Part shown: positions 1 to 64,000 of the stretch, piece after piece | Position numbering within the stretch: the first letter of the stretch is position 1 | Layout: each line of letters starts with the position of its first letter | Assembly (NCBI GenBank): GCA_019058365.1 | Contig: JAHPZE010000002.1 | Location: 1-64,000 of the forward strand | DNA length: 64,000 nucleotides | Origin: Promethearchaeota archaeon | Lineage (GTDB): Archaea > Asgardarchaeota > Lokiarchaeia > Sigyniarchaeales > SOKP01 | Direction: 5' to 3' | Notes under the pieces: model-generated | Databases searched by the model: none | Told to the model about the DNA's origin: nothing | What the model saw: the letters and a program-made list of their open reading frames with translations, nothing else | Made by a program: the position numbers and the translations under genes

Positions 1-91
1 GGAATAAAAAAAATAAAAAATTAAAGATAAATAAATACTTCATTAGATACTGAAATAAAAAAAAGAAAATATGATTACTTGTTCAGATAAT

Positions 92-289
92 TTAGTTTTC
101 TATAATCTCTATTGCTTCCTCAGGACATTGGGTTTCACAAGCCCTACAACCTACACAATCTTCTCTGTTTTCTTCTAAAACGTTTACTTTGCCTCCTTCA
201 GGTTCACCAAAGCATTCGGAAGGGCATACTTCATAACAAGTACCACACCCAGTACATGCATCCTTATCTATTTTTATGTCAAAAGACAT
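92..289 (-). CDS. 2[4Fe-4S] ferredoxin
   Basis: Two CxxCxxCxxxCP motifs (CTGCGTCYEVCP, CVGCRACETQCP) in 65 aa. Confidence 0.92.
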   Translation of the reverse strand: MSFDIKIDKDACTGCGTCYEVCPSECFGEPEGGKVNVLEENREDCVGCRACETQCPEEAIEIIEN

Positions 290-470
290 TATTTTTTACT
301 CCTTTATGTTCTTAATTCTTATTTTACCATTTTTGATTATTTTATAATAATCCTAACTTTGATAATAATATAAAAAATATAAATTTCGTTTTTATTAAAA
401 AAAATTATCAACAATTTATTATTTTTAAATTTAAATTAAATATTTTAACATAAAACTGTCATTTTTAACC

Positions 471-1583
471 TTGAAATTTAAAGAAATCTGGAATTTTAAA
501 TATAATAAACCTATACTTGGATTTGAATTAGGAGATATTAATTATGATGGTGAAATAGAAATAATTGCTTATACTAAAACTGGAACATTATTAATTTTGG
601 CACTTAATGGCAAGCTAATGCATCGAGAAATTATTTCGAATAATATACCAATTTGGCATATAAAATTACATGATATTGATAATGATGGAAATAATGAAGT
701 AATTTTAGGTGGAATGGATGGAATTTTAAGAGTATTTAAATGTAATTCTAATCACGATTTAGTTTTATTATGGAAACATAAATTTAATGCCTCTATTAGT
801 GGAATCCTCATAGATGATATTGACAATAATGATATAAGTGAATTAATTGTGTATTCTCTTGATAAAACAATAAGGGTTTTGAATTCGTCCGACGGGAATT
901 TAATATGGGGGCAAGTTTTTGAAGATGGTATAGGAGATGCCATAATCTATACAGATGATAAAAAAATATTATTCGCATGCGGAAATGATGGAACAATTAG
1001 GGGTTTTAATAGTATCGATGGAAACCTACTATGGTTTAAAAGATTTTCAAATAAAATACGTTTTGTTTCTTATCTGAATTCAATTAAAGGTTGCATTATG
1101 TTATGTGGTGGTGATGATAAGAAATTACATTTCATTGATAAAAACACAAAAAAAGAAATCAACACTTATGAATTTAAAGATTATGTATGGAAATGTATAT
1201 CTTACCCATTTCCAATTTTTAATAAAGCACTTGTTAGTTCTTATTCATTTACTCATTTTAATCAGTCTATACCATTTGAAAAAATTGATTATACCTCAAA
1301 TTTAATTTGCTTAAATGATTCTATTGACATTCTTTGGGAATTAAAAGGATATAATTTTGAAGTTCTCAAAGTGATAGTAATTAATGATAAAATTCTTATT
1401 TTTGCTGGTACTACTAAGGGGAATCTTATGGTTATTGAAGAAAAAACGGGTAAAATATTATTTAATAAAAAAAAAAAATCTTGTATAAATATGATTCAAT
1501 TCCTTATAGAAAAAAAGGTCCTATTTTGCTGTCATGATGATGGAACTATAAGTGCCTATAAATTAGAAGAAATATTAACATGA
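471..1583 (+). CDS. FG-GAP/WD40-like beta-propeller protein
   Basis: Repeated D-I-D/N-x-D-G-x-x-E motifs and GxxDGxLRVF blade ends. Confidence 0.7.
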   Translation: MKFKEIWNFKYNKPILGFELGDINYDGEIEIIAYTKTGTLLILALNGKLMHREIISNNIPIWHIKLHDIDNDGNNEVILGGMDGILRVFKCNSNHDLVLLWKHKFNASISGILIDDIDNNDISELIVYSLDKTIRVLNSSDGNLIWGQVFEDGIGDAIIYTDDKKILFACGNDGTIRGFNSIDGNLLWFKRFSNKIRFVSYLNSIKGCIMLCGGDDKKLHFIDKNTKKEINTYEFKDYVWKCISYPFPIFNKALVSSYSFTHFNQSIPFEKIDYTSNLICLNDSIDILWELKGYNFEVLKVIVINDKILIFAGTTKGNLMVIEEKTGKILFNKKKKSCINMIQFLIEKKVLFCCHDDGTISAYKLEEILT

Positions 1584-1698
1584 ACAAATTTTATATGAGA
1601 ACTAAATAATCATGCTTCAAGTTTTTTATATTTAAAAAAAGGGAAATTAACTTCTATTTACATTTAAAATGAAAAAAAAATAAAAATTTTGTTAATAC

Positions 1699-2019
1699 TT
1701 ATTCTTCAGTTTCTTCAGCAGCTAATTCCTCTTCCAATTCTTCAAGTGGAACGGGTGCTGGTGTGGTTAACATACTGTATCCAATCCAAATAGCAATAAT
1801 TGAAATCAAAATTACTAGAAGCCACATAGGTAGGACCACCATGAGTTTCCAATTTAATAAATCAATTCCCCATAACCAGCTTGAAGTAAGATCGATTCCT
1901 TTTGGACTATTCCCAAGTGTTTCCATATAAAGATCTACAACAGACCCTAATGTATAAATAATTGCGATTAAAATACCAACAATCATTACAATTGCGCCAA
2001 TAATCTTATCTTTAGCCAA
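1699..2019 (-). CDS. Conserved archaeal two-TM membrane protein with TTPAP motif and acidic tail
   Basis: Two hydrophobic helices, WIGYSMLTTPAPVPLEELEEEL. Confidence 0.7.
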   Translation of the reverse strand: MAKDKIIGAIVMIVGILIAIIYTLGSVVDLYMETLGNSPKGIDLTSSWLWGIDLLNWKLMVVLPMWLLVILISIIAIWIGYSMLTTPAPVPLEELEEELAAEETEE

Positions 2020-2222
2020 ATGTAAAACCTCTTTGAATATTCCTTTTTATTTTTTTAATTTGATAATAATAGTTCTATTTTTATTAAGCACGTAAATTTT
2101 GCTTAATATGATTTTTAAAAAATTATTAAATTAAAACCATTCGATCAAAACTTATTGATCGAAAATAAAATATTATGATGATCCACAAATAGAAAATATA
2201 TATACAATTAAAATCATAAAAT

Positions 2223-3215
2223 TTGTTAAAATTAAGTGCAGACTGCATGACTAAGAAAGCTGAATATGTGTTAATAATTGGTTCTAGTAATATAGACTTA
2301 AATATATATTCTAAACGATTTCCAAATCCAGGAGAAACAGTCACAGGAGGAATATTTAAGCAATGTTTGGGGGGAAAAGGAGCAAATCAAGCAGTAGCAT
2401 CAGTTAGATCGGGAGCAAATACAATTTTCATAGGAAAGATTGGAATTGATTCATTTGGTAATCAGATGCTCTCTCAATTAATAGATGAAGGTATTAATAT
2501 GGAGCATATACTTAGAGATCCTCAAGAACCAAGTGGGGTTGCTTTTATATTAATTAATAAAAATGGGGAAAATATGATAAGTGTTGCGCCTGGAGCTAAC
2601 TTTAGATTAAATCCAGAAGAGATACGTTCTAAAGCAGAAATTATTAAAAATGCAAATTCTATTGTAGTTCAGATGGAAATTCCAACTGAGACAATTCAAG
2701 AAATATTTACTATAGCCTCTAAAGGAAATGGATTTAAAATTCTTAATCCAGCACCTTTGAAACTTATACCTCTTGAGGTTTTAGAGATGGTGGATATAAT
2801 TATTCCTAATGAAGGTGAACTTTATAAAATGCATTCACTTTTAGGTTTTGAAGAATTAATAAAAGTAGGAAACCAAAGGATTATTCAAGCTTCAAAGGAT
2901 ATATCTAGTCTAGGTATAGGATATATCATTACAACTTTAGGAAATAAAGGCTGTATAATCTTTGATGGAAAAAAAGATGAGTTTTTTAAAATATCTCCTC
3001 CAAAAGTTAAAGCTATTGATACTGTAGGTGCAGGTGATTGTTTCATTGGAGCCTTAGCCAGTATGTTGAATAAAGGTGAAAATATTTTAAATGCGGTTGA
3101 ATTTGCAACAGTAGCAGCTTCAATTGCAGTTACTAGAAAAGGTGCTCAAGAATCAATGCCATATTTTAGTGAAGTCCAGAACAGAATTAAAGAATTGAAA
3201 TTACAAAAGAGATAA
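2223..3215 (+). CDS. rbsK: Ribokinase (PfkB family); real start probably ATG 2248
   Basis: GGKGANQA, NPAP, PNEGE and DTVGAGDCF signatures. Confidence 0.9.
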   Translation: MLKLSADCMTKKAEYVLIIGSSNIDLNIYSKRFPNPGETVTGGIFKQCLGGKGANQAVASVRSGANTIFIGKIGIDSFGNQMLSQLIDEGINMEHILRDPQEPSGVAFILINKNGENMISVAPGANFRLNPEEIRSKAEIIKNANSIVVQMEIPTETIQEIFTIASKGNGFKILNPAPLKLIPLEVLEMVDIIIPNEGELYKMHSLLGFEELIKVGNQRIIQASKDISSLGIGYIITTLGNKGCIIFDGKKDEFFKISPPKVKAIDTVGAGDCFIGALASMLNKGENILNAVEFATVAASIAVTRKGAQESMPYFSEVQNRIKELKLQKR

Positions 3216-3229
3216 GAATAGTAATTAAA

Positions 3230-3904
3230 ATGAAAAAAGAACGTATTTCCGCTGAAAGAAGTACTCCATTAAGGGAAAACAATTCTCGGGAATTAAGTAT
3301 AGCTATCAATCAAAGTAATTTTCAAGATATTTTCCTAATCAATGGATCATTTTTTATTACTGAAGGAATTTCTAATTCAGATTTAACAATCAGTCCAAAT
3401 ACATATTACATGATAATAAATTATGGAAAAAGTCCACTCTATATCAATTATAATCACGACATTTCAAGCCATAAAATAATTTATGATCCTTATAAGTATG
3501 AATCTTCACAAAGAATAAATTTAAAACCAGAACTATTCCTAAAAAGATATAATATACCTGAAGGATATATAGATACACTTCCAAAATGGTATAGTTTTAA
3601 ATTTACTTATCCAGATTATAATTTGATTTTTGTTCGACCAGAATTTGGGCTTTCAATTCAAATTCATAGATATAGAAATGAGGTTTGGGAAATATTGGAT
3701 GGTAAACCTATTATTATCACTGGAAAAAAAGTGCATTATTTTGTTGAAACAGGAATAAAATTTCAAAATCCCATAAATACTTACCATTCAATTATTAATC
3801 CTAATAAAGAAAAAAACAAATTTGTAGCGATTAAAGAATATTGGAATGGAAAATTTAATGAGAATGATATAGAACGCATCTTTAATCCAAATCATTATAA
3901 ATAA
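3230..3904 (+). CDS. Hypothetical protein with C-terminal cupin (mannose-6-phosphate isomerase type II-like) domain
   Basis: LSIQIHRYRNEVW...HSIIN...ENDIERI resembles the ManC/PMI cupin motif. Confidence 0.6.
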   Translation: MKKERISAERSTPLRENNSRELSIAINQSNFQDIFLINGSFFITEGISNSDLTISPNTYYMIINYGKSPLYINYNHDISSHKIIYDPYKYESSQRINLKPELFLKRYNIPEGYIDTLPKWYSFKFTYPDYNLIFVRPEFGLSIQIHRYRNEVWEILDGKPIIITGKKVHYFVETGIKFQNPINTYHSIINPNKEKNKFVAIKEYWNGKFNENDIERIFNPNHYK

Positions 3905-4132
3905 CTCTTTTTTAATCATGAAAAAGGTAGACAAAAAGCAGATTATTATTTAAGACATTAAGATAAGTGTGGTTCTCTTCAAATTTACATCTAACATTTA
4001 TAAGTTTTATGATTTTTAATTGCTTAACCTAAAAGTTAAAATTCTATTGAACACTTAAAACCTTACCGTAATAAATTGTTTGAGAAAAAAATTACAGAAT
4101 AATATAAATGGAATAAGTAGAATGGTTAAAAA

Positions 4133-4708
4133 ATGACTCCGGATGAACAATCTGATGAAAATAAATCAGAAGAATTGGAAGAAGAATTAAACAATGATTC
4201 AGAAAAAGATTCAGATTCAGAGAAAGATATAGAAACTGATATTGAGACAGAGGGAGAAGAAATATCTCAAGAAAAAGGAGATTTGGACACGGAAGCAGAA
4301 TTAGATAGGTTAAGATTTAAGTATAGAGGGTATACATTAGAAGAATTAAAGAAAATGAATATGGATCAATTTATACAATTATTACCAGCAAGAGCAAGAC
4401 GTTCATTAAATCGAGGCTTACCTCCAAGACAAAAAAAATTACTTGAAAGGTTAAGAAGGGCATATAGAGCAAAGAAAAGAGGGAAAGATTTACTCACTCG
4501 AACCCATGTAAGGGATATGATAATATTTCCTGAAATGGTTGGCTTAAAAATTGGAGTATACAATGGAAGAGTCTTTGAAATGGTTGATATAAAACCTGAG
4601 ATGATCGGTCATTACTTAGGAGAATTTTCTTTAACTCGTAAACGAGTTCAGCATGGTTCACCGGGAATTGGAGCCACAAGGAGTTCCAAATATGTTCCAT
4701 TGAAATAA
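4133..4708 (+). CDS. rps19: 30S ribosomal protein uS19 with acidic N-terminal extension
   Basis: [44 protein letters not shown]. Confidence 0.97.
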
Positions 4709-4734
4709 AGATAATTAAATTGAGTTGATGTTAA

Positions 4735-5214
4735 ATGCCTACTTGGGGTTATTCTTTTGTAGAACATAAGTATGATGCTGATAGAATAGCAAAGGCATCT
4801 GGTCGAGATATTAGGATTAAACCTAAACATTCAAGAGAAATTTGTGCGGTCATTAAAGGTATGAAGGTAGATCAAGCAAAAAGCTATCTGGAAAAAGTAA
4901 TCAGAATAGAACAATCAGTGCCTTTTAGAAGGCATAAAAAAAAAGTTGCGCATAGAAATGATTTAGCGCAATTTAAATGGTATGCGGGAAGATATCCTCA
5001 AAAATCAGCAGCTAGAATTTATGAAATTCTCACATCTGTTGAATCAAATGCAGAATATAAAGGTTTAGATATTGATCTATGTCGGATTATTCATGCAGCA
5101 ACACATAGTGGCAGAATAATAAAGAGATTTATTCCAAGATCGCATGGACGCAGCACAGCAAAATTTAAACATCTTTCACATGTAGAAATAGTTATTTATG
5201 AATTCCCAAGTTAG
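4735..5214 (+). CDS. rpl22: 50S ribosomal protein uL22
   Basis: AGRYPQKSA, NAEYKGLD, PRSHGRST; operon position. Confidence 0.97.
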   Translation: MPTWGYSFVEHKYDADRIAKASGRDIRIKPKHSREICAVIKGMKVDQAKSYLEKVIRIEQSVPFRRHKKKVAHRNDLAQFKWYAGRYPQKSAARIYEILTSVESNAEYKGLDIDLCRIIHAATHSGRIIKRFIPRSHGRSTAKFKHLSHVEIVIYEFPS

Positions 5215-5264
5215 ATAATTTAATAATAAAATAGAGATTTTAATTTAACGATTATTGAGATAAA

Positions 5265-6053
5265 ATGAGTCCTCTAGTAAAGAATTTTATTGAACAAGGA
5301 ATTAAATTAATGCAAATAAATGAGTATCTACGTTCAGAGTTAGTTCGTGCAGGATTTGCAGGTGTTGAGCTACAGCGTACTCCATTGGGCGTAAGAATCA
5401 CATTGAAAACTTCCCGCCCTGGTTTAGTAATTGGTAAAGGGGGAAAGAGAATTCAAGAAATTACAGATGTCCTTCAAGACCGATTCGGTTTAGAAATGCC
5501 CCAGATTGAAGTCGAAGAGGTCGTAGAACCAGATTTAGATGCTCAAATAATGGCAGAAAGATTAGCTTATTCACTAGATCGAGGACGCCATTACCGTAGA
5601 GCAGGTTATTATATATTGAGAAAAGTGATGGATGCAGGGGCACGTGGTGTAGAGATAATTGTATCTGGAAAAGTTACTTCACAGCGTGCTCGTACACAGA
5701 TATTCAGAGCAGGTACAATGTCTAAATCAGGTCAACCAGCAGCAGCTGTTGATAAAGGTGTTGCTCAATGTATACAGAAATCAGGAGTCTTAGGAATAAT
5801 TGTGAAGATTATGCGAGCTAATATTAAAATGGGAGATGATGTTAAAATCAAGGATGATCTATTAACTAAAGCTCAAGCAGAAGAGGAAGCAAAATTGGCA
5901 AAAACACGAGTAGACTATATGATTGAACAAGAAGAGGGTGTTTTAAGTGAGGAAGATAAGAAATTACTTGATGAAGTTGATGAAGAAGAAATTTCTGAGA
6001 TTACGTTAACTCCTACTACTGAGGAGGAACATGAGGAGTCAGAGAAAGAATAA
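5265..6053 (+). CDS. rps3: 30S ribosomal protein uS3 with acidic C-tail
   Basis: KH domain RPGLVIGKGGKRI, GARGVEIIVSGK. Confidence 0.97.
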   Translation: MSPLVKNFIEQGIKLMQINEYLRSELVRAGFAGVELQRTPLGVRITLKTSRPGLVIGKGGKRIQEITDVLQDRFGLEMPQIEVEEVVEPDLDAQIMAERLAYSLDRGRHYRRAGYYILRKVMDAGARGVEIIVSGKVTSQRARTQIFRAGTMSKSGQPAAAVDKGVAQCIQKSGVLGIIVKIMRANIKMGDDVKIKDDLLTKAQAEEEAKLAKTRVDYMIEQEEGVLSEEDKKLLDEVDEEEISEITLTPTTEEEHEESEKE

Positions 6054-6081
6054 TTATAATAATATAAAATTGTGGTAAAAT

Positions 6082-6279
6082 ATGGATATTTTAACAGCTA
6101 AAAAAGTACGAGAAATGGATGAGAGAGAAAGGGAGAGAAATTTGATTAGTTTGCGAGAGGAATTAATGATGTTATATTCAATGCAAACTGGTGGAGGTCT
6201 TTCTGATAATCCTGCTAAAGCAAAATTATTAAGAAAACAAATAGCAAGAATACTTACTGTGATGAAAGAAGGGGAATGA
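6082..6279 (+). CDS. rpl29: 50S ribosomal protein uL29
   Basis: NPAKAKLLRKQIARILTV; operon position. Confidence 0.95.
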   Translation: MDILTAKKVREMDERERERNLISLREELMMLYSMQTGGGLSDNPAKAKLLRKQIARILTVMKEGE

Positions 6280-6593
6280 TGTTAAATCCAAATTTTATAA
6301 TATACCATGATTTGATAGGCATTTATGCCTTAATTAAAACAAAATCAAAATTAAATGATAACAAATTCTCGCCTATAGGCGTTGTGATTGATGAAACAAG
6401 AGATATGTTAATTACTGAAAAAAATGATAAAATAAAGAAATATATTAAAAAAGATCATACATTTAGGTTTAAACTTCCGAATTACGAGAACGATGAAATG
6501 TATTGTTATGTAGAAGTTTCAGGAAATAAGCTTATTGGCCTTCCTGTAAATAGACTAAGAAGTTTAAAGAAAAAGAGAAGGTTAAAAAAATGA
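6276..6593 (+). CDS. rnp1: Ribonuclease P protein component 1 (Rpp29/Pop4)
   Basis: HDLIG, GVVIDETRDML, VSGNKLIGLPVNRL; canonical position between uL29 and uS17. Confidence 0.88.
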   Translation: MMLNPNFIIYHDLIGIYALIKTKSKLNDNKFSPIGVVIDETRDMLITEKNDKIKKYIKKDHTFRFKLPNYENDEMYCYVEVSGNKLIGLPVNRLRSLKKKRRLKK

Positions 6594-6943
6594 GTAGAAA
6601 TATTGGTATTCCAGGTGTAAATCCTCCTAAAGTAAAAGCAGAGGAATGTAAAGATCAATTCTGTCCCTATCATGGAAATACACGAATTAGGGGAAAAATT
6701 ACTAAAGGAATTATAGTTAGTAAAAAATCAAGAAATACAGTCATTATAAGACGTGATTATGTTCAATTTGTAAAAAAATATCAAAGATATGAGCGTCGTA
6801 ATACTCATCTAGCGTGCCATTTACCAAATTGTTTAAGTCATGAAATTGATCTTGGAGATTTAGTAAGAGTTGGCGAATCTCGAAAAATTTCTAAAACAAA
6901 AGCTTTTATTGTAATAGAAAAAATTTCTCGTGGTGCAGAATAA
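6590..6943 (+). CDS. rps17: 30S ribosomal protein uS17
   Basis: CKDQFCPYHG, KYQRYERR, GESRKISKTKAF. Confidence 0.97.
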   Translation: MSRNIGIPGVNPPKVKAEECKDQFCPYHGNTRIRGKITKGIIVSKKSRNTVIIRRDYVQFVKKYQRYERRNTHLACHLPNCLSHEIDLGDLVRVGESRKISKTKAFIVIEKISRGAE

Positions 6944-7369
6944 ATGGGAACTAGAAGAAAATTAGGAAGAAAAACATATACTAAACCTCGCACCAGTTAT
7001 GGTTTATGTAACGGATCAAGAATCATTATTGCTGATAATTCTGGAGCAAAAATAGCTGAAATTATTAATGTAGACGGTTTCAAGACACGATTAAGAAGAT
7101 TACCTAAAGCATCTGTTGGAAGTGTATGTACTGTTACAATAAAAAAAGGGAAACCCGAATTACGAGGAAATATAGTAAAAGCAGTAATAGTTAGACAGAA
7201 AATGATTTACAGAAGGATAGATGGTACAAGACTTTGTTTTGAAGATAATGCTGGAGTAATTGTAACAAAAGAAGGTGATCCAAAGGCTACAGAGATTCGA
7301 GGGCCAATAGCAAGAGAAGCTGCAGAAATGTTTCCAAGACTAGCATCAATATCTTCATTAATAATATAA
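6944..7369 (+). CDS. rpl14: 50S ribosomal protein uL14
   Basis: ADNSGAK, FEDNAGVIV, IRGPIAREAA. Confidence 0.97.
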   Translation: MGTRRKLGRKTYTKPRTSYGLCNGSRIIIADNSGAKIAEIINVDGFKTRLRRLPKASVGSVCTVTIKKGKPELRGNIVKAVIVRQKMIYRRIDGTRLCFEDNAGVIVTKEGDPKATEIRGPIAREAAEMFPRLASISSLII

Positions 7370-7383
7370 ATGGAGGATTTAAA

Positions 7384-7812
7384 ATGAAAGTTGAATCAAA
7401 ACAACCAAGAAAGCAAAGGAAAGCTCTCTATAATTATAAAAATCATAACCGCTCAAAGTTACTCAGCACTAGGGTAGCTGATTTTCTTCGTGATGAATAT
7501 GGAATAAAAAGACTCCCACTTAGAGTTGGAGATCAAGTTAGAGTATGTAGAGGTGAATTTAAGGATTTTGAAGGTGAAGTTCTCGAGATTACAAAAAATC
7601 TAAGATGTAAGATAAAAGAATGTACTTTTGAAAAAACTGATGGAACTCAATTTCATCCTACAATTCATATAGCAAACTTGGTGATTTCTAAATTTACAAA
7701 AGAAAAGAAAATGGACCCATGGCGTGCGAATATGATTGAACGAAAAGCTTTATATGGATTTTATGAAGAGGAATTAAAAGCTCCAAAAAAAGAAAAAGAG
7801 GTAGAAAAATAA
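7384..7812 (+). CDS. rpl24: 50S ribosomal protein uL24
   Basis: SKQPRKQRK, LRVGDQVRVCRGEFK (KOW). Confidence 0.96.
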   Translation: MKVESKQPRKQRKALYNYKNHNRSKLLSTRVADFLRDEYGIKRLPLRVGDQVRVCRGEFKDFEGEVLEITKNLRCKIKECTFEKTDGTQFHPTIHIANLVISKFTKEKKMDPWRANMIERKALYGFYEEELKAPKKEKEVEK

Positions 7813-7815
7813 AAA

Positions 7816-8571
7816 ATGACTCATCATGGTAACCAAAAAGTGTTGAAAAGGCTTAACACACCTTCTTTCTTACAAATTAAAAGAAAACATGGAAAATTTT
7901 TCATAAAACCTGCTCCTGGACCACATCCCAGTAGATTTAGCTTACCACTTCTTCATATTGTTAGAGATCTTCTCAAAACTGTTGATACTCACAGAGAAGC
8001 GAAAAAGTTAATTGGTTTAGGTTACTTTAAAGTCGATGGAAAAATAGTGAGGAATAAATCATTTCCTGTAGGTTTAATGGATGTATTGTCAATTGAGAAA
8101 ATGAATAAACATTATAGAGTACTACCAGATTCTCATCAGGGCCTAATTTTGCATGAAATTCCTGAACAAGAGAGTTTATTTAAATTGTGCAGAATAAATA
8201 ATAAAACTTCTGTAAAGGGGGGTCACATTCAATTAAATTTGCATGATGGGAGAAATATTTTAATAAAAGTTCAAGATCCTAAAAATCCTAAGGAGGATAT
8301 CTATAAACGAATGGATGTTCTTAAAATTTCTATCCCCGAACAAGAAATCAACAAAATTTTGAAATTTAAAGAAAATAATATTGCTATCATTATGTCTGGG
8401 AAAAACATCGGGCAAGTTGGAAAAATTATTAATATATTGAAACGTTTTGGTCCCAAAGCAAGTACAGTTTCAATTCAGCGTAATGGGGATCATACGGAAA
8501 CATTATATGATTATACATTTATTATTGGAGAAGATAATTCTGAAATTGATTTACCTAGTATTGAAAATTAA
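7816..8571 (+). CDS. rps4e: 30S ribosomal protein eS4
   Basis: KPAPGPH, FPVGLMDV, QLNLHDGRNI. Confidence 0.97.
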   Translation: MTHHGNQKVLKRLNTPSFLQIKRKHGKFFIKPAPGPHPSRFSLPLLHIVRDLLKTVDTHREAKKLIGLGYFKVDGKIVRNKSFPVGLMDVLSIEKMNKHYRVLPDSHQGLILHEIPEQESLFKLCRINNKTSVKGGHIQLNLHDGRNILIKVQDPKNPKEDIYKRMDVLKISIPEQEINKILKFKENNIAIIMSGKNIGQVGKIINILKRFGPKASTVSIQRNGDHTETLYDYTFIIGEDNSEIDLPSIEN

Positions 8572-8597
8572 TAAAAAAAAAATTAAGTGAGAAAAAG

Positions 8598-9191
8598 ATG
8601 TCCACTAAAACAAAAAGAAAAATACCCGATGCTCTCTCAAAAATTTTTGAGGAAAATTGGAAAAACCCTATGGAAAAACCATATTTAGAAAAAGTAGTGT
8701 TGAATATAGGAGTTGGAAGTGGAGGAGAGGAATTAGAAAAGGCTGCAACCGTTTTAGAAACGATTACAGGTCAAAAAGCAATTAAAACACTTTCAAAAAC
8801 AAATATAAAAGAATTTAATTTAAGAAAAGGTCGTCCAATTGGGACTAAGGTAACCATTAGGGGTCAAAATGCGGAAAAATTGATTAAAAAATTATTAATT
8901 GTAAATAATAATAAAATTTTAAGAAAAAGTTTTGATAATTATGGAAATTTTGGTTTTGGAATAACAGAACATATTTCAATCCCCGGTATAGAATATGATA
9001 ACACGATTGGAATATGGGGCTTAGATTGTGTGGGAAGGATTGTAAGGCCTGGAATGAGAGTAAAATTTCGACGAAAAGCTCGTACTAAAGTTCCAAAACA
9101 TCATTACGTGTCCCGAGAAGAAACCCAATATTTTTTGATACAAAAATTAGGGGTAGAAATTGTAGAAAAACTAAATTTAGAATATATATAA
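8598..9191 (+). CDS. rpl5: 50S ribosomal protein uL5
   Basis: NPMEKPYLEKVVLNIGVG, GNFGFGITEHI. Confidence 0.97.
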   Translation: MSTKTKRKIPDALSKIFEENWKNPMEKPYLEKVVLNIGVGSGGEELEKAATVLETITGQKAIKTLSKTNIKEFNLRKGRPIGTKVTIRGQNAEKLIKKLLIVNNNKILRKSFDNYGNFGFGITEHISIPGIEYDNTIGIWGLDCVGRIVRPGMRVKFRRKARTKVPKHHYVSREETQYFLIQKLGVEIVEKLNLEYI

Positions 9192-9210
9192 ATCATTATG
9201 GTGAAAAAAG

Positions 9211-9360
9211 ATACCACAAGGTAAACATCACGGTAAAGGTCAGAGAGAGTGTAGAAGATGTCATACTCACAGAGGTGTAATCCGGCGTTATGGATTATAT
9301 CTCTGTAGAAGATGTTTTTATGAAATAGGAAAAGAAATTGGATTTAAAAGGTTTGAATAA
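9211..9360 (+). CDS. rps14: 30S ribosomal protein uS14 (49 aa, not in the ORF track); starts at ATA
   Basis: (M)[48 protein letters not shown]. In-frame TGA at 9202-9204 leaves no ATG/GTG/TTG; GGTGA 6 nt before the ATA. Confidence 0.93.
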
Positions 9361-9392
9361 GAATTAAAAAGAAAGGAAAAAAGTGATAATCT

Positions 9393-9776
9393 ATGGTAAA
9401 TACAGTATCAGATGCTTGTTGTGCTCTAAAAAATGCTGAAAGAGCACGTAAAAGAGAAGTAATAATCAGTCCGGCTTCTAATCTTCTTCAACAAATTCTT
9501 CGAATATTTCAAAAACATGCTTATATTGGAGAATTCGAGAGGTATGATGATGGAAGACAGGGAAAATTCAAGATCGCTTTACTAGGTAAAATAAATGAAT
9601 GTGCTGGTTTAATAAGGTTGAATTATAAGGTATCAAAATATGACATGTTAGAAAGAAATCTATTACCTGCTCCTGGTTTAGGGATAATAATCTTAACAAC
9701 AAATCAGGGAATAATGACAATTAAGGAAGCAGAAGAAAAGCAAATTGGTGGTCACACTTTATGTTATATCTATTAA
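9393..9776 (+). CDS. rps8: 30S ribosomal protein uS8
   Basis: YIGEFERYDDGRQGK, LTTNQGIMT. Confidence 0.97.
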   Translation: MVNTVSDACCALKNAERARKREVIISPASNLLQQILRIFQKHAYIGEFERYDDGRQGKFKIALLGKINECAGLIRLNYKVSKYDMLERNLLPAPGLGIIILTTNQGIMTIKEAEEKQIGGHTLCYIY

Positions 9777-9798
9777 ATTAAATTAAGGTAAAAATAAA

Positions 9799-10377
9799 AT
9801 GGTAAAAATAGCATTCTTTCAAGAAACATTGGAAATCCCTGAAAATGTTAAAGTTACTCTAGAGGGAGATCATCATATTAGAGTAAAAGGACAAAACGGA
9901 GATATTACGAAAAATTTCTCTCATATAAGAGGTATTAATGTCTCAATTAAGGGGAATAAAATTTTCTTTACAACCAATTTTCCAAAAAGTGCAACTCTCG
10001 CATTAATTAAAACTGTAGTTAGTATTATTAATAATTTAATTATCGGGGTTCAAACAAATTATAAATATATATCAAAAATTTGCTACTCACATTTTCCTTG
10101 TAATTGTGAAGTGAAATCAGATAAAAGAGAGATTCATGTCATTAATTTCTTAGGAGAAAGAGCCCCAAGAAAGGCAAAGTATCCAGAAAATGTAAATGTG
10201 GAAGTAAATGGAGATGATGTACTTTTTATAGGACCTGATAAAGAATCATTAGGACAAGCAGCAGCTAATGTTAAAAGAGCTTGTCGTATTAGGAAAAAAG
10301 ACCCACGAGTATTTCAGGATGGAGTTTATCTATACAAAAAATTACTTGGAGACGAAATTATCTGGGAAATAACTTAA
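9799..10377 (+). CDS. rpl6: 50S ribosomal protein uL6
   Basis: YSHFP, NFLGERAPR, KDPRVFQDGVY. Confidence 0.97.
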   Translation: MVKIAFFQETLEIPENVKVTLEGDHHIRVKGQNGDITKNFSHIRGINVSIKGNKIFFTTNFPKSATLALIKTVVSIINNLIIGVQTNYKYISKICYSHFPCNCEVKSDKREIHVINFLGERAPRKAKYPENVNVEVNGDDVLFIGPDKESLGQAAANVKRACRIRKKDPRVFQDGVYLYKKLLGDEIIWEIT

Positions 10378-10392
10378 AGTGAGGTATTTATA

Positions 10393-10884
10393 ATGGTACA
10401 AGAAAAAAGATTAATAGAACTACGAAAAGTAATAAATAAGAAAAAACCTTCATTTAGACGAGTTGAGTCATGGAGATATAAAAGAGTAAAAGATCCATGG
10501 AGAAAAGCTAGAGGTATTGATTCACAAACTAGAAAGAAAGAAAAATCAGGCGTTAAATCTCCTACAATAGGATATCGAACCCCAAAAAAAGTGAGAGGCT
10601 TACATCCATCTGGATATGTAGAAGCAAAAGTCACTACAATCCAAGATTTTAGGAATTTAAATAATAAACAACATGCAATTAAACTTTCTGGTAAATTAGG
10701 TGCTAAAAAACGAATTGCGCTTATAGATTATTGTCAAAAAAGAGGTTTTAAAGTATTAAATCTTGGGATATCTCAAAGAGAAATTGAAAGTTTAGAAGCA
10801 ATGGTAGAAACGCCTATTTCTGATATGGAAGAAGAAGAATTTATTGATGTTGACGAATTAGAAGAGTCTTTAGGGGGAAAATAA
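10393..10884 (+). CDS. rpl32e: 50S ribosomal protein eL32 with acidic C-tail
   Basis: WRKARGIDS, GYRTPKKVRGLHPSG. Confidence 0.97.
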   Translation: MVQEKRLIELRKVINKKKPSFRRVESWRYKRVKDPWRKARGIDSQTRKKEKSGVKSPTIGYRTPKKVRGLHPSGYVEAKVTTIQDFRNLNNKQHAIKLSGKLGAKKRIALIDYCQKRGFKVLNLGISQREIESLEAMVETPISDMEEEEFIDVDELEESLGGK

Positions 10885-10885
10885 A

Positions 10886-11341
10886 ATGAATTTAAAGCCA
10901 CAGAGAAGGATGGCCGCTGACATTCTTAAATGCGGAGAAAATAGAGTATACTTTGATCCATATTTAATCGAAGATGTTTCACTAGCAATTACTCGAGAAG
11001 ATGTTCGCAATTTAATAAAACAAGGCGTTATACAGAAAAAATATAAAAAAGGGATCTCAAATTATAGGAAAAATATAAACCATGCTAGGAAGAAAAAAGG
11101 AAGAGCCAGAGGATTAGGAAAAAGAAAGGGCACCAAACATGCAAGAACTCCAAAGAAAAGAGCCTGGATTAGACGCATTCGACCAATTAGACGAGAACTG
11201 AAAAAACTTAGAGAAAGAAAATTAATTACCATATCAAATTATCGGAAATTATATAGAAATGCTAAAGGCGGAATGTTTACTAGTGTAGCTCAATTAAATA
11301 GATATATTAAAGAAAAAGATTTAATAAGAAGAGGTCGCTAA
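10886..11341 (+). CDS. rpl19e: 50S ribosomal protein eL19
   Basis: QRRMAADILKCGENRV, GKRKGTKHARTPKK. Confidence 0.97.
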   Translation: MNLKPQRRMAADILKCGENRVYFDPYLIEDVSLAITREDVRNLIKQGVIQKKYKKGISNYRKNINHARKKKGRARGLGKRKGTKHARTPKKRAWIRRIRPIRRELKKLRERKLITISNYRKLYRNAKGGMFTSVAQLNRYIKEKDLIRRGR

Positions 11342-11344
11342 AAA

Positions 11345-11938
11345 ATGGCAAAAGGTCCAAGGTATAAAAGATCATTTCGACGGCGATATGATGGTAAAAC
11401 GGATTATCATAAAAGATTAAAATTATTAAAATCGAGAAAATTAAGAGTAGTCATACGAGCTTCAAACGATCATATAAGAGTTCAAATTGTGGAATCTAAA
11501 TTTGGAGGAGATAATGTCTTAATCTCTGCATTTTCTAAAGAATTAGCCTCAAAATACGGTTGGAGTGCTAATAGTGGAAATATTCCGGCAGCATATTTAA
11601 CTGGGTACTTAGCAGGTTTAAGGGCAAAAACTAAAAATATTCAAGATGCTATATTTGATTTAGGTATTTTTTATCATAAAAATCGAGTACTTGCTGCTTG
11701 TAAAGGATTAATAGATACTGGACTTATTATACCATATCGTGAAGAATTTTTTCCCGAAGAATTAAAGGAAAGAATTAAAGGTATTCATATTGAGAATTAC
11801 GCAAAAAACCTAAAATCAAACGAGCCGGAAAAATATGAACAGATATTCTCCGGTTACTTAAAAAAGCAAAAATTAAATCCACAGAAAATAAGCCAAATGT
11901 TTTCGGATTCATTGAAACAGATTGAAAATAAAACTTAA
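11345..11938 (+). CDS. rpl18: 50S ribosomal protein uL18
   Basis: FRRRYDGKTDYHKRLKLL, NIPAAYLTGYLAG. Confidence 0.97.
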   Translation: MAKGPRYKRSFRRRYDGKTDYHKRLKLLKSRKLRVVIRASNDHIRVQIVESKFGGDNVLISAFSKELASKYGWSANSGNIPAAYLTGYLAGLRAKTKNIQDAIFDLGIFYHKNRVLAACKGLIDTGLIIPYREEFFPEELKERIKGIHIENYAKNLKSNEPEKYEQIFSGYLKKQKLNPQKISQMFSDSLKQIENKT

Positions 11939-11952
11939 AAAGTGAAAATATC

Positions 11953-12567
11953 ATGAGTCGATTAAGAAATATGGATGAAGAATGGGTTCCTAAAACCAAA
12001 TTGGGTGAACTTGTTCAACAAGGTTTAATTACATTAGATAAGATATATCAAAATAATTTAGTTGTTAAAGAAAAAGAAATCATTAATATTTTGCTTCCAC
12101 AATTACAGGAATCTGTGACGGATATAAAAATGGTTCAGCAGATGACTGCGAGCGGGCAGCGCTCAAAATTTAAAGCAGTTGTGCTTGTAGGGGCAGATGG
12201 TTTTATTGGAATCGGTTCAGCAAAGAGTAGAGAAGTTGGACCAGCAATTAGAAAGGCAATTGATAGAGCAAAACTTTCAGTTATTCCAGTTCTAAGAGGT
12301 TGTGGAAGTAAAGAATGTGGATGTGGAGGAACACATAGTATTCCTTTTAAGATTAAAGGAAAATGTGGTTCAGTTAGAATTCAACTTATTCCTGCTCCAG
12401 CAGGTGTAGGATTAGCTTGTGCAGATAAAGTAAAACCAGTATTAAAATTATGTGGGATTGAAGATATTTGGAGCAAAACTTTTGGTGATACTAGGACAAG
12501 TGAAAACTTAGTTAAAGCTACATTTGATGCTCTTAAAATAGCTCATAAATTTAACTTTAACATATAA
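11953..12567 (+). CDS. rps5: 30S ribosomal protein uS5
   Basis: WVPKTKLG, GCGSKECGCGGTHSIP, LIPAPAGVG. Confidence 0.97.
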   Translation: MSRLRNMDEEWVPKTKLGELVQQGLITLDKIYQNNLVVKEKEIINILLPQLQESVTDIKMVQQMTASGQRSKFKAVVLVGADGFIGIGSAKSREVGPAIRKAIDRAKLSVIPVLRGCGSKECGCGGTHSIPFKIKGKCGSVRIQLIPAPAGVGLACADKVKPVLKLCGIEDIWSKTFGDTRTSENLVKATFDALKIAHKFNFNI

Positions 12568-12584
12568 AAAGGAGTGGTGTTTAA

Positions 12585-13109
12585 ATGTCTATGGCAAAAA
12601 AGAAATCAAAATTAAAACAAACAGAATTTACATCAAAATTGTATTTCGCTGTTCGTATTAGAGGGGCCCCGGGTATGAAGGGAAAAATTTTAGATACCTT
12701 AAAGATGCTAAGAATGCATAAAGTCAATCATGGTGTGCTTGTATGGGGTAGTCCCTCATATAAAGGAATGTTAGTAAAATGTAAAGATTATATTGCTTAT
12801 GGAGAAATTGATGAAAAAACCTTAATTAGACTATTAAGAGTACGAGGAAAAGTAGAAGGGAATGTATCACTAACAGAGGAGCATATTAAAAATTTAACCA
12901 ATTACAAAAATTTTAAAGAATTAGCAAAAGCATTACTAAATGGAGAAATAAAATATCGAGAAAAAGAAATATACAAAATTAAACCAGTATTCCGATTACA
13001 TCCTCCAAGAAAAGGACATCGCGGATCTATTAAAAAGCATTATAAGGAAGGAGGAACGCTTGGTGATATTGGACTATACATCAATGAATTAATTCATAAA
13101 ATGTTATAA
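12585..13109 (+). CDS. rpl30: 50S ribosomal protein uL30 (archaeal L7-like)
   Basis: AVRIRG, KPVFRLHPPRKG. Confidence 0.96.
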   Translation: MSMAKKKSKLKQTEFTSKLYFAVRIRGAPGMKGKILDTLKMLRMHKVNHGVLVWGSPSYKGMLVKCKDYIAYGEIDEKTLIRLLRVRGKVEGNVSLTEEHIKNLTNYKNFKELAKALLNGEIKYREKEIYKIKPVFRLHPPRKGHRGSIKKHYKEGGTLGDIGLYINELIHKML

Positions 13110-13126
13110 TAAAAAGGTGAAGGAGT

Positions 13127-13609
13127 ATTACAAGAAAATTTCCAAAAAAGGTCCGTAAAATGAGAGGCAGACGTACTCATGGTTATGGAAAAGTAGGTCA
13201 ACATAGAAAAACGGGACAACGCGCTGGTAGAGGTAAAACTACTCAATGGAAAAAAAGTAAAAAAAGCTATTATTTAAAACAAAAAGAACTCGGATTTCCA
13301 GACCCAGATTGGGATATGGGAAAAAAAGGGTTTAAAAGACCACAAGATATTGTTAGAATTTATCATGATAATACAATTAATGTTAAGGATTTAGATCATA
13401 GAATTGATAGTTACGTTCTGAATAATAAAGCCACAAAATCTGGAAATACTTATAACATAAACATGAATGAAATTAATATTCAAAAAGTATTGGGAAAAGG
13501 AGATGTAAATAAAGTAATTAACATAACAGTAAATAAAGCATCTCAAAAAGCTATTGAAAAAGTAGAAGCTGCTGGTGGTAAAATTACGTTATTATCTCAA
13601 GCAGATTAG
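13127..13609 (+). CDS. rpl15: 50S ribosomal protein uL15; probable ATT start at 13127 (track starts at ATG 13160)
   Basis: MRGRRTHGYG, KVLGKG, AIEKVEAAGG. The upstream in-frame TRKFPKKVRK matches the usual uL15 N-terminus; GGTGA 6 nt before the ATT. Confidence 0.92.
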   Translation: MTRKFPKKVRKMRGRRTHGYGKVGQHRKTGQRAGRGKTTQWKKSKKSYYLKQKELGFPDPDWDMGKKGFKRPQDIVRIYHDNTINVKDLDHRIDSYVLNNKATKSGNTYNINMNEINIQKVLGKGDVNKVINITVNKASQKAIEKVEAAGGKITLLSQAD

Positions 13610-13680
13610 ATAAAATATAAATCATCATTTTTCCTTTTATATTAAAATTTTAAATATATATTTATATAAGAGATTTTAAG

Positions 13681-13818
13681 ATGGAAATAGAACACCTGAA
13701 TGAGATAGATGATGACGATGAAGATACAAAGAGGAAAAAAACATGCTTGTTATTTTGTATTATACTAATTCTAGTGATGATGTTGCCAGCAACTATTGCA
13801 TTTTTAGCTATTTTTTAA
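13681..13818 (+). CDS. Small tail-anchored membrane peptide (45 aa)
   Basis: MEIEHLNEIDDDDEDTKRKKTCLLFCIILILVMMLPATIAFLAIF: acidic, then basic, then C-terminal hydrophobic segment. Confidence 0.55.
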   Translation: MEIEHLNEIDDDDEDTKRKKTCLLFCIILILVMMLPATIAFLAIF

Positions 13819-13832
13819 AACCTTAATTCTTT

Positions 13833-14450
13833 TTAATAGAGCATCTTGTTTATTAGCTGGATTAATCCAGGTAATATAAAAATAAATCCCAGCGTATTTC
13901 CAATTATATGGACAACAGTAAATAATGCACCCGTTAGGAAATATGGTACGAATTCACTAATAGTACCAAAATAAGATAAAACATAAATTAATGAAGAAAA
14001 AATTTGAAAGCTCAAAGTAATTAATGCCCCAATCACTGCAAATATACCCATTACAGAAACTTTATACAAATCATCATCTACTTTAAACGTTCTTTTCTTT
14101 TGTAAAAGACCACTCAATAAAGCTCCTAATAATCCAGTTATAGAATAATGAATTATTTGGAAAGCTAAAAGTGGTAATGGAGATGGTCCTAAAGGATTAA
14201 AAAAGCAGAATATTAATGAACTTAGAAATCCAATTATCATTCCATCTCTTTTGCCGAGTATAAAGCCAGATAAAAAAATTGTTAGAGTAAATATCTCTAT
14301 ATTAGGGATAAATGCTAATAAATACCCTAAAACAATTGCTAAAGCAGAAAATGTGCTAATTAAGACTATACGGAAAGATTTTCTCTCAAGCCAAGGTGAA
14401 TGGTTTGATCTTTCTTGATCAAGTTCTTTTATTTCAGAATCTAATTCCAA
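13833..14450 (-). CDS. ECF transporter S component (CbrT-like, possibly cobalamin)
   Basis: FSALAIVLG...IPNIEIFTLTIFLSG; multiple TM helices; DUF4430 gene nearby. Confidence 0.75.
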   Translation of the reverse strand: MELDSEIKELDQERSNHSPWLERKSFRIVLISTFSALAIVLGYLLAFIPNIEIFTLTIFLSGFILGKRDGMIIGFLSSLIFCFFNPLGPSPLPLLAFQIIHYSITGLLGALLSGLLQKKRTFKVDDDLYKVSVMGIFAVIGALITLSFQIFSSLIYVLSYFGTISEFVPYFLTGALFTVVHIIGNTLGFIFILPGLIQLINKMLY

Positions 14451-14611
14451 TTAAATCTCATTTTTTTTTTTAATAATATAAATAAATTAATTTTTATAAA
14501 TTTTAGGAAACTTGTACTAGTTTTAGATCTTTAAATTCTAAGGGTTTTAAAGGTAAATCGTTTACATTATTATGTAATATAATTAAATTATTGTCTAAAA
14601 GGTAACTTGAC

Positions 14612-15076
14612 ATGGAAAACATTATTCTCATTAAAGAAAAGCTAGATTGTGATATATCTACAGCATTTAATTTATTTACTGCCAACGATTTATTAGAGGG
14701 TTGGTTAACTGAAAAAGCTGAGGTAGATCCAAAGGTTGGAGGAAATTATGAACTATTTTGGGACCCTAAAAACAAAGAAATTAATAGTACTATTGGATGT
14801 AAAATCACTGGAATTGAAACGGATAAATTTCTTTCATTTGATTGGAAAGGCCCTATTGATTTTCAAGCTTTTATGAATGATGCTGATCCTCTAACACATG
14901 TAATAATTTATTTTTCTCAGAATGATAATGATCCATATAAAACAACTATTCATTTATTCCATACTGGCTGGAGAAAGGATCCAGACTGGCAAAAAGCTCG
15001 CAACTATTTTGAGAAGGCTTGGTCAAAGGCACTTCAAGGATTGAAGGAAAAATTAAAGCATAAAATTTTACCATAA
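14612..15076 (+). CDS. SRPBCC/AHSA1-like domain protein
   Basis: AFNLFT..LEGWL, DPKVGGNY, LSFDW, LFHTGW, KAWSKAL. Confidence 0.85.
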   Translation: MENIILIKEKLDCDISTAFNLFTANDLLEGWLTEKAEVDPKVGGNYELFWDPKNKEINSTIGCKITGIETDKFLSFDWKGPIDFQAFMNDADPLTHVIIYFSQNDNDPYKTTIHLFHTGWRKDPDWQKARNYFEKAWSKALQGLKEKLKHKILP

Positions 15077-15086
15077 TTTAAAAAAT

Positions 15087-15219
15087 TTACTCTACAATCT
15101 CAATTTCTTCTCTTTCGAGCGATACTTCTTCCCTTTTCATGTCTTCTCATACTAATAGCACTATTTCGGCATGAAACTGAATATAAACCACACCCCATAC
15201 ATCTATTAAAATAATCAAG
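15087..15219 (-). pseudogene. Degenerate remnant of a 4Fe-4S ferredoxin-domain gene 3' end
   Basis: Minus strand reads NRCMGCGLYSVSCRNSAISM (CxxCGxCxxxCPxxAI with third Cys and Pro lost), followed by a frame change. Confidence 0.55.
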
Positions 15220-15276
15220 ATTAGAGATTTAATTCAATTTCGAAAATTTAAAAATAGAAAAATCATTTTTATATAT

Positions 15277-15306
15277 TAGGAAAGTTAGACTAGGTTAACT
15301 TTCCTA
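15277..15306. promoter_or_regulatory. Perfect 11-bp inverted repeat (TAGGAAAGTTA-N8-TAACTTTCCTA); operator or hairpin
   Basis: Read directly; lies about 80 nt upstream of the 15389 gene. Confidence 0.5.
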
Positions 15307-15388
15307 TATATCTTTATCTATTATTAATCAACAATAAACAGTATTTATATATTATTATAAAAGAATCTGAACAAAGGAGTGTATAATT

Positions 15389-16201
15389 GTGAAATTTAAG
15401 CATATTTCAAGCAAAAAGTTAATCATTTTTTTAGTAATTCCGTTGTTGTTCTCTTTAACAATTAATTCAACAAGAGCAAATATTACAATTCCCATAAATT
15501 ATTCTCAGCAATTAGAATTAAATAGAACGTATATTTACAATGTCACACAATTTGATTCAAAATTTACATGGCTTGATTTAAATTGGTTTCCGCGAGGTGA
15601 TGCAATTACAAATTCAGGTGGCCAGATTGTTGTTAATTTTACAGGATTTTATGATGATGATGCTTCGGCATTTTCAGCATCATGTTTTAACAATCCTATT
15701 CCTTACATTAACATATCTTTCATAGAAAATATAACTGGAATGTTGGTTACTAACACTACATTCTATAATGTATCTAATAGCGAAGCAGGATTATCTTTAG
15801 CTATTGGGTATAATTCGTTTCATTCTGGTTTTCTAATTCAAATTAACAATTTAGTAAACTTAACAACCTTAGCTGTGGAACAGGTATTAGATACGGGATT
15901 CTTACCAGGAGAATTCATTTTTAAGGGATATGATTATATGGTTGAATTTACTTTTAAACAAGATAATAAGAATCAAAATAGTACGATGATTTATGATAGA
16001 ACAACTGGTATTCTTGTATATAGTAAAGTCCAGAGTATTTTTGGCCCTGATCTAGAGATACAATTAAGTGGTTATGAATTAAATTTTCAAAAGACTGGAC
16101 TAGGAATTCCATCGTTTCCCTTATTTTTACTTGGTGCTATAAGTACTACGACTTTAATAGTAATGATTTCCAATTTAATCAAGAAAATAAGAACGACCTA
16201 A
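15389..16201 (+). CDS. Secreted glycoprotein with Loki-CTERM-like C-terminal anchor
   Basis: Signal peptide, many NxS/T sequons, C-terminal GIPSFP + TM + KKIR. Confidence 0.75.
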   Translation: MKFKHISSKKLIIFLVIPLLFSLTINSTRANITIPINYSQQLELNRTYIYNVTQFDSKFTWLDLNWFPRGDAITNSGGQIVVNFTGFYDDDASAFSASCFNNPIPYINISFIENITGMLVTNTTFYNVSNSEAGLSLAIGYNSFHSGFLIQINNLVNLTTLAVEQVLDTGFLPGEFIFKGYDYMVEFTFKQDNKNQNSTMIYDRTTGILVYSKVQSIFGPDLEIQLSGYELNFQKTGLGIPSFPLFLLGAISTTTLIVMISNLIKKIRTT

Positions 16202-16242
16202 AAATTAAAAATTTTTTTTTTTAAAATTAGTGAACCCAATCT

Positions 16243-16635
16243 ATGAATAAGAAATTGAAATTTTTCTTTATAGGAATTGTGGGAATAGCCAGTTTTTCAT
16301 TGCTTTTAATAGTTAACTTCAACTTAAATTATAATCCTACTACTCTACCTAAAGAAAGCGTTAACAATATTACTTTAATAGTTGATTATAAAAATGGTAC
16401 CATTAAAGTTCAAGAAAATTTTACTTTAGATAATCAGAAAACAACAGCTTTTGATGCGTTAGATAAATGGTGTGATGTTAAATACGTTGATTTTGGTTGG
16501 GGATTATTTGTGAATGAAATTGATGGGATTAGTGGGGGGTGGATTTATTTGGTTAATAACAATACACCGAATGTAGCTGCTCCTGACTATCCATTAAATG
16601 ACGGAGATGAGGTAAAATGGCTGATAAAAGAATAA
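16243..16635 (+). CDS. DUF4430 (transcobalamin C-terminal-like) membrane-anchored protein
   Basis: TAFDAL...GLFVNEIDGI..GWIYLVNN...YPLNDGDEVKW. Confidence 0.8.
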   Translation: MNKKLKFFFIGIVGIASFSLLLIVNFNLNYNPTTLPKESVNNITLIVDYKNGTIKVQENFTLDNQKTTAFDALDKWCDVKYVDFGWGLFVNEIDGISGGWIYLVNNNTPNVAAPDYPLNDGDEVKWLIKE

Positions 16636-16729
16636 CATTATTTAAAAAGTTAGTATTATATTAACATTAAATTTTAACTCCAATACTTTCTTTTATATAA
16701 ATAAAAAATTCGAAAATAAACAAGATAGT

Positions 16730-17173
16730 CTAATAAGTCATATCTTTTGTTTCAATTTTTTGTAAAACGGGTTCCATTTCTCTAAATGATTTTCTAATTT
16801 TGTGAAAATAATACCCTAACTTGTATCCTTTTTTACAATTAGTAAATAACATAAAATTATTCTCTGCAGATCCAACCAAAATAATTGTATATCCTTTAGT
16901 TCCTCTAATGACAATGTCTCTTAATTCACCTTGTTGTAAACCTTGGCTAATTTTTTCCCCTAGGGAAATTAAAGTAGCTGGACTAGCGCTATAGATATCC
17001 CAAACAACATCAGCAGTTTCAGAACTAGCAATTCTTAATCCTGTTTTTGAAACTACAGCCGTTCCTTCCAAATCGGTTGAAGCTTCTAGCCTCTCTAAAG
17101 TACGCATTAATTCATCTAGAATATCTTGGCTGATGTCGATTTCAGAATCATTAGCTTTTTCCAATTTTAACAC
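16730..17173 (-). CDS. Roadblock/LAMTOR (MglB-like) domain protein
   Basis: LEGTAVVSKTGLRIAS, LQQGELRDIVIRGTKGYTII, KLGYYF. Confidence 0.88.
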   Translation of the reverse strand: MLKLEKANDSEIDISQDILDELMRTLERLEASTDLEGTAVVSKTGLRIASSETADVVWDIYSASPATLISLGEKISQGLQQGELRDIVIRGTKGYTIILVGSAENNFMLFTNCKKGYKLGYYFHKIRKSFREMEPVLQKIETKDMTY

Positions 17174-17204
17174 CTCTGTTAAGATAATATTAATTTTTAG
17201 TAAT

Positions 17205-18623
17205 TTAAATGTTTTTTAGTTTAAAACTTCTTAATTCTTTTAAAAATACGGGATCTCCTTTTTTTATCTTCTTGTTTTCATTTTTAAAACCCACAATAAC
17301 AGCCCCTTTAGTGCCAAAAGTGTTTAAAACCTTTGTAAACGGGGGTTCTAAGATTTTTCCAATAATTTTTTTTGCACCAATAGCGCTTTGCGCTAATCCT
17401 AAGCAGATAATTCCTTGAGGATGTTCAGGATTCTTTATTATACCTTTTTTAGTTTTGTATTTATAAAATAAAGGGAGATCTTTATATATTTTCAATAACT
17501 CTGCTGATCCTAATATCCTTAAAGTAGTAGGAGGTAAATCTAATCGACTTAGGAGCATAATTGTTCTCTCTTTTCTTATTAGAACTTTTTCTTTAAATAA
17601 AATTAAAGCATTAAACCCTCGATCCGTATTTTTGATTGTAGTTTCAATTCTTTTTCCATCTAATTCATAATATGGATAAATTTTACCAGTAGTTGTTACC
17701 ATTCCAATCGTAATATGAATTTGTGTGCCAAACTTTGTCTTGGATTTGAATAACTTATTGGTATTTACCTTTATTTCAATAATATTGCAATAATCAAAAT
17801 CATTTGGGTTATTTGTAGCATAACAGCCCCGATAAACTTTTTTCAAATCTAATCCTTTTATATTGATGCCAATCCTATCACCAGCTTTTGCAATTTCAAC
17901 ATTATGGTGAAAGATTTGAATGTTTTTTACTCTCCCAGACATATTTACTGGTAATACCTCTAAATTTTGATTTAACCTTAGGGTTCCATTTAAAAGTGTA
18001 CCTGTTAATATTGCTCCCATACCTTTTATAGGGAAATGATGATCAATAGGAATTATAATATCTCCTTCACTATGTCTTTCAATTTTTAATGAATTAATCA
18101 TCTCTAATATTCCATTTTTTAGTTCTTCAAATCCATCTTCCTTTTTTGCAGAAACCGCAAAAATTGGAACATCATGACCGAAGGAGGTCGAATCAAAAAA
18201 TTCTCTTGTTTTATTGATTTCTATTTCAAGGTTTCCAGTAAAAAGATCAATTTTATTGAGAATCACAAGGATCTTATCGATTTTAAGTGATTCGATCATA
18301 ATAAGATGCTCTCCTGTTTGAACTTGAGGGCCTTTATTAATATCTATGACAATTAAAGCACAATCAATAATTTCTACTGAGGATGCACTAATTTTTATTA
18401 GATCTGCATGACCGGGGCCATCTACTAAGGTAATTAGATACTTATCCAATAAAAAACTTGTAAAACCCAGATCTATTGTTATCCCTCTTTCTTTGCTTTG
18501 GGGATGTGCATCAATACCAGCTGTAGAAATTATTTCACTAATTACTTTTGCTATAGCCGTCTTCCCAGAGTCGATATGTCCAAACAATCCAATGTGTATT
18601 GGGATTTTCTTTTCAATATCCAT
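17205..18623 (-). CDS. selB: Selenocysteine-specific elongation factor SelB (aSelB/eEFSec type)
   Basis: GHIDSGKT, ERGITIDLGF, VDGPGHA, QTGEHL, NKID, IDHHFPIKGMG, RLDL; tRNA-Sec and SepSecS lie nearby. Confidence 0.92.
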   Translation of the reverse strand: MDIEKKIPIHIGLFGHIDSGKTAIAKVISEIISTAGIDAHPQSKERGITIDLGFTSFLLDKYLITLVDGPGHADLIKISASSVEIIDCALIVIDINKGPQVQTGEHLIMIESLKIDKILVILNKIDLFTGNLEIEINKTREFFDSTSFGHDVPIFAVSAKKEDGFEELKNGILEMINSLKIERHSEGDIIIPIDHHFPIKGMGAILTGTLLNGTLRLNQNLEVLPVNMSGRVKNIQIFHHNVEIAKAGDRIGINIKGLDLKKVYRGCYATNNPNDFDYCNIIEIKVNTNKLFKSKTKFGTQIHITIGMVTTTGKIYPYYELDGKRIETTIKNTDRGFNALILFKEKVLIRKERTIMLLSRLDLPPTTLRILGSAELLKIYKDLPLFYKYKTKKGIIKNPEHPQGIICLGLAQSAIGAKKIIGKILEPPFTKVLNTFGTKGAVIVGFKNENKKIKKGDPVFLKELRSFKLKNI

Positions 18624-18787
18624 CTCTAATTACATTAAAAATGACTTAAATTTATAGATTGTTATTGAGTTTGATTAAAAATTTAACATAATATAAGGAA
18701 TTTCAAAAATCGGACTCAATTAATTTTAATTATAATTTTAATTTAAGATAACATATAATTTACTAACTATATTTTTATGGTGAAGTA

Positions 18788-19669
18788 ATGAGCCCAAAGT
18801 TTTGTGTCTATTGTGGTAGTCCTGTAAAAGAAACAGATAAATACTGTATCATCTGCGGTAAACCAATGCTTACAGACATTCCAAAAGCAGCAAAAAGATT
18901 AGATAGAAAAGAAGAGATAAAAAAGGAAGAAGAATTTAAAGTTGAAGAAAAAATAGAAGAAAAGGAACAAAAGGATGAGGAACAGAAGGATAGAATTTTA
19001 GATATGGAAGAAACAGATAAAGATAAGAAGATTTCAAAACAAAAAAAAGAAAAAGGGGGTATAAAACCTCTTCCTGAAGAAGTAAAAGAACAAATGGTTT
19101 ATTATATTGAATATAATGATATTCAATTGAATAAACAAGTCCTTGCTGAAAAATTAACTGATATTTCAAAATCAACGAAAGATGAGAAGTATGATTATGA
19201 CATGGAATTTAAAAAAGAAGTAAATTTAAAATTAGAGGCAATAAAAACCTTAATAAGTGAATTAAAACAAAAAGAGAATGCAATTAAGCAGAACTTAGAA
19301 GAACCTTTCATTGTTCAAAGGATCCAAAATGATATCGATACTAAAATATTTCAACTTGAAAATTTAGCGAGAGAACATAAATTGCATAAAGTTGATAAAG
19401 AAACTTTTGAAAAGTTAAAAGAAAAATATAAACAAGAAAAAATTGAGCTAGAAACTGAAAGAGAAGAGTTAATAGAAGGGATGAAATTATGGATTCAAGA
19501 TTTAAAATTAGAGAAAGCAGAAGTATCTGGAGAGAGAAAACTTAGTAAGGGTAGATATCATGCGAAAGAGCTTACGGAGGATGAATTCAATGAAAAAGAT
19601 AAAGAATTTGACCTTAAATTGAAAAAAATTAATACTAAAATTAGCACATTAGAAAAATTAACAAAATAG
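18788..19669 (+). CDS. Zinc-ribbon plus long coiled-coil protein
   Basis: N-terminal CVYCG...CIICG, E/K-rich heptads. Confidence 0.75.
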   Translation: MSPKFCVYCGSPVKETDKYCIICGKPMLTDIPKAAKRLDRKEEIKKEEEFKVEEKIEEKEQKDEEQKDRILDMEETDKDKKISKQKKEKGGIKPLPEEVKEQMVYYIEYNDIQLNKQVLAEKLTDISKSTKDEKYDYDMEFKKEVNLKLEAIKTLISELKQKENAIKQNLEEPFIVQRIQNDIDTKIFQLENLAREHKLHKVDKETFEKLKEKYKQEKIELETEREELIEGMKLWIQDLKLEKAEVSGERKLSKGRYHAKELTEDEFNEKDKEFDLKLKKINTKISTLEKLTK

Positions 19670-19721
19670 AAATTTATAGTTAAAATATTTTTATTAAGAA
19701 ATATTAAAAGTTACAATAAAC

Positions 19722-19847
19722 ATGAGAAATAAATTAATTGCTATTATAATTTTATTAATAGGAATATCACTCATAACAATTGGAGTTATTCAAGGGCAGT
19801 ATAGTTTAATAAATTCTACTTATAAGCAAATGGTTCTAATCCCTTAA
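19722..19847 (+). CDS. Small membrane peptide (41 aa)
   Basis: MRNKLIAIIILLIGISLITIGVIQGQYSLINSTYKQMVLIP; ATG start, one TM helix. Confidence 0.5.
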   Translation: MRNKLIAIIILLIGISLITIGVIQGQYSLINSTYKQMVLIP

Positions 19848-20144
19848 TGAATCCCATTTTCCCTTTTTAACGGCATTCGAATTGTCTAAAAATCCTTTTT
19901 TCTGAAACATCTTTTCTTGTGATTTCCTAATTTTATTTGATTGATTATAATGGATTTTACATAAAAATATCTTATGTCGTGAATTAGTATTATATTTTAA
20001 GCCCGCTTTTTCTACATATTTTTTCCAAGAGTTTTCTGAAAGCGATCTTACAGCAATTTCACGACAATCATTTATCGAACATTTTTTATTTTTAGCTAAA
20101 TCACCTAAATCTTTTTTTTCTCTAAGCTCCTTCGGAAATTTCAT
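19836..20144 (-). CDS. Conserved archaeal Cys/His (Zn-finger-like) basic protein
   Basis: CSINDC..AVRSLS...FLCKIHY. Confidence 0.65.
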   Translation of the reverse strand: MKFPKELREKKDLGDLAKNKKCSINDCREIAVRSLSENSWKKYVEKAGLKYNTNSRHKIFLCKIHYNQSNKIRKSQEKMFQKKGFLDNSNAVKKGKWDSLRD

Positions 20145-20216
20145 GGTAAACCACTTGCTAAAAACTTTATTAGAATAAAATATTATGTTTTTTAAATAAT
20201 TATTATCTTAAAATTT

Positions 20217-20939
20217 TTGCTAAAACAAATGGATTCAGCAAACTTGATCTTTGATGGAAATATAATAAAAAAAGCTTTATATCAATGTAATTCACCTCTA
20301 AGAATTTCCATAAAAGATAATTTTTTTACAAGTTCAGCTGTTCTTTTTTCAATAATTCCCTTTAAAGATAAACCATATGAATTAATTTTAATTCATCGTT
20401 CAGATAAGGGGATAAGACATAGAGGTGAAATGTCCTTCCCTGGAGGAAAATTTGACCCTCGATTAGATGGATCTTTACGAGATACTGCTCTAAGGGAAAC
20501 AGAAGAAGAAATAGGTGTGCCTCCTGAAAAAGTTAAAATATTAGGGTGCCTTGATGATTTTCCAACAATGACAAGATACATAATTACACCCTTTGTAGGA
20601 ATTATTGATAAAGATCAAAAATTAGTAAAAGATGACAGAGAAGTACAGGAAATTGTTAGAATTCCAATTGACTTTTTCACAAGTAAGATTAACTTTAAAG
20701 AACAAGCTGTTGATATTAATGGGAGTAAATTTCCTATATTTTATTTTAATTATACAAAAAAAGAAAACGGAAAAATCTTTACAGTGTGGGGTGCTACCAG
20801 TTACATGATTTCAAATTTTATTGAAAGAGTGTATGGTTATAATCTTTCAGAAATCAACTTAAAAAGATTTAAACTTGATAAAATAAAACTAATTAAAGAA
20901 TACATCAAATATAGAAACCAAATTACAAGTAAATTTTAA
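20217..20939 (+). CDS. Nudix hydrolase, CoA pyrophosphatase (NudL) type
   Basis: HRGEMSFPGG...TALRETEEEIG, VWGATS. Confidence 0.9.
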   Translation: MLKQMDSANLIFDGNIIKKALYQCNSPLRISIKDNFFTSSAVLFSIIPFKDKPYELILIHRSDKGIRHRGEMSFPGGKFDPRLDGSLRDTALRETEEEIGVPPEKVKILGCLDDFPTMTRYIITPFVGIIDKDQKLVKDDREVQEIVRIPIDFFTSKINFKEQAVDINGSKFPIFYFNYTKKENGKIFTVWGATSYMISNFIERVYGYNLSEINLKRFKLDKIKLIKEYIKYRNQITSKF

Positions 20940-20962
20940 AATGTAAAAAAGCAATAGTTTCA

Positions 20963-21115
20963 CTATCTGATTTTTTCTACTTTAGAAATATAGTCAGGAC
21001 AATTTCTGCAATTGGGAATTTTACATAAGAACTGAATTTTTGGGAGTCCGCATATTGGAAGAAATGGGCATTCTGTCAGCTCTAATTTAATTGTTAATTT
21101 TAGATCAATACTCAT
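20963..21115 (-). CDS. Small Cys-rich protein (50 aa)
   Basis: MSIDLKLTIKLELTECPFLPICGLPKIQFLCKIPNCRNCPDYISKVEKIR. Confidence 0.55.
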   Translation of the reverse strand: MSIDLKLTIKLELTECPFLPICGLPKIQFLCKIPNCRNCPDYISKVEKIR

Positions 21116-21322
21116 ATAATTTTCCCTTTTTCTAAAAAAATTATTTTAAAAAAAAATAACAATTTTGAATTTATAAAAAGAAAAACACTCAAAATTTAGT
21201 AATTCTTCATTCAAATTACTCTTATTTTAAAAGCGAACTTTAAAAAAACTTATAATATGTACACAATTGATTTTGCAAAAAATAATAGATATAAAATAAG
21301 ATAAAAAACTTATGAATATAAT

Positions 21323-22540
21323 ATGAAATATAGGAAAATGGGATCCCTTGGTTGGGATGTATCTGTTCTGGGATTTGGGGCAATGCGACTCCCTATGATT
21401 GATCAAACAACGGTAAATGAAGAAGAAGCTATTAAAATGCTTCGTTATGCTATAGATAATGGAGTAAATTATATTGATACTGCTTATCCTTACCATAATG
21501 GGGAAAGTGAAGTAATTGTGGGAAAAGCCCTCCAAAATGGTTATCGCGAGAAAGTTCATCTTACAACGAAATTACCCATCTGGTTAGTTAAGAAAAGGGA
21601 GGATTTTGATAAATTTCTTAGTGAACAGATTGAAAGATTACAAACTAAACCTGATATTTATCTTTTCCATGGTTTAACTAAAAGTCGACTAGAGAAAATC
21701 AAAAATCTTAATTTAATTGAAAAAATAGAGGATGCAAGGGAGGGAGGTTTATTTCAATATACAGGGTTTTCCTTTCATGATAATTTTGAAGTCTTTAAAG
21801 ATATACTCGATTATTATAATTGGGATTGTTGTCAAATTCAATTTAATTATCTTGACATTGATTATCAAGCAGGCATAAATGGAGTCAAATATGCCGGAAG
21901 TAAGAAAATTGCGTTAATAATTATGGAACCTATTCGTGGTGGGAAGTTGGCTATTCCGGAGAAGAAATTAGATACTAGATCAGAAATTAAAAATATTCTA
22001 GATAAATCAAAAGTTAAGAGATCTATGGCCGATTGGGCATTACAATTCGTCTGGAACCATTCTGAAGTTTCAGTTGTATTAAGTGGAATGAGTAATATGC
22101 AACAAGTTAAAGAAAATATCGAATCTGCTAATAAGGCTGTAAATAATAGTTTAATTGAAGAAGAAATGCAAACAATTTCTGAATTACGTAAAGTTTATGA
22201 TAAATACGATCTTGTCCCCTGTACTAGTTGTAGATATTGCTTACCATGTCCAAATGGAGTATCTATTCCATGGGTTTTTAGACTTTTAAATGATCTAGGA
22301 TATTGGGGCGAAGACAGTAAAGTTAGAATTTCATTTTTTTATGATAGGATGGCAAAAACTCCAGAAGAATTGGAAAAAAGGCTTTCTGAAGAAGAAGAAG
22401 TTGAAGGAGCGGCAAGTTTATGTATTCAGTGTGGTGAGTGTCTTGAAAAATGCCCTCAACAAATTGATATCCCTGATATTATGAAGAAAGCTAATGGAAT
22501 TTTTGAAGAAGGGAAAGAGATCTCAGAACTTTTCTTTTAA
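21323..22540 (+). CDS. Aldo/keto reductase with C-terminal 4Fe-4S domain
   Basis: SVLGFGAMRLP, NYIDTAYPY, IMEPIRGG, CTSCRYCLPCP, CIQCGECLEKCP. Confidence 0.92.
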   Translation: MKYRKMGSLGWDVSVLGFGAMRLPMIDQTTVNEEEAIKMLRYAIDNGVNYIDTAYPYHNGESEVIVGKALQNGYREKVHLTTKLPIWLVKKREDFDKFLSEQIERLQTKPDIYLFHGLTKSRLEKIKNLNLIEKIEDAREGGLFQYTGFSFHDNFEVFKDILDYYNWDCCQIQFNYLDIDYQAGINGVKYAGSKKIALIIMEPIRGGKLAIPEKKLDTRSEIKNILDKSKVKRSMADWALQFVWNHSEVSVVLSGMSNMQQVKENIESANKAVNNSLIEEEMQTISELRKVYDKYDLVPCTSCRYCLPCPNGVSIPWVFRLLNDLGYWGEDSKVRISFFYDRMAKTPEELEKRLSEEEEVEGAASLCIQCGECLEKCPQQIDIPDIMKKANGIFEEGKEISELFF

Positions 22541-22629
22541 TTTTCCTTAATATTACAGTACCATTATTTATAATCAAAAATTTCTTTTAGAAAGATAAGT
22601 AATTTGAATTAAAAATAAATTTTGCGTAT

Positions 22630-22655
22630 GGCTCCTTGACGGTTAGAGTGGTCAC
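22630..22655 (+). repeat. Degenerate copy of the spliced 5' end of tRNA-Sec (att-like scar)
   Basis: GGCTCCTTGACGGTTAGAGTGGTCAC versus mature tRNA-Sec GGC-CCTTGACGGTCGGAGTGGTCTC. Confidence 0.65.
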
Positions 22656-22908
22656 CCTTTATCTAAATAATATTAATAATACTCAACATTTTTGGAAAGA
22701 ATTCCTAAAAAGACGTGATTTTATAAAATATAAAGGTATAGAATCCTTTATTAGAACCTATTATCCTGATATCGTCACACGATTTTATAAAGATGTTCCA
22801 AGAGGTCAGCTGAAATCTGCAATCAAATAAATGATTCAAAATTGGATTAATGATGGAAATCCAATACCTATACTTCCGAAGTATTTACAAAATCTTCTTA
22901 TTCATTAA
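22656..22908 (+). pseudogene. Gene fragment of unknown origin with one internal stop
   Basis: The 22636-22830 frame continues in frame after TAA (MIQNWINDGNPIPILPKYLQNLLIH); no proper 5' end. Confidence 0.4.
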
Positions 22909-23028
22909 AAAAATGATTGGATATGAATATAATATGCAGATAAAAAGAGAAATTTATTAAAAAAGTTTCAAATTTTAAAATATAAACAGTAAATTTCTTT
23001 TAGAACTGTATACTTTATTACTCAAAAT

Positions 23029-23185
23029 GGCCCTTGACGGTCGGAATTGCTTTTAGATCGTATCGATCTGCAACGATAAGTGGTCTCTGACGCTGGGCTT
23101 CAAACCCAGTTATCCTGCGGAGGGGTAGGAGTTCGATAACGGTTAGAAATAATCTGATCTTCGAAAATCTCCTCGAGGGCCGCCA
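23029..23185 (+). tRNA. selC: tRNA-Sec (UCA) with two BHB introns (23046-23079 in the D-arm; 23138-23167 in the T-loop); CCA encoded; 93 nt mature
   Basis: 9-bp acceptor GGCCCTTGA/TCGAGGGCC, 7-bp D-stem with TGGT loop after splicing, 6-bp anticodon stem with TCA at 23100-23102, long variable arm, 4-bp T-stem, G73; directly upstream of SepSecS. Confidence 0.95.
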
Positions 23186-23218
23186 TTATATCAAAAAAAT
23201 AATTACATTGTGTTTTCA

Positions 23219-24580
23219 ATGGTTGACTTTAACAAAATTATTGAATTTTTTGAAACTTTGAATATTCCTGAAAATATGCTTAAGAGAGGACAACTTGTTT
23301 TAAATGAGTTCATGAATCCAATAAAAATTTTATTTGAACAAAGATCTGTACCTAATAAACCTTGGACTGATGAACAAATCGAATTCTTACTTCAAACACT
23401 TTCAAATATGGATACAGATAAAGATATTAATGCTGCTAGAGTAGGTGAAAGAGAAGGAAGAATCGCTTCAAAATTACATTTAAGAACGTCAGCAGGATTC
23501 TGCCATGGTGTGGGAAGAAGTGGATTTTTAACAGCACCTCAACCTAAGGCACCTGGTGGATCAATAATGTATGAACTTTCTAATTACTTAGCTCGTAATA
23601 TTTTAAGAAATACGGGATTACCAAACATAAAGGAGGCAATTGTAGTCCCGTTATGTACGGGAATGTCTTTATCTTTAGCATTGAGCGCTTTAAAATTTAG
23701 TAAGAGTGAAAGAGAATTGAATCATAAAAGAACAGTCTTAGTTCCTCAAGTAGATCATAAATCTCTTTTAAAAGCGATTGATTTTGCAGGTTTTAAAGCA
23801 AAAATTATTCCCGGACAGATTTTTGGAGATGCGGTTAGGATTCCAATAGATGATATAAAAAATCATTTTGATAATGACTGTTTTGCTATCATCTCAATTA
23901 CTAGTTTTTTTCCCCCTCGTGAACATGATAATATTAAAGAAATAAGTAAATTCGCTCAAGAAAAGAATCTTGTACATATCGTTATAAACGCATACGGGGT
24001 TCAAAGCCCAGAATGGATGAAATTAATTCGTTCTGCAATTGATGCAGGGAAGATAGACGCAATAATTCAATCAACAGATAAAAATTTCCTTACTCCTATA
24101 GGTGGAGCTGTAATAGCATCACCGTTAAAAGAAAATATAACTAAAATCAGCCAAGCATACGCGGGTCGCGCCTCAGCCACACCTATTGTGAATTTCTTAA
24201 TTTCAATGTTATCAATAGGAATAAAGGGTTATCAAAAACTACTCAAAGAACAACAACATAATCGTGAAATTCTCGAAAGAAAATTAAGGGAAATTGCTGA
24301 AAAACTAAATGAAAGAATTCTTGATATATATAATCCCGTTGCTGTAGCACTATCATTACAAAATCTAAGTGAAAAAAAATTGTATGCCCTTGGTGGAGCA
24401 TTGTATAACTTAAGAGTAACAGGACCAAGAGTATATAACCCAAAAGAAAACCCATTTGGAACATGTTGTAGCAATTATCCAACCCCATATATCGTAATGA
24501 ATGCTGCAATTGGAGCATCAGAAAAAGATATCATTTCTGCTGTCGAGAGATTTGAAAAAGCATATAACCAAATAGAATAA
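23219..24580 (+). CDS. spcS: O-phosphoseryl-tRNA(Sec) selenium transferase SepSecS
   Basis: GEREGR, HGVGRSG.LTAPQPKAPG, TGMSL, NAYGVQ, QSTDKNF (PLP Lys), YAGRASA. Confidence 0.96.
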   Translation: MVDFNKIIEFFETLNIPENMLKRGQLVLNEFMNPIKILFEQRSVPNKPWTDEQIEFLLQTLSNMDTDKDINAARVGEREGRIASKLHLRTSAGFCHGVGRSGFLTAPQPKAPGGSIMYELSNYLARNILRNTGLPNIKEAIVVPLCTGMSLSLALSALKFSKSERELNHKRTVLVPQVDHKSLLKAIDFAGFKAKIIPGQIFGDAVRIPIDDIKNHFDNDCFAIISITSFFPPREHDNIKEISKFAQEKNLVHIVINAYGVQSPEWMKLIRSAIDAGKIDAIIQSTDKNFLTPIGGAVIASPLKENITKISQAYAGRASATPIVNFLISMLSIGIKGYQKLLKEQQHNREILERKLREIAEKLNERILDIYNPVAVALSLQNLSEKKLYALGGALYNLRVTGPRVYNPKENPFGTCCSNYPTPYIVMNAAIGASEKDIISAVERFEKAYNQIE

Positions 24581-24706
24581 TAATAAATTTAAAACAAATA
24601 TTTTGATGTTCTATTTAAACAGAAATAAAAATAAATAAAAACTAGAAGTTCTATATTTTAATAAAAATTATACGAACAATACTAAATCGACAGAAAGGGA
24701 TTCATA

Positions 24707-25387
24707 ATGGAAAACCGGCTACTAAACCAATTTAATAATGTCATTACTTCTCAATGGCTTTCTAAACAAATAGAAGAGCCATATAGTCCTTTAATTCCTC
24801 GAGAATTGTTTGAAATCGCATATCACACATGTAATTCCGTGACTATGAGAAATATTTATATAAAACAATCTTCAAGTGAAGAACAAGGTGGTTCTAAAGC
24901 AGTTTTATATTCGAATAACAAAAAATTTATAGCAATAGAAGGTTTAGAAAATTCTTTAAAAATTACAAAATATTTTAACGAAGAAACTACTGGTGATAAA
25001 ATTGTAACAGAAATTCAACCGCTACTTACAAAACGAAAAGCGAATTTTACCTCTAAGGATGCAGAAATAAAAATTCAGATTTTAAAAAGCATTTTGGTTG
25101 AGAGAAAACTCGATGAATGTGTAAATTTAGTATTCTTAAAAGGTATAAATCGAAAAATATATTTTGCTATTGGGGATGCTAGAGAATCAGCAGCTGTCGT
25201 TCCAATATTTATGGAAGCTGAAGGCGCCAGTTTGGTTCAATTAGCTTTAAATAAGTGGATGGAAACAGCTCAGAGACTAGAACAAGAACATAATTTTCCT
25301 GATAATCTTGTTCCCGGTATTCTCAAAAATCTTACCCAGATAAAGAAATGGCTCCTTGATTTAATTAGTACATTTCTAGATAAATAA
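24707..25387 (+). CDS. Hypothetical protein
   Basis: 226-aa ORF, host-like composition, no recognised motif. Confidence 0.75.
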   Translation: MENRLLNQFNNVITSQWLSKQIEEPYSPLIPRELFEIAYHTCNSVTMRNIYIKQSSSEEQGGSKAVLYSNNKKFIAIEGLENSLKITKYFNEETTGDKIVTEIQPLLTKRKANFTSKDAEIKIQILKSILVERKLDECVNLVFLKGINRKIYFAIGDARESAAVVPIFMEAEGASLVQLALNKWMETAQRLEQEHNFPDNLVPGILKNLTQIKKWLLDLISTFLDK

Positions 25388-25518
25388 GTATTTTTTCTTC
25401 AAGAATTATTTTTGACTTACATCTAAGAATATATTAATTGAAAACATATTAAAGTAATATTTAGGTGTATAAAGAAAATCGTAAAATAGATGTTTCACGA
25501 TCAAAAAAAATAAAAATA

Positions 25519-25694
25519 TGGGCCATCGGGGAATTGAACCCCGGATCTCAGGTTTTTACTATATACGGACATTTCTAATTTTTTGTCTGTCCGTTGGCCA
25601 TTTATAAGACCTGCGCTTGTTGACCAAGCTTGTAAACCTGTTAACCATTTCAGTTTAGGAAAGAAACCTTCGAAAAGAGCTGAGCTAATGGCCC
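25519..25694 (-). tRNA. tRNA-Ile (UAU) with three BHB introns (25677-25648, 25641-25619, 25601-25554); 75 nt mature without CCA
   Basis: Spliced: GGGCCAT TA GCTC AGCTTGGTTA AAGC G CAGGT CTTATAA ACCTG AGATC CGGGG TTCAATT CCCCG ATGGCCC A; anticodon TAT at 25606-25604; A73. Confidence 0.9.
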
Positions 25695-25872
25695 TGCGAA
25701 ACTATTATATAAGGTACTTTATTTTAAACTTTAAAACATTGTACTTTACTATCTCAAAAGGTATAAAAAGATAAAAATTTTTTTATTGGTGTAATCTGTT
25801 ATATTTATAATTGATATGATAAATAGAGACATTTTTATATTAATAAAAAAAACTTGAAAAAGTTGAATTCTT

Positions 25873-26286
25873 ATGGCTGAAATGTTAACGGATCTCCTTC
25901 AAAATATCTACAAACGGATTGCTCAACTTGGATCCGCAATACAAGAGCTTAAAACATCTCTAGATGGGCTTAATCAAAACATAGAAGATAAAATTTCAAA
26001 TTTAACTGGAAAATTAGAAGAATTTTCTAATGAAATTTTTGTTACTCAAACTAAACATATTGATGTAGTAAAAGAAATTGGAGCAGGAACAACTAAGGAA
26101 TTAAAAGTGATTCAAGAAGGCTTAGGATTGGATGCTCTTACTAATTTAATTAAAAAGCTTGAGGATTTTTCTAAATTATCTGAAAGTGTTCTTAATCAAG
26201 ATACTGTAAATTTATTATTATCTGAAGCGATCGATTCTGTTAAAAGCCTTAAAGAATCTATTAAAGAAGAAGAGGTATTAGAATAA
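25873..26286 (+). CDS. All-helical coiled-coil protein
   Basis: Continuous heptad pattern, no prolines. Confidence 0.75.
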   Translation: MAEMLTDLLQNIYKRIAQLGSAIQELKTSLDGLNQNIEDKISNLTGKLEEFSNEIFVTQTKHIDVVKEIGAGTTKELKVIQEGLGLDALTNLIKKLEDFSKLSESVLNQDTVNLLLSEAIDSVKSLKESIKEEEVLE

Positions 26287-26308
26287 AATATCTTAAAATC
26301 ATGATTAG

Positions 26309-26740
26309 GTGAGAAAATTGGCAGAAAAACTACTTGAAGAAATGATTCAAAAGATAAATCAAATTATGGCTTCACTAGACGGAACAATAGCTCAAATTAA
26401 CCAAATGAGGGGAGCAATTAATCAAATGAGTCAAAATTTCTCTGAACAGACAGTTGCTATGACAGAAAATATTAGATTAATCGTAGAAGTCTTAAAACAA
26501 TTCAGGGTTCAATCTGGTAAAAGTCTTCAGGAACTTTCAGATGATTTTAACCACCAAATAAAAGAGCTTTGGGATAAAAAGGCTATTGAAGCCATAACTG
26601 AAGAAGAAAAGAAGGCTATAGAGATTATAAGACAAGCTTCGAAAACAGTAGCAGACAATCTATATTTTGCTCAATTACTAAACATAATCTCCTCGATTAG
26701 AGAAGAAACTAATAGAATTATTAGTGCAAGTCAATTATAA
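26309..26740 (+). CDS. All-helical coiled-coil protein, similar in architecture to the upstream gene
   Basis: Heptad pattern; similar N-terminus (LAEKLLEEMIQKI versus MAEMLTDLLQNIYKRI). Confidence 0.75.
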   Translation: MRKLAEKLLEEMIQKINQIMASLDGTIAQINQMRGAINQMSQNFSEQTVAMTENIRLIVEVLKQFRVQSGKSLQELSDDFNHQIKELWDKKAIEAITEEEKKAIEIIRQASKTVADNLYFAQLLNIISSIREETNRIISASQL

Positions 26741-26810
26741 AATTATAAAATTTTATTATTTTAACATTTATATTAATTTAAAAAAATTAACCGAAAATAG
26801 ATGATTAAAT

Positions 26811-27716
26811 ATGCCATCAGGCTGTTTTGTAATATTGCTTCCAACTGATTCTGATTATAAGATAATGGGGTATTATTTTAAAGAAGGAAAAATAGATTTT
26901 GAAATTTCAAATGATTTGTTTCTTAGATTAAATCTTGATCACTCAAAAAATGAGTATAATTTGTTAAAAATAAAGGATCTTCAAATTTTTTCATATATTT
27001 ACAAATTCAAAGGAAAAATAACGCGTAAAGCATATGGAATTATAATAGGGTTATTCTTAAATGAGAACGATAAACCAGAGAAATTTCGTTCATCTCTTAA
27101 AGAAGCGGCAGAAGCCTTTGAGATTCCAAGTCTTCATATTCTTACGAAATCAAGAGAAGAATTTGAAATAATATTAAAGGATGTATATCTGGAGCATTTA
27201 GAACCGTTAATTGATATTCTTCAACCTGAAGCGTTAAAAGATAGTATTATTAACATAACTAAATTTATGCTAAGTGGTGAGAAACAAGAAAGAAAAATCG
27301 CTCAAGATCTTGTACAGAAGATTGAAAACGGAGAACATACAAAAATTTCAGAAAACTACAAAATAGCTGAAAAGGCAGTAAAAGCTTTAGATTATGAAAA
27401 AGCAGCTAAATTTTACAATAAAGCAGCTGAAATCGCAGAAAGCCTCTATATAATGGATATAGCTACTTCACTTAAAGAAAAAGGTGATTTCTCTCAACGA
27501 ATTCCTGAATTGTCTAAAGAAAGGGAAAGAATTGTACAAGAAGCCAGAAATGCTCTTAGAAATGAAGATTTTCATACCGCTTATACCTCTTATAGAAAAG
27601 CAGGTGATATTTCTAAAAAATTGGTCCAATTCGATAAAGAGGAGGAATACAGATTAAAATCAAAAGCACTAGAAGATTTTTATAATATCGATCAAAAATA
27701 TAGAAAAAATAAATAA
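26811..27716 (+). CDS. Protein with longin-like alpha/beta N-domain and TPR-like C-terminal helices
   Basis: beta-beta-alpha-beta-beta-beta-alpha pattern; AxxAxxxxDYEKAAxFYxKAAEI repeats. Confidence 0.55.
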   Translation: MPSGCFVILLPTDSDYKIMGYYFKEGKIDFEISNDLFLRLNLDHSKNEYNLLKIKDLQIFSYIYKFKGKITRKAYGIIIGLFLNENDKPEKFRSSLKEAAEAFEIPSLHILTKSREEFEIILKDVYLEHLEPLIDILQPEALKDSIINITKFMLSGEKQERKIAQDLVQKIENGEHTKISENYKIAEKAVKALDYEKAAKFYNKAAEIAESLYIMDIATSLKEKGDFSQRIPELSKERERIVQEARNALRNEDFHTAYTSYRKAGDISKKLVQFDKEEEYRLKSKALEDFYNIDQKYRKNK

Positions 27717-27776
27717 ATTCCAGTTTCTTTATTTGTTATAAATATTTCTTATTAAATATCTTGTTTTCCTCTTGAA

Positions 27777-28607
27777 ATGGTAGATTTCAATCAAAAAATA
27801 ATATGCTTAATAACTGATTTTGGCTCAAAAGGTCAACATTATATAGCTAGTATGAAAGCAGTTATATTAAGTGTTAATCCTAATATAAGAATAATAGATC
27901 TTTCGCATAATATTGCTCCATATTCAATAATAGAAGCTTCTTATGTATTAAAAACAACCTATAAATATTTTCCTGAAGGAACAGTTTTTATAGTCGTAGT
28001 TGATCCCGGAGTTGGAAGTTCTCGTGAAATTTTGGTATTAAAAACGCAATCAAACTACTATTTTATCGGGCCTAATAATGGAATATTTTCTCATATTTTT
28101 ACTAATAGCATTGCTGAGTGTAGAAAAATTCAAAATGATTTATTTTTTAATAAACCAATTTCAAATACATTTCATGGAAGAGATATTATGGCTCCAATAG
28201 GTGCACATTTATTATCTGGGATTCCACTGCAAGAATTCGGTCCTGCTTTTGATCTTACTAAACTACAAGAATTTAAGCTTACACATGATGTTGATATTAA
28301 AAACCAAGTTATTCAATGCTCAATTCAATATATTGACTCTTTTGGAAATGGAACAACTAATATTCAATTAGTAAATAATACCATCAAAGATAGTAGATTT
28401 ATAATAAATGAAGGTCAAGAGATTAATGTTAAATTTAAGGAAAAATCATATAAAGGATTCTTTACTTCACACTTTTCAAGTGTTCCCATTAAATCACTTT
28501 TATTTATTGTTGGATCAACTGGTTTTCTTGAACTTTCAATTAATCAAGGAAATGCCTCTAAGAAATTGGGTTTTTCAGTAGGAGATATTTTAACTTTAAG
28601 GTTATAA
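27777..28607 (+). CDS. SAM hydroxide adenosyltransferase / chlorinase-fluorinase family (DUF62)
   Basis: LITDFG, VVVDPGVGSSR, GPNNG, SNTFHGRDIMAP, IDSFGN, LELSINQG. Confidence 0.93.
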   Translation: MVDFNQKIICLITDFGSKGQHYIASMKAVILSVNPNIRIIDLSHNIAPYSIIEASYVLKTTYKYFPEGTVFIVVVDPGVGSSREILVLKTQSNYYFIGPNNGIFSHIFTNSIAECRKIQNDLFFNKPISNTFHGRDIMAPIGAHLLSGIPLQEFGPAFDLTKLQEFKLTHDVDIKNQVIQCSIQYIDSFGNGTTNIQLVNNTIKDSRFIINEGQEINVKFKEKSYKGFFTSHFSSVPIKSLLFIVGSTGFLELSINQGNASKKLGFSVGDILTLRL

Positions 28608-28623
28608 AGAGAAGAGTATAGAT

Positions 28624-29757
28624 ATGGATAAAGAAATATTGGCTTGTATTGATAAAAAAAATAAAAAATTTTTACAAACTGGTCAGATTTCTAAATATAT
28701 CTTTCCAATGGAAAGAACAGAGGCTCATAAGAAAAATGTAAGCCATTTAATTACAAGGTTTTTTATTTTATCAATAGCACCAGATGGTACGATATCATAT
28801 TTAGTACAAAAACGCGGAAAAAATAAAAAAGCATTCCCAGACTATTTTACTGATTCATCTTCTGGACATATAAATTGGGCGATAAATTTAGATCTAATTA
28901 AAATTAAGAAAAATGCGTTAAGAGAACTTGAAGAAGAATTTGGAATTCCTCCAAGAGAAGTTCAGAAGGTAATATTTTATGATTTAAATACTGAAAGTGA
29001 TGAAATAGCATACATTTTTTTAGGGATTGTTGATTGGAATGTTCCTTTACGTCCGGATCAGAACGAGTTAGATGTTAGATTTAGTAGATTCTATACTAAA
29101 ACTGAGCTTGAAAAATTGTTGGAAAAAGAAAAATGTATAGATTACTCAAAAAAAATTTGGGAAAAACTCTTAAATGCAAATATTTCATCTCTCTTCGAGA
29201 AAAAAATAGAACAATCTATTGAAAAAAAAAATGGAATTGCGCTTTTTATTGGAAGATTTCAGCCTTTGCATCATGGACACATTTATGTTATAAAACAAAT
29301 TTTAAAGTCTAAAAAAAAAATTAAAATTGGAATAGGTAGCTCTCAATTATCCCATACTATAAATGATCCATTTACAAGTGATGAAAGAAAAATGTTCATC
29401 AAAAAGGCCTTACAAAAAAGAGGTATCTCCTCTCAACGGTTTACAATATATAATATCCAGGACATTTATAATGCTAAAAAATGGGTTGATCATGTTATCT
29501 CAATTGTAGGAGAATTTGATTCAGTTTATACTAATAGTGATTGGGTCAGAGAATTGTTTTTTGATAAGGGAATTAAAGTTGAGAAAAAAATAACTATATT
29601 TAAAAAGCATTTCAATGCTAACAATATTAGGAATTTAATCAACAAGAATGATAAAAAATGGAAAACACTAGTACCTAAAGAAGTAGTTCAGCTAATTGAA
29701 AAATTTAATGGTATCAATCGAATTAAATCATTAAATGATAAAAGTAATACTCCATGA
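28624..29757 (+). CDS. Nudix (IDI-like) domain fused N-terminally to NMN adenylyltransferase
   Basis: QKRG..K.AFP, SSGH, ALRELEEEFGI; C-terminal FIGRFQPLHHGH, GIGSSQ, DPFTSDER. Confidence 0.88.
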   Translation: MDKEILACIDKKNKKFLQTGQISKYIFPMERTEAHKKNVSHLITRFFILSIAPDGTISYLVQKRGKNKKAFPDYFTDSSSGHINWAINLDLIKIKKNALRELEEEFGIPPREVQKVIFYDLNTESDEIAYIFLGIVDWNVPLRPDQNELDVRFSRFYTKTELEKLLEKEKCIDYSKKIWEKLLNANISSLFEKKIEQSIEKKNGIALFIGRFQPLHHGHIYVIKQILKSKKKIKIGIGSSQLSHTINDPFTSDERKMFIKKALQKRGISSQRFTIYNIQDIYNAKKWVDHVISIVGEFDSVYTNSDWVRELFFDKGIKVEKKITIFKKHFNANNIRNLINKNDKKWKTLVPKEVVQLIEKFNGINRIKSLNDKSNTP

Positions 29758-30830
29758 CTACAACTAAATTTTTAGAAATTGATGGTTCTTTCGGAGAAGG
29801 TGGAGGCGCAATACTTCGAATAGGAGCGGGATTTTCAATATTATTCAAACGCCCAATTCGAATAAAAAATATAAGAGCTAATAGACCTAAACCTGGTCTA
29901 AGATTACAGCATTTGATTGGATTAAGAACCCTAGCAGAATTAACAAATAGTAATTTATCTAATTGTGCGGTTGGAACTAAAGAAATCACTTTAAGTCCTA
30001 AGCAATCCATAAAAGATAATATACGGGTTGAAATTGGAACCGCTGGAAGTATAGGATTATTACTCCAGCCGATTCAAATTGCTTGTTTGGGATTCAATAC
30101 ACCAGAAAAAATTGAAATAATTGTGAACGGTGGAGGTACATTTGGTAAATGGGCTCCTGGTCTTAATTATCTTAGTGAAATTACTTATAAAATTTTTAGA
30201 ACTCATGGTTTTAAAATTGATGTTGATATTCAAAAGCATGGTTTTTATCCTAAAGGAGGTGCTCTTGTAAAATGTAATCTATATCCTTCTAAAAGTAAAT
30301 TGAGACCAATATGTTTAACTGAATTAGGGAATGTTGAATTAATTCAAGGCGAAATAGTTACTGCTAACCAACTAAAAAAAAATAAAGTGAATGAAAGAAT
30401 AAAAAAAACTGCTCAAGAACAATTAAAGAAAGAACTCAAAATGGATATTGAAATTAATTCTAAATATGTAAATTCATTAAGTCCTGGAGTGGGTTTTTAT
30501 TTATGGGCAAGTTCTGATACTGGAGCTTCTATTTCTTCTGGAACGATACTTGGTGAATATAACATTACTTCTGAAAATCTTGCTAAACGGACTGCTAATG
30601 AGTTTATAAAATATATTAAAAAAGAGATTCCTGTGGATAATTATCTAAGTGATCAATTAATACCTTTTATGGGTTTCATTAAGGAATCATCGAGAATAAA
30701 AGTACTTGAGATTACTAACCATACTAAAACTAACTTAGAACTAATTAAATTGTTTTTAAAAAGAAATTATAGAATTTTACACGATAATAATAATTTCATA
30801 ATAGAACTTCAAGAGTTAGATAAAAATTAA
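29754..30830 (+). CDS. rtcA: RNA 3'-terminal phosphate cyclase
   Basis: IDGSFGEGGGAILR, IRANRPKPGLRLQH, GFYPKGG, YLSDQL, catalytic TNHTKTN. Confidence 0.95.
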   Translation: MTTTKFLEIDGSFGEGGGAILRIGAGFSILFKRPIRIKNIRANRPKPGLRLQHLIGLRTLAELTNSNLSNCAVGTKEITLSPKQSIKDNIRVEIGTAGSIGLLLQPIQIACLGFNTPEKIEIIVNGGGTFGKWAPGLNYLSEITYKIFRTHGFKIDVDIQKHGFYPKGGALVKCNLYPSKSKLRPICLTELGNVELIQGEIVTANQLKKNKVNERIKKTAQEQLKKELKMDIEINSKYVNSLSPGVGFYLWASSDTGASISSGTILGEYNITSENLAKRTANEFIKYIKKEIPVDNYLSDQLIPFMGFIKESSRIKVLEITNHTKTNLELIKLFLKRNYRILHDNNNFIIELQELDKN

Positions 30831-30939
30831 TATATAAACAAAGTTATAATTATGGTTAGGTTAAAAAATTTCAAGAAATTTTTATAAGATTATTTTATTA
30901 TATGATTATTATAAAAATTAATAAAACTTACTTATAAGA

Positions 30940-31866
30940 ATGTCCAAGACAGTTGCAGCATTCCAACGTTGTCCAAGATGTGGAAATGAGAATACTGCTG
31001 ATAGTTTTGCATGCAATTTCTGTGGTATTAGACTAAAAACCGAAAGAATTGAAAATATTAGGTTTTTTAGACGATATGAAGCAGAATGGTCTACGCCATA
31101 TCCATGGTATTTCAAAATTCTCTATCTTTTCGTGAATCCTCCAAAAGCTTTTTTTGATATAAATCATAAAAGAAGTAAAGCTCCTGGATGGTTAATTTTA
31201 TTATTCTCTTCATTATTATACGGTTTAATGGGTTTGGCATTTTTATCACATTTTAATTTTGTTGGTGTTGATATTTTTGATCCAATCATAGCCGCCATTA
31301 GTTTCAGTTTTTTTAGTGCTTTTTTCATGTTTGGATTTTGTTTTCAATTAATATTTTTTGCAATTTTAATATGGTTATTTAGTAAGGGTGCCAATTATGC
31401 TGTAGGGTTCACAGATAAATTAGAAAAACGGTTTGGAGGAATAAAAGAACAAAGAGAAAAGTATGGACAAACAGATGTAAGCCCATTTAGTATTTATAAA
31501 GGTGGGACAATGCTTCAATTAGAGGGCTCATATAAATTCAAAATGATGTTATGTGCGTTTACACCATTCTTATTAATAAATGGTATTAAAATTTTAATTG
31601 TACTTGCCGGCTTTCCACCAGTTAGTCTCACTGATTTTTCATCTTTTAATCAAGCATTACTTGATACGTTGTTTAATTCTAAAACTTGGGCAATATTAGA
31701 TATAATTGATGCGTTAACTATAGCTGTATGGGTACCTATTTTAATGACCTTAGCTATAAGAGAATTAAGTAATTCTTCTACTACTCGAGTCTTAATCCCT
31801 ACAATTATTATTGGTGTTTTGGTCGCTATATTCTTCTATTTTTTGCGACCAACCCTATTTGGTTAA
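30940..31866 (+). CDS. Zinc-ribbon + Yip1-domain membrane protein
   Basis: CPRCG...CNFCG, then LFVNPPKAFFDI and multiple TM helices. Confidence 0.75.
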   Translation: MSKTVAAFQRCPRCGNENTADSFACNFCGIRLKTERIENIRFFRRYEAEWSTPYPWYFKILYLFVNPPKAFFDINHKRSKAPGWLILLFSSLLYGLMGLAFLSHFNFVGVDIFDPIIAAISFSFFSAFFMFGFCFQLIFFAILIWLFSKGANYAVGFTDKLEKRFGGIKEQREKYGQTDVSPFSIYKGGTMLQLEGSYKFKMMLCAFTPFLLINGIKILIVLAGFPPVSLTDFSSFNQALLDTLFNSKTWAILDIIDALTIAVWVPILMTLAIRELSNSSTTRVLIPTIIIGVLVAIFFYFLRPTLFG

Positions 31867-31931
31867 ATTTATTAACTCTTATTCCAAATGTTATATAAAA
31901 ATTTTGATTATTTTAAATATTTAATTGTGAT

Positions 31932-32555
31932 ATGGTAGAAAATAATAAGAACAATTCAGATGTGGAATTTAAAATTGAATCTGAACTATTTGCGTTAGTT
32001 AAATCCATAACAAATTTAAATAATAAATATCAAAAAGGCACAGTTAATGATAATTTTTTCAGAAAAGCTTTGAAAAGTACTATGAATAATTTTTTAAAGT
32101 TAAGTTTTATTATAAAAGAAAATAACCTTCAGTTACCAGATCTATTAAACAAAATGAACATATCTCGAGAGTACAATTCCGTGTTGGATCTTATCAATCG
32201 TATTTACACTCTAAATTTATCCGACAATAAAATAATTACTAAAAATCATAGTTTTTTGGAGTTACCTGGCATTACTTCAGAAATTACCTCCTCTTTTATA
32301 ACACTTATGGATGCTTTAACTTTAGATGGTCTAACAAAAAAAGAAATAATTTTTAATTTATTTGATGAATTAAATCATAACTTGGGTAATTTTCCAGGAT
32401 TAGATGATACACTAGATAAAGTCAAGTCAGTACAAAAAAGTGCTGCAAATCAAATTGATTTACTAAGATCCGATGCAAAATTAAGAGAAAAATTAATAAA
32501 TGAGTTATATCAAATATTTAAAGAATTTCAAAATAAATTGAATCTCAAATCCTAA
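31932..32555 (+). CDS. vps28: Vps28-like (ESCRT-I) protein
   Basis: ESELFALVKSITNLNNKY resembles the Vps28 core motif ELFA..KT...LEKAY; ITSEITSSFITLMDAL resembles the C-terminal domain motif FIT.MD.L; ends ELYQIFKEF. Confidence 0.72.
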   Translation: MVENNKNNSDVEFKIESELFALVKSITNLNNKYQKGTVNDNFFRKALKSTMNNFLKLSFIIKENNLQLPDLLNKMNISREYNSVLDLINRIYTLNLSDNKIITKNHSFLELPGITSEITSSFITLMDALTLDGLTKKEIIFNLFDELNHNLGNFPGLDDTLDKVKSVQKSAANQIDLLRSDAKLREKLINELYQIFKEFQNKLNLKS

Positions 32556-32601
32556 GTAAAATAATAAAATTAATATTTTTTCTCTTATTTAAAATCACAT
32601 A

Positions 32602-32871
32602 ATGCCCCGTCCCGGTTTAAGATCTAAAACCCAAGCAAGGAAAAAATTAAGCACGCCTGGGAATCAAAATGTCACCCATTATTGGAGAAAAAAACCCAAA
32701 AGAGCAAATTGTGCGATTTGTAAAAAACCTCTTCAGGCTGTTCCAAGATTACGACCTTCCAAAATGGTTAAAACCCAATTAACCTCAAGAAGGGCAAATA
32801 GAATGGAAAGTGGAAGGTATTGTGCAAACTGTCTTCAGACTTTAATAAAAGAGACCGTTTGGAGTCAATAA
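32602..32871 (+). CDS. rpl34e: 50S ribosomal protein eL34
   Basis: MPRPGLRS, TPG, CAICKKPLQAVPRLRP, CANCL. Confidence 0.95.
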   Translation: MPRPGLRSKTQARKKLSTPGNQNVTHYWRKKPKRANCAICKKPLQAVPRLRPSKMVKTQLTSRRANRMESGRYCANCLQTLIKETVWSQ

Positions 32872-32973
32872 AATTTCTCTGATTTTTTTTAATTTCTTTT
32901 GCTTTAATAATAAAAATCATAAATATTCTTCTTCTTAATTGAATTAATATTTAAATTAAAATAACCAAATAAA

Positions 32974-33507
32974 ATGATTATAACAATTTCAGGACCTCAT
33001 GGAACTGGAAAATCTACAATAGGAAAATTAATTGCAGAAAAGTTTGGAATCCAATATTATAGTACTGGACAAGCTTTCAGAGATCTAGCACAAGAAATGA
33101 ATATGACTTTAGAAGAATTTACTAAATATGCAGAAAAACATCCTAAAATTGATGAAAAGCTAGATGATAAAATAAATGAAATTGCTCAAAGAGGGAATAT
33201 AATTATTGATAGTCAATTAAGTGGGCATATTCTGAAAACTATAGCAGATTTGAAAATACTGTTAATATGCCCTTTAGAAATCAGAGTTAAACGGATGGCT
33301 GAAAGAGATAATACAAATTATGAAAAAAAGTTAAAAGAAACCAAATTAAGAGAAAAATCAGAATTGGAACGATTTCATAGTCTCTATGATATCGATTTGA
33401 GTGATCAAGAGGCTTTAAAAAAAATATATGATCTTATCATAAACACAGAAAACCTCACAATCGAAGATATCGTAGAAAAAATTCTTACAAAATTAAAAAA
33501 ATTGTAA
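32974..33507 (+). CDS. cmk: Cytidylate kinase (archaeal)
   Basis: ITISGPHGTGKST, GQAFRDLA, RVKRMAERD; eL34-cmk-eL14 synteny. Confidence 0.93.
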   Translation: MIITISGPHGTGKSTIGKLIAEKFGIQYYSTGQAFRDLAQEMNMTLEEFTKYAEKHPKIDEKLDDKINEIAQRGNIIIDSQLSGHILKTIADLKILLICPLEIRVKRMAERDNTNYEKKLKETKLREKSELERFHSLYDIDLSDQEALKKIYDLIINTENLTIEDIVEKILTKLKKL

Positions 33508-33647
33508 AAATCTTTTTAGTTTTGAAAAACACAAAAATTTTATTTTAATATTGATTTATAATAATACTATAAATTAATTACGTTTACTGGATGTTAAAAA
33601 TAGCCAGTAATTAAGAATTATTTAAAAATAATTTGGTGACAAATTAT

Positions 33648-33920
33648 ATGAGCGTATATGATATTGGTAGACTATGCGTTAAAACTATGGGAAGAGAAGC
33701 AGGATTTCACTGTGTAATTGTTGATATCATTGATAAAAACTACTTGCTAATTGATGGATTAAAAGTCCGAAGAAGAAGAGTAAATTATAGACATATCGAA
33801 CCAATCACAGAAACAATAGAAATTAAAAAAGGAGCATCACATGAGCATGTAGAAACTGCGATCAAAAAGTCTAAATTAGAAAAGAAAATGAATGAAGTTA
33901 TCTCTATCCCAATCAAATAG
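33648..33920 (+). CDS. rpl14e: 50S ribosomal protein eL14
   Basis: IGRLCVKTMGREAG, VIVDIIDKNY, VRRRRVN. Confidence 0.95.
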   Translation: MSVYDIGRLCVKTMGREAGFHCVIVDIIDKNYLLIDGLKVRRRRVNYRHIEPITETIEIKKGASHEHVETAIKKSKLEKKMNEVISIPIK

Positions 33921-33968
33921 TCAGAATAAAGATTAACATAAAAAACATTTTATTTTCATTTTTTAAAT

Positions 33969-34101
33969 GCAACGGTTGCCTAGCCCGGTACGGCGCTGGC
34001 TTGGAGTGGGAAGTTTCACCCAGAAAGCCAGTGTGTGAATGCACTCGGGGGTTCAAATAATAAGAATCATCTTCTTATTGGAATAAATCCCTCCCGTTGC
34101 G
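33969..34101 (+). tRNA. tRNA-Ser (GGA) with two BHB introns (34007-34025 at 37/38; 34057-34086 in the T-loop); 84 nt mature
   Basis: Acceptor GCAACGG/CCGTTGC, anticodon stem CTGGC/GCCAG with GGA at 34003-34005, long variable arm GTGT-GAAT-GCAC, G73. Confidence 0.93.
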
Positions 34102-34126
34102 TATTTTTCTCTATAGATTTATTGGA

Positions 34127-34729
34127 CTAAACATCGGGAAATTCTAAAGATTTTGCTTTTTGCCCTGCGAACATTCCACCCATACCACCAGAAGCCTGTG
34201 ACTGAAGCTTTAGCAATCTTTGTGTTAATGTATTAATTCCTAATGAACATAGGAAATACCACGAAGTAAAATTAATCCAAACTGAACCAGCACGGATAAA
34301 ATTTCCTATTAAAGGAATATCATTAGCATTCATAGGACTAAGGGCAACTGGAGCTCCTCTAAACAACATATTCACAATACCAAAAATTATTATCATTGGA
34401 ACAAACGTAATACAAGTTGGTTTCATCCTTTGAAGTGTCATTTTTTGTTGAGACTTTTTTATCATTGTATCTTTCCTTTCCCATCTTTTTCTAGCTTTTT
34501 TATAACGTTCAGGGTCTATTTCAGCCAAATCTATGATCTTTTGTTTTTCTTCTTCATGAGCTTTGGTTTGTGTTTGTTTACGATTTATCTCATTTGTATC
34601 TACCAACCACCTTGTTAAAAGAGTGCTTATTAATGCTGTTGTTATAGCTAATAATAAAACAAATATCATTGTTCCCGGAGGAGTGGTAATCAAATCCAAA
34701 AATGCATTTTGCAAGATTGAAAACAACAT
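34127..34729 (-). CDS. DUF106 / EMC3-TMCO1 family membrane insertase
   Basis: TM, coiled coil, MKPTCITFVP, WYFLCS; follows secY. Confidence 0.9.
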   Translation of the reverse strand: MLFSILQNAFLDLITTPPGTMIFVLLLAITTALISTLLTRWLVDTNEINRKQTQTKAHEEEKQKIIDLAEIDPERYKKARKRWERKDTMIKKSQQKMTLQRMKPTCITFVPMIIIFGIVNMLFRGAPVALSPMNANDIPLIGNFIRAGSVWINFTSWYFLCSLGINTLTQRLLKLQSQASGGMGGMFAGQKAKSLEFPDV

Positions 34730-34890
34730 ATCAATATTTATTTATATTGAAATGGTAATAAACTTTTCAGATGAGGTTCTCTTCAGAAAAATCTATCAAG
34801 AATTTTAAATATTCTAATTAAAGGTATTTTTATCGTTATAATATTTACCATTTTGGCTATAATTGCCAACTATAACAGAAAAAATATTTT

Positions 34891-36369
34891 TTAGTCCATT
34901 CCTAGCAGGGCTCTCATACCCGGATACTGACTTGCAGCTAATTCTTTCGAAATCGTCTCGGCATAATTGTGGATGATTCCGATGGCAATTAGTAATCCCG
35001 TGCCTGAAGACAATGCTCTTAAAGTGTCGGCAGAAAAACTTATCACCGCAATAATGATTCCGTTTAATATAATTAATGTTGGGATATATCGTTTTAAAAT
35101 TCTCTCGATTATTTTTGATGAACTTCGGAATCCAGGAACTTCCATTTTTGAATCTATTATTTGATCCGCGATGTCACGGGGGGCGAGTCCTGAGACTTCA
35201 ACCCAGACTCGGCCGAGCAATATACAAAGAAAAATCAATACTACCAGATAAAAGATTGCTCGGAATGGATCTGCTACTACTTGATCAATTCCCAATGGTG
35301 GAGTAAGTAAATATATCAACCCAGATGTAGGTATGAGTTGGTTTCCTGAAACAGTACCAGTCCCTTCTTGAATACGAAATACTCCTATCAAATTGACCCA
35401 AAAATCAGGAATGAGTCCTCCATTTTTCGCTCGTATTCCTGAATAAGGTCCCGCGAACAATTGCCCAAAGAATAAAACGTTAGCATATAATGCATTAACC
35501 AAAATTACGGGAATATTTGAAACATAAAGCAATTTCATTGGATATTTCGATTTAAAACCTCGATAGCCTCGATATGCAAGAGGGATTTCAATGCGCGTAG
35601 ATTCAAACCAAATTACCACTAGAAAAATAATTATGGTGGTAACGATACCTAATAACGAGGGAAATGAACCTCTTAATAAAATCTGCCCTAGATTTGTGTC
35701 AGATTTTCCATCAAATAACACGGTAAAGAAAGCGATAACTATACCTCTAGGGAGATTATCTTGAGCAGGAATCCAACTGAAACAATTCCAAAATATTTGA
35801 CCGGAAACACCTGCTGCTATAAACAAGGAAACTCCGCTGCCAAGACCCCATCCTTTTTGAAGCAATTCATCTAATAATATTATTATTATTCCTGCAAACA
35901 GTAATTGAAAGAAAATAAAAAAAGCTCCCTGTATGCCTATTTCTGACAATTTCCCAAATGCTCCTCCCGCAATATATGCTATAGAATTGAAAATGGTTAA
36001 AAACACTGCCATCACTTTTTGAGCTCCACTAAACATAGCTCTGTCGTATGGATCGGACATGTTTACATTAATTATTTTAGACCCTAGAAGCAGTTGCATA
36101 ATAAGACCCGCTGTGACTATCGGACCTATACCTAATTCCGTTAATGTTCCTCTCTGACTAGCAAGAATAACTCTTAACCAATAGAAATAATCAGTTGAAT
36201 CTGCAAGGTTTACACCATATAGAGGAATATTACTTAATATTATATAAATAATAAGTACAACAGCTGTCCAAATAAACTTTTCTTTAAAAGTAACCTCGCG
36301 TTGCGGCTGTTTGATTTCCGGCATTGCTTTTACGAATGGTGTGAAGAATTTAAGGAACTTTCCAGCCAT
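34891..36369 (-). CDS. secY: Preprotein translocase SecY/Sec61 alpha
   Basis: LTELGIGPIVTAG, KGWGLGSGVSLFIA, LLYVSNIPVIL, VPGFR, SGTGLLI. Confidence 0.98.
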   Translation of the reverse strand: MAGKFLKFFTPFVKAMPEIKQPQREVTFKEKFIWTAVVLIIYIILSNIPLYGVNLADSTDYFYWLRVILASQRGTLTELGIGPIVTAGLIMQLLLGSKIINVNMSDPYDRAMFSGAQKVMAVFLTIFNSIAYIAGGAFGKLSEIGIQGAFFIFFQLLFAGIIIILLDELLQKGWGLGSGVSLFIAAGVSGQIFWNCFSWIPAQDNLPRGIVIAFFTVLFDGKSDTNLGQILLRGSFPSLLGIVTTIIIFLVVIWFESTRIEIPLAYRGYRGFKSKYPMKLLYVSNIPVILVNALYANVLFFGQLFAGPYSGIRAKNGGLIPDFWVNLIGVFRIQEGTGTVSGNQLIPTSGLIYLLTPPLGIDQVVADPFRAIFYLVVLIFLCILLGRVWVEVSGLAPRDIADQIIDSKMEVPGFRSSSKIIERILKRYIPTLIILNGIIIAVISFSADTLRALSSGTGLLIAIGIIHNYAETISKELAASQYPGMRALLGMD

Positions 36370-36735
36370 ATTTAATCAGCAACGTAAGTATTTTTGAATA
36401 GTTAGCGATAATTGCACTAACTTATTAATATCAAATTCTTAAATTTGAAGTGTAATTTTAAAAAAATAGAATTTTAAAAAAAGTTTGCGATTTAATAATG
36501 TATCTGATATGATGATGATTCAAATATTTAAAGTAGAATTATGAAATATAAAAAAAGTAAATAAAAAAATATCTATCTTTTATGTTATAAAAACCAAAAT
36601 TAATTAAATAAAATTCTAAAGATTTAATTTAAAATTGGTTTATATAAATCTTCCTTTTCTTTTATTTTTTTATTAATATTTATTATTTTATTTGCCAAAT
36701 TGCTTTCTTAGTTAATGAATTGTTTATTAGTGTCC

Positions 36736-37026
36736 TTAGAAAAGGGATCCAATCCCCGTAGGCTCTTCTTCGACTGCTTCTTCTTTTTCCTTCTTTTTTT
36801 CCTTCTTTTTTTCAGTTTTTTCTCCGGCAGGAGCTACCATTACCGGCATAGACCCAGCAGATTTTATAATTTCATCAATATCTGCTTGTTTTAGACCAGC
36901 AATTAATTTAACGATTTGATCTTTATCAACTTTCGCACCTGCGGCAGTTAATACTTTTTCTACATTCGCTTCGTTAATTTTTCCTCCAGCTTTATGTAAT
37001 AATAAGGCAGCGTAAATACTTTCCAT
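36736..37026 (-). CDS. rpl12: 50S ribosomal stalk protein P1 (aL12)
   Basis: MESIYAALLLH, acidic hinge, GIGSLF end. Confidence 0.96.
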   Translation of the reverse strand: MESIYAALLLHKAGGKINEANVEKVLTAAGAKVDKDQIVKLIAGLKQADIDEIIKSAGSMPVMVAPAGEKTEKKKEKKKEKEEAVEEEPTGIGSLF

Positions 37027-37101
37027 AATATCTAACCTCTTTTTTATTTTTTTATCTTAATATTAGTAATTTTAATTGAAATATCAAAAAATCTTAATTT
37101 T

Positions 37102-37995
37102 TTATCCAAAAAGACCTCCAATACCAACTTCTTCTTCCTCCTCGGTTTCATCTTCAGCTTTTTTTTCTTCAACTTTAGATTCTGGTTCAGCCGATAATTC
37201 GATCTCCTCTCCAAAGATCATTGCTTTTATTGTATTAACCTCAGATACAGCTTTCCGAATATATTCTTCTGTCATTTCCTCTAAATAGAATGGCATTTCA
37301 AAAAGAATTCCTAGTGCCTCTCTATAAACTTTAGTGAAATCTTGTTTGAATTTTATCATATCCATATATAAGATTTCTTCAGGGATTATTTCACCGTCGT
37401 TCCAAGCAAAGTGAATTTTTATCAATGATTCTATTGGTGTAATTCCCAGCTTTTTTAAAACCGCTGCTTGCTTAACATTAACCAAATCACCAGCTTTATG
37501 GGTTCTTGTATCTTCACGAACATGTATCGTATCATTCATAATTCTCGTTGGCAATCGCAATGTCATATTCAATTCACTAATTACTTGTCCTGTGGGTAAA
37601 CCAGTATCACCTGCAGGAACCCATATATCTACAGGAGTAACTTCATTGGGTTTTGCTGGTACCATCCACTCATTTTCAAGAAATATCTTTTTTAATTCAA
37701 ATAGATCAATATTTGTAAATACAAGACTAGATTGCCCAGGAATATGATTTGCAAATTCATCCAAGTTTTTCTTTTTAGCTTCACTTTTAAATTGTTCTAT
37801 TGCTCGTAATTGAAGTGATTTTTTAGACATTCTAAATACTGCTTTTCCTCTCAAAATTTTCCTCATTGTTTGAAATTGCATGTCGCTTATATGAGCAACA
37901 TCAATTACAGCGATGTTCTTATAATTTTTAAATAAATCAACTAAATGATTAATTTCATCTATCTTCCATTGTGGTATATGTTTTTTTTTAATCAT
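37102..37995 (-). CDS. rpl10: 50S ribosomal protein uL10 (P0); start taken as ATG 37995
   Basis: IPQWKIDEI, VPAGDTGLPTG, LKKLGITP, GIGGLFG end. Confidence 0.95.
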   Translation of the reverse strand: MIKKKHIPQWKIDEINHLVDLFKNYKNIAVIDVAHISDMQFQTMRKILRGKAVFRMSKKSLQLRAIEQFKSEAKKKNLDEFANHIPGQSSLVFTNIDLFELKKIFLENEWMVPAKPNEVTPVDIWVPAGDTGLPTGQVISELNMTLRLPTRIMNDTIHVREDTRTHKAGDLVNVKQAAVLKKLGITPIESLIKIHFAWNDGEIIPEEILYMDMIKFKQDFTKVYREALGILFEMPFYLEEMTEEYIRKAVSEVNTIKAMIFGEEIELSAEPESKVEEKKAEDETEEEEEVGIGGLFG

Positions 37996-37999
37996 TATT

Positions 38000-38728
38000 T
38001 CACACCTCAATACTTTTTAGGAACTCTTCTGTCACTTTCACGGGTTTTCCCATTGTAGATTTAAGATACATAGATTTAAAGTTGTTAAATTTGTGTGGCA
38101 TTTGATCAGCAATGAAATTCACTACAGCTTTCATATTTTCATATAACTTTTGCCTATCCAGAGATTTTTTACCGATCTTAGCGAAGATAATGGGTTGCTT
38201 TTTCATTTGAATCCTAATTATTTTTTTATATCGTTCATAAGCTACATTTAAATCTTCTACGCTAGAAATAATCCCATATCCAGTAGGAAAAGGTTTTGGC
38301 ATTTTACCAACGGGTCCAAGATATCTAGCTAAATATCGAGCGACATCTCTCATCATTTTATCTTCCACAACAAAAAATTCATATCTTTTAGCAAATTTTT
38401 TCTTGTATTTTTTCTCTTCATTATTCAAATTAATCAAACCGCTTGAATCTAAAGTTTCCACCCCAAGTTTTTTCGCTTCTTGTAAAATCTCATCTGACGC
38501 AATTACACAAATATTAGGTCTGTCATTTGTAATTACTTCATTTGATAAGATAATTTCTTTATCAATTCTGCTTTTTGGATCGTTTAGATTAATATCTTTA
38601 ATATTAATGATGATATCAATAGACTCATCGAATTTTCTGACTTTGCCTTTAAACCCTTCTTTCTTCATTATAGAAAAATCAATAGCAGCGTTTAATGATT
38701 TCTTTAATAATTTATCATCGACTTTCAA
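38000..38728 (-). CDS. rpl1: 50S ribosomal protein uL1
   Basis: RKFDESIDI, LGPVGKMPKP, YLKSTMGKPV. Confidence 0.96.
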   Translation of the reverse strand: MKVDDKLLKKSLNAAIDFSIMKKEGFKGKVRKFDESIDIIINIKDINLNDPKSRIDKEIILSNEVITNDRPNICVIASDEILQEAKKLGVETLDSSGLINLNNEEKKYKKKFAKRYEFFVVEDKMMRDVARYLARYLGPVGKMPKPFPTGYGIISSVEDLNVAYERYKKIIRIQMKKQPIIFAKIGKKSLDRQKLYENMKAVVNFIADQMPHKFNNFKSMYLKSTMGKPVKVTEEFLKSIEV

Positions 38729-38734
38729 ATTTTC

Positions 38735-39330
38735 TTAATCACCTCTTAAGATGTCATCAAATTCCCCTTTATCTATTTTTTTTTGGATAGCTCTTGGATC
38801 TTGTCCTTCTACTGTTAACCCCACTGATAATGCTGTTCCTAACACTGTTTTTATGCCTGCTTTAATTGTTTTATCTAAAAATTTATCTCTTTTAGCCTTC
38901 ACTACATTTTGAACTTGATCAAGTGTCAAATTTCCTATTTTTGTTTCTGAACAACTAGCACTCCCTTTTTCAACACCTACCTCTTTCAGCAATAATGATG
39001 CAGTAGAAGGTGTTTCTATAAAAATTTCAAATTGCTTTGTCTCCGGATCACATTCAATTCTAACGGGTACGGTTAGTCCCCTAAATACCATTGTCTGCTT
39101 GTTGATTTCGTCAACCACATCTTTAATATGTGCATCGAAAATCGAAATAATTTTCGTTTATGCCTGTGGGACCAACAGCAGGACCTTTACCATAATTTGA
39201 CAAAAGCGATATGCTTTATGCAATAGGCGGCCCTCCTGATGCATTTGGGGTCTAATCGAAATGATTATTAAAGATATACACTCCCACCAGTCACAAGAGC
39301 CTTTACAACAATTTTTCCTTTTTCACTCAC
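38735..39330 (-). CDS. rpl11: 50S ribosomal protein uL11, four exons (39330-39281, 39243-39223, 39186-39158, 39129-38735); 164 aa after splicing
   Basis: Joined exons give [46 protein letters not shown]..., the canonical uL11 N-terminus, in frame with the 39118 ORF; GTG start 6 nt after GGTGA. Confidence 0.92.
39130..39157 (-). other. rpl11 pre-mRNA intron 3 (28 nt, near-canonical BHB)
   Basis: Central GCAU/AUGC, intron helix CGAAAAU/AUUUUCG, bulges AA^A and AC^A. Confidence 0.9.
39187..39222 (-). other. rpl11 pre-mRNA intron 2 (36 nt, relaxed BHB)
   Basis: Exon helix AGGGCC/GGUCCU, central GCCU/UGGU (3 of 4 paired), bulges AU^U and AA^A; contains in-frame TAA. Confidence 0.82.
39244..39280 (-). 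other. rpl11 pre-mRNA intron 1 (37 nt, relaxed BHB)
   Basis: Central helix UGGG/CCCA, bulges AG^U and AA^U; frameshifting and contains in-frame TAA. Confidence 0.85.
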
Positions 39331-39385
39331 ATACTCTCACCGTTTTTTTTAATAATTCTTGGTTTAAAAAATATCCTAAAAGGTA

Positions 39386-39456
39386 AGAACGCGAAATTAC
39401 TAATTATTCCTATTTCAATATTTTTATTATATCGAAACCGCATTAATTTGCGTCCT
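39386..39456 (-). promoter_or_regulatory. Long stem-loop in the putative leader of the uL11-uL1-uL10-P1 operon
   Basis: Nested helices AGGACGC/GCGUUCU, AAAUUA/UAAUUU, UUUCGAUAU/AUAUUGAAA. Confidence 0.5.
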
Positions 39457-39534
39457 AAGTTTCTTAGAATAATTTTTTTTAAACTTAGTAAGTTTTAGAA
39501 TAAAGCAACCTTAAAAAATTTTTCCAGAATTAAA

Positions 39535-39720
39535 TTAAAATCTACAACATAGCCTACGACCATGATTTAGATCACACTTTAAATATTCTTCAGATAAAAT
39601 ATTCATTATTGTATCACGATCCAAGTTTACTTTCTTGATAATATCTTCAATCTCAATTCCAGGAGTCGATATTAAGTCAAAAATCTTTTTCTTAACTTCT
39701 TCACTAATTTCTGAGCTCAT
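39535..39720 (-). CDS. Small HTH-like hypothetical protein
   Basis: 61 aa; IEDIIKKVNLDRDTIMNIL. Confidence 0.6.
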   Translation of the reverse strand: MSSEISEEVKKKIFDLISTPGIEIEDIIKKVNLDRDTIMNILSEEYLKCDLNHGRRLCCRF

Positions 39721-39758
39721 TATGATGAAATATAGATTTTCCTTAATAAATTTTAACT

Positions 39759-39902
39759 ATTAAATCTGATTATTTCGTAAGCAATTTACTAATTAAGTAT
39801 TATTCAATCTGCGACTCCACTCTCAGCAACACTTTTAGGCATTCCAAAAGGTATATTTGTCACTTTAGATTCTGTTAGTGTTTTTACACATTCTGTATAG
39901 GA
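39759..39902 (-). pseudogene. Remnant of a CheB methylesterase C-terminus
   Basis: KTLTESKVTNIPFGMPKSVAESGVAD*IILN**IAYEII matches the CheB T-I-A-E-S...FGMPK...GAVD motif, with 3 stops. Confidence 0.6.
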
Positions 39903-39943
39903 ACGAAAAAGTATCAATTCTAAGAAACTTGAATTATGCCGTT

Positions 39944-40627
39944 TTAATCCCCTTCTTCTAAGATTACCTTATGTGCTATTTTACCAATTTTTTCTATCGA
40001 TGCTTCAATTAAGTCTCCTGGTTGAATCGGGCCTACTCCACTAGGAGTTCCAGATGCAACAATATCTCCAGTGAATAATGTGACAAATTTGGAGAGATAT
40101 GAGAGAATTTCAGGAATTTTGAAAATCATATATTTTGTATTTGATTGTTGACGAACTTCTCTATTAATTTGTAATTTAATATTTAAATTATGAGGATCTT
40201 CAATCTCACTAAAAGGTACAATTCTCGGGCCAATTGGTCCAAATGTATCGAAATTTTTGCTTCTATACCATGGTAAATTAATATTTCTATCACTTATCTG
40301 CATTTTCCTCGCGGTTATATCTAGAAAAATAGTGTATCCTTCGATATATTCATGAGCGTGCTCAATTTGAATATTCTTACATTTCTGAGAAATTATAAAT
40401 GCTAATTCTACTTCGTGATCTACTTGATTATATTCTTGACTATCATACAGTATTTTAGGATAGATAATTGGATTCCCATCAGTCACCAATGTATTTACAG
40501 TTTTCCCGAAGAATACTGGATCTTTTGGTACTCGTGCCTTCATCTCCCTTGCATGATCTACATAATTACGTCCCAAACAAATTATTTTTGTAGGACTTAT
40601 CTCATTTTCTCCAATTTTGATAATAAT
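39944..40627 (-). CDS. Fumarylacetoacetate hydrolase family protein (copy 2); N-terminus extends to ATT/ATC near 40627
   Basis: TKIICLGRNY..H, VDHEVELA, RSKNFDTFGPIGP, GDIVASGTPSGVG. Confidence 0.9.
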   Translation of the reverse strand: MIIKIGENEISPTKIICLGRNYVDHAREMKARVPKDPVFFGKTVNTLVTDGNPIIYPKILYDSQEYNQVDHEVELAFIISQKCKNIQIEHAHEYIEGYTIFLDITARKMQISDRNINLPWYRSKNFDTFGPIGPRIVPFSEIEDPHNLNIKLQINREVRQQSNTKYMIFKIPEILSYLSKFVTLFTGDIVASGTPSGVGPIQPGDLIEASIEKIGKIAHKVILEEGD

Positions 40628-40630
40628 TTT

Positions 40631-41305
40631 TCATTCACCTTCCATAACTACTTTATTTGTAAGCGTTCCTATCTTTTCTATTGTTGCTTCAATAAGATCG
40701 CCTGGTTGTATAGGCCCAATTCCACTTGGAGTTCCTGTAGCTATAATATCTCCAGGCTCAAGGGTAAAAAATGTCGTAATATACTCCATAAGTTTGGGAA
40801 TTTTGAATAATAGATGCTTAGTATTAGAAAATTGTTTAATCTCTCCATTTAACATCAATTCAATATTTAAGTTATGAGGATCTTTGATTTCATCAGTATC
40901 AACTATTCTTGGACCTATCGGCCCAAAAGTATCAAATGATTTAGAACGAAACCATGGTAATTTAGATACTATATCTATTGCTTGCATTTTTCGTGCAGTA
41001 ATATCATTAAATATTGTATATCCAAGAATATAGTTATATGCTTCATCTTTTGGAACAAATTTACATTTATCTTTTATAATAAATGCCAATTCTACCTCAT
41101 AATCCACTCTATTATATTTGTGTTGGTTAAATAAAAATTTAGGATAAATTATCGGCTCTCTATCTGAAATCAGGCAGTTTAAAGTTTTTGGAAAAAGAAC
41201 CGGCTCTTTTGGAATGTTCAAACCTGTTTCTTCAATATGGTCCATGTAATTTGTACCGATGCAAATAATCTTCGTCGGATTTATCGTTTGGAGCCCAATT
41301 TTCAT
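40631..41305 (-). CDS. Fumarylacetoacetate hydrolase family protein (copy 1)
   Basis: KIICIGTNYMDH, VDYEVELA, NDITAR, GDIIATGTPSGIG. Confidence 0.93.
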   Translation of the reverse strand: MKIGLQTINPTKIICIGTNYMDHIEETGLNIPKEPVLFPKTLNCLISDREPIIYPKFLFNQHKYNRVDYEVELAFIIKDKCKFVPKDEAYNYILGYTIFNDITARKMQAIDIVSKLPWFRSKSFDTFGPIGPRIVDTDEIKDPHNLNIELMLNGEIKQFSNTKHLLFKIPKLMEYITTFFTLEPGDIIATGTPSGIGPIQPGDLIEATIEKIGTLTNKVVMEGE

Positions 41306-41499
41306 AATACATTTACAATTTTTTGAAAAAATTGAAAAACTCAGTCTAATTCTTTATGATTTTAAATACTTTAATAGATTAAAACTCTTTAATTTCATAA
41401 ATCTTTGATATCTTCCTTAACAAAATTTAATTTTTCACTCGTTTTAAAAAAAAATATAGTAAAAAAAATTAATAATATAAGAAAAATTGTTAAAATCAA

Positions 41500-42081
41500 G
41501 TGAGAAAAATGAGTGAGCAGAAACCTTACAATGATGAAGAAAAGAAAAAGTTATTACATAGTACTTTAAACAAAAAGATAGCTGCCTCAGGTATTTTCAT
41601 TGCAGTTGGATTAATTTTGAGTTATCTTAATCCATTTGGATATTTCTTCATATTTGGTACGAAAATAAATCCATTTGCTCATTTTATTAATGCTATAACC
41701 GGTGTTTTGATTGGTTTAATTTTTTCATGTATAACAGCACTAGGGATTGCCATCCTTCGATTTTCATTCGCAATTGGGACAATACATGCGTTTCATGGAG
41801 GTATTACCGGTGCTTTTGTAGTTGGAATTGTTTCTCACTTTTTACGTAAAAAATTTCCTAAATATGTCGAGTTAGCTGCTTTTACAGAACCATTGGGAAC
41901 AATCTTCCTAGGAGGAACTATTGGGCATTTAATTGCTCCAATAGGAAGCATTTTTGCGATTGAGAGTCTCTATACATATTGGGGACTATTCGCATTAAGC
42001 TGTATTCCTGGAAGTATTATGGGATTCATAATTCTAATGGTTTTAAAACAAGCAAAAATAACATGGGAGGATTTTTTTTAA
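41500..42081 (+). CDS. thiW: ECF S component ThiW
   Basis: PFAHFINAITGVL, LRF...GTIHAF.GG, TEPLGT. Confidence 0.85.
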   Translation: MRKMSEQKPYNDEEKKKLLHSTLNKKIAASGIFIAVGLILSYLNPFGYFFIFGTKINPFAHFINAITGVLIGLIFSCITALGIAILRFSFAIGTIHAFHGGITGAFVVGIVSHFLRKKFPKYVELAAFTEPLGTIFLGGTIGHLIAPIGSIFAIESLYTYWGLFALSCIPGSIMGFIILMVLKQAKITWEDFF

Positions 42082-42108
42082 AAATCAATAATTAATGAAG
42101 CAATTTTT

Positions 42109-42696
42109 ATGAAATTTGATTCATCTTTGCGTTATGAGGAATTTATTGGACATCAGACTTTTCTTTACGGAGAAACAAACACCAAAAAGACTTATTTTAC
42201 AGCAAAATTTATTCAATTCCTCATAGAATCAAAATATTTCGATCCAAAAGAAATTAGTATCTTAGATTTTGCTCCGCCACAAAGTATTATTAATAATAAC
42301 AAAATTGGTGGTAAAATCAAAGATTTTTATAAAGGCAGTACTAAATGTAATACTTTTTTTTTTAAAGGAGAAATTGTCCCACCCCGCCTTAAAGCTAAAA
42401 ATGTTAGAGAATTATATGATAATGCTTGTAAAAATTTTAAAAAAACTTATATAATATTAACTTTATTCAACGATAATCCAACTTCGATATTAATCATCAA
42501 TGATATATCAATTTATCTTCACATAGGGAATAAAAAATTATTATTAGACTCAATAAAGAAATCAGATACTTTTTTTGGGAATTCTTATTACGGTTCTTCT
42601 ATAACAACAGATTTCACAAACCTATTTAGCTTAAGAGAAAAAAGATTAGTAGAATATTTGGTAAGGAAAATTAAAAATTCTTATTTTACGGGATAA
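42109..42696 (+). CDS. Divergent P-loop NTPase-like conserved protein
   Basis: LYGETNTKKT, ILDFAP, IINDISIYLH, NSYYG. Confidence 0.65.
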   Translation: MKFDSSLRYEEFIGHQTFLYGETNTKKTYFTAKFIQFLIESKYFDPKEISILDFAPPQSIINNNKIGGKIKDFYKGSTKCNTFFFKGEIVPPRLKAKNVRELYDNACKNFKKTYIILTLFNDNPTSILIINDISIYLHIGNKKLLLDSIKKSDTFFGNSYYGSSITTDFTNLFSLREKRLVEYLVRKIKNSYFTG

Positions 42697-42775
42697 ATTT
42701 TGTTAAAAAATATTTAGGCAAAATAATTTTAATTAATGTCCAATTAATTTATCTACAAATTATATTTATAACTAA

Positions 42776-43429
42776 TTGACGAAGATGAAAAAATTAATAT
42801 TATTTGGACCACCTGGAGCAGGAAAAGGCACCTTTTCGGGGCAGATAAAAAAAGTAGCACCTGAAATCATTCATATTAGCACTGGAGATATATTTCGGGA
42901 AAATTTAAAAAACGAAACACCTTTAGGATTAAAAGCAAAAAGCTATATGGATAAGGGAGAATTAGTACCCGATAATGTTACTATTGAAATGGTTAGAGAT
43001 AGGTTAAATAGAGAGGATGTTAAAAAAAATGGTTTTATTCTTGACGGCTTTCCTAGAACATTCGCTCAAGCAGAAGCATTAATGGATATAACTGAAATAG
43101 ATTTACTTCTTTTATTACAAGTTCCCCGAGATATTATATTTAAACGAATTTTGGGCAGATATGGGTGTAATAAGTGTGGGGAGATATACAATAAATACAC
43201 ACTTCCGCCAAAAGTAGAAGGAAAATGCGATAAATGTGGAGCTGAGATTAAATTTGAACAAAGAGCTGATGATAATGAAGAGACATTGAAAAATAGACTA
43301 GATGCTTACGAAAAAAATGCCAAGCCATTAATTAAATATTATAAGAAAAGGGGAAAATTAAAAAAAGTTGATGCTAGAGACACTCTGAGTTTCACTGAGG
43401 ATGATATAAAAAAAATTATCGAAATATAA
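42776..43429 (+). CDS. adk: Adenylate kinase (bacterial type, Zn lid)
   Basis: GPPGAGKGT, HISTGDIFR, GFILDGFPRT, CNKCG..CDKCG, QRADD. Confidence 0.96.
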   Translation: MTKMKKLILFGPPGAGKGTFSGQIKKVAPEIIHISTGDIFRENLKNETPLGLKAKSYMDKGELVPDNVTIEMVRDRLNREDVKKNGFILDGFPRTFAQAEALMDITEIDLLLLLQVPRDIIFKRILGRYGCNKCGEIYNKYTLPPKVEGKCDKCGAEIKFEQRADDNEETLKNRLDAYEKNAKPLIKYYKKRGKLKKVDARDTLSFTEDDIKKIIEI

Positions 43430-43456
43430 AATTTTCTTTTAAATTCATTCTAAATT

Positions 43457-44209
43457 ATGAAATTCAATCTTTGTGTCCCGATACCTATCAAATACACAAG
43501 TATAAAAGAAGTTAGACCAATAATTGAGAAAGCAATAAAATCAAAACCTGACCTAATTGAATTAAGATTTGATTATATTTCTAATATTAAAACTCTTTCT
43601 AAAGAATTTGTAAGAGATTTATTAAATATTATTCATCCTCATGCTGCTGTTATCTTTACCTTAAGAGACTCATCTGAAGGTGGTCTCCTCAAAATGCATC
43701 AAAGAGAACGCTTTAAAATCTTGAAAATGTTAATAGAGACTAAATCCGATTATCTTGACATTGAAATGAATACTGATAAAAACATTTTAGGTGAGATTAT
43801 TAATTTGGCTCTCCAAAATGAAGTAAGAATAATTTTTTCATATCACAATTTTGAAAAAACGCTAACTTTCGATGAATCAATCCAACTTGTACAAAATTTC
43901 AATGAAAAGCTAACTCAAGAATTATCTTTAAATTCAAAATTACTTGAAGATATTATATATAAAGTTATCTTTACAGCTCAAAATTTTGAGGATAATTTAA
44001 TACCATTAAAGCTTTGTAAAGAATTATCGAATTCCAATCAAAAAATTATCTCATTCTGTATGGGACCATTAGGTATCTTCTCAAGAATTATGTGTGTCCT
44101 TACCGGCTCTTTTTTAACGTATACGTCTTTAGAAGAAAAGACTGCGCCGGGACAAATTAATATTTCAATAATGAGAGAATTTTACAGTTTAATCTTAAAT
44201 AATTGTTGA
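43457..44209 (+). CDS. aroD: Type I 3-dehydroquinate dehydratase
   Basis: DLIELRFD, FTLRDSSEGG, FSYHNF, FCMG..G..SR, TAPGQI. Confidence 0.93.
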   Translation: MKFNLCVPIPIKYTSIKEVRPIIEKAIKSKPDLIELRFDYISNIKTLSKEFVRDLLNIIHPHAAVIFTLRDSSEGGLLKMHQRERFKILKMLIETKSDYLDIEMNTDKNILGEIINLALQNEVRIIFSYHNFEKTLTFDESIQLVQNFNEKLTQELSLNSKLLEDIIYKVIFTAQNFEDNLIPLKLCKELSNSNQKIISFCMGPLGIFSRIMCVLTGSFLTYTSLEEKTAPGQINISIMREFYSLILNNC

Positions 44210-44239
44210 ATTCATCAATCTTTAGAATCTTACATTTGT

Positions 44240-44851
44240 TCAAGAAAGGATATCAAAATCAGATTTTAAGAAGTAACCAATCAATTTTGTAAGAAATTTT
44301 ACGAGTTCCTCATCAGATTCAAAAATAGGGTCTATAAATACATGTTGGAAGATATATGCATTACAAGTGTGACTTATAAGCATAAAGGCTTTTAATAAAT
44401 CAGCCTCAGGTATATCCTTAAAAGCTTCATAGTTTTTCCGCAAATTTCTAATGATTTTTGTGTAATAATACTTAGAAAGCGTGCCACCATCTTTAAAAAA
44501 ATCAGGATTGGATAAAATAGCTTGAGTTAGAGCAGAATAGTAAGATCTATGTTCTCGGGTAGTTTTTACTAGATTATCAATAAATTCACCAAGATAATTT
44601 GGATTTAAAATCATTTCTGATGCTAACGTTTTATCTGTTTTTGTAATTTCATTCGCAAAATAAATTATTAAAGCTTTCATTATTGCTGATTTTCCTTCTG
44701 AAAAATGATGGTAGATTGTACCTATAGCAACATTTGCTTTATCACGAATATCTCTTACACTAATATTATCATATCCTTTTTCAATTATTAGTTTATAGAA
44801 AGCTCGGATAATATCCTTTCTGTGATCTCTTTTTTTATTTGAATTTTCCAT
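44240..44851 (-). CDS. TetR family transcriptional regulator
   Basis: KGYDNISVRDIRDKANVAIGTIYHHF. Confidence 0.92.
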   Translation of the reverse strand: MENSNKKRDHRKDIIRAFYKLIIEKGYDNISVRDIRDKANVAIGTIYHHFSEGKSAIMKALIIYFANEITKTDKTLASEMILNPNYLGEFIDNLVKTTREHRSYYSALTQAILSNPDFFKDGGTLSKYYYTKIIRNLRKNYEAFKDIPEADLLKAFMLISHTCNAYIFQHVFIDPIFESDEELVKFLTKLIGYFLKSDFDILS

Positions 44852-44863
44852 CTTTAATTCTTC

Positions 44864-44933
44864 CTAGAACATTGATCTAGATATTTATATATGAGAAATT
44901 ATTTTATATTATTAAACTAGATCAATGTTCTAG
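44864..44933. promoter_or_regulatory. Pair of 17-bp quasi-palindromic operators, probably TetR sites, in the divergent promoter
   Basis: CTAGAACATTGATCTAG (44864-44880) and its exact reverse complement CTAGATCAATGTTCTAG (44917-44933). Confidence 0.75.
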
Positions 44934-44991
44934 TATTTTAATTTAATTTTAAAACATAAGTTTAAACTCTATTTATATTAAAAAAACTGAG

Positions 44992-45426
44992 ATGATAAAA
45001 ATAATTGATCAAAAATTAAATCAAAATGAATCTTTAAAGGTAGCCGCTTTAATTCTATTCATATATGGTATTGTTGAAATTCAACAAAGTATAACGAATT
45101 TGTTAATAGCTTCTGGAATCATTCCAAACTTTAATCTCATATTTTTTGAATTCTTATTTCCTGGAGGAGAAGTCTCTGAATGGACAACAGAACCAATTCT
45201 TTATGTTCCAGCAATTATCATGTTTACCATTATAAGATTTATGTCTGGAATTGCTCTATTGAAAAATAAATTATATGGATTCTGGCTAGGAATAATTGGA
45301 TCACTTTTAACCATCTTTATGATAGTATCAACACTTAAAATTAATGCTTTTATGATGCCTTTTCATGCAATAATAATTATATTGCTTCTTCATGGATATT
45401 TTAAAGATCGTTCAATTGTAGAATAA
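44992..45426 (+). CDS. Four-TM membrane protein divergent from TetR
   Basis: Hydrophobic helices; GIALLKNKLYGFWLG. Confidence 0.75.
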   Translation: MIKIIDQKLNQNESLKVAALILFIYGIVEIQQSITNLLIASGIIPNFNLIFFEFLFPGGEVSEWTTEPILYVPAIIMFTIIRFMSGIALLKNKLYGFWLGIIGSLLTIFMIVSTLKINAFMMPFHAIIIILLLHGYFKDRSIVE

Positions 45427-45606
45427 TTAAATATATCTTTTTTTTTTTAAATTTTATGTATAATTAAGACGGTATAAATTTACTAATTTTTAGAGTCGTA
45501 ACAATGAAAGAAATTTACAGAATAATACTAGATAATCAGTATTTATGACACCCATTTAAAATTAGAACTATGAAGATTAAAAAGTAGGTGTTTTTTACAT
45601 AATAAT

Positions 45607-45636
45607 ATGGTAGTTTATTTTGGCTTTTATCTCATA
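45607..45636 (+). repeat. Degenerate direct repeat of the first ~31 nt of the GH57 gene
   Basis: ATGGTAGTTTATTTTGGCTTTTATCTCATA versus ATGGTAGTTTATTTCGCTTTTTTATTTCATA at 47745. Confidence 0.65.
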
Positions 45637-45811
45637 ATGCTATAGAATCAATTATCATTTAAGTTAATTATAATCTTTCAAGAATATTTAACTGCTTTGG
45701 ATATAAATAGATGATCACATTTATAAAAGAACTGTTCCTACTATTTTTTAAGACAAATTTACTAAAATGTAAAACCAATTTAATAAAAAAAGGGAGGAAG
45801 AAATCGAAATA

Positions 45812-46516
45812 ATGAAGAATAATTTTCTGCTAGTCTGCAAATATTTCATAATATGTGTCGCTATATTAGCTTTTATACCACTTCCCGCAGTTAATGCCCG
45901 TGCTGCTTCTAGATCACGTTATTATGCCGGATACTATTATATTGGAGAGGCTGGAGAAGCTCCTTGGGGTGTTAAACCTAATGTTCTCACTAGATTCCCT
46001 AGTGTTCCTCTTGCTCACCATCTTTTTCAGTGGGGATCCGTAGTAATGAGTTATAGTCCATTATATTGGGTACAATTAGGATACGAGAGAATGTTTGTTT
46101 GGATTATTTTTCCAATAGTTATTAATACATTTTATTGGGAGAAAGTAGATGCTTTGGGCTCAACCCATACTTGGTTACTTGGCCTAAGCCCACTTGGTGA
46201 CCATACGTACACTTATGCGATATGGTGGGATTCTGTTAACCTAGAGTGGATATGGGCTGTATTAGAAGGATCAACTTGGCTTATGAGTGGAAAGCAGCCT
46301 ACATTTCCTCATAATTCAGTTGATCTTCAAGTCTTCGTAGAGACAACAAATTGGCAAATCAATATCGATGGAAGCCATTTTACTAAAATTAACTATTATG
46401 ATCCATCAGCACCTTTAAATTGGCGTTTATGGGATGATCATTTACCCAATGACACTTATCCATACTATGTAGTCGAAAGGGGTGATTATGAGTTTTATGC
46501 ACATTCTGTATTTTGA
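45812..46516 (+). CDS. Secreted aromatic-rich beta protein of unknown function
   Basis: Signal peptide, many W/Y, WVQLGYE; less AT-rich than neighbours. Confidence 0.75.
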   Translation: MKNNFLLVCKYFIICVAILAFIPLPAVNARAASRSRYYAGYYYIGEAGEAPWGVKPNVLTRFPSVPLAHHLFQWGSVVMSYSPLYWVQLGYERMFVWIIFPIVINTFYWEKVDALGSTHTWLLGLSPLGDHTYTYAIWWDSVNLEWIWAVLEGSTWLMSGKQPTFPHNSVDLQVFVETTNWQINIDGSHFTKINYYDPSAPLNWRLWDDHLPNDTYPYYVVERGDYEFYAHSVF

Positions 46517-46522
46517 GGTGAT

Positions 46523-47128
46523 ATGATAATGAGAAAAAAAGAAAAATCTTTTTTTGAAGCACTATTAATCCTAATCCCTCTACTGTTGTTAGTGTTAACT
46601 GTTTTCAATACAGTGGAGCCAAGATTAGAATATGGAGAACCTCTTGATTTCTATGGAACTTCTAGAGAGGTATCTTTAACTGAAATGGTCGAAGTAGCCA
46701 GTAAATTTAATATGTCAGTATATTTACCATCTGAATTGCCTAACAATCTTAAACATACCACTATATATCTCAAAGATAGCCCTTTCGTAGCGATAATTGT
46801 CTTTAGTGCTGAAAGTAATAAAGATTACAAGACTGCTGAGCTGACAATCCAGATATCTCCATCAAGTTCACCACCAACATATAATCAGTTGATTTCTCAA
46901 GCTGAGAATAATGAATATGAAACAGTTCTAGAAATCAAAGGCAATCCAGTATTAATCAATGAGAAGGCATACTCTGGTGGTGAAGAGAAGTTCAAAGAAA
47001 AATATGGAGATTATATACTCCTAGTATTGGCATGGATTGATGGAATGAGATATACGATATGTTGTCCAACTCTTATGACTGACGAAGCGATACAATTGGT
47101 GGAGGACATGTATTTACTGACATCATGA
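46523..47128 (+). CDS. Membrane-anchored extracytoplasmic protein (DUF4367-like pattern)
   Basis: N-terminal TM, YLPSELP, W.DGMRYTI...EAIQLVEDM. Confidence 0.65.
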   Translation: MIMRKKEKSFFEALLILIPLLLLVLTVFNTVEPRLEYGEPLDFYGTSREVSLTEMVEVASKFNMSVYLPSELPNNLKHTTIYLKDSPFVAIIVFSAESNKDYKTAELTIQISPSSSPPTYNQLISQAENNEYETVLEIKGNPVLINEKAYSGGEEKFKEKYGDYILLVLAWIDGMRYTICCPTLMTDEAIQLVEDMYLLTS

Positions 47129-47218
47129 TTATGATCTCAAAATAGTATTTGGTACAAAAGTACTATCTTAAATTTTAAATTTTTTTTTAGTTGAGGAAAA
47201 TGAGCCCTTTTTCCTATC

Positions 47219-47629
47219 TTGCAAAGATTTGAATTTTTTTATTTAGAGGAACTTTTTATGGCAAATAAGAATGTAGGTAATAAGTTAATTAAAATTGGCT
47301 TAATAGTGTTTGTTTGGAGTATGTGCTTAAATATTATTTTCGTATTATTAGCAGGTACAGTTACACCTTATTTGTGGATAATTGTAGTTTTAGCTTTTAT
47401 TGGTATTATTTGTATAGTAATTGGAGCTTTAAAAGGAAAGAAAGACGCAGGAGTATTGTTAGTAATAATTGGATTTATTCAGATTTTTTTGAGTCTTGAA
47501 TTAAGTGTTATTTCCAATCTTTTTGGGGGGACAATAACTTTTTTATTGATAATAATTCCGCTTTTAATTATTGCAGGAATTATTTGCATAGTAATTGGCG
47601 GATTAATCCCAGAAAAAAAAAATAATTGA
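47219..47629 (+). CDS. Four-TM membrane protein with internal duplication; start probably ATG 47258
   Basis: GIICIVIG occurs twice. Confidence 0.7.
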   Translation: MQRFEFFYLEELFMANKNVGNKLIKIGLIVFVWSMCLNIIFVLLAGTVTPYLWIIVVLAFIGIICIVIGALKGKKDAGVLLVIIGFIQIFLSLELSVISNLFGGTITFLLIIIPLLIIAGIICIVIGGLIPEKKNN

Positions 47630-47744
47630 ATAAATCCTCAAAATCTACCTTCTCTTAATTAATCTCAATTAATCCATAAGTTTTTGATTGTTTTAATAAG
47701 CTAAAAAATGAAAAATAAAAAGATATAAAATTAATATATATATC

Positions 47745-48950
47745 ATGGTAGTTTATTTCGCTTTTTTATTTCATATTTATCAACCACCAGTTCAAATTCC
47801 CGTTGTAGTTAAACAGATTGTTAATGAATCCTACAGACCAATAATTGAAGCTTTGAGAGACCATCCAGATGCAAAAATTACTTTAAATATTAACGGCACG
47901 TTAACGGAGCAATTACATGATTTTGGATATAATGATTTAATAGAAGCTATCACCACACTTGCGTCAAGGGGGCAAATAGAATTTACGGGTTCTGGTAAGT
48001 TTCACCCTCTACTTCCGCTTATTCCCGAACCTGAAATCAAACGCCAAATTAAATTAAACAATGAAACTAATCAACAATTTTTCGGGAAGCTTTATAACCC
48101 TCGTGGATTTTTTCCCCCCGAAATGGCAGTTTCAGAAGAAGTTTTTAAAACTGTCAAAAAAGCAGGTTTTGATTGGATGATTATGAGTGGAATTGCCAAT
48201 ACTTTACCAGAATTTCCTACAAATCATATATCCGTGCATCCAAATGGATTAAAAGTATTATTCAGAGATGATTACACCTCAATTGATTGTGCATTTGATA
48301 AAATCAACAATATCGATGCCTTTGTTTCTCGATTGTATTATAAGCACACTTCCGAAGATTATTATGTTATACTTGCAATGGATGGCGAAACATTTGGACA
48401 CCATGTAAAACATGCGATCAATGATTTTTTAATCCCATTGTTCCAAGCATTACCACATCGAAATGATGTAAAATTATGTAATATTTCAGAACTCGTTGAT
48501 AGATTCCCTAAGGGATTTACTCAAATTCCACGAGATTCTAGCTGGTCAACAATGCCATATGATATTGCGAGTGATATCCCGTTCCCTTTATGGCTCGATC
48601 CTAATAACGAAATTCATAGAGAGCAACATAGATTTTTCATGTATGCCCTTACCTTAATTCATTTAGCAGCAAAATATCGGGATGGTATGAATGACGGTAA
48701 AAAAAGAATTTTCGATAATGCCAGAAACTTTTTGGATCGCGGAATTCACAGTTGCCAGCAATGGTGGGCATCTCAACGGCCATGGTACAGTCCAGACATG
48801 ATCTTGCGCGGATTAAATGAAGTTTTAATGGCAAGTGTCAATGCTAAGCGTAGTGTTCCTGAAAATAATCCTGACATAAAAGACGCTATGGAGCTTATTA
48901 TGAAAGATATGTTAAAAGCACAGAATAAAATTGTTTTATCTTTAATCTAA
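47745..48950 (+). CDS. Glycoside hydrolase family 57
   Basis: HIYQP, ESYRP, HPLLPLI, GFFPPEMA, AMDGETFGHH, SSWS. Confidence 0.93.
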   Translation: MVVYFAFLFHIYQPPVQIPVVVKQIVNESYRPIIEALRDHPDAKITLNINGTLTEQLHDFGYNDLIEAITTLASRGQIEFTGSGKFHPLLPLIPEPEIKRQIKLNNETNQQFFGKLYNPRGFFPPEMAVSEEVFKTVKKAGFDWMIMSGIANTLPEFPTNHISVHPNGLKVLFRDDYTSIDCAFDKINNIDAFVSRLYYKHTSEDYYVILAMDGETFGHHVKHAINDFLIPLFQALPHRNDVKLCNISELVDRFPKGFTQIPRDSSWSTMPYDIASDIPFPLWLDPNNEIHREQHRFFMYALTLIHLAAKYRDGMNDGKKRIFDNARNFLDRGIHSCQQWWASQRPWYSPDMILRGLNEVLMASVNAKRSVPENNPDIKDAMELIMKDMLKAQNKIVLSLI

Positions 48951-49124
48951 TATACGAAACAATGAAATGAATCAAAAACCTAAAGCCTATTCAATTTAGT
49001 AGAATAAAATTAGAAAATAAGAAAAAAAAAATTATCGTAAAAGAATTATTCTATTTTCAAAAAATTTCTCAAAACTAAAGCTTTATCCGTAATTTAATGC
49101 TGGAAGAAAATACTTAATTCTAAT

Positions 49125-49472
49125 TTAATAATTCTTGGACCGAATTTCATGGAACCATTGATTCCAAAAATTTAATAATTTTTCAAACTTTTCTCTGGAG
49201 ATAGAGTATTCCTTGAATTTACCTTGCTTTGAACTATGAATAAATTTGTGTTCCTCCAAAATTCTAACATGATGGGAGATGGAAGGTTGACTTCTATTCA
49301 AGCTTTTTTCAATATCAGAGAGTAAACATGGTTTAGCATTTAATAAATTTAAAATTAAAAATCTGTCTTCATTACCTATGATTTCCATACATTCTCGTAA
49401 AAACTTATTAGAGGAATTATTCTTGAATTCTTTTTTTATAGTTTTAATTTTATTCTTTGTTAATTCTTCCAT
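49125..49472 (-). CDS. ArsR family regulator (start taken as ATG 49472)
   Basis: IGNEDRFLILNLL, SQPSISHHVRILE. Confidence 0.88.
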   Translation of the reverse strand: MEELTKNKIKTIKKEFKNNSSNKFLRECMEIIGNEDRFLILNLLNAKPCLLSDIEKSLNRSQPSISHHVRILEEHKFIHSSKQGKFKEYSISREKFEKLLNFWNQWFHEIRSKNY

Positions 49473-49509
49473 GTTTTTCTTTCTCTTCTTTCTATTAATT
49501 TTTATACAA

Positions 49510-50355
49510 TTAAGACGAGAGATTTTTAATCCAATTCTCCCATAAATGCACAAATTCCATTATTTTTGGCTTATTTAATGAATAATAAATGTATTTTCCA
49601 TCTTTCCACCCCTTAATGAATCCTGTTTTCTCTAATTTCTTAATATGATGTGAAGAGGTGGATTGAGATTTACCGATAAACATCTGTATCTCATCCAATT
49701 TTAAAGATTGAGATTTTAATATTTCCAATATTAAAAACCTTTCTGGATTTGAGAATGATTTCAACCATTTGACTAAATTGACTTTATTCCCAGAAACGTC
49801 TATTTCAAGCATAGGATCTATGTCTTCATTTGCTTGTTCAAGATAATTTCTTTTTTCTAAGGGACTATCAACCTGGGAGGATAAAATATTTTTATCTGGT
49901 TGAATTAATTGTTTAATTTGTTCAAATTTTTCATTGCCTTTCTTAAGTTTATTTTTCACTTGATGATTATATATTGCGAGTTCTATTGTCGGTAGAAGGT
50001 CATCTTCATTCGTGATAGGTTTTACTATATATCCATAAGGTTCCGATAATTTGGCTCTATCTAAGGTTTTTTTATCTCCATATGCAGTTATAAATATAAT
50101 GGGAATATTATAGTTTGTATTAATAATTTTCGCGGTTTCAATTCCATCCATAGTTCCCGCTAGAATTATATCCATTAATATCAAATCAAGATTTAAATTC
50201 TTGATTTCGGAAATTGCTTCTTCTCCGGAAGAAACTATAGCAATTGGATTATAGTTTAACTTTTTTAAAAGAACCGCTATTGCTTCAGCAGTAATTAATT
50301 CGTCTTCAACGATCATAACTTTTATTTGTGGTATTTTATTATTTCTCATAATCAT
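49510..50355 (-). CDS. Response regulator, REC + ArsR-type HTH
   Basis: IVEDE, LMDI, FITAY, YIVKP; C-terminal SQSTSSHHIKKLE. Confidence 0.9.
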   Translation of the reverse strand: MIMRNNKIPQIKVMIVEDELITAEAIAVLLKKLNYNPIAIVSSGEEAISEIKNLNLDLILMDIILAGTMDGIETAKIINTNYNIPIIFITAYGDKKTLDRAKLSEPYGYIVKPITNEDDLLPTIELAIYNHQVKNKLKKGNEKFEQIKQLIQPDKNILSSQVDSPLEKRNYLEQANEDIDPMLEIDVSGNKVNLVKWLKSFSNPERFLILEILKSQSLKLDEIQMFIGKSQSTSSHHIKKLEKTGFIKGWKDGKYIYYSLNKPKIMEFVHLWENWIKNLSS

Positions 50356-50363
50356 TTTTAAAA

Positions 50364-52655
50364 TTACCAGGTAATTATAACATGAGTTCCCTTATTTTTT
50401 TCAATAAAAATCTTTCCATCCATTTGTTTGGTTATAGTGGATATAAGTTTTAACCCCATTGTATCTGAATTGTTATAATCTACATCTTTTGGAAACCCTA
50501 TTCCATTATCATACACATCTAATAATATTCTATTGTATATGGTTTTTTTCAGTGTAACAATAATTTTTCCTTTATCATTTTTAGAAAATGCGTGTTTTAA
50601 TGAGTTAGATACAAGTTCATTTATAATTAAGCCACAAGCAATAGCTTTGTCTAGACTGAAATCAATATCTTCAATATTCAATTGTAGTTTAATATGTTTG
50701 GAATTTGCTAAATAAGCTTTAAATAGATTATTAACAAGGTTTTTTATGTATTTTGAAAGACAAATCTTATTCAAGTTTTCGGAGTTGTATAATGCTTGGT
50801 GTATTAGTGCCATAACTTTAATACGATTTTGGAAATCCTTAAAAATATGGAGAATTCTTTCATCTTTTACATATTGTTCTTGTAGTACTAATAAACTTGA
50901 AATTATTTGTAAATTGTTTTTCACTCTATGATGGATTTCTTTCAGGAGTATTTCTTTTTCTGCTAGGGAAGATTCCAGTAGGGATTCATTCTTTTTCTGC
51001 TCAGATATATCAATTATATTTATATGTATGGCAGAAACTCCTTGAAATTGAATCTTTTGTAAAAATTGTCGAATATATAAATAATTGCCATTTTTATGCT
51101 TCATTCGGATATCGGATTGAAATGAGGATATATCTTCGTTTAAAATTTGATTATATTTTTCAATAGTCGTTTGTAAATCTTCAGGATGAATATGCTGGGT
51201 TATGGTGTTTAGATTCCAAAATAAGAGTTCATTTATTGAAAATCCTAAAATACTAGATATCCCTTTGTTTGCAAAAATTATTCGTCCATCAGCAATGATA
51301 AGTGTACCTAATAAGGATTGCTCTATAAGCATTCGATATTTTTCTTCACTTTCTCTTAATTCTCTTTCAGTAGAATCACGAACAATAACACCTGCAAGAA
51401 CATTGGCTATAGATTGTAAAAAATTGATATCATCTTTTGAAAATATCCGATGTTCTTTTGTATGAGCTCCTAAAATACCAAATGGGGTGTTTGTTCCTTG
51501 AATAATAACACTCATTCCGCTTATAACATCATGATCCGCAAGAAGTTTTGGGGCATAAAATCGAGTTTCCGTCTTTAGGTTTTCTACTATTACTGGAGTA
51601 GTTTTTAGTAATGTAAAACCTGCTTGTGAATTTATATTATTTTCAACAGTTGCATTTCCAACTAATCCTTTATGCCAACCCACTCCTGCCCGTAATTTTA
51701 AAAATTTCTTATCAGGAAGAATTTCAAGTACCTTTGTAAACTCAACATCCAATATTTCTGCAAGTAAAGATGTTGCTTTTTTAAATAAATTATCAATTTT
51801 TTTTTCTGTAATTGTTTCCAAACCAAATTTGGCAATTAAAGCTTGTCTATGGATATGATTTTCAATGAATTGTTGGATTTTTATGCTTTTCGTTAAATCT
51901 TGGGAAACACAGAGAATTCTGACTATTTTATTTTGTTCATCAAAAATCGGTGCTAGATTTGATGAAAGTTGTATATAATTTCCATTCTTTTTTTTAAATT
52001 GATATTCAATATTTTTAACAAATGTGCCTTCCAATACTTTTTTAATTCCGTCGGTAAGAATCATTTTATCATTAGGATGAATTAACTTATAAATGCTTAA
52101 TGAATCAAGGGTTTCTTCTTTATTATATCCTAAAAAATCAGTAAAAGCATTATTAACATCAAGAAAATTTGTGTTTAGATCTAAGGTATAAATCATAAAT
52201 TTAGAAGTTTTAAGCAATGTTTGAAATTTCTCTTCAGGTAAACATTGAGAACAATTAAAATCTTTTTGCTTATTGTAGGAATTTGTATTTTTTATCTCCC
52301 GTTTAATAGTTGGAATTAAGCGATTTAGATTATCTTCATTAATATAATCATTTACTCCAGTTTCTATCAATGAAATCATCGCTTTTTCATCTATTTCTTT
52401 TCCAATAACAATATAGGGAAGTAATATTTTTTTTTCTTTAATGATTCTTAATATTTCTATTCCGTAAAGAGTCCATGCGTCATAGTCGGATAATAAAATA
52501 TCCCACGCTTTTTTAGATAACACTGAATATAAATTGATATGATTTTCGATGAATTCCAATTGCACTTTGAAGTTATATACTTCTAACTTTTGTATTATTG
52601 AAGATGCCACATCTTTAGAATCAGAAATAAATAATATCTCACATTTTTCACTCAA
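50364..52655 (-). CDS. Sensor histidine kinase REC-PAS-GAF-PAS-HisKA_2-HATPase
   Basis: EIHHRVKNNLQ, NELVSNSLKHAF, DNGIG, MGLKLI; PAS IHPND/IHPED. Confidence 0.93.
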   Translation of the reverse strand: MSEKCEILFISDSKDVASSIIQKLEVYNFKVQLEFIENHINLYSVLSKKAWDILLSDYDAWTLYGIEILRIIKEKKILLPYIVIGKEIDEKAMISLIETGVNDYINEDNLNRLIPTIKREIKNTNSYNKQKDFNCSQCLPEEKFQTLLKTSKFMIYTLDLNTNFLDVNNAFTDFLGYNKEETLDSLSIYKLIHPNDKMILTDGIKKVLEGTFVKNIEYQFKKKNGNYIQLSSNLAPIFDEQNKIVRILCVSQDLTKSIKIQQFIENHIHRQALIAKFGLETITEKKIDNLFKKATSLLAEILDVEFTKVLEILPDKKFLKLRAGVGWHKGLVGNATVENNINSQAGFTLLKTTPVIVENLKTETRFYAPKLLADHDVISGMSVIIQGTNTPFGILGAHTKEHRIFSKDDINFLQSIANVLAGVIVRDSTERELRESEEKYRMLIEQSLLGTLIIADGRIIFANKGISSILGFSINELLFWNLNTITQHIHPEDLQTTIEKYNQILNEDISSFQSDIRMKHKNGNYLYIRQFLQKIQFQGVSAIHINIIDISEQKKNESLLESSLAEKEILLKEIHHRVKNNLQIISSLLVLQEQYVKDERILHIFKDFQNRIKVMALIHQALYNSENLNKICLSKYIKNLVNNLFKAYLANSKHIKLQLNIEDIDFSLDKAIACGLIINELVSNSLKHAFSKNDKGKIIVTLKKTIYNRILLDVYDNGIGFPKDVDYNNSDTMGLKLISTITKQMDGKIFIEKNKGTHVIITW

Positions 52656-53125
52656 ATTTCATACACTACACTAAATTTTCATTTTTTTATTAACTTTAAT
52701 ACTCTATAGAATTCCTTTATTTATAATATTGGAATTTTCATTAAAAAAATATCTGTTTATATTAGCTTCATCCAAGCTTTCATTCTAATTTTCTTAATAA
52801 TATTAACAATATGCTTTAAAATAAATCTTTTGGATACAAATCGAAGTTGGTTAATACTAGTTATCTAAGATAGATAAAGTAAAAAGGAAGACTTAATTAT
52901 TAATTTAACAAAGGATTTTTATGCTAATATAACTTTCAAGGACATTATTCCATTTTTCAATCGTATTCTATCAAATTTATCAGTTTAAAAAATTTATTAA
53001 TATAGTAAAATTTATAAATGAAAAAATGTAAGCAAAACTCATATAAAGAATTTTGATTTTTCATTCAAAATTTTTTATTTCAAAAAAAATAAAATAATAA
53101 AAATAGGAAAATAGGAGAAAAAAAA

Positions 53126-53611
53126 ATGGTAAAACTAACAAATGAAATGAAGGAAGGTTTACGTGTTCCCGGAAAAGGGGGCAGTTTGATTTATTTAGCA
53201 ACATCATCCATAGATGGAAAACCAAATATAGCCGCAATGCGCTACGTAGATTCATATAAAGATGATAAAATTCTAGTTTCAGATATGTTTTTACTAAAAA
53301 CTAAAGCGAATCTTAAAGAGAATCCTGAATGCATTATAACAATATGCCATCCAATGGATTCTGGAAGAGACTGGGTATTTAAAGGTAAGGCAATTGATAT
53401 TGAATACGGTTTTCCTCCAGATTTCGATTGGTATGGTGCTAAAGCTAAAGATATCTTAGATGGTTGGGGTGATTGGCATCATAAAGAACCTCCAGATGAG
53501 GTTCCTCCAGATGTTGTATATTCAAAACCAGCACAACGTGGTGTTGTTGTACTACATGTAGAGGAAATATATTCTATTGAAAAAGGAAAAGTAGGTGAAA
53601 AAATACAATAG
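53126..53611 (+). CDS. Pyridoxamine 5'-phosphate oxidase-like FMN-binding split-barrel protein
   Basis: LATSSIDGKPN, DMFLLKTKANLKENP, FKGKA, VEEIYS. Confidence 0.85.
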   Translation: MVKLTNEMKEGLRVPGKGGSLIYLATSSIDGKPNIAAMRYVDSYKDDKILVSDMFLLKTKANLKENPECIITICHPMDSGRDWVFKGKAIDIEYGFPPDFDWYGAKAKDILDGWGDWHHKEPPDEVPPDVVYSKPAQRGVVVLHVEEIYSIEKGKVGEKIQ

Positions 53612-53623
53612 GAGGGAAGAAAA

Positions 53624-54040
53624 ATGGTAGTAAAACTAACTGATAGAATGAAAGCTTGGATTAAAATTGGTTGTCATTTGAATGTGGCAACAAAAAAGGG
53701 GATCCCATTTGTCACGGTTTCAAGAAATGTGAAATCTGTTTCTGATGATGAGGTAGTATTTGCTTTATCTCAGGATGAATATTCTGTTATTAAATCAGCT
53801 TTATCTGAAAATCCCTGGGTCGCATTTGGAGTATCTCGAGCAGGAGGTATTCGTGCTTGTTATCAATTCAAAGGTAAAGGAACAGTTGACAAAAAAGGAG
53901 ATATCTATAATTTAAAAGTAAAAATATCTGAATTGTATTGTACCAAACCAGGATGTTATGCTGGACAAAGACTTGATACTAAACCCGCTAAAGAATGTGA
54001 AGAATGGGAACATGGTCTCTGGACCGATTTACCAAAATAA
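53624..54040 (+). CDS. Second PNPOx-like split-barrel protein
   Basis: VATKKGIP, LSENP, YQFKGKG, ELYCTKPG.YAG. Confidence 0.8.
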   Translation: MVVKLTDRMKAWIKIGCHLNVATKKGIPFVTVSRNVKSVSDDEVVFALSQDEYSVIKSALSENPWVAFGVSRAGGIRACYQFKGKGTVDKKGDIYNLKVKISELYCTKPGCYAGQRLDTKPAKECEEWEHGLWTDLPK

Positions 54041-54137
54041 TAAACTTATTACTTAAATATAATTTTTTTTTGAAAATAAATTAGGATTGAAATTGAAATT
54101 TTATTGGATTATATAATTAAAGGATAATACAAATAAG

Positions 54138-54455
54138 ATGACTGATATTGAAACTGAAGAAGGAAAAGAAATTAAAGAAAAAGTGAAGAAGAAACCAAAA
54201 AAACCTCCAAAACAAATGCCGTGGTTTATGCCCTTTATGTGTGATGGGTGTGGTGATTGCGTTGATGCTTGTCCACAAGGCGGTATTGCATTATTAGGTC
54301 TCAATAGAAAGGTTCCATCTGCTTGGTTAATTGCTCCAGATTATTGTATTGGATGTGCAAAGTGTGCAGAAGCTTGTCAAAGCTCAGCTGTTCAAATGAC
54401 GGCATATGTGGAACGAGCTATTGAAAGATATAAGACAAAAAAACCTTTCCAATAA
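54138..54455 (+). CDS. 4Fe-4S dicluster ferredoxin-like protein
   Basis: CDGCGDCVDACP, CIGCAKCAEAC. Confidence 0.9.
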   Translation: MTDIETEEGKEIKEKVKKKPKKPPKQMPWFMPFMCDGCGDCVDACPQGGIALLGLNRKVPSAWLIAPDYCIGCAKCAEACQSSAVQMTAYVERAIERYKTKKPFQ

Positions 54456-54507
54456 AGTTTTGTAAAATAAATAAATTTTGAACTGAAAATAAAAGAGGAA
54501 ATGAAAA

Positions 54508-55572
54508 ATGGTATTTGATTTAAGAAGATGTGATTTTTCAAAATGCAAGGGAGAATGCCTTGCAAGATGTTTATTCGTAGATTACGATGAAAAACAAGCT
54601 AAAGCAGATATGGCCAAATTAATTCATCAGCAACCCGCGGATATACTTGCTAAATGTGTAACATGTTATGCGTGTAATGAATTTTGTCCGCGAGGAGCCA
54701 ATCCATGGGATTTGATTAACCAAATGCAAGAAAAAACAGGACTATACATATATCCGGAAGAGGCTAAAAAAACAGCATTAGGGTGGGCAAAAAAAGAGGA
54801 TAAGATTATTAAAGGAGATCCTGGTAAACCAGCAGTGTCCATAGGAGGTTTTGCTGATGCTCTTCCATATGATAAAGTATTTAAAGGCAAATTATTTGAG
54901 GGTTTATCTTTAATAATGGGAGGATCATACGCGTGTAGAGCACCCGAAACTCATATGTGTGATGCGAATTCTTGTTTAGATAATCTACCTTCAATGATTA
55001 AAAATCTTACAGACACAGGTTATAAAGAGATAATTTTCTACCATGATGCTTGCTATGGGTTTGTAACCTCAGAAGCATTAGCAATGATGATTGAAGTTCC
55101 TTTTAAACCTATACACATTATGGAATATATTAGAAATTGGCTCCGTGATCACAAGGATCTTATTACACCATTGAATATGAAAATTGCTTATCAACGACCA
55201 TGTACATCACGATATAACCCCCATGGAGAACTTAAAGAAAATTTTTATGATTGGGTAGAACAAACTTTTGAATTACTGGGTTGCGAGCTTTTAGACCGAA
55301 AATATCAAAAGGAGAACTCTATGTGTTGTAGTTCTGGTATTTTTCCAACCCAGAAAAATCGAGCTATGGGTTACGTTAAAAAAAACCTTCAGGATGCTAA
55401 GGATGCTGGAGCTGAAGCTTACATTACATTTTGTCCAATTTGTACTGCAGTAATGCGGCAAACAGCTAAAAGTATGGAAATGGAACCATATTATATTATT
55501 ATGCTAGTGCAAAAAGCTCTTGGAGAAGATTTACCTATAGGTGGCGCTGGAATAGGTGTACCTGTTCATTAA
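54508..55572 (+). CDS. Fe-S oxidoreductase with CCG (HdrB/D-like) domain
   Basis: CVTCYACNEFCP, YQRPC, SMCCSS, TFCPIC. Confidence 0.85.
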   Translation: MVFDLRRCDFSKCKGECLARCLFVDYDEKQAKADMAKLIHQQPADILAKCVTCYACNEFCPRGANPWDLINQMQEKTGLYIYPEEAKKTALGWAKKEDKIIKGDPGKPAVSIGGFADALPYDKVFKGKLFEGLSLIMGGSYACRAPETHMCDANSCLDNLPSMIKNLTDTGYKEIIFYHDACYGFVTSEALAMMIEVPFKPIHIMEYIRNWLRDHKDLITPLNMKIAYQRPCTSRYNPHGELKENFYDWVEQTFELLGCELLDRKYQKENSMCCSSGIFPTQKNRAMGYVKKNLQDAKDAGAEAYITFCPICTAVMRQTAKSMEMEPYYIIMLVQKALGEDLPIGGAGIGVPVH

Positions 55573-55611
55573 TATTTTTCTAAATTTTTTTTTTTTTAAA
55601 AACATAGGTGA

Positions 55612-56367
55612 ATGATGTTGAGAGTTTTGATTAGTGTTCGTTCATTAGAAGAAGTATTACCTGCAACAAGGGGTGGTGCAGATATTATTGATCTTAAAAA
55701 TCCTAATGAAGGTTCATTAGGAGCTGCTTTTCCCTGGATTATAGATGAATTAAGAAATTTTGATACGAATATGAGATTAAGTGTAGCAATAGGAGATATG
55801 CCAAATTTGCCAGGAACAGCGTCTCTCTCAGCATTAGGAGCTGCTTATTCTGGAGCTAATATAATAAAAGTTGGACTTCTTGGCCCTAAAACTGTAGAGG
55901 AGGGAATATTTTTATTAAAAAAAGTCGTACAAGCAGTAAAAGATTATGATCAAAACATTTTAGTTGTGGGAGCAGGTTATGCAGATTTTAAAACTTTTAA
56001 TGGAATTGATTCATTGAAAATTCCTGAAATATGTAGGTCAGCTGGAGCAGATGTAGCAATGTTAGATACTTTCTCAAAGGATGGGAAGAAATTGTTTGAT
56101 TTCTTAGATTTAAAAAAGTTAAAACTGTTTGTGGATAAAGCTCATAAACTTAATTTATTTGCAGCTCTAGCGGGATCACTCGAATCAAAAGATATTAAAA
56201 CTATCAATAGTCTAGGAACAGATATTATTGGATTCAGAGGTGCTGCTTGCAGTGGATCCGATAGGAAAAATGGAGTTGTAGAAATTAATAGGGTAAGGAA
56301 AATTGTAGAAATCTCACAAAATCTAAATAATAATGGTAGAATTTTAAGCTCTACAACAATAATATAA
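55612..56367 (+). CDS. mfnB: (5-formylfuran-3-yl)methyl phosphate synthase (methanofuran biosynthesis)
   Basis: LISVRS..E, GADIIDLKNPNEGSLGA, IKVGL, MLDT.SKDGK, LAGSL, GFRGAAC. Confidence 0.92.
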   Translation: MMLRVLISVRSLEEVLPATRGGADIIDLKNPNEGSLGAAFPWIIDELRNFDTNMRLSVAIGDMPNLPGTASLSALGAAYSGANIIKVGLLGPKTVEEGIFLLKKVVQAVKDYDQNILVVGAGYADFKTFNGIDSLKIPEICRSAGADVAMLDTFSKDGKKLFDFLDLKKLKLFVDKAHKLNLFAALAGSLESKDIKTINSLGTDIIGFRGAACSGSDRKNGVVEINRVRKIVEISQNLNNNGRILSSTTII

Positions 56368-56414
56368 TTTTTTTTTAAAGAAAATATATTTTATTACAAA
56401 AATTTAATTCAAAA

Positions 56415-56693
56415 TTGATAAAAGTTAGGTTAAAAATTATGAATAATATTAAAATTAAGCATTTTCCTGAAAAATGTTATGCTTGTAAAACTTGTGAATT
56501 AATATGTTCTTATCATCATACGAAAACTTTTCAACCATCAATTTCAAGTATTTCTGTTGAGAGAGACCATATTAACGGGATTTGGCACTGGACTTTGAAA
56601 GATACATGTGATAAATGCCAAGATGAAGAACAGCCTTTATGTGTAAAATTTTGTTTCTATGACGCAATTACTATTGAGGAGGGTGTAGATTAA
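56415..56693 (+). CDS. Ferredoxin-like subunit partner of AOR; start probably ATG 56439
   Basis: CYACKTCELICS, CDKC...PLCVKFC. Confidence 0.85.
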   Translation: MIKVRLKIMNNIKIKHFPEKCYACKTCELICSYHHTKTFQPSISSISVERDHINGIWHWTLKDTCDKCQDEEQPLCVKFCFYDAITIEEGVD

Positions 56694-56694
56694 G

Positions 56695-58614
56695 GTGAGT
56701 AGATATAATATTAAGGGTGGTATCACTGGAAAAATACTTAGAGTGAATTTAAGTGACGAGAATGTAAGAGTAGAAGATAATAAATACGCAGAGAGATGGA
56801 TTGGAGGGAGAGCTCTAAGTAGTTGGATTCTCCTAAATGAATTAGAACCTAATACAAAATGGTCTGATCCAGAAAATTATCTTATCCTTGGTGCAGGTGC
56901 CCTAGTAGGAACGATTGCACCCGCAGCATGTCGAATGAATATTGATACTTTAAATGTCTTCAATAATGGTAAAGGATCATCTAATTTTGGGGGTCATTTC
57001 AGCCCTGAAATGAAATTTGCTGGTTTTGATCAGATTGTTATCAGTGGAAAAGCTGATAAACCAATATACCTCTTTGTAAACGATGGAAAAGCAGAAATAC
57101 GTGATGCTAATCATTTATGGGGTAAAACTACATATGAGACAGAAAAAACACTTAAAAATGAGCTAAATGACAATAAAATTGAAGTTGGGTCAATAGGACC
57201 AGCTGGAGAAAATTTAGTTCATGGTTCTTCTATCATAGTAGATTGTGGCCGAACAGCTGGAGGGTCTGGTGTTGGTTGTATAATGGGTGATAAAAAAATA
57301 AAATCAATTGTAATCCGCGGCAATAAGGAAGTTAGGGTTGCTTACCCCGAGAAATTTGTTGAAAGAGTATATGAAGCATTTCAAAAAATTATGAAACGCC
57401 CTACAGCTAAATTATTTAGAAAAAAAACACTTGGAGGACTAGTATATAACGATTCTGAACAATTCGATGAACTCTGGGAGATGATGCATACTGTAAGAAA
57501 TGCTCAAGATGTACATTGGTCCCGTGAAAAAAGAACAAAAATGATGGGAAAGAATGGCGTTGGTAAGTTTTTCAAGAAAATTCAGGCGTGCTATATCTGT
57601 CCAGTGGGGTGCCAGCCATATTCAGAAATTGAGGAAGGTAAATTCAAAGGTGCTAAGGGTTTAGGATATTGGATAAACTCTGTAATGTGGTCAGGTAAAA
57701 TGGATATTACTGATCCAGATGCATCATTAAAATATCATCTTCGTGCCAATCAGTTAGGTTTGGATGGAGATAACTCTTCCGTCGTGATGGCATGGGCATT
57801 TGAGGCATATGAGAAAGGATTATTAACGAAGGACGATACTGACGGTCTAGAACTAACATGGGGAAATGTAGATGCTATGATGGAATTACAAGAAAAAATT
57901 GCGTACCGTAAAGGATTTGGAGATTATCTCGCAAATGGCGTTATTGAGGCAGCAAAAAAACTAGGAAAAGGTTCAGAAAAATTTGCTATTCACCAAAAAA
58001 ATCAAGACACTCTTGATCCTTATCGAATTGCAAAAGGTTGGTCTCTAGCATGCGCAACATCACCCGTGGCAGGGCGTCATATGAGAGGTAGTATTAATAT
58101 ACCGATTGCATTTGGTCCTAAAGGAGCTAAATTTAATCCATATTCTTATGAAGACCAGCCTCCAATAGTATTCTGGGAATTGCGTTCAAAAGAAATAGAG
58201 GATATAATTGGAATTTGTGTATATGTTGGTACTTGGTCAGGAGTATATGCACTTGAACCCTCTGATTATGTTAGCTTAACTAATTTAGCACTTGGAACTA
58301 ATTTAAATGAAGAAGAATTTATGTTGCTTGGACAGAAATCATATAACTTAGAAAAAGCTTTTAATACATTACATGTGGGATTTACCCGTAAGGAAGATTT
58401 ACCGCATCGAAGATTTTTTGAAGACCCAATTCAATCTGGACCCCATAAAGGTGAGAAATTAGATATCAATAAGTATAATTCAATGCTGGATAAATTTTAT
58501 GAACTTCATGGTTGGGACAAAAAAACTGGATGGCAAACCCGTGAAACTTTAGAAACTTTAGGATTAAAGGATGTAGCTGAAAAATTAGCTAAAGCAGGAC
58601 GTTTAATTGAATAA
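56695..58614 (+). CDS. Tungsten aldehyde:ferredoxin oxidoreductase family protein
   Basis: GKILRVNLS, SNFGGHF..EMKFAGFD, IGPAGEN, ANQLGLD, FYELHGWD. Confidence 0.93.
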   Translation: MSRYNIKGGITGKILRVNLSDENVRVEDNKYAERWIGGRALSSWILLNELEPNTKWSDPENYLILGAGALVGTIAPAACRMNIDTLNVFNNGKGSSNFGGHFSPEMKFAGFDQIVISGKADKPIYLFVNDGKAEIRDANHLWGKTTYETEKTLKNELNDNKIEVGSIGPAGENLVHGSSIIVDCGRTAGGSGVGCIMGDKKIKSIVIRGNKEVRVAYPEKFVERVYEAFQKIMKRPTAKLFRKKTLGGLVYNDSEQFDELWEMMHTVRNAQDVHWSREKRTKMMGKNGVGKFFKKIQACYICPVGCQPYSEIEEGKFKGAKGLGYWINSVMWSGKMDITDPDASLKYHLRANQLGLDGDNSSVVMAWAFEAYEKGLLTKDDTDGLELTWGNVDAMMELQEKIAYRKGFGDYLANGVIEAAKKLGKGSEKFAIHQKNQDTLDPYRIAKGWSLACATSPVAGRHMRGSINIPIAFGPKGAKFNPYSYEDQPPIVFWELRSKEIEDIIGICVYVGTWSGVYALEPSDYVSLTNLALGTNLNEEEFMLLGQKSYNLEKAFNTLHVGFTRKEDLPHRRFFEDPIQSGPHKGEKLDINKYNSMLDKFYELHGWDKKTGWQTRETLETLGLKDVAEKLAKAGRLIE

Positions 58615-58726
58615 TAAATATAATAATGAGATTATATATCTACTTCAATTATTCTCTTTATTATAATCGAATAAATCATTACAAATAAAAATTAAAATAA
58701 AAAAAATAATATTTCTCTTAGATGAA

Positions 58727-58926
58727 TTACTCCTTTTTAAATAGATTTCCACATCCCCCACACTTTACATTTTTTGCATAAACCGGAGTACCCTGCTTTA
58801 GCAGTATGCTGAAAGAGCAATACTTATACTGTAGTAAAGTACATTACTTTTATCCGGTTCTTCATGAAGCATGCGTGGATTATCATTTCCACATTTAGGA
58901 CATTTTACTCTTTTATAATCAGCCAT
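58727..58926 (-). CDS. Small Zn-ribbon protein, two exons (58926-58826, 58796-58727); 56 aa after splicing; absent from the ORF track
   Basis: MADYKRVKCPKCGNDNPRMLHEEPDKSNVLYYSM|QGTPVYAKNVKCGGCGNLFKKE; the two CxxC halves are in different frames unless 29 nt are removed. Confidence 0.82.
58797..58825 (-). other. Pre-mRNA BHB intron (29 nt) in the Zn-ribbon gene
   Basis: Intron helix AGUAU(U)GCU/AGCAUACU, central CAGU/GCUA (3 of 4), bulges AU^A and AA^G, exon helix GUACUUU/AGGGUAC. Confidence 0.8.
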
Positions 58927-58985
58927 ATTAGCCTAACTCTGTTATTAATTATTTTACATAATTAGTAGATTATAATAATATAAAT

Positions 58986-59516
58986 TTAGGTTTTTAAGTG
59001 GGTTTTTATAACAATCTCTCTTACAATTTGCTGGACTTTTTTCTTAGTTGTATCAATAACTATTTCTGCTGCTTCTTCATATAAGGATAATCGAAAATTT
59101 AGAATTTTCTTTATTTCTCTCTTAAAATTTTCTTTATTTATGAGAGGTCTTATTTCTATTCCATTATTTTTTGATCTTTTATAAATTTCCTCCAAACTAG
59201 CCTTTAAGAGGATAATATGACAATTTTTCTTTAAATTATCTAAATTAATCTTATTCAGAACTACGCCACCCCCACATGAAATTACAACTTTGTCTAATTC
59301 AGAGACTTTTTCATAGACAGAACTTTCATATTCTCTAAATTTGCTTTCTCCCTCTTCATCAAAAATTTGTGGAATAGTTTTTCCAGTTTTTTGAATTATT
59401 AGCTGATCAGTTTCAATAAATAGATAATCATCACCAAGATATTTAGCTAAAGCTCTACCTACAGTTGTTTTTCCAGTAGCCATAAAACCAATAAGAGCAA
59501 TGGAATCTTTAAGCAT
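58986..59516 (-). CDS. aroK: Shikimate kinase (bacterial type)
   Basis: LIGFMATGKTTVG, GESKFREYE, ISCGGGVV, RPLI. Confidence 0.94.
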   Translation of the reverse strand: MLKDSIALIGFMATGKTTVGRALAKYLGDDYLFIETDQLIIQKTGKTIPQIFDEEGESKFREYESSVYEKVSELDKVVISCGGGVVLNKINLDNLKKNCHIILLKASLEEIYKRSKNNGIEIRPLINKENFKREIKKILNFRLSLYEEAAEIVIDTTKKKVQQIVREIVIKTHLKT

Positions 59517-59562
59517 TTTGAATTACTTTCAATATCTTATTGAGTAGGTTAAACTTTTCTTT

Positions 59563-60126
59563 TTAGAATGATGAATCTAATGTAAATCCATGTTTTGCTA
59601 AAACACCCTTTTTTAATTCAAGGTAATTACTCGATATATATACCGGAAAGTTAAATTTTTCTGGATCTAGAGTTTCATTTTTTACATAGATAGGATCAGA
59701 ATGTGTCGCAACAACTTTACCAAAATAACAGATATGTGAACCAAGTTCTATTCTTTTAATAACTTTACATTCCATATTCCATGGAAACTCTTTTATCATT
59801 GGAACTTGTATAACAGAAGCATCTTGTTTTGTTAAATTTAATTTTTTCCATTTATTAACTTCTCTTCCAGAACGTGTTCCACAATAATCAGATTCTCTTA
59901 ATTGTTCTATTGTAGGATAATTAATAACAAATTCACCATATTTTTCAATTAAATGAAAAGAATATCGTTTAGGTTGGATAGAAATAGCAATAATAGGAGG
60001 ATCAAAGCAGACTTTCCCTACATATGCTAATGTTATTAAATTAGCGTCTTCGCCTGTTCCTACAGAAATAACTGCCACTGGCATAGGAAAAGTTGAGATT
60101 TTTGGACTTAAATCTACTTTTTTCAT
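59563..60126 (-). CDS. Flavin reductase-like protein
   Basis: PMPVAVIS, GEFVINYP, CGTRSGR, MECKV, LGSH. Confidence 0.9.
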   Translation of the reverse strand: MKKVDLSPKISTFPMPVAVISVGTGEDANLITLAYVGKVCFDPPIIAISIQPKRYSFHLIEKYGEFVINYPTIEQLRESDYCGTRSGREVNKWKKLNLTKQDASVIQVPMIKEFPWNMECKVIKRIELGSHICYFGKVVATHSDPIYVKNETLDPEKFNFPVYISSNYLELKKGVLAKHGFTLDSSF

Positions 60127-60286
60127 TCTAATCTCATTTTATTAGTTTGAATTATTAATTATTTTAATTGTTAACTTTTTAAATAGTTTTAATTTGAATT
60201 ATATCAAATTTTCCTATAAAACTCTTAAATAATAAAAAATTAGTAAATAATCAAAATCCGTTGAAAATTATATAAGGTGAAAGAGA

Positions 60287-60907
60287 ATTATAATAAAACA
60301 TCGGGGTTTCGAACCTAAATTTGATTCCTCTGTATTTATAGCACCCACAGCAGCAGTTGTAGGTAACATTTCGATTGGAAAAGATTCAAGGATAATGTAC
60401 GGTTCTGTTCTTGATTCAGAAGGTTCTACAATCGAAATTGGTGAATGTTCAATAATATGTGAAAATGCTGTTCTTAGGGCTACAGCATCAGGAAATCGCG
60501 AGTATCCTGTAATAATTGGGGATCATGTCTTTGTTTCACCGCAATCAACTATTATAGGTTGTGAAGTTGAATCTAATTCATATATAGCAACGGGTGTCAC
60601 TGTTCTGCAAGGTGCTATTGTTCAATCTGGTGCCGCGGTAGCTGTTGGAGCTTTTGTTCATGCGAATACAGTTATTCCCGCAAATTCGTTTATTCCTCCA
60701 AATAATATAGCTATTGGAGATCCAGTTAGAATCTATAGTCCTAAAGAGAAAGAAGGCTTGATTAAAGCAATAAAATCAATTGAGTTTGCTAAAGTTGCAT
60801 TTAATGTTGAAGCAAATTGGGAAAATCGCTTTGAGAGGTATAGACAAGCTACGATGGTTCGTTCAAAAGAATTTGAGAGCCATTTTAATGATGAGATAAT
60901 AGTTTGA
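60287..60907 (+). CDS. Gamma-carbonic-anhydrase-like hexapeptide repeat protein; probable ATT start at 60287
   Basis: In-frame extension IIKHRGFEPKFDSSVFIAPTAAVVGNISIG upstream of the 60395 ATG; LbetaH repeats; GGTGA 6 nt before the ATT. Confidence 0.85.
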   Translation: MIIKHRGFEPKFDSSVFIAPTAAVVGNISIGKDSRIMYGSVLDSEGSTIEIGECSIICENAVLRATASGNREYPVIIGDHVFVSPQSTIIGCEVESNSYIATGVTVLQGAIVQSGAAVAVGAFVHANTVIPANSFIPPNNIAIGDPVRIYSPKEKEGLIKAIKSIEFAKVAFNVEANWENRFERYRQATMVRSKEFESHFNDEIIV

Positions 60908-60932
60908 GACAAAAATAACTTAAATAATTAAT

Positions 60933-61802
60933 ATGATCGAGAACGATTTTGTTACTGCTCATACAACAGTTCTTTGTATTATTGGGTATCCAATTGAACA
61001 TTCTATGAGTCCAATAATGCATAATGCTGCGATCCGTGAATTAAACCTTGATTATATTTATTTAGCATTCAACATTTTTCCTGCTAATTTGAACCTTGCT
61101 GTGAAAGGAATTAAAGCATTTAATATCATTGGAATTAATGTGACAATTCCCTTTAAACAAAAAATTATGAAATATTTAGATGAAATTGATCCTATAGCAA
61201 AGAAAATTGGTGCTATAAATGCAATTAAAAATGATAAGGGATATCTAACTGGGAAAAATATAGATGCGGAAGGAGCTATGAAAGCATTATTAAATGCAGG
61301 GTACACCGTTTCAGGAAAAAATATCTTATTGCTAGGTGCTGGTGGGGCAGCAAGAGCATTAGCCTATATAATGGCGGAAGATGTTCACAAAATAGTTTTT
61401 GTAAATAGAACTGAAAAACGAGCATTGAAACTTTCGAATCAAATAAAAAAATATTTTGGGATAAATGCTGAAGCAAAGAAAATGAGTAAAAATGTTTTAA
61501 AAGATGAATCTAAAAAAGCCGATATTATCATTAATACCACTCCAGTTGGTATGTATCCTAATGTTGATAAATCGCCAATCCCCGCAGAATGTTTGCATGA
61601 AGATTTAATTGTCTATGATATTGTGTACAACCCATTAAAAACTAAATTAATAACAGATGCTACCCAAAAAGGATGCAAAACACTAGGAGGTTTAGATATG
61701 TTAGTTAATCAAGGAGCTTTAGCATTTGAATGGTGGACAAACAAAAAACCTGATACTAGTTTAATGAAAAAAAAAATAATTGAATTTCTTGGGAAGAGCT
61801 AA
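60933..61802 (+). CDS. aroE: Shikimate dehydrogenase
   Basis: IGYPIEHSMSP.MHN, NVTIPFK, GAGGAARA, NTTPVGM, GLDMLVNQG. Confidence 0.96.
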   Translation: MIENDFVTAHTTVLCIIGYPIEHSMSPIMHNAAIRELNLDYIYLAFNIFPANLNLAVKGIKAFNIIGINVTIPFKQKIMKYLDEIDPIAKKIGAINAIKNDKGYLTGKNIDAEGAMKALLNAGYTVSGKNILLLGAGGAARALAYIMAEDVHKIVFVNRTEKRALKLSNQIKKYFGINAEAKKMSKNVLKDESKKADIIINTTPVGMYPNVDKSPIPAECLHEDLIVYDIVYNPLKTKLITDATQKGCKTLGGLDMLVNQGALAFEWWTNKKPDTSLMKKKIIEFLGKS

Positions 61803-61885
61803 TAAATTTTAAAATTTTGATTGATTATAGCAATAAATACGATAAATTTACAAATATTTTAAAAGAAAAAAAAAACAAAAAAAAA

Positions 61886-62254
61886 TTATTGTATTGAACT
61901 TCCACAAAGTGCACAGAATTTAGCATTCTCACTTTGATCTAACTCAGTTCCGCAATTATAACAAAATACTGCTTTCTCTTCAATTTGTTGCGATTTTTTA
62001 ATAACTTTTGGTCTCTCTGGTTGATGAGAAATATTTATTACTTGATATTTTGAACTTTGTTGATCAGTTTCTTTTTGTTCATAACATACTGAATCACAAT
62101 GAATACAACGAGGTTTATGTTCCTTATCTAAATAGATTGCAACATAAATCAATAGGCCAATACCCCCAGTGAAAATAGCTAAGATAATCGCCAAACCAAT
62201 ATTGAATTCATTCTTTTTTGTATAAACATTCATATTACATTTTGGACAATACAT
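61886..62254 (-). CDS. LITAF-like Zn/membrane domain + C-terminal zinc ribbon protein
   Basis: CPKC-hydrophobic-CIHC, then FCYNCG..FCALCG. Confidence 0.75.
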   Translation of the reverse strand: MYCPKCNMNVYTKKNEFNIGLAIILAIFTGGIGLLIYVAIYLDKEHKPRCIHCDSVCYEQKETDQQSSKYQVINISHQPERPKVIKKSQQIEEKAVFCYNCGTELDQSENAKFCALCGSSIQ

Positions 62255-62387
62255 ATTTTTATCATACCAAATTGTTTTATTTTTATTTAATTAAAAGAAG
62301 ATTTTAATTGAATTAAAAAAATTTGGAGTCCAATTTTTAAAATTAATATGCAAAAACGCCTATACTAAGTAAAAATACGTAAAAAAA

Positions 62388-62780
62388 TTAATTTTCGGAA
62401 ATTTGACTCCCACAGTTCGGACAATAACTTGTTCCTGGATTTAATTTTTCTCCACAAAGAGAACAAAAATTCGGTCTAGAGCCAGTTATTTCTTCAGATA
62501 TGTTTACAGGTGTTGAATATGATGATTGTTGAATTTGAGGTTGAGGTTGATAAGTATAGGGGCTTGGAGTTTGGAAGGTTGTAATTTTATTCCCACAATG
62601 CACACATCTATCTTCAGGTTTACTGTAATATATTGCGAGGTAAATCAATAAACCAATTCCCGCTGTAAAAATCAACAATACTATTGCGAGACAAGTATCA
62701 ATATCTTCACGTTTTAACAAAACTTCTTGGTTACAGCGGTTGCAATATCCTGTAGGATTTGTAGTTGTCATTTTACGCAA
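62388..62780 (-). CDS. LITAF-like Zn/membrane domain + C-terminal zinc ribbon protein
   Basis: CNRC-hydrophobic-CVHC, P/Q linker, FCSLCG..YCPNCG. Confidence 0.75.
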   Translation of the reverse strand: MRKMTTTNPTGYCNRCNQEVLLKREDIDTCLAIVLLIFTAGIGLLIYLAIYYSKPEDRCVHCGNKITTFQTPSPYTYQPQPQIQQSSYSTPVNISEEITGSRPNFCSLCGEKLNPGTSYCPNCGSQISEN

Positions 62781-62847
62781 TTATGTAAAATTTTAATTTT
62801 ATTCCTTTAGACTTTAAGATTATGAATATAAATATTAATTTAAATTT

Positions 62848-63237
62848 TTATTCTATTAGGTAAGCACCACAACTTGGACAGTTTTCTACCTCTTTTAATA
62901 TTTCTTGTTTACAATATGGACAGTAAACCTTGGACTTTTCTTTTTTTTCATCTTCAATTTTTTGAAGTATTCGGCTAATTTGAGCTTTTGGATCTGGAAT
63001 CTCTTCATGAGAATTATAAATACTTAATTGATTTTGGCAATTTGGGCAAATATTTCTTTTTAAAATTACATAACGATAAATGAGAAAGGGAACTATTGCA
63101 AAACCTAATGAAGAAATAATTGCTAGAATCCAGATATTAATGTACATATTCTCTATGGATTTTCTTTTAGGTTTTAAAATTTCTTTCTCACAATTCTTGC
63201 AGTATGCGAATTTATTATGTTTACGCATTACTCTCAT
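62848..63237 (-). CDS. LITAF-like Zn/membrane domain + C-terminal zinc ribbon protein
   Basis: CKNC-hydrophobic-CPNC, then CPYC..CPSCG. Confidence 0.72.
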   Translation of the reverse strand: MRVMRKHNKFAYCKNCEKEILKPKRKSIENMYINIWILAIISSLGFAIVPFLIYRYVILKRNICPNCQNQLSIYNSHEEIPDPKAQISRILQKIEDEKKEKSKVYCPYCKQEILKEVENCPSCGAYLIE

Positions 63238-63437
63238 TTTAAATAAGAATATTTAATTATTTTAATTTATGTAGTAGATTCTATAAGAATTTATTATAAT
63301 ATTCTAATATGCTTTAATTTGTTAAAAATTTAATAAAATGAGGTAATTAAAAATAAAACGAATAAGTCCTTATTGATAATAATTTAGTAAATCTTAGTTG
63401 AATTATTGCTAAAATATAATACATTTTTTGATTTAAT

Positions 63438-64000
63438 TTGAAGCAAAAATCTTTGTTTATTGCATTAGAAGGGATTGATGGATCAGGCACAAGCACTCAT
63501 AGTCACCTTCTTAAAGGTTTTTTAGAAAGCAAGGGATTCAAAGTTCATTTAACGATGGAACCGTCTGAAAGCGATATTGGGAAATTAGTCAGGAAATATC
63601 TAAAAGATAAAAATGTACCGCCTGCCGCTGATGCATTATTATTTGCTACTGACAGAAACTTACATTATCATAACGAAATCAAGAAAAAACTAGAAGATAG
63701 GTATATTGTTATATCCGATCGTTATTTAGAATCTTCGATAGTATATCAATCGTTACAATCAGATAAAATCTCTGTTGAATGGGTTATGGAAATCAATAAA
63801 TTTGTAGCACTACCTGATATAACAATTATTTTAGATGTCGATCCAAAAACGGCATTAGCAAGAAAAGAAGAAGCTGATTTGGAAAAATTTGAGGATAACT
63901 CATTTTTACATAAAGTAAGAAATCTTTATCTCAGCCGCGCTAAACAAGAAGGGTATTCTATTGTTAACTCTGATGATATTATAGAATTTGTTCAAGAAAA
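63438..64000 (+). CDS. tmk: Thymidylate kinase (partial, runs off the window)
   Basis: TTG start; FIALEGIDGSGTST, EPS, LLFATDR, ISDRYLESSIVYQ, PDITIILDV. Confidence 0.92.
   Translation, partial: MKQKSLFIALEGIDGSGTSTHSHLLKGFLESKGFKVHLTMEPSESDIGKLVRKYLKDKNVPPAADALLFATDRNLHYHNEIKKKLEDRYIVISDRYLESSIVYQSLQSDKISVEWVMEINKFVALPDITIILDVDPKTALARKEEADLEKFEDNSFLHKVRNLYLSRAKQEGYSIVNSDDIIEFVQE

Follow-up and report, generated by a model that had tools for sequence, protein, structure and literature searches.

The orphaned front end of a selenocysteine tRNA gene, and the decayed one-gene cassette that separates it from the working gene, in an Asgard archaeon

In the 64,000-nucleotide stretch of Loki-type Asgard archaeal DNA analysed here (the window, from the genome designated G000), nucleotides 1-24 of the spliced selenocysteine tRNA (tRNA-Sec) are copied at 22630-22653, 400 bases before the working gene. 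Comparison with relatives indicates that this relic is the orphaned front end of a former intron-less tRNA-Sec gene, still standing behind its own upstream region. Our best explanation of the locus as a whole, to which we give a probability of roughly 65%, is that a homing-endonuclease-like cassette entered tRNA-Sec and orphaned its front end, that the cassette then decayed, and that the result was imported into this genome by recombination. The features of the locus are as follows.

21323-22540, + strand: AKR, an aldo/keto reductase gene with a 4Fe-4S domain (PF00248, 3.7e-36, plus Fer4 domains)
22541-22629, + strand: old upstream (promoter) region u, collinear with the 88-92 nt that separate AKR and tRNA-Sec in relatives without introns
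22578-22592, + strand: first copy of a 15-nt motif, AAATTTCTTTTAGAA, 52 to 38 nt before the relic; exact repeat of 22991-23005
22630-22653, + strand: relic, the first 24 nt of a tRNA-Sec gene that had no intron; alignable with the start of intact genes in relatives
22654-22908, + strand: remnant of gene X (last 83 codons at 22657-22905, in-frame TAA at 22828-22830, natural stop at 22906-22908)
22909-23028, + strand: new upstream region u', brought in by the cassette, with homologues upstream of tRNA-Sec in G032, G064, G024 and G070 and in 54 nt after gene X in contig L093
22991-23005, + strand: second copy of the 15-nt motif, 38 to 24 nt before the tRNA
23029-23185, + strand: tRNA-Sec(UCA) with two introns (ARAGORN on the spliced sequence; borders from intron-less 93-nt orthologues)
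23219-24580, + strand: SepSecS, O-phosphoseryl-tRNA(Sec) selenium transferase, the right neighbour (PF05889 on orthologues); native and G005-like from about 23290
22300-23290 (approximate), no strand assigned: imported recombinant tract, holding the AKR 3' end, u, the relic, the gene X remnant, u', tRNA-Sec and the spacer

The 26-mer at 22630-22655, GGCTCCTTGACGGTTAGAGTGGTCAC, aligns to the spliced 5' end of tRNA-Sec with 22 matches, 3 mismatches and 1 inserted T, and the alignment crosses the D-arm intron site (17/18) without interruption, much as an earlier note on this DNA had described it (about 22 of 26 positions, straight over the intron-1 junction). The extra T lies in the acceptor strand, and an A occupies the second variable D-stem position. 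When both strands of the 4.74-Mb genome were scanned with substitutions and one inserted base allowed, the relic lay at 3 edits from the spliced 23-mer and was the only site within 5 edits besides tRNA-Sec itself; the runner-up required 6. The locus thereby shows a partial direct repeat of a tRNA 5' end, on the same strand as the intact copy and upstream of it, at a level beyond chance. Logan contigs from three sediment runs (one study) match 22430-23100, or parts of it, with 0 differences, which provides independent support and rules out an assembly artefact. The same relic was not found in other representative genomes of the genus. G072:C142 and G002:C27 also gave pattern matches to the tRNA 5' end, but these fall within ordinary genes and were rejected as chance; the two in G013 are contig ends that overlap each other.

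ARAGORN and Rfam (gathering threshold) find no tRNA in the raw window, and the working gene was recognised only after splicing by hand. Its exons (23029-23045, 23080-23137 and 23168-23185) have borders fixed by the intron-less 93-nt orthologues. Once the D-arm intron (23046-23079, 34 nt) and the T-loop intron (23138-23167, 30 nt) are both removed, ARAGORN calls a 93-nt tRNA-SeC(tca) with the archaeal 9/4 fold and a 7-bp D stem. Intron states vary within this one genus: most genomes have none, G005, G006, G009, G013, G014, G016 and G028 have the D-arm intron alone, G068 has the T-loop intron alone, and both are present in G000, G018, G024, G032, G061, G064, G069, G070 and G076. The D introns at site 17/18 comprise at least three unrelated-looking sequence types. 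SepSecS was present in 36 of the 36 first-sampled genomes of the genus, and in 58 of 61 relatives.

Several other peculiarities of the neighbourhood were seen. The single-contig genome G006 has two tRNA-Sec loci, L084 (G006:C1:770000-782000) and L085, about 367 kb apart in opposite orientation, both with NUDIX and AKR genes upstream. At the second locus only the first 89 codons of SepSecS follow and the D intron is of a different, G009-like subtype; the duplicate stems either from the transfer of a large segment or from chimeric assembly. Long gaps between tRNA-Sec and SepSecS in the basal clade (130-1090 nt) were considered as sites of mobile DNA and rejected as such. They hold a metallo-beta-lactamase-fold gene of ~310 aa on the opposite strand (G022, G028, G076 and G077). 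Basal members of the genus have this gene, others keep only pieces of 130-440 nt, and the crown group, including the window, lacks it. Following SepSecS at 24707-25387 is a 226-aa ORF that belongs to no Pfam family; with its counterparts of 226-227 aa at the same place in distant metagenomic lineages (L122-L129), it is a conserved neighbour of Sec genes.

The origin of the relic is indicated by its flank. AKR is the conserved left neighbour of tRNA-Sec and lies upstream of it in most of the 47 genomes of the genus in which we catalogued the locus; the majority layout is AKR, 88-92 nt, an intron-less tRNA-Sec, 21-33 nt, and SepSecS. In BLASTN comparisons with more than 20 (about 30) intron-less relatives, the AKR end, the intergenic DNA and the first 23 nt of the tRNA run collinear with 22300-22653, and the rest of the relatives' tRNA aligns to the window from 23079 onward, which leaves ~425 nt extra in the window. 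Because the relic stands at the gene start of these relatives, it is what remains of the front of a gene that once resided here. It retains the flank that uninterrupted genes have, and alleles with an empty site occur in the close relatives (sisters) G027 and G031 and in more than 20 others. The intact copy has an intron at the site that the fragment spans without one, and the relic of one metagenome contig (L121, described below) does carry an intron.

The broken ORF that the earlier note had seen between the two copies (22657-22905, with a TAA at 22828-22830) proves to be a decayed gene belonging to a protein family. A phmmer search of 1.84 billion proteins with the remnant returned 22 matches, of which the best was P0001 (408 aa; 67% identity, E 1.8e-28), aligned over residues 327-407, its last 81 residues. 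Gene X is patchily distributed (12 of 54 genomes), and the remnant also aligns as DNA to contig L093. No second copy of the insert 22654-23028 was found in the genome. This foreign, patchily distributed gene, together with the collinear flanks, bears out the earlier proposal of an att-like partial duplication produced by foreign DNA inserted at tRNA-Sec, and the empty sites, larger inserts and intron-less selC genes that the proposal led one to look for in relatives all exist.

Undecayed cassettes were found on two metagenome contigs, L093 and L121, neither of which has a complete downstream tRNA beside an intact gene X. L093, from which P0001 derives, opens with the AKR stop codon; 7 nt later comes a relic that spans nt 1-35 and has no D intron. 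Intact gene X begins ~135 nt further on, and the 54 nt that close the contig behind it are a u'-like tail with homology to 22909-22960 in the window. The junction in L121, a JGI contig, is as in L093, and its relic contains a 33-nt D intron. Since this undecayed form exists, the arrangement in the window is its derivative. A ~1.1 kb deletion brought relic nt 24 up against gene X at about codon 325, as shown by homology to P0001 that starts two codons after the relic. A stop codon also arose in the remnant.

Decay of this kind is seen repeatedly. Its signs include the extra acceptor-strand base in the relic, the in-frame stop in the remnant, and the loss of the relic altogether at the homologous locus of G064. 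Gene X remnants of 35 to 185 codons, without a relic, lie directly before u', tRNA-Sec and SepSecS in G064 and in two other metagenomic lineages, which is the pattern expected if deletions spare only the new promoter region. L122-type tRNA-Sec genes adjoining such remnants have no D intron. Where relics are present, they end at nt 17 (G005), 24 (window) or 35 (L093 and L121), around the D arm and anticodon stem.

Gene X matches no family in Pfam or PHROGs, a profile search against PDB sequences returned nothing, and close-relative scans of IMG/VR revealed no viral match. When the C-terminal half was modelled with AlphaFold (pLDDT 95.5), the conserved core, ERHHIF..NRLVL..NH..E, fell on a beta-beta-alpha unit. 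Foldseek found nothing significant (E above 1) for the whole protein or the domain, and a VIA search with the whole protein was dominated by helical bundles. A Foldseek-independent search with the C-terminal domain gave 39 chains with Z of at least 2, mostly HNH-type nucleases. The top matches were Cap5 (Z 5.5, rmsd 3.2, 92 aligned), the Cas9 HNH domain (4.1) and McrA (3.9), and IscB and phage HNH enzymes were also found. Together with the H..N..H-like conserved motif, the modelled fold makes gene X a probable, not an established, HNH-fold nuclease, the scores being weak (Z at most 5.5). The possibility that it is an SSV-type integrase gene split by its attP was rejected, as nothing resembling a tRNA is present at the junction codon of P0001.

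Paralogues of gene X, 544 aa long, reside beside rpS11/rpS4, and no tRNA was detected next to them by ARAGORN, which would miss intron-rich tRNAs. G018 has a full-length 544-aa paralogue (L094, G018:C9). At the matching position in the genome of the window (L107, G000:C9:97606-97869) there is a second decayed paralogue fragment, 35% identical and with one TGA, beside rpS4/rpS11.

The slot occupied by gene X in the window holds other genes elsewhere. In G061, a 1169-nt insert between AKR and a two-intron tRNA-Sec contains a LAGLIDADG_3 gene (42 bits):

L051:1601-2503, - strand: LAGLIDADG_3 gene of G061, with one in-frame TAA, 84 nt upstream of tRNA-Sec

Only a C-terminal remnant of the LAGLIDADG gene is left in G018 and G076, so that a LAGLIDADG_3 gene or remnant adjoins tRNA-Sec in three genomes. 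G061 retains roughly 60 nt from the start of its native upstream region and has no relic. Three more homologues, 30-40% identical to the G061 gene, occur in open frames of 376-630 aa elsewhere in G000 (C49:54928-56055, C32:11967-13856 and C52:29138-30706); ARAGORN, which would miss intron-rich tRNAs, finds no tRNA beside them.

The sister genome G005, whose SepSecS is 97% identical to that of the window, has its own relic of nt 1-17, which ends exactly at the intron site. Different foreign DNA follows, with a truncated small gene and an ORF that has a possible HNH motif (read by eye). This latter ORF, itself small, matches only PHROGs of unknown function and is unrelated to gene X by BLASTP. 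The working tRNA-Sec of G005, at a contig end, lacks the T intron, and its D intron, of 30 nt, is a different one. The inserts hold single genes: a LAGLIDADG gene, gene X, or a small, possibly HNH-type ORF. Pfam and PHROG searches of the window insert, P0001, the G061 insert and the partly assembled G005 insert (to the end of C146) found no integrase or recombinase, virus or plasmid gene, and no tyrosine or serine recombinase gene or remnant was recognised in an insert.

The locus also moves between species. The window and G005 are 98-100% identical as far as ~22280, beyond which identity drops to 87, 82 and 78%. G000 stands apart from its three sisters at 2 positions within 21700-22299 and at 44 within 22300-22629, and 31 of the 44 are common to clade-A-like genomes (the other clade); on the right side there are 6 such sites in 23186-23285 and almost none after. 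A tree of 22290-22629 places G000 outside the G005/G027/G031 clade (support 99/97). The identity drop, the distribution of sites and the tree show that ~1 kb was imported as a block by homologous recombination, and that this tract, including the last 240 nt of AKR, was copied in from a related species. The relic did not arise in this genome; the donor lineage is probably where it was made.

Trees and intron sequences point the same way. In the SepSecS tree, the window genome lies among intron-less genomes as the sister of G005, whereas the two-intron alleles most like its own are found in another clade. Intron states are discordant with that tree more generally: G018 and G032 have SepSecS sequences 75% identical, with D introns 94% and T introns 97% identical, and G032 and G068 have SepSecS sequences 97% identical, yet differ in the presence of the D intron and the linked upstream region. 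These comparisons indicate that the tRNA-Sec gene itself is exchanged between species. Presence in some close relatives and absence from others, frequent degeneration and co-converted flanks are all observed. The foreign sequence is not limited to an att core; the working gene is of donor type across both introns and the T stem.

The alignments show that a one-gene cassette (gene X, 408 aa) was inserted into tRNA-Sec and that the 5' end of the gene was partly duplicated in the process; at remnant-bearing loci u' and the working tRNA-Sec follow gene X. The intron-bearing copy arrived with the inserted DNA, and so the intron was not gained after the duplication, contrary to one suggestion of the earlier note. 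Its other suggestion, an element from an intron-less host, does not fit a relic that is the front of the resident gene, collinear with the intact intron-less flank in relatives. That note's reading of the locus as an integration scar holds as far as the scar goes; the order of events and the kind of element do not, the inserts being single genes with no integrase, virus or plasmid gene among them.

The cassette is, in our reading, a free-standing, homing-endonuclease-like element. Its nuclease would cut cassette-free tRNA-Sec genes, and repair of the break from a cassette-bearing copy would transfer the nuclease gene along with the adjacent promoter, 5' exon and intron or introns. Aberrant repair would occasionally strand the old 5' end as a relic, presumably functionless and decaying. 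This reading fits the small size of the cassette, the presence of unrelated genes in one slot (one LAGLIDADG, others possibly HNH-type), the repeated degeneration of those genes, the mosaic flanks, and the positions at which relics end (nt 17, 24 and 35). Classical homing produces no target duplication, so the relic needs aberrant repair or some other mechanism.

Other observations count against homing. The structural scores for gene X are weak, an intact gene X and a complete tRNA downstream of it were found on no single contig, and the 544-aa paralogues reside beside rpS11/rpS4 with no detected tRNA. Also, because the L121 relic has a D intron and L122-type genes have none, a simple rule by which the intron shields the target fails; the related idea that tRNA introns disrupt attachment sites is weakened by the same relic and by those gene-X-linked tRNA-Sec genes in which the intron is missing. 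The broader proposal that protein-spliced (bulge-helix-bulge) tRNA introns of Asgard archaea are mobilised by free-standing homing endonucleases, namely gene X and the LAGLIDADG enzyme, whose targets would be tRNA-Sec genes that lack the intron or the cassette, is one that we put forward tentatively, with perhaps one chance in its favour for several against.

Of the alternatives, classical integration survives best, although we consider it unlikely. Under this explanation, which is that of Sugahara 2012 and in essence that of the earlier note, the attB recognised by the integrase of a virus or plasmid was the 5' part of tRNA-Sec; attL survives as the relic, attR is contained in the working gene, and the element has shrunk to a few hundred bases. 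A tRNA-end direct repeat around foreign DNA is the textbook signature of such an event, but neither an integrase nor a recombinase turned up in the inserts examined, and the undecayed insert, measured between the relic and the tRNA, would comprise only ~1.5 kb with one gene (135 nt and 1.2 kb in L093, plus ~120 nt of u' taken from the window). The single precise junction at nt 35 in the undecayed relics of L093 and L121, and the second, independent insertion at tRNA-Sec in G005, would also suit an integrase, whereas the fold of gene X matches HNH nucleases and not recombinases, and the close-relative scans of IMG/VR gave no viral counterpart of gene X. Finally, there is a precedent in the Caldiarchaeum tRNA-Thr locus (PMC3293823), set against which the foreign part of the working gene in the window extends to the T-loop intron, far past a 5' att core.

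A local tandem duplication of the promoter and tRNA 5' end, with no mobile element and with a later unrelated insertion and decay, is already disfavoured and very improbable. The exact 15-nt motif before both copies is what such a duplication would leave, but u and u' cannot be aligned outside it, u' and the tRNA introns match loci of other species and not the flank of the relic, and gene X lies between relic and tRNA in independent contigs. Motifs related to AAATTTCTTTTAGAA are found upstream of tRNA-Sec in relatives, and the motif may be a promoter element; as a tRNA-specific signal it was rejected, with 21 sites in the genome at no more than 1 mismatch. A 12-of-13 copy, AATTGCTTTTAGA, is present at the D-arm intron (23045-23057), and related ACCAAAAAnTTCTTTTAA motifs precede tRNA-Sec in distant lineages. 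The usual 90-nt upstream region could itself be the descendant of an earlier cassette.

A function for the relic, as an alternative or split 5' exon for the downstream tRNA body or as a decoy or regulatory RNA, is hardly credible. The old upstream region is intact, and the D-stem bases GGTTAGAG could pair with a downstream CTCTGAC (read from the sequence). However, the extra base breaks the 9-bp acceptor helix, and in ARAGORN the hybrid begins only at base 2; folding of the 76-nt relic transcript gives nothing remarkable (-8.4 kcal/mol); the relic is absent from other representative genomes and deleted in G064; and a complete gene lies downstream. The acceptor helix, splice motif and conservation characteristic of split tRNAs were not found. 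Chance similarity in AT-rich intergenic DNA, for which nothing speaks except the shortness of the relic, is already refuted by the 9.5 Mb of strand searched with no other site within 5 edits, by 0 of 100 shuffles reaching a match of this quality, and by the position of the relic exactly where relatives have the gene.

Elements of the SSV and pNOB8 types measure kilobases to tens of kilobases and carry a tyrosine recombinase, and integration of the SSV type splits int at attP. The locus in the window resembles them in having a tRNA gene as target and a tRNA-end direct repeat that brackets the insert; the large size, the tyrosine recombinase and the split int are not seen here.

The closest precedent is the tRNA-Thr(GGU) locus of Caldiarchaeum subterraneum, where a tRNA-Thr-F fragment (nt 1-27) lies upstream of the two-intron tRNA-Thr-II (Sugahara 2012, PMC3293823). 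The intact copy there has an intron at 24/25, the insert is 1.87 kb, and its ORF was classified by machine learning as a putative recombinase, for which a pNOB8-type integrase model was proposed (PMC3293823). The two loci share a same-strand 5' fragment upstream of the intact copy (1-27 there; 1-24 here and 1-35 in the undecayed form), an extra intron in the intact copy at a site spanned by the fragment, empty-site alleles, and a one-ORF insert of 1.5-1.9 kb directly before the intact gene. They differ in that the slot here holds a LAGLIDADG gene or genes weakly resembling HNH nucleases, the series covers ~50 species with a tree, the cassette in the window is decayed, the tract was moved by homologous recombination, and one relic has an intron.

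Collaborative (trans) homing is known from phages, as with T4 mobE and the I-TevIII intron (PMC2790892) and with F-CphI beside the psbA intron of cyanophage S-PM2 (PMC6083498). As with those free-standing endonucleases, the nuclease gene here lies outside the intron and adjoins the intron-bearing gene, is patchy and often degenerate, is accompanied by co-conversion of the flank, and belongs to different nuclease families in one slot. Unlike the phage cases, which involve self-splicing group I introns, this locus concerns a cellular archaeal tRNA with protein-spliced introns and candidate nucleases, and it includes a target duplication (the relic) and a replacement promoter.

Within the same phylum, the tRNA-Sec of Lokiarchaeum has a single, 31-nt T-loop intron (Mariotti 2016, PMC4989117; Santesmasses 2017, PMC5330540). 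It shares the 9/4 fold, the 7-bp D stem and the T-loop intron with the window gene, which differs in having a second intron in the D arm. That D-arm intron and the variation within a genus go beyond what those two reports describe (PMC4989117, PMC5330540).

The insertion scar is real and ordinary in kind, but the series to which it belongs is unusually informative. Fragmentation of archaeal tRNA genes and the gain of non-canonical introns are an old question whose main anchor has been one population-level case, the Caldiarchaeum tRNA-Thr. The present locus, the single-copy tRNA-Sec of Asgard archaea, adds a second case resolved in far greater detail, in which one genus displays empty sites, undecayed cassettes, three relic lengths, progressive decay, four intron combinations and horizontal exchange. 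For annotators, it is relevant that ARAGORN and Rfam overlook the tRNA-Sec of these genomes, and for taxonomy that tRNA-Sec intron content is an unstable character. Because the inserts carry single nuclease-type genes and not integrases, the likely mechanism shifts toward homing-type break repair, and these genes name concrete proteins and DNA substrates with which that mechanism can be approached. The locus thus suggests a testable route for the gain and exchange of archaeal tRNA introns. If free-standing nucleases do mobilise these introns, collaborative homing would explain how archaeal tRNA genes gain introns and pass them on horizontally, with relics like the one at 22630-22653 left as by-products.

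Follow-up and report, generated by a model that had tools for sequence, protein, structure and literature searches.

Short introns of tRNA type in tRNA and protein genes of an Asgard archaeon, with mRNA splicing predicted to use the tRNA-splicing machinery

Eleven short inserts interrupt three tRNA genes and two protein genes in a 64,000-nucleotide stretch of DNA (hereafter the window) from a metagenome-assembled genome of Lokiarchaeia type (Asgard), designated G000. We consider it likely, with a probability of about 85%, that these inserts are archaeal bulge-helix-bulge (BHB) introns in strict or relaxed form, and we infer from their sequence that EndA and RtcB act on the mRNAs as well. Because inserts resembling tRNA introns interrupt essential protein genes, such as that of ribosomal protein uL11, the mRNAs almost certainly have to be cut and rejoined. 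Protein genes of archaea are taken to be free of interruptions.

The first-pass annotation of the window had counted seven inserts in three tRNAs and four in two mRNAs, and all of them are present with the lengths it gave (19 to 48 nt). Its tally of intron ends, AA in 9 of 11 and AC in 2 of 11, was the same on re-inspection; it had also described most of the tRNA introns as non-canonical, and 5 of the 7 indeed lie at non-canonical positions. The 4-bp central helix pairs at four or three of its four positions in all 11 introns, although the 48-nt tRNA-Ile intron does so only after a one-base register shift, which leaves the product unchanged. Exact removal at the BHB junctions yields three valid tRNAs, a complete uL11 and a 56-aa zinc-ribbon protein. 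Several inserts are relaxed forms in which one flanking helix is weak, and their cleavage would hinge on the substrate range of this EndA. Group I and group II self-splicing introns were rejected as candidates: their core needs hundreds of nucleotides against the 19 to 48 nt found here, and a search of the window with Rfam gave no match to any ribozyme or to a group I or group II intron.

No tRNA was called in the raw window by ARAGORN or Rfam. After removal of the seven inserts, ARAGORN called tRNA-SeC(tca) of 93 nt, tRNA-Ser(gga) and tRNA-Ile(tat). The features are as follows, with the paired exon and intron strands of the central helix given for each intron.

23029..23185, plus strand: tRNA-Sec(UCA) gene, 93 nt spliced, 9/4 fold, CCA encoded (ARAGORN)
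23046..23079, plus strand: tRNA-Sec intron 1, 34 nt, D-arm; GTCG/CGAT, 4/4; end AA
23138..23167, plus strand: tRNA-Sec intron 2, 30 nt, T-loop; TTCG/CGAA, 4/4; outer helix 5 bp, inner helix long
23210-24577, directly downstream of tRNA-Sec: SepSecS (Pfam match)
25519..25694, minus strand: tRNA-Ile(UAU) gene, 75 nt spliced (ARAGORN tRNA-Ile(tat))
25648..25677, minus strand: tRNA-Ile intron 1, 30 nt, D-loop; TCAG/CTGA, 4/4; end AA
25619..25641, minus strand: tRNA-Ile intron 2, 23 nt, D-loop; TGGT/GTCA, 4/4 (two wobble); inner helix 7 bp; end AC
25555..25602, minus strand: tRNA-Ile intron 3, 48 nt, position 37/38; TTAT/GTAA, 4/4 in the +1 register only
33969..34101, plus strand: tRNA-Ser(GGA) gene (ARAGORN tRNA-Ser(gga) on the spliced sequence)
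34007..34025, plus strand: tRNA-Ser intron 1, 19 nt, canonical position 37/38; TTGG/CCAG, 4/4; outer helix 8 bp
34057..34086, plus strand: tRNA-Ser intron 2, 30 nt, T-loop; GTTC/GAAT, 4/4; inner helix 9 bp

tRNA-Ile intron 2 is preceded by a micro-exon of 6 nt, TGGTTA. The outer helix of tRNA-Ile intron 3 is poor in the +1 register, a point against its fit to the BHB form. Over the whole genome ARAGORN calls merely 11 tRNAs, all intron-free; standard tools overlook most tRNAs of this genome. A 31-nt T-loop intron in a Lokiarchaeota tRNA-Sec is already published (PMC4989117), and the seven tRNA introns described here are of the same kind as the multiple non-canonical tRNA introns of Thermoproteales and Asgard archaea (PMC11291895; bioRxiv 10.64898/2026.10.13.758758; PMC4989117). 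In both cases they occupy the D-arm, the T-loop and position 37/38, number at most three per gene and are missed by standard finders, and the hosts have an (alpha-beta)2 EndA. Those papers cover tRNA genes only, and the word 'mRNA' is absent from the 2026 preprint (bioRxiv 10.64898/2026.10.13.758758), whereas in G000 the inserts also lie in mRNAs.

The two protein genes of the window are interrupted as follows.

38735..39330, minus strand: uL11 gene, four exons at 39330-39281, 39243-39223 (21 nt), 39186-39158 (29 nt) and 39129-38735
39244..39280, minus strand: uL11 intron 1, 37 nt; TGGG/CCCA, 4/4
39187..39222, minus strand: uL11 intron 2, 36 nt; central helix 3/4; 6-bp helix between the two flanking exons
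39130..39157, minus strand: uL11 intron 3, 28 nt; GCAT/ATGC, 4/4; inner helix 8 bp
58727..58926, minus strand: small zinc-ribbon gene, exons 58926-58826 and 58796-58727; 56 aa spliced, CPKCG...CGGCG
58797..58825, minus strand: zinc-ribbon intron, 29 nt, frame-shifting; central helix 3/4 in G000

The uL11 gene, single-copy in the genome and the first of a uL11-uL1-uL10 cluster, carries 101 nt of inserts in total, with in-frame stops inside intron 1; its exon 4 matches positions 27-58 of the Ribosomal_L11_N profile, as well as Ribosomal_L11. We compared it with the uL11 genes of the family, a sample of 52 distinct alleles. Nearly half of these (25/52) are insert-free, and each of the other 27 has between one and three inserts. 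Four sites are used in all, occupied in 10, 10, 3 and 12 alleles. In silico splicing of the 27 interrupted alleles always leads to one conserved N-terminal core, and the spliced N-terminus of G000 is identical to the core sequence of the intron-less alleles. Moreover, the micro-exons differ at synonymous sites while their amino-acid sequence is kept. Several of the uL11 intron sites fall within 50 nt. Removal of the zinc-ribbon intron likewise gives a CxxC...CxxC protein, and in three intron-less alleles (L235, L250 and L255) the sequence ...YYSMQGTPVY... runs continuously over the predicted junction.

Pairing between exon and intron is maintained through sequence change. Among the 52 alleles, uL11 intron 1 is present in 10, with 94% of cells paired, and its central helix changes on both sides, from TGGG/CCCA to AGGG/CCCT, such that a synonymous exon change of GGT to GGA is matched by CCCA to CCCT in the intron. 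Intron 2 has 91% of cells paired and a 4/4 central helix in 5 of its 10 alleles; intron 3, present in 12 of the 52, has 97% of cells paired and two pairs that change on both sides. Each of the three introns has two to four such pairs. When the partners were slid as a control, only 19-67% of cells were paired, against the 91-97% observed. In the zinc-ribbon gene, compared over 26 alleles, 99% of central-helix cells and 94% of cells over the intron are paired; two-sided changes affect nine pairs, and the observed score was reached by none of 500 shuffles.

The first-pass annotation had proposed that such splicing operates genome-wide, and had named, as one of two results that would jointly refute it, the absence of BHB inserts from other coding genes of the genome. 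Such inserts were sought and found, by comparing the entire genome, without bias and at the protein level, with the chromosome of one relative, and by two supplementary checks. Comparison with the relative identified clean inserts of 30-32 nt in the genes for RNA polymerase A', AMP phosphorylase, an acyl-CoA dehydrogenase, an LsrF/DeoC aldolase, a BcrAD_BadFG ATPase, Alba and a JAMM protease, and a RadA paralogue came from a search of its family. All these further inserts have BHB geometry at junctions fixed by homology, except that of the JAMM protease, whose central helix is 1/4 paired. Pfam matches continue over the junctions, from 2-135 to 137-271 in BcrAD_BadFG and from 2-73 to 74-312 in RNA_pol_Rpb1_1. 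The first-pass annotation supposed the targets to be highly expressed, as they may be; the hosts mix informational and metabolic genes, and what unites them is that the insert falls within a strongly conserved motif.

RNA polymerase A' and AMP phosphorylase have a single match each in the genome. The central helix of the RNA polymerase A' intron reads GGAC/GTCT in G000 and GGGC/GCCT in G017, and the insert is cleanly missing from G005, the closest relative of G000 by the sequences compared (the C-terminal part of uL11 is 98% identical). The same inserts recur, with differing sequence, in many independent assemblies; the assemblies of the relatives, though metagenome-assembled too, independently agree on the picture. 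For 12 mRNA introns of G000, the junctions were fixed by alignment to intron-less homologues, or by family consensus motif for the RadA paralogue. The penultimate intron base is A in all 12, and the central helix is perfect in 8, compared with 4.9% under a null that takes the best of two registers (binomial P = 1.5e-8). All three codon phases are represented among the mRNA junctions, and codons are split, as in A|AT (uL11 intron 3) and AT|G (zinc ribbon). Several introns whose host genes are unrelated share an apical loop of similar form, C-AUUUC-G.

EndA and RtcB, which had been predicted from the window, are both encoded elsewhere in the genome, as EndA alpha, EndA beta and one RtcB. The endonuclease is a two-subunit enzyme with the crenarchaeal specificity loop. 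EndA alpha has its best solved-structure match in the catalytic subunit of Aeropyrum pernix (3p1z_B) and possesses the Tyr/His/Lys set, with a lysine aligned to K44 of the crenarchaeal loop; in the second paralogue, Asp stands where the catalytic His is expected. Asgard archaea have been assigned an EndA of (alpha-beta)2 form that carries this loop, and the loop has been tied to broad specificity (PMC5829648). By its sequence, the EndA of G000 is predicted to be of the broad-specificity type expected in hosts of non-canonical BHB introns.

In the mechanism that we propose, the inserts would be transcribed within tRNA and mRNA precursors, and exon and intron bases would pair at each junction into a 4-bp helix between two 3-nt bulges. 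EndA would cut there, and RtcB would join the 2',3'-cyclic-phosphate to the 5'-OH ends. For uL11, this would mean three splicing events in about 150 nt, with micro-exons of 21 and 29 nt joined before translation of the N-terminal domain; in the zinc-ribbon mRNA, splicing would bring the two CxxC knuckles back into one frame. At least seven other protein genes of the genome would be served by this process. The simplest view of the 'system' is that the usual tRNA-splicing machinery also works on mRNAs, with no separate apparatus.

Other explanations can be proposed for the interrupted protein genes. They could be pseudogenes or assembly artefacts, in which case the cell either does not need them or uses another copy: the inserts bring stop codons or frameshifts, and the genome is an assembly in 54 contigs with an estimated contamination of 6.6%. 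This we regard as exceedingly improbable, since uL11, RNA polymerase A' and AMP phosphorylase are single matches in a genome whose completeness is scored at 100%, the inserts recur with sequence differences in independent assemblies and covary in structure, and the micro-exons keep their amino acids despite synonymous changes. It is also very unlikely that the inserts are kept in the mRNA and skipped by the ribosome, that is, translational bypassing (phage T4 gene 60; yeast mitochondrial 'byp'). Bypassing requires matched take-off and landing codons, whereas the junctions split codons in three phases and matching codon pairs are lacking. Short, hairpin-forming inserts within coding sequence, of which some have a stop codon close to their 5' end, are what bypassing would lead one to expect, but the same insert type resides in tRNA genes, which are untranslated, and the conserved, covarying trait is the exon-intron pairing at both junctions (the BHB central helix), for which a bypass has no need.

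Removal by enzymes other than EndA and RtcB, either another hairpin-recognising endonuclease or self-cleavage, appears improbable as well. It draws on the JAMM insert, which lacks a good BHB, on the recurring C-AUUUC-G apical loops, which could be a putative protein-binding site, and on the role of EndA on mRNAs being a predicted one. Against it, the junctions have the geometry of EndA substrates, the same as in the tRNA genes of the window, an EndA of broad-specificity type is present in the genome, and inserts of 19-48 nt without a ribozyme or group I/II match in Rfam are too short for self-splicing.

The predicted cleavage of mRNA by tRNA-splicing enzymes has known counterparts. In Crenarchaeota, the pre-mRNA of cbf5 (pseudouridine synthase) contains a BHB intron (Watanabe 2002; Yoshinari 2006; Yokobori 2009, PMC2738675). 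As here, a short BHB intron lies in coding sequence, EndA is hetero-oligomeric, and related species differ by gain or loss of the intron. However, cbf5 is one gene with one intron, whereas G000 has eight confirmed interrupted protein genes, and one more with a poor motif; its uL11 has three introns, the family uses four sites, the micro-exons measure 21 and 29 nt, and the hosts found are other genes, including uL11, RNA polymerase A' and Alba, in an Asgard lineage. A 2020 paper described cbf5 as the sole such mRNA case then, beyond its own 5'-UTR example, HVO_1309 of Haloferax volcanii (PMC7714728). That mRNA is processed by the tRNA-splicing endonuclease, as we predict here, but its BHB is in the 5' UTR rather than the coding sequence, and it stands alone, in a euryarchaeon whose EndA is of the alpha'2 type. 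HAC1/XBP1 splicing and the RTCB-dependent 'SOS splicing' of transposons from animal mRNAs (PMC12779559) also excise a structured insert without a spliceosome and ligate the RNA ends, with an RtcB-type ligase in animals. They differ in the recognised structures (Ire1 stem-loops or paired inverted terminal repeats) and in the endonuclease, and the inserts are not homologous; the likeness is one of analogy, not of membership.

What is new, then, is the number and nature of the hosts: in the literature searched, cbf5 is the only coding-sequence case, and here many genes are involved, including single-copy, essential uL11 and RNA polymerase A', the largest subunit of that enzyme. For annotation, gene callers truncate or split interrupted genes of this kind. 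In this lineage, gene expression would routinely include splicing of mRNAs by the tRNA machinery, and this would have to be squared with coupled transcription and translation. A link to the origins of eukaryotic introns may exist. The junctions constitute exact, testable predictions.

It is conceivable, though doubtful, that the mini-introns are a currently spreading population that enters tRNA and protein genes, for example by EndA/RtcB reverse splicing followed by copying into DNA. The proximity of the uL11 sites, micro-exons down to a few bases, the different introns carried by the closest genomes and the recurring apical loop are all consistent with such spread. If it were true, the Asgard family would run a general, spliceosome-free architecture of interrupted genes, and splicing of the uL11 and RNA polymerase A' transcripts could be a point of regulation.

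Because close relatives differ in which introns they have, they also offer a natural system in which to follow spliceosome-free intron gain and loss. RNA polymerase A' is one example, interrupted in G000 and uninterrupted in its closest relative.

Short inserts with the bulge-helix-bulge (BHB) layout of archaeal tRNA introns interrupt tRNA genes as well as protein-coding genes of the window, as the first-pass annotation had observed. That annotation had further proposed that such inserts occur genome-wide, and we indeed found them in other protein genes of the same genome (G000), spread across many contigs and functions. Splicing of those that lie in mRNAs is what we infer. The distinctive features are the scale, an essential gene that combines multiple introns with micro-exons, and the rapid gain or loss within an Asgard family. 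The window forms the start (first 64 kb) of contig C34, in an archaeal MAG of 4.74 Mb, 54 contigs and approximately 30% GC. Close relatives, identified by a search with uL11, are mostly deposited as Promethearchaeota/Promethearchaeia (Lokiarchaeia-type Asgard) MAGs, for example Loki_b32, ABR05/06, bin108 and bin132, and some are filed under other Asgard names.

In the unspliced window, ARAGORN detected 0 tRNAs and Rfam 0 families at gathering score, with chance-level matches only at E up to 10; despite this blank, acceptor-stem ends are present at three GC-rich spots. All possible inserts were scored for the BHB layout: an exon strand of 4 nt, a bulge made up of two exon bases and one intron base, an inner helix, an intron strand of 4 nt, and a bulge made up of two intron bases and one exon base. 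The tRNA inserts initially proposed were the top scorers, and all seven have the claimed sizes: 34 and 30 nt in tRNA-Sec, 30, 23 and 48 nt in tRNA-Ile, and 19 and 30 nt in tRNA-Ser. Five of the seven lie at the non-canonical D-arm or T-loop positions that had been ascribed to most of them. The central helix is fully paired (4/4) at the stated junction in six; that of the 48-nt tRNA-Ile intron becomes so only after a one-base register shift, which leaves the product unchanged. Once spliced, the sequences give, with ARAGORN, a 93-nt tRNA-SeC(tca) having a 9-bp acceptor stem and a 4-bp T stem, a tRNA-Ser(gga) and a tRNA-Ile(tat). The SepSecS gene lies directly 3' of tRNA-Sec. The tRNA-Ile (25519-25694, minus strand) carries a UAU anticodon, which is unusual among archaea, where AUA is mostly decoded by a modified CAU tRNA.

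Over the whole of G000, scored 100% complete, ARAGORN found just 11 intron-free tRNAs, or 30 when canonical introns were allowed, which means that the majority of its tRNA genes must be interrupted several times or at non-canonical sites. A T-loop intron in a Lokiarchaeota tRNA-Sec (PMC4989117) and a heavy intron load in some Asgard tRNA genes (PMC11291895; bioRxiv 10.64898/2026.10.13.758758) have already been published.

The processing enzymes called for by the initial reading, EndA and RtcB, were identified on other G000 contigs, as two EndA paralogues and one RtcB. The 198-aa EndA paralogue has its best match in 3p1z_B (E = 1e-35), the catalytic alpha subunit from the heterotetrameric enzyme of Aeropyrum pernix. 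Tyr, His and Lys are all present, and its GISKPR aligns to DVEKPR, so that its lysine lines up with K44 of the A. pernix enzyme. The 206-aa paralogue has Asp at the catalytic His position and, as expected, would fit a structural beta subunit. We take K44 to belong to a crenarchaea-specific loop important for activity. The same architecture and loop were described in Asgard archaea by Kaneta et al., who linked the loop to the cutting of relaxed motifs (PMC5829648).

In uL11, the minus-strand ORF 38735-39118 covers only positions 27-58 of the L11 N-terminal-domain profile, plus the C-terminal domain. On its 5' side, inserts of 37, 36 and 28 nt split pieces that jointly read as a 31-letter stretch of uL11 protein; because these inserts add 101 nt and in-frame stops lie inside intron 1, the gene cannot be read straight through. 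It is the single uL11 match in G000. In 52 distinct alleles from relatives, 25 are insert-free, intron 1 occurs in 10, intron 2 in 10 and intron 3 in 12, while three carry an insert at a fourth site, which lies 11 nt 3' of site 2. Only G000 and its nearest relative combine introns 1 to 3, and the uL11 loci read in the three remaining families of the order (L025-L030) were all free of inserts.

The open frame alone could be taken for a truncated uL11 starting at an internal GTG (39118). Removal of the inserts in silico at their BHB junctions restored an identical 30-residue core in 27/27 interrupted alleles, whose micro-exons differ at many synonymous positions. This combination excludes that the N-terminal exons are decaying; the truncated start was likewise rejected, the upstream micro-exons being under purifying selection in all 27. 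The interrupted-gene reading is further supported by the folding of the introns. Paired cells reach 94%, 91% and 97% in the alignments of introns 1, 2 and 3, versus 19-67% in a control with slid 3' partners, and each intron shows both-sided changes at 2-4 pairs, with a covariation score reached by at most 1/500 shuffles. In intron 1, an exon strand TGGG changed to AGGG (a synonymous Gly codon) is matched by CCCA to CCCT in the intron, direct evidence for exon-intron base pairing.

The zinc-ribbon gene holds a frame-shifting insert of 29 nt (58825-58797, minus strand), the removal of which joins AGT AT to G CAG and yields a 56-aa product with CPKCG close to its start and CGGCG close to its end. 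The gene was detected in 53/54 searched genomes of the genus, G000 counted. From 30 loci fetched, 26 distinct alleles have the 29-nt insert at the same spot, and three insert-free alleles (L235, L250 and L255) read YYSMQGTPVY, in exact agreement with the predicted junction. Across the alignment, 99% of central-helix cells are paired, and seven of the eight inner-helix pairs show both-sided changes, values reached by 0/500 shuffles. The G017 locus (L244) has an additional insert, roughly 30 nt long, some 40 nt 3' of the shared intron and ahead of MKCG, suggesting that this gene has a second intron site.

A genome-wide count of mRNA introns proved difficult with structural descriptors. A crude search for BHB-like sites that, when excised, fuse two open frames gave no excess over a fake-pairing control, and a stricter descriptor gave an excess of only about 12% for sense over antisense; these scans were abandoned for counting because adjacent genes and AT-rich hairpins swamp the signal. 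When conservation in the congener G023 was also required, six true introns were recovered, and no convincing intron common to G000 and G023 was found with this filter. We relied instead on a protein-level comparison, by tblastn both ways, of all G000 open frames with the 2.27-Mb chromosome of G023, the junctions of G000 inserts being placed by protein alignment.

Inserts in protein genes of G000 (all absent from, and clean against, G023) and stretches of the G023 chromosome with candidate inserts (30 nt, stop-bearing, in-frame; G000 gene uninterrupted)
C26:18160-18129, 32 nt, BcrAD_BadFG ATPase
C9:585-554, 32 nt, LsrF/DeoC aldolase
C9:32935-32964, 30 nt, AMP phosphorylase, within DKHSTGG
C46:48704-48733, 30 nt, acyl-CoA dehydrogenase
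C52:2085-2114, 30 nt, RNA polymerase A', within GHFGH/IELA
C13:17126-17155, 30 nt, Alba
C7:91536-91565, 30 nt, JAMM protease, poor BHB
G023 335752-336420, minus strand, 86% identity to the G000 gene
G023 1381846-1384146, plus strand, 91% identity to the G000 gene
G023 888375-888674, plus strand, 61% identity to the G000 gene

The gene interrupted on C13 is that of Alba. In Pfam, the two halves are consecutive in one domain (BcrAD_BadFG 2-135 then 137-271; RNA_pol_Rpb1_1 2-73 then 74-312). A Rad51-family search added a RadA paralogue, whose match stops at profile position 203; its DNA contains an insert of 31 nt, with the central helix paired 4/4 and an inner helix of 7 bp. Among the 12 mRNA introns together, the central helix is perfect in 8, versus a null of 4.9% (P = 1.5e-8), and at least 3/4 paired in 11, JAMM being the exception; the penultimate base is A in all 12, and 10 end in AA. 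As about 2,400 G000 open frames were matched at 60% identity or more in G023, the inserts are sparse, at well under 1% of genes. G023 itself shows four candidate inserts, each of 30 nt.

Several other breaks were discarded as introns. Split matches of HdrA-like paralogues (C21:107313-107369, C9:30401-30451) and at C35:88752-88823 are of low identity, with no BHB, and several low-identity in-frame gaps with stops are antisense or low-complexity artefacts. In large HdrA-like paralogues, the tblastn break falls close to the FLCNWCSY motif of the G023 protein, and may be due to an in-frame TGA (selenocysteine) and not to an intron. Within C34:146925-147402, outside the window, a stretch of about 141 nt rich in stops splits the match with a G023 frame of 106 aa; no BHB was found there.

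Turnover of these introns was followed in RNA polymerase A', using a 100-aa query across the junction in 54 genomes of the genus. The match is uninterrupted in 42, including G005 (the nearest relative, judging by the sequences compared); it is 30 nt longer, with internal stop codons, in five, split at query residue 50 by a gap of 59-76 bases in four, and limited to the downstream half in one more. Alignment of four of the five 30-nt cases (G047 left out) placed the insert at GHFGH/IELA in G000, G017 and G069 and elsewhere in the segment in G048; that of G047 is perhaps also off this site within the segment. G000 and G005 differ cleanly by 30 nt, and in G017 the central helix changed on both sides, from GGAC/GTCT to GGGC/GCCT. 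In a wider draw, inserts of this kind were present in five genera within the family of G000, and in none of 17 matched genomes of the order's other three families. At the RNA polymerase A' site of L266 (G058:C159:8937-9321) and L267 (G043:C27:30260-30624), an apparent pair of adjacent inserts is separated by about 5-6 coding bases, which would seem an extreme micro-exon if both inserts are real.

BHB introns in coding sequence have been published for cbf5 of Crenarchaeota (PMC2738675), which Schwarz et al. (2020) considered the sole known mRNA case besides their own Haloferax 5'-UTR element (PMC7714728). Our literature search on Asgard archaea with BHB or protein-coding introns returned tRNA work only. 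It is conjecture that the targets are highly expressed, and equally so that these introns are connected to eukaryote origins.

The five-base apical loop AUUUC, with C-G or U-G as its closing pair, recurs across sites and genes: in uL11 introns 1 and 3 (39254-39266 and 39140-39152 in the window), at the fourth uL11 site (L066:1438-1497), in most zinc-ribbon alleles and in the second RNA polymerase A' insert of G043 (L267), with similar loops in the AMP phosphorylase and RadA paralogue introns. This recurrence could reflect shared ancestry or a binding site. Finally, a single stop-free frame of 14,557 codons on the plus strand of the concatenated G000 genome may encode a giant protein.

Follow-up and report, generated by a model that had tools for sequence, protein, structure and literature searches.

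Three predicted bulge-helix-bulge introns in the ribosomal protein uL11 gene of a Lokiarchaeia-type archaeon and their patchy distribution among relatives

How a complete ribosomal protein uL11 could be made from an rpl11 gene that is interrupted three times was the question raised by the window, the 64,000-nt stretch of DNA analysed here. The window genome (G000) is a Lokiarchaeia-type (Asgard) MAG of 4.74 Mb (100% complete, 6.6% contamination). Its rpl11 (39330-38735, minus strand) is the first gene of the usual L11-L1-L10-L12 cluster and is divided by three inserts (37/36/28 nt) into four exons of 50/21/29/395 nt (Table 1). An earlier sequence-only reading had described the inserts as tRNA-type introns with bulge-helix-bulge (BHB) motifs; its coordinates, insert lengths and peptides were exact on rechecking.

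Table 1. Features of the predicted split rpl11, and inserts in other genes of the same genome (window positions unless a contig is named)
Feature	Position	Strand	Description
Shine-Dalgarno-like GGTGAG(A)	39335..39341	-	5' of the GTG start, read from sequence; present in many congeners
Exon 1	39281..39330	-	50 nt; GTG start at 39330; 3' end = helix strand UGGG + bulge AG
Intron 1 (predicted)	39244..39280	-	37 nt; after CDS nt 50, within Ser17 codon; HBh' motif; hairpin loop AUUUC
Exon 2	39223..39243	-	21-nt micro-exon, ASGGPPI
Intron 2 (predicted)	39187..39222	-	36 nt; after CDS nt 71, within Ile24 codon; relaxed hBH/BHL; loop AUAUC
Exon 3	39158..39186	-	29-nt micro-exon, GPAVGPTGI
Intron 3 (predicted)	39130..39157	-	28 nt; after CDS nt 100, within Asn34 codon; HBh'; loop AUUUC
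Exon 4	38735..39129	-	395 nt; remaining uL11 N-domain + RNA-binding C-domain, then stop
lsrF insert	C9:585	-	motif GVDMGRN
AMP phosphorylase insert	C9:32935	+	motif DKHSTGG
Activase-like gene insert	C26:18160	-	motif NDKCAAGTG

Unspliced translation stops after 20 codons, as had been stated, and partial splicing gave 20-44 aa. When the 8 splice combinations were compared, the frame was open only with all three inserts removed; cuts after the second base of the 3-nt bulges (the EndA rule) restored it at every junction and yielded the 164-aa uL11 that had been claimed. Intron 2 has a frame-preserving length but contains a stop. The spliced product includes the GGPPIGP motif and was 89% identical to the intact protein P0007, which has both uL11 domains (PF03946 and PF00298); no identical full-length protein was present among the 120 homologues listed (best 89%). 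Exon 4 alone matched the N-domain only at profile positions 27-58. An intact second rpl11, which together with exclusively unspliced transcripts would, according to the sequence-only reading, have pointed to a pseudogene here, was not found in the 4.74-Mb genome by Pfam N-domain search and tblastn. Membership in the cbf5 intron family (cbf5, catalytic Asp codon) was ruled out, the host gene being rpl11.

The splice motifs bore out the earlier description for introns 1 and 3, in which the central helix is complete (4/4) with 3-nt bulges; for intron 2 the helix had been slightly overstated (GCCU/UGGU, 3/4 paired, with a U-U mismatch). Intron 1 (HBh') has the central helix UGGG/CCCA, bulges AG^U and AA^U, a short intron-side helix and a weak outer exon helix. 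Intron 3 (HBh') has GCAU/AUGC, bulges AA^A and AC^A and an 8-bp intron helix, and its splice motif was the minimum-energy fold (z = -3.2). In intron 2 the intron-side helix is absent next to the bulge and a 6-bp exon-exon helix is present, which gives a relaxed hBH/BHL motif; the 3' half of exon 2 supplies both this exon-exon helix and the central helix. The three motifs have no bases in common and formed together at P = 0.68/0.94/0.88 (introns 1/2/3) when pairing partners were kept within 70 nt of each other. Under unrestricted folding of the rpl11 5' region, motifs 1 and 3 were displaced by long-range pairs, and the isolated intron 1 fragment took its minimum-energy fold in a shifted register (z = -0.44). 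These folds disfavour the motifs, so splicing probably relies on RNA that folds locally during transcription or on an induced fit brought about by the enzyme. Rfam models gave nothing at gathering score within the window.

The genome encodes two EndA paralogues and RtcB (on contig C35, E = 2e-170). The EndA subunit on C26 aligned best with A. pernix EndA α (E = 1e-35) and has Tyr-His-Lys at the catalytic positions, and the alignment places a Lys at A. pernix K44 of the specificity loop. The subunit on C12 is without the catalytic His and is probably the structural β subunit. Relaxed HBh'/hBH motifs are removed only by (αβ)2 and ε2 endonucleases with a specificity loop (PMC5829648), and the host EndA is predicted to be of the (αβ)2 type, with the broad-specificity loop Lys, and able to cut relaxed motifs. 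In the explanation proposed here, each insert and the exon sequence beside it would form a local BHB, strict or relaxed; this EndA would presumably cut in vivo between the second and third nucleotides of every 3-nt bulge, and RtcB would join the exons into a 164-codon uL11 message.

The alignment of rpl11 across Lokiarchaeia that had been suggested earlier was run on 81 distinct loci (30 congeneric loci plus named GTDB loci from Promethearchaeota/Lokiarchaeia MAGs). Inserts were found at 37 loci, 47 in all and at four fixed sites only: CDS nt 50 (n = 15), nt 71 (n = 12), nt 83 (n = 5) and nt 100 (n = 15, L132 included). An apparent fifth site at nt 97 in L132 was a misplacement of site 100. 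Among the congeneric loci, 14/30 were uninterrupted and 16/30 had one to three inserts. All 47 inserts were frame-shifting or stop-containing, and all 37 carriers could be spliced to 164-165 aa at the predicted BHB cuts. Insert lengths were 28-38 nt, and the cut fell inside the positions allowed by homology, which were unique at 50 (L021), 71-72 (L018/L025) and, as a common range, 100-101. Interrupted uL11 N-domains were confined to the Lokiarchaeia family of the window genome in the 151 genomes of the phylum sampled; broken matches outside it were rejected as a contig end (G081) and an intact N-terminus (G065). Three introns in one rpl11 occurred only in the window genome and its sister G005. 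A Lokiarchaeia-type rpl11 was also seen on a contig labelled as an actinobacterial Nanopelagicaceae MAG (L103, DATKTW010000004.1), a probable mis-binning.

The splice geometry was conserved across these loci. Complete central helices were present in 15/15, 6/12, 5/5 and 14/14 carriers at sites 50, 71, 83 and 100, against 1.0, 0.1, 0.1 and 0.2 expected from shuffled introns, the carrier counts including kin and thus not to be taken as probabilities. In 6/12 site-71 carriers the helix is 3/4 paired, as it is in the window genome. At site 50 the helix was paired in 100% of cells; its first pair varied on both sides (U-A, A-U, U-G), with U-A replaced by A-U on both sides in 4/12 sequences. None of 500 shuffles matched the observed pairing, and slid registers were 26-69% paired versus 95%. 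Site 100 was 94% paired with little variation, and its covariation was weak (24/500 shuffles reached the score). Site 83 (L095, L097, L099, L126, L127) had a canonical hBHBh' motif with varying helix pair types. Among the 30 congeners, the exon-side helix codons were fixed in carriers (UGGG 6/6 vs 0/24, GCCU 6/6 vs 1/24, GCAU 10/10 vs 2/20).

If the gene were instead decaying or truncated at its N-terminus, only the C-terminal 118-127 aa would be made, from an internal GTG or ATG, or uL11 would be dispensed with. Public gene calls do give 118-127-aa products, and uL11 can be deleted in several bacteria. Exons 1-3 of carriers, however, had pN/pS of 0.03-0.29, and the codons 5' of intron 3 in intron-3 carriers 0.07-0.14, both similar to intronless genes; such purifying selection on the upstream exons argues against a dead N-terminus. 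No further lesion blocked the 164-165-aa product in the 37 carriers, and decay is also made very improbable by the confinement of the inserts to four sites, where splice geometry and compensatory base changes are seen. Ribosomes might alternatively hop each hairpin by translational bypass or frameshift on unspliced RNA. Small hairpins of this kind and the bypass elements (byps) known from other systems would fit that reading, yet the rpl11 inserts lie inside codons (phases 2, 2 and 1), those at site 50 (28, 32, 36, 37 and 38 nt) span all three frames, and what is conserved is the 4-bp exon-intron helix with 3-nt bulges, the EndA substrate; recoding is accordingly hard to credit. Assembly error, a concern for a MAG with this level of contamination, has practically no standing: all three inserts were repeated with 2 mismatches in G005 (= NCBI CAYPFJ01) and in eight full-length JGI/Logan contigs from separate samples, and variants occur in dozens of other genomes.

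By their testable features, on sequence grounds, the three inserts are most probably BHB introns of the EndA-spliced kind, and the rpl11 mRNA of the window genome is very probably spliced three times. The proposal of a multi-exon housekeeping mRNA with 21- and 29-nt micro-exons is supported by fixed sites, frame restoration at every insert length, covariation, selection, single copy, enzymes and assemblies. An exact search for the spliced junctions in assembled JGI contigs gave no match, in a collection that may hold no RNA assemblies of the species. The near-identical intronless contigs L136 and L147 were considered as transcripts and rejected, since they are or look like DNA alleles.

While the gene-level description held, the sequence-only reading did not include the polymorphism of the introns or their apparent movement between lineages. 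Carriers were scattered in a tree of the exon-4 columns, and sister genomes differed. In AU tests, carrier monophyly was rejected at sites 50, 71 and 100 (p < 1e-34); at site 83 the carriers were compatible with one clade. Between the window genome and G029, 47 consecutive exon nt were identical and intron 1 matched at 36/37 bases, yet 74/330 positions differed further down. For the window genome and G021, 27/28 intron bases were identical, and in both genome pairs the distal third (synonymous) positions agreed at only 55-67%. In the clearest case, two JGI contigs close to the window genome, L135 with introns 1 and 2 and L148 with intron 3 only, had 0 mismatches in nt 3-43 and 81-149 and 16 in nt 44-80, where introns 1 and 2 differ; the window genome and L148 had 12 differences in nt 44-71 and shared intron 3 with one base different. 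Identical exon runs of at least 30 nt around the site were found in 33%, 18% and 9% of distant carrier pairs versus 0.4%, 1% and 0.1% of non-carrier pairs (33% vs 0.4% at site 50), the pair counts coming from related sequences that are not independent.

The simplest reading is that the introns move together with 30-50 nt of exon flank via gene conversion. They would be passenger elements, carried from lineage to lineage through recombination or gene conversion, and the co-moved flank would deliver the exon half of the splice motif. Because of the tract sharing, the allele of the window genome is probably a mosaic in which an imported intron-1+2 block was combined with an intron-3 background. 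Homing archaeal rRNA introns, group I introns and inteins are known for LAGLIDADG endonucleases, insertion in conserved motifs, patchiness and co-conversion of flanks. The rpl11 introns resemble them in their highly conserved motifs, patchy and non-monophyletic occurrence and co-converted flanks. Unlike homing elements, they are non-coding, being too short (28-38 nt) to encode an endonuclease, and a search of the DNA within 3 kb of rpl11 at 78 loci (LAGLIDADG motif, carrier-linked ORF family) recognised no endonuclease gene. The driver of spread could be a trans-acting enzyme or plain recombination. LAGLIDADG_3 matches in the window genome, none of them near rpl11, were C35:94711-94959 (-), in a ~220-aa open frame and a candidate free-standing endonuclease, and C35:57540 and C46:49485, in longer frames and perhaps inteins.

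The same patchiness could arise if splicing is real and ancient introns were lost many times, for example via spliced cDNA. The lack of a recognised endonuclease near rpl11 fits such a history, as does L136: it is 98% identical to the carrier L111 and is without intron 3 but still has the codons GGC ATA of carriers, as precise loss would leave it. Repeated loss is nevertheless unlikely as the whole explanation, though it keeps some weight: near-identical introns occur where other synonymous sites have diverged, the mismatch clusters of close pairs are limited to the intron region, and strong selection on the hairpin may account for some of the identity between introns, though not for the runs of identical synonymous codons outside the motif. 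Intron loss also occurs or may occur (L136 vs L111), and both lateral spread and loss may be at work.

A loop of the form Y-R-N-N-U-C-G at the hairpin tip was found in 38/47 distinct rpl11 introns at all four sites, versus 2.4 expected from shuffles, introns of the same site being related. A loose genome-wide scan for the loop was swamped by chance matches; a strict scan gave 3 ORF-joining matches versus 0 in the reversed control, of which two were credible. Comparison of two 400-kb stretches of relatives with the window genome recovered the three rpl11 inserts blind. It also picked out BHB-like inserts of 30-32 nt, missing in a relative, in lsrF, an AMP phosphorylase gene and an activase-like gene (Table 1), as well as two inserts, of 34 nt in the D-arm and 30 nt in the T-loop, in a tRNA-like gene at ~23029-23186 (+) of the window. 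This gene, with a UCA anticodon and a long variable arm, was missed by ARAGORN and Rfam; in our reading it appears tRNA-Sec-like. With inserts in these four genes, rpl11 would be part of a genome-wide habit. A zinc-ribbon gene (CxxC...CxxC, 58926-58727, -) encodes 56 aa once a 29-nt hairpin (58825-58797) is removed; the insert is found in G031, G006 and G008 with varied, still paired sequence, its loop is NUNUC and its helix 3/4, and an intronless orthologue was not seen. A loop similar to that of rpl11 caps the AMP phosphorylase and zinc-ribbon inserts and not the lsrF insert. The shared loop may reflect common origin, it may stabilise the hairpin, or it may be bound by a protein. This Lokiarchaeia family may well host a population of tiny non-coding mRNA introns that are spliced by the tRNA machinery, bear this loop, spread laterally and stack in housekeeping genes, and for such a population the loop points to common origin or a recognising factor.

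In the archaeal literature searched, cbf5 is the only coding-sequence case (PMC2738675, PMC7714728), and in line with the earlier claim of novelty no report of Asgard mRNA introns was found, subscription papers lying largely outside the search. The cbf5 pre-mRNA of Desulfurococcales and Sulfolobales has one BHB intron at one site, confirmed by cDNA (Yokobori 2009, PMC2738675). Like it, the rpl11 introns are short and BHB-like, lie in a conserved coding motif and show patchy gain and loss (PMC2738675), with a predicted cut between the second and third bulge base and a hetero-oligomeric EndA. In contrast to cbf5, rpl11 appears to have several introns (three), micro-exons, a ribosomal protein gene as host, four family-wide sites, an Asgard host and apparent mobility with signs of lateral co-conversion; its introns are known here from sequence, those of cbf5 from cDNA. 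The BHB intron in the 5'-UTR of Haloferax HVO_1309 is processed by EndA, was found as a circle and was cut in vitro, and cbf5 was named as the only other mRNA case (PMC7714728). Unlike the rpl11 introns, it is outside the reading frame (PMC7714728) and so is not needed to restore a protein. Non-canonical tRNA introns, including those of Asgard tRNAs, have HBh'/hBH motifs, with several per gene and repeated gains (bioRxiv 10.64898/2026.10.13.758758; PMC5829648). The rpl11 inserts share their size class, relaxed motifs and (αβ)2 EndA, and the tRNA in the window has two such inserts, but the rpl11 introns sit in mRNA. The Asgard tRNA-intron preprint focuses on other Asgard classes, does not contain the words 'mRNA' or 'cbf5' and found no general arrival route (bioRxiv 10.64898/2026.10.13.758758).

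If rpl11 is spliced as predicted, a prokaryote would have a protein gene with several exons, and that gene, central to translation, would depend on three EndA/RtcB reactions that would have to outrun coupled translation. Splicing within archaeal coding sequences, confirmed for the single gene cbf5, would then also take in housekeeping genes of Asgard archaea, with a natural precedent for mRNA splicing of the IRE1/RtcB type. If a population of mobile introns does exist, organisms related to the ancestor of eukaryotes would have eukaryote-like multi-exon messages that include micro-exons. How introns are gained and spread, a question left open in the 2026 Asgard tRNA preprint (bioRxiv 10.64898/2026.10.13.758758), can be tested on the presence/absence alleles and the conversion tracts. 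At ~45% of the loci examined, gene callers cut short uL11, which is widely used as a phylogenomic marker.

The leader of rpl11 (~39475-39385, -) is structured and was conserved in 20/20 genomes aligned. It consists of a CUAAG/CUUAG hairpin, a short CGC/GCG stem, with a two-sided change to UA in 3 genomes, and a 9-bp hairpin; it had no Rfam match and is a candidate autoregulatory leader of the L11-L1-L10-L12 operon. Just 5' of the leader lies a conserved 61-aa ORF (39720-39535), for which no Pfam hit is recorded, and a tandem pair of fumarylacetoacetate-hydrolase-family ORFs occupies 39944-41305 (-) of the window.

What the first reader, a model, noticed from the sequence alone, without database searches (positions are those of the whole stretch)
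58727..58926. Second, independent mRNA intron hidden in an unannotated Zn-ribbon gene
Seen in sequence: the minus strand encodes CPKCG... in one frame, ending at TAA, and ...CGGCG in another frame. A 29-nt segment (58825-58797) forms an 8-bp intron helix, a CAGU/GCUA central helix (3 of 4 paired), AUA and AAG bulges, and a 7-bp exon-exon helix. Canonical cutting joins AGT AT|G CAG and gives a 56-aa CxxC...CxxC protein. Inference: mRNA splicing is not specific to rpl11, and gene callers miss such genes entirely.
Basis: partly seen in the sequence, partly recalled or inferred. Interest (0 to 1): 0.9.

Follow-up and report, generated by a model that had tools for sequence, protein, structure and literature searches.

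The report
Mini-intron in Asgard zinc-protein gene
A 29-base insert splits a small zinc-binding protein gene of a Loki-type Asgard archaeon exactly where the tRNA-splicing enzyme would cut, and about 60 related genes show it is almost certainly a real mRNA intron, a type I found in print for only two archaeal genes and none in Asgard archaea.

Summary
Confirmed. Removing window 58825-58797 (minus strand, 29 nt) gives a 56-aa CxxC...CxxC protein. Of 49 orthologs in the genus, 35 carry a 29-nt insert at the same site and 14 lack it and read YYSMQG; 9 orthologs from other families also lack it. The orthologs fix the junction at AT|G, which matches the EndA cut positions. Six of seven scored intron-stem pairs show compensatory changes. 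Exon 2 is under purifying selection (dN/dS 0.087), and no frameshift site is possible in all carriers. The motif is relaxed (HBh'/BHL), not canonical. The genome encodes two EndA subunits and RtcB. The protein is a stand-alone Loki-specific Zn domain of the kind found at the end of 2DGel gelsolins. Three relatives have further introns at three other sites of this gene; one is a diverged copy of this intron 17 nt downstream. The three uL11 introns in the window also hold up and are patchy among relatives. Splicing is inferred: no RNA data. Precedents: cbf5 and HVO_1309; I found no paper on Asgard mRNA introns. This scan has already noted this intron and this class in other Loki genomes.

The parts
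58826..58926 (-). Exon 1 (101 nt): ATG to AGT AT; first CxxC knuckle and first strand of the beta-hairpin
   Evidence: dN/dS 0.085 among carriers
58797..58825 (-). 29-nt intron; stem 58824-58816 with 58810-58803, 5-nt loop; in-frame TAA at 58800-58798
   Evidence: same site and length in 35 genus orthologs, absent in 14 plus 9; covariation
58727..58796 (-). Exon 2 (70 nt): G CAG GGT to TAA; second CxxC knuckle
   Evidence: dN/dS 0.087
58828..58831 (-). 5' (exon) strand of the 4-bp central helix, CAGU
   Evidence: 98.9% of cells paired across 23 sequences
58825..58827 (-). 5' 3-nt bulge AU|A, cut after nucleotide 2
   Evidence: unpaired in the consensus fold; matches the junction set by the orthologs
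58799..58802 (-). 3' (intron) strand of the central helix, GCUA here (C.A mismatch); GCUG in 30 and ACUG in 3 of 35 carriers
58796..58798 (-). 3' bulge or loop AA|G, cut after nucleotide 2; first base is A in all 35 carriers
   Evidence: AA 29, AG 4, AC 2
58788..58842 (-). Exon-exon helix, 58842-58836 with 58794-58788, offset from the central helix by a 4x1 internal loop
   Evidence: 93% of cells paired, one pair changes on both sides at synonymous sites
58986..59516 (-). Upstream shikimate-kinase-like gene, same strand; conserved neighbour used to confirm orthology (not part of the intron)
   Evidence: present upstream in 48 of the 49 genus loci; name inferred from sequence
39130..39280 (-). 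Three further introns of the same kind in uL11 (39280-39244, 39222-39187, 39157-39130); context, separate locus

Best explanation
The insert is a true pre-mRNA intron of the archaeal tRNA type. The transcript folds into a relaxed bulge-helix-bulge (HBh'/BHL). The genome's two-subunit splicing endonuclease EndA cuts after the second base of each 3-nt bulge, and RtcB joins AU to G, creating the Met codon of YYSMQG and a 56-aa Loki-specific zinc-ribbon protein. Unspliced mRNA would give a 42-aa fragment with one knuckle. SHOWN: exact insert boundaries, conserved and covarying structure, selection on both exons in the spliced frame, presence of EndA and RtcB genes. INFERRED: cleavage and ligation in vivo, protein expression, and gain of the intron inside this genus (other families lack it). 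The intron is most likely a near-neutral passenger held by the need to stay spliceable. A regulatory role is possible but has no support here.
For: 35 of 49 genus orthologs carry exactly 29 nt at this site (32 distinct sequences); 14 lack it. In the window the junction cannot slide, because the terminal bases differ from the flanking exon bases, and the invariant Met of the orthologs puts it on the EndA cut sites. 96.9% of cells paired, 8 pairs changed on both sides (6 of 7 in the intron stem), 0 of 500 shuffles as high, slid controls 26-51%; RNAalifold finds the same central and intron helices unaided. dN/dS 0.085 and 0.087 in exons 1 and 2; intron p-distance 0.23 against pS 0.53-0.62. EndA: two subunits; the first keeps the Tyr, His and Lys that I recall as the catalytic triad and aligns with 3P1Z_B through the N-terminal loop region (E 1e-35); RtcB E 2e-170. 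Asgard EndA is reported as (alpha-beta)2 with the L1 loop that permits relaxed motifs (PMC5829648). Three other inserts in the same gene (L013, L023, L039) and three in uL11 also restore the protein when cut at bulge positions.
Against: No RNA reads or peptides were available. The exon-side helix is not adjacent, and this genome has a C.A mismatch in the central helix (shared with L003 at the GCUA strand, which pairs there with UAGU), so splicing may be inefficient here. A competing fold is close in energy for some window sizes. The covariation counts come from related genomes and are not independent events.
Confidence: 0.92

Rival explanations
1. Programmed -1 ribosomal frameshift inside the insert, giving a protein about 10 residues longer.
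For: In this genome alone a -1 shift between positions -18 and +25 of the insert would join the frames.
Against: The permitted windows share no common site across the 35 carriers: L017 needs a shift before +4, L043 and L050 after +21. The peptide the insert would encode varies freely and has stops in both frames. No ortholog has extra residues.
Confidence: 0.02
2. Dead gene: a small insertion inactivated the gene and was inherited.
For: The unspliced frame stops early; several paralogous Zn domains in the genome could cover the loss.
Against: Exon 2 has dN/dS 0.087 in the spliced frame and keeps its CxxC in all carriers (two need their second intron removed); the insert keeps its length and covarying stem.
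Confidence: 0.02
3. Translational bypass (ribosome hopping, as for T4 gene 60 or mitochondrial byps; recalled from memory) or excision at DNA level.
For: A hairpin with an in-frame stop, 29 nt long.
Against: No matching take-off and landing triplets flank the insert. It has no target-site duplication or paired DNA ends. The conserved pairing is exon-to-intron with the 3-nt BHB offset.
Confidence: 0.03
4. Assembly or sequencing artefact.
For: The genomes are draft assemblies (G000 has 54 contigs).
Against: Present in 35 separately assembled genomes with 32 different sequences.
Confidence: 0.005

Closest known systems
cbf5 pre-mRNA intron of Sulfolobales and Desulfurococcales (Watanabe 2002; Yoshinari 2006; Yokobori 2009, PMC2738675)
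   Same: Short insert in a coding sequence that splits a codon; unconventional BHB with cuts between bulge residues 2 and 3; hetero-oligomeric EndA; presence and absence among relatives.
   Different: Other phylum and gene. cbf5 has one ancient site with a few losses; here one genus has several introns per gene at varying sites (four sites in this 56-codon gene, three in uL11). cbf5 splicing is shown by cDNA; this is not.
Haloferax volcanii HVO_1309 transcript (reviewed in PMC10485636)
   Same: EndA-cleaved mRNA that the review reports as mainly spliced in RNA-seq.
   Different: Different EndA type and lineage; single case; I did not compare its structure.
Non-canonical tRNA introns of Asgard archaea (PMC11291895; bioRxiv 10.64898/2026.10.13.758758) and Thermoproteales (Fujishima 2010, as cited there)
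   Same: Same motif and predicted enzyme; repeated gains; patchy distribution.
   Different: Those are in tRNA genes, mostly Atabeyarchaeia and Jordiarchaeia; the preprint does not mention mRNA and found no general route of arrival. L023 gives one apparent copying event.
Loki-specific C-terminal Zn domain of Loki2DGel (Akil et al. 2022, PMC9433394; sequence of PDB 7WHG chain G)
   Same: Host protein: profile match E 2.6e-13 to residues 288-334, single sequence E 1.7e-5; the paper notes stand-alone small proteins of this domain with a Tyr-tipped extended loop.
   Different: No gelsolin domains here; loop 3-4 residues longer; function of the domain unknown and it is not resolved in the crystal; no intron reported.

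Membership tests
EndA-spliced (BHB-type) archaeal intron | 4-bp central helix of one exon strand and one intron strand | tested here: met
   98.9% of cells paired in 23 sequences; 3 of 4 pairs in this genome
EndA-spliced (BHB-type) archaeal intron | 3-nt bulge closed by an intron helix (HBh') | tested here: met
   intron helix 99.4% paired, 6 of 7 pairs with compensatory change
EndA-spliced (BHB-type) archaeal intron | Exon-intron borders after the second base of each bulge | tested here: met
   junction set independently by 23 intronless orthologs
EndA-spliced (BHB-type) archaeal intron | EndA able to cut relaxed motifs, and a ligase, in the genome | tested here: met
   two EndA subunits and RtcB; loop region aligns with 3P1Z_B; activity not tested
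EndA-spliced (BHB-type) archaeal intron | Spliced RNA or in vitro cleavage | not testable with these tools
   no transcriptome data
Canonical hBHBh' motif | Exon-exon helix directly closing the second bulge | tested here: not met
   4x1 internal loop before the 7-bp exon helix
Group I / group II / spliceosomal intron | Ribozyme core, or GU-AG ends with a spliceosome | tested here: not met
   29 nt, ends A...AA; no Rfam hit in the window
Homing or retro-mobile intron | Encoded or supplied endonuclease or reverse transcriptase; multiple copies | tested here: inconclusive
   no ORF in the intron; PF00961 and PF00078 not found in G000 (other LAGLIDADG families not searched); no second copy in G000; one local copy in L023
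Programmed -1 frameshift element | Conserved shift site that avoids stops in both frames | tested here: not met
   no common window across 35 carriers
Loki-specific 2DGel-type Zn domain | (CxxC)2 with an extended Tyr-tipped loop; sequence homology | tested here: met
Loki-specific 2DGel-type Zn domain | Zinc binding, or any role with actin | not testable with these tools
   not shown for the family either

The most novel reading that the evidence does not exclude
This Loki genus hosts an actively spreading population of EndA-spliced mRNA mini-introns that copy themselves, at their splice boundaries, into new exon sites able to pair with their 3' end. The second intron in L023 would be such an event: 24 of 31 positions match the first intron, it follows the same CAGUAU exon end 17 nt downstream, and no exon sequence was duplicated. 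That would be a protein-free route of intron gain (reverse splicing by EndA/RtcB, then fixation in DNA) in the closest prokaryotic relatives of eukaryotes.
Probability: 0.3. Interest if true: 0.88.

Novelty: new variant of a known kind. Interest (0 to 1): 0.7.

Why it matters
Archaeal protein genes are treated as intron-free apart from cbf5 and HVO_1309. This is a clean comparative case in Asgard archaea, with carriers and non-carriers in one genus, and the same window holds three more introns in a ribosomal protein gene. If splicing is confirmed, EndA and RtcB are routine mRNA-processing enzymes in this lineage, gene catalogues of these genomes miss or truncate genes, and intron gain and loss, left open by a 2026 preprint on Asgard tRNA introns, can be studied at four sites in one 56-codon gene. 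It does not imply ancestry of spliceosomal introns: the chemistry differs and the site appears to have been gained within the genus.

Tried and rejected
Structure-only scans do not discriminate (174 hits in the window). A genome-wide structure-plus-ORF-join scan gave 123 hits against 110 expected, so it cannot count introns; it recovered this intron and two plausible others. An RNA model of this intron found no second copy in G000 (next best E 0.95). The gene tree (shikimate kinase plus exons) needs at least 3 changes but does not reject a single clade of carriers (p-AU 0.24), so gain versus loss within the genus is unresolved. A spliced-alignment script timed out. Pfam gave only weak zinc-ribbon hits below cut-off; the Atlas gave unnamed clusters under 0.9; Foldseek against the PDB gave no significant hit. 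The sigma-70 promoter scan is uninformative for an archaeon. ARAGORN and Rfam found nothing in the window. Nine literature searches found no report of Asgard mRNA introns; the library lacks most subscription papers.

Full report
Observation. On the minus strand an ATG at 58926 opens a frame with CPKCG that stops after 42 codons at a TAA inside the proposed insert; CGGCG lies in another frame. Removing 58825-58797 gives a 56-codon ORF ending at 58727. It is therefore a relaxed HBh'/BHL motif. The fold alone proves little: a loose scan finds 174 such motifs in the window.

Organism. No name was given. The host protein family is reported as Loki-specific, the genome has a 335-aa 2DGel-like protein with the same C-terminal domain, and an Atlas cluster is mostly Promethearchaeota. 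I infer a Loki-type Asgard archaeon.

Orthologs. Exon 1 and an intronless ortholog were searched in relatives. 49 of the 54 genomes of the genus gave the ortholog, 48 of them downstream of the same shikimate-kinase-like gene. Thirty-five, including this genome, carry exactly 29 nt at the same position; 14 lack it and read YYSMQG. Nine orthologs from other families lack it too and read YYSMQG (7), YYNMQG or YFSMQG. The Met is invariant, and in the window the junction cannot slide, so the protein fixes the cut at AT|G. The structure independently puts the EndA cuts, after the second base of each bulge, at the same two bonds.

Selection. On a gap-free alignment of 23 carriers, 96.9% of cells pair. 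Eight of 18 pairs show changes on both sides, six of them among the seven intron-stem pairs; no shuffle reached this and slid registers give 26-51% pairing. RNAalifold recovers the central helix, the bulge and the intron stem unaided. These genomes are kin, so the counts are not independent events, but several separate swaps are visible (L006/L009, L017, L019). Both exons are under purifying selection in the spliced frame (dN/dS 0.085 and 0.087), and the intron is more conserved than synonymous sites (0.23 against 0.53-0.62). The stop codons in the two frames leave no shift site common to all carriers, which rules out a shared programmed frameshift.

Machinery. The genome has two EndA genes and RtcB. 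One EndA subunit best matches 3P1Z_B (from memory, the Aeropyrum catalytic subunit) including the N-terminal loop region, and keeps the Tyr, His and Lys I recall as the triad; the other lacks the His. Asgard EndA is described as (alpha-beta)2 with the L1 loop that allows relaxed motifs (PMC5829648). Cleavage and ligation are inferred, not shown.

Host protein. The intact protein folds as a zinc ribbon with a long beta-hairpin (pLDDT 89) and the intron interrupts the hairpin tip. It matches the C-terminal domain of Lokiarchaeota gelsolin 2DGel. Akil et al. 2022 describe this as a Loki-specific potential Zn-binding domain found at many C-termini and also as stand-alone small proteins, with unknown role. 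G000 has at least nine other proteins with this domain. A protein-interaction role is my guess; a link to actin is not shown.

Beyond the finding. Three relatives have another insert further down the same gene, each at its own site and each restoring the protein when cut at bulge positions: L013 (30 nt), L023 (31 nt) and L039 (32 nt, in a gene lacking the first intron). The L023 insert is a relative of the first intron (model E 3e-6; 24 of 31 positions), follows the same CAGUAU exon end, has its own compensatory change, and duplicated no exon sequence. This single case suggests copying at splice boundaries. In G000 no second copy exists, and one reverse-transcriptase and one LAGLIDADG family were not found. 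The three uL11 introns in the window restore a normal N-terminus. Other families lack the Zn-gene intron, so it was probably gained in this genus; the tree cannot separate one gain from gain plus losses. Five intronless genes keep the AGT Ser codon of the carriers, while the other nine use TCN, which fits either precise loss or a primed target.

Prior knowledge. Published archaeal mRNA introns of this type are cbf5 (PMC2738675) and HVO_1309 (PMC10485636). Asgard tRNA genes are known to be intron-rich (PMC11291895; bioRxiv 10.64898/2026.10.13.758758, which does not mention mRNA). I found no paper on Asgard mRNA introns. This scan has noted this intron in several other genomes and the class in many other Loki genes; those notes are not counted as evidence.

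Verdict. A real EndA-type mRNA intron with about 92% confidence. The mechanism is known; the lineage, density and site turnover are not in the literature I could search. New variant of a known kind, interest 0.7.

Noticed in passing
L023 (G016:C20), locus 1423-1458, minus strand: Second, 31-nt intron in the same gene, 17 nt after the first; a diverged copy of it (24 of 31 positions) at another CAGUAU site. Candidate intron-copying event.
   Followed up: partly
L013 (G017:C52) and L039 (G030:C79), exon 2 region: Unrelated 30-nt and 32-nt hairpin inserts at two further sites; removal at bulge positions restores the protein.
   Followed up: partly
window 39130-39280, minus strand: Three introns in uL11 (37, 36, 28 nt), present in different combinations among relatives; likely GTG start near 39329.
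   Followed up: yes
G000:C9:585 (minus, 32 nt) and G000:C9:32935 (plus, 30 nt): Two more candidate introns; removal gives motifs I recall from class I aldolase and AMP/thymidine phosphorylase families. Not checked against orthologs.
   Followed up: no
window about 23030-23150, plus strand: tRNA-like sequence with a 34-nt hairpin insert at 23046-23079, missed by ARAGORN and Rfam.
   Followed up: no
G000 C15, C21, C27, C26, C13, C9, C35, C24, C29: At least nine other proteins with the same Loki Zn domain: a 2DGel, several with long N-terminal regions, and one stand-alone 65-codon frame.
   Followed up: partly
window 4133-13609 and 32602-39330: Ribosomal protein operons, secY and adk-like genes; ordinary archaeal context.
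   Followed up: no
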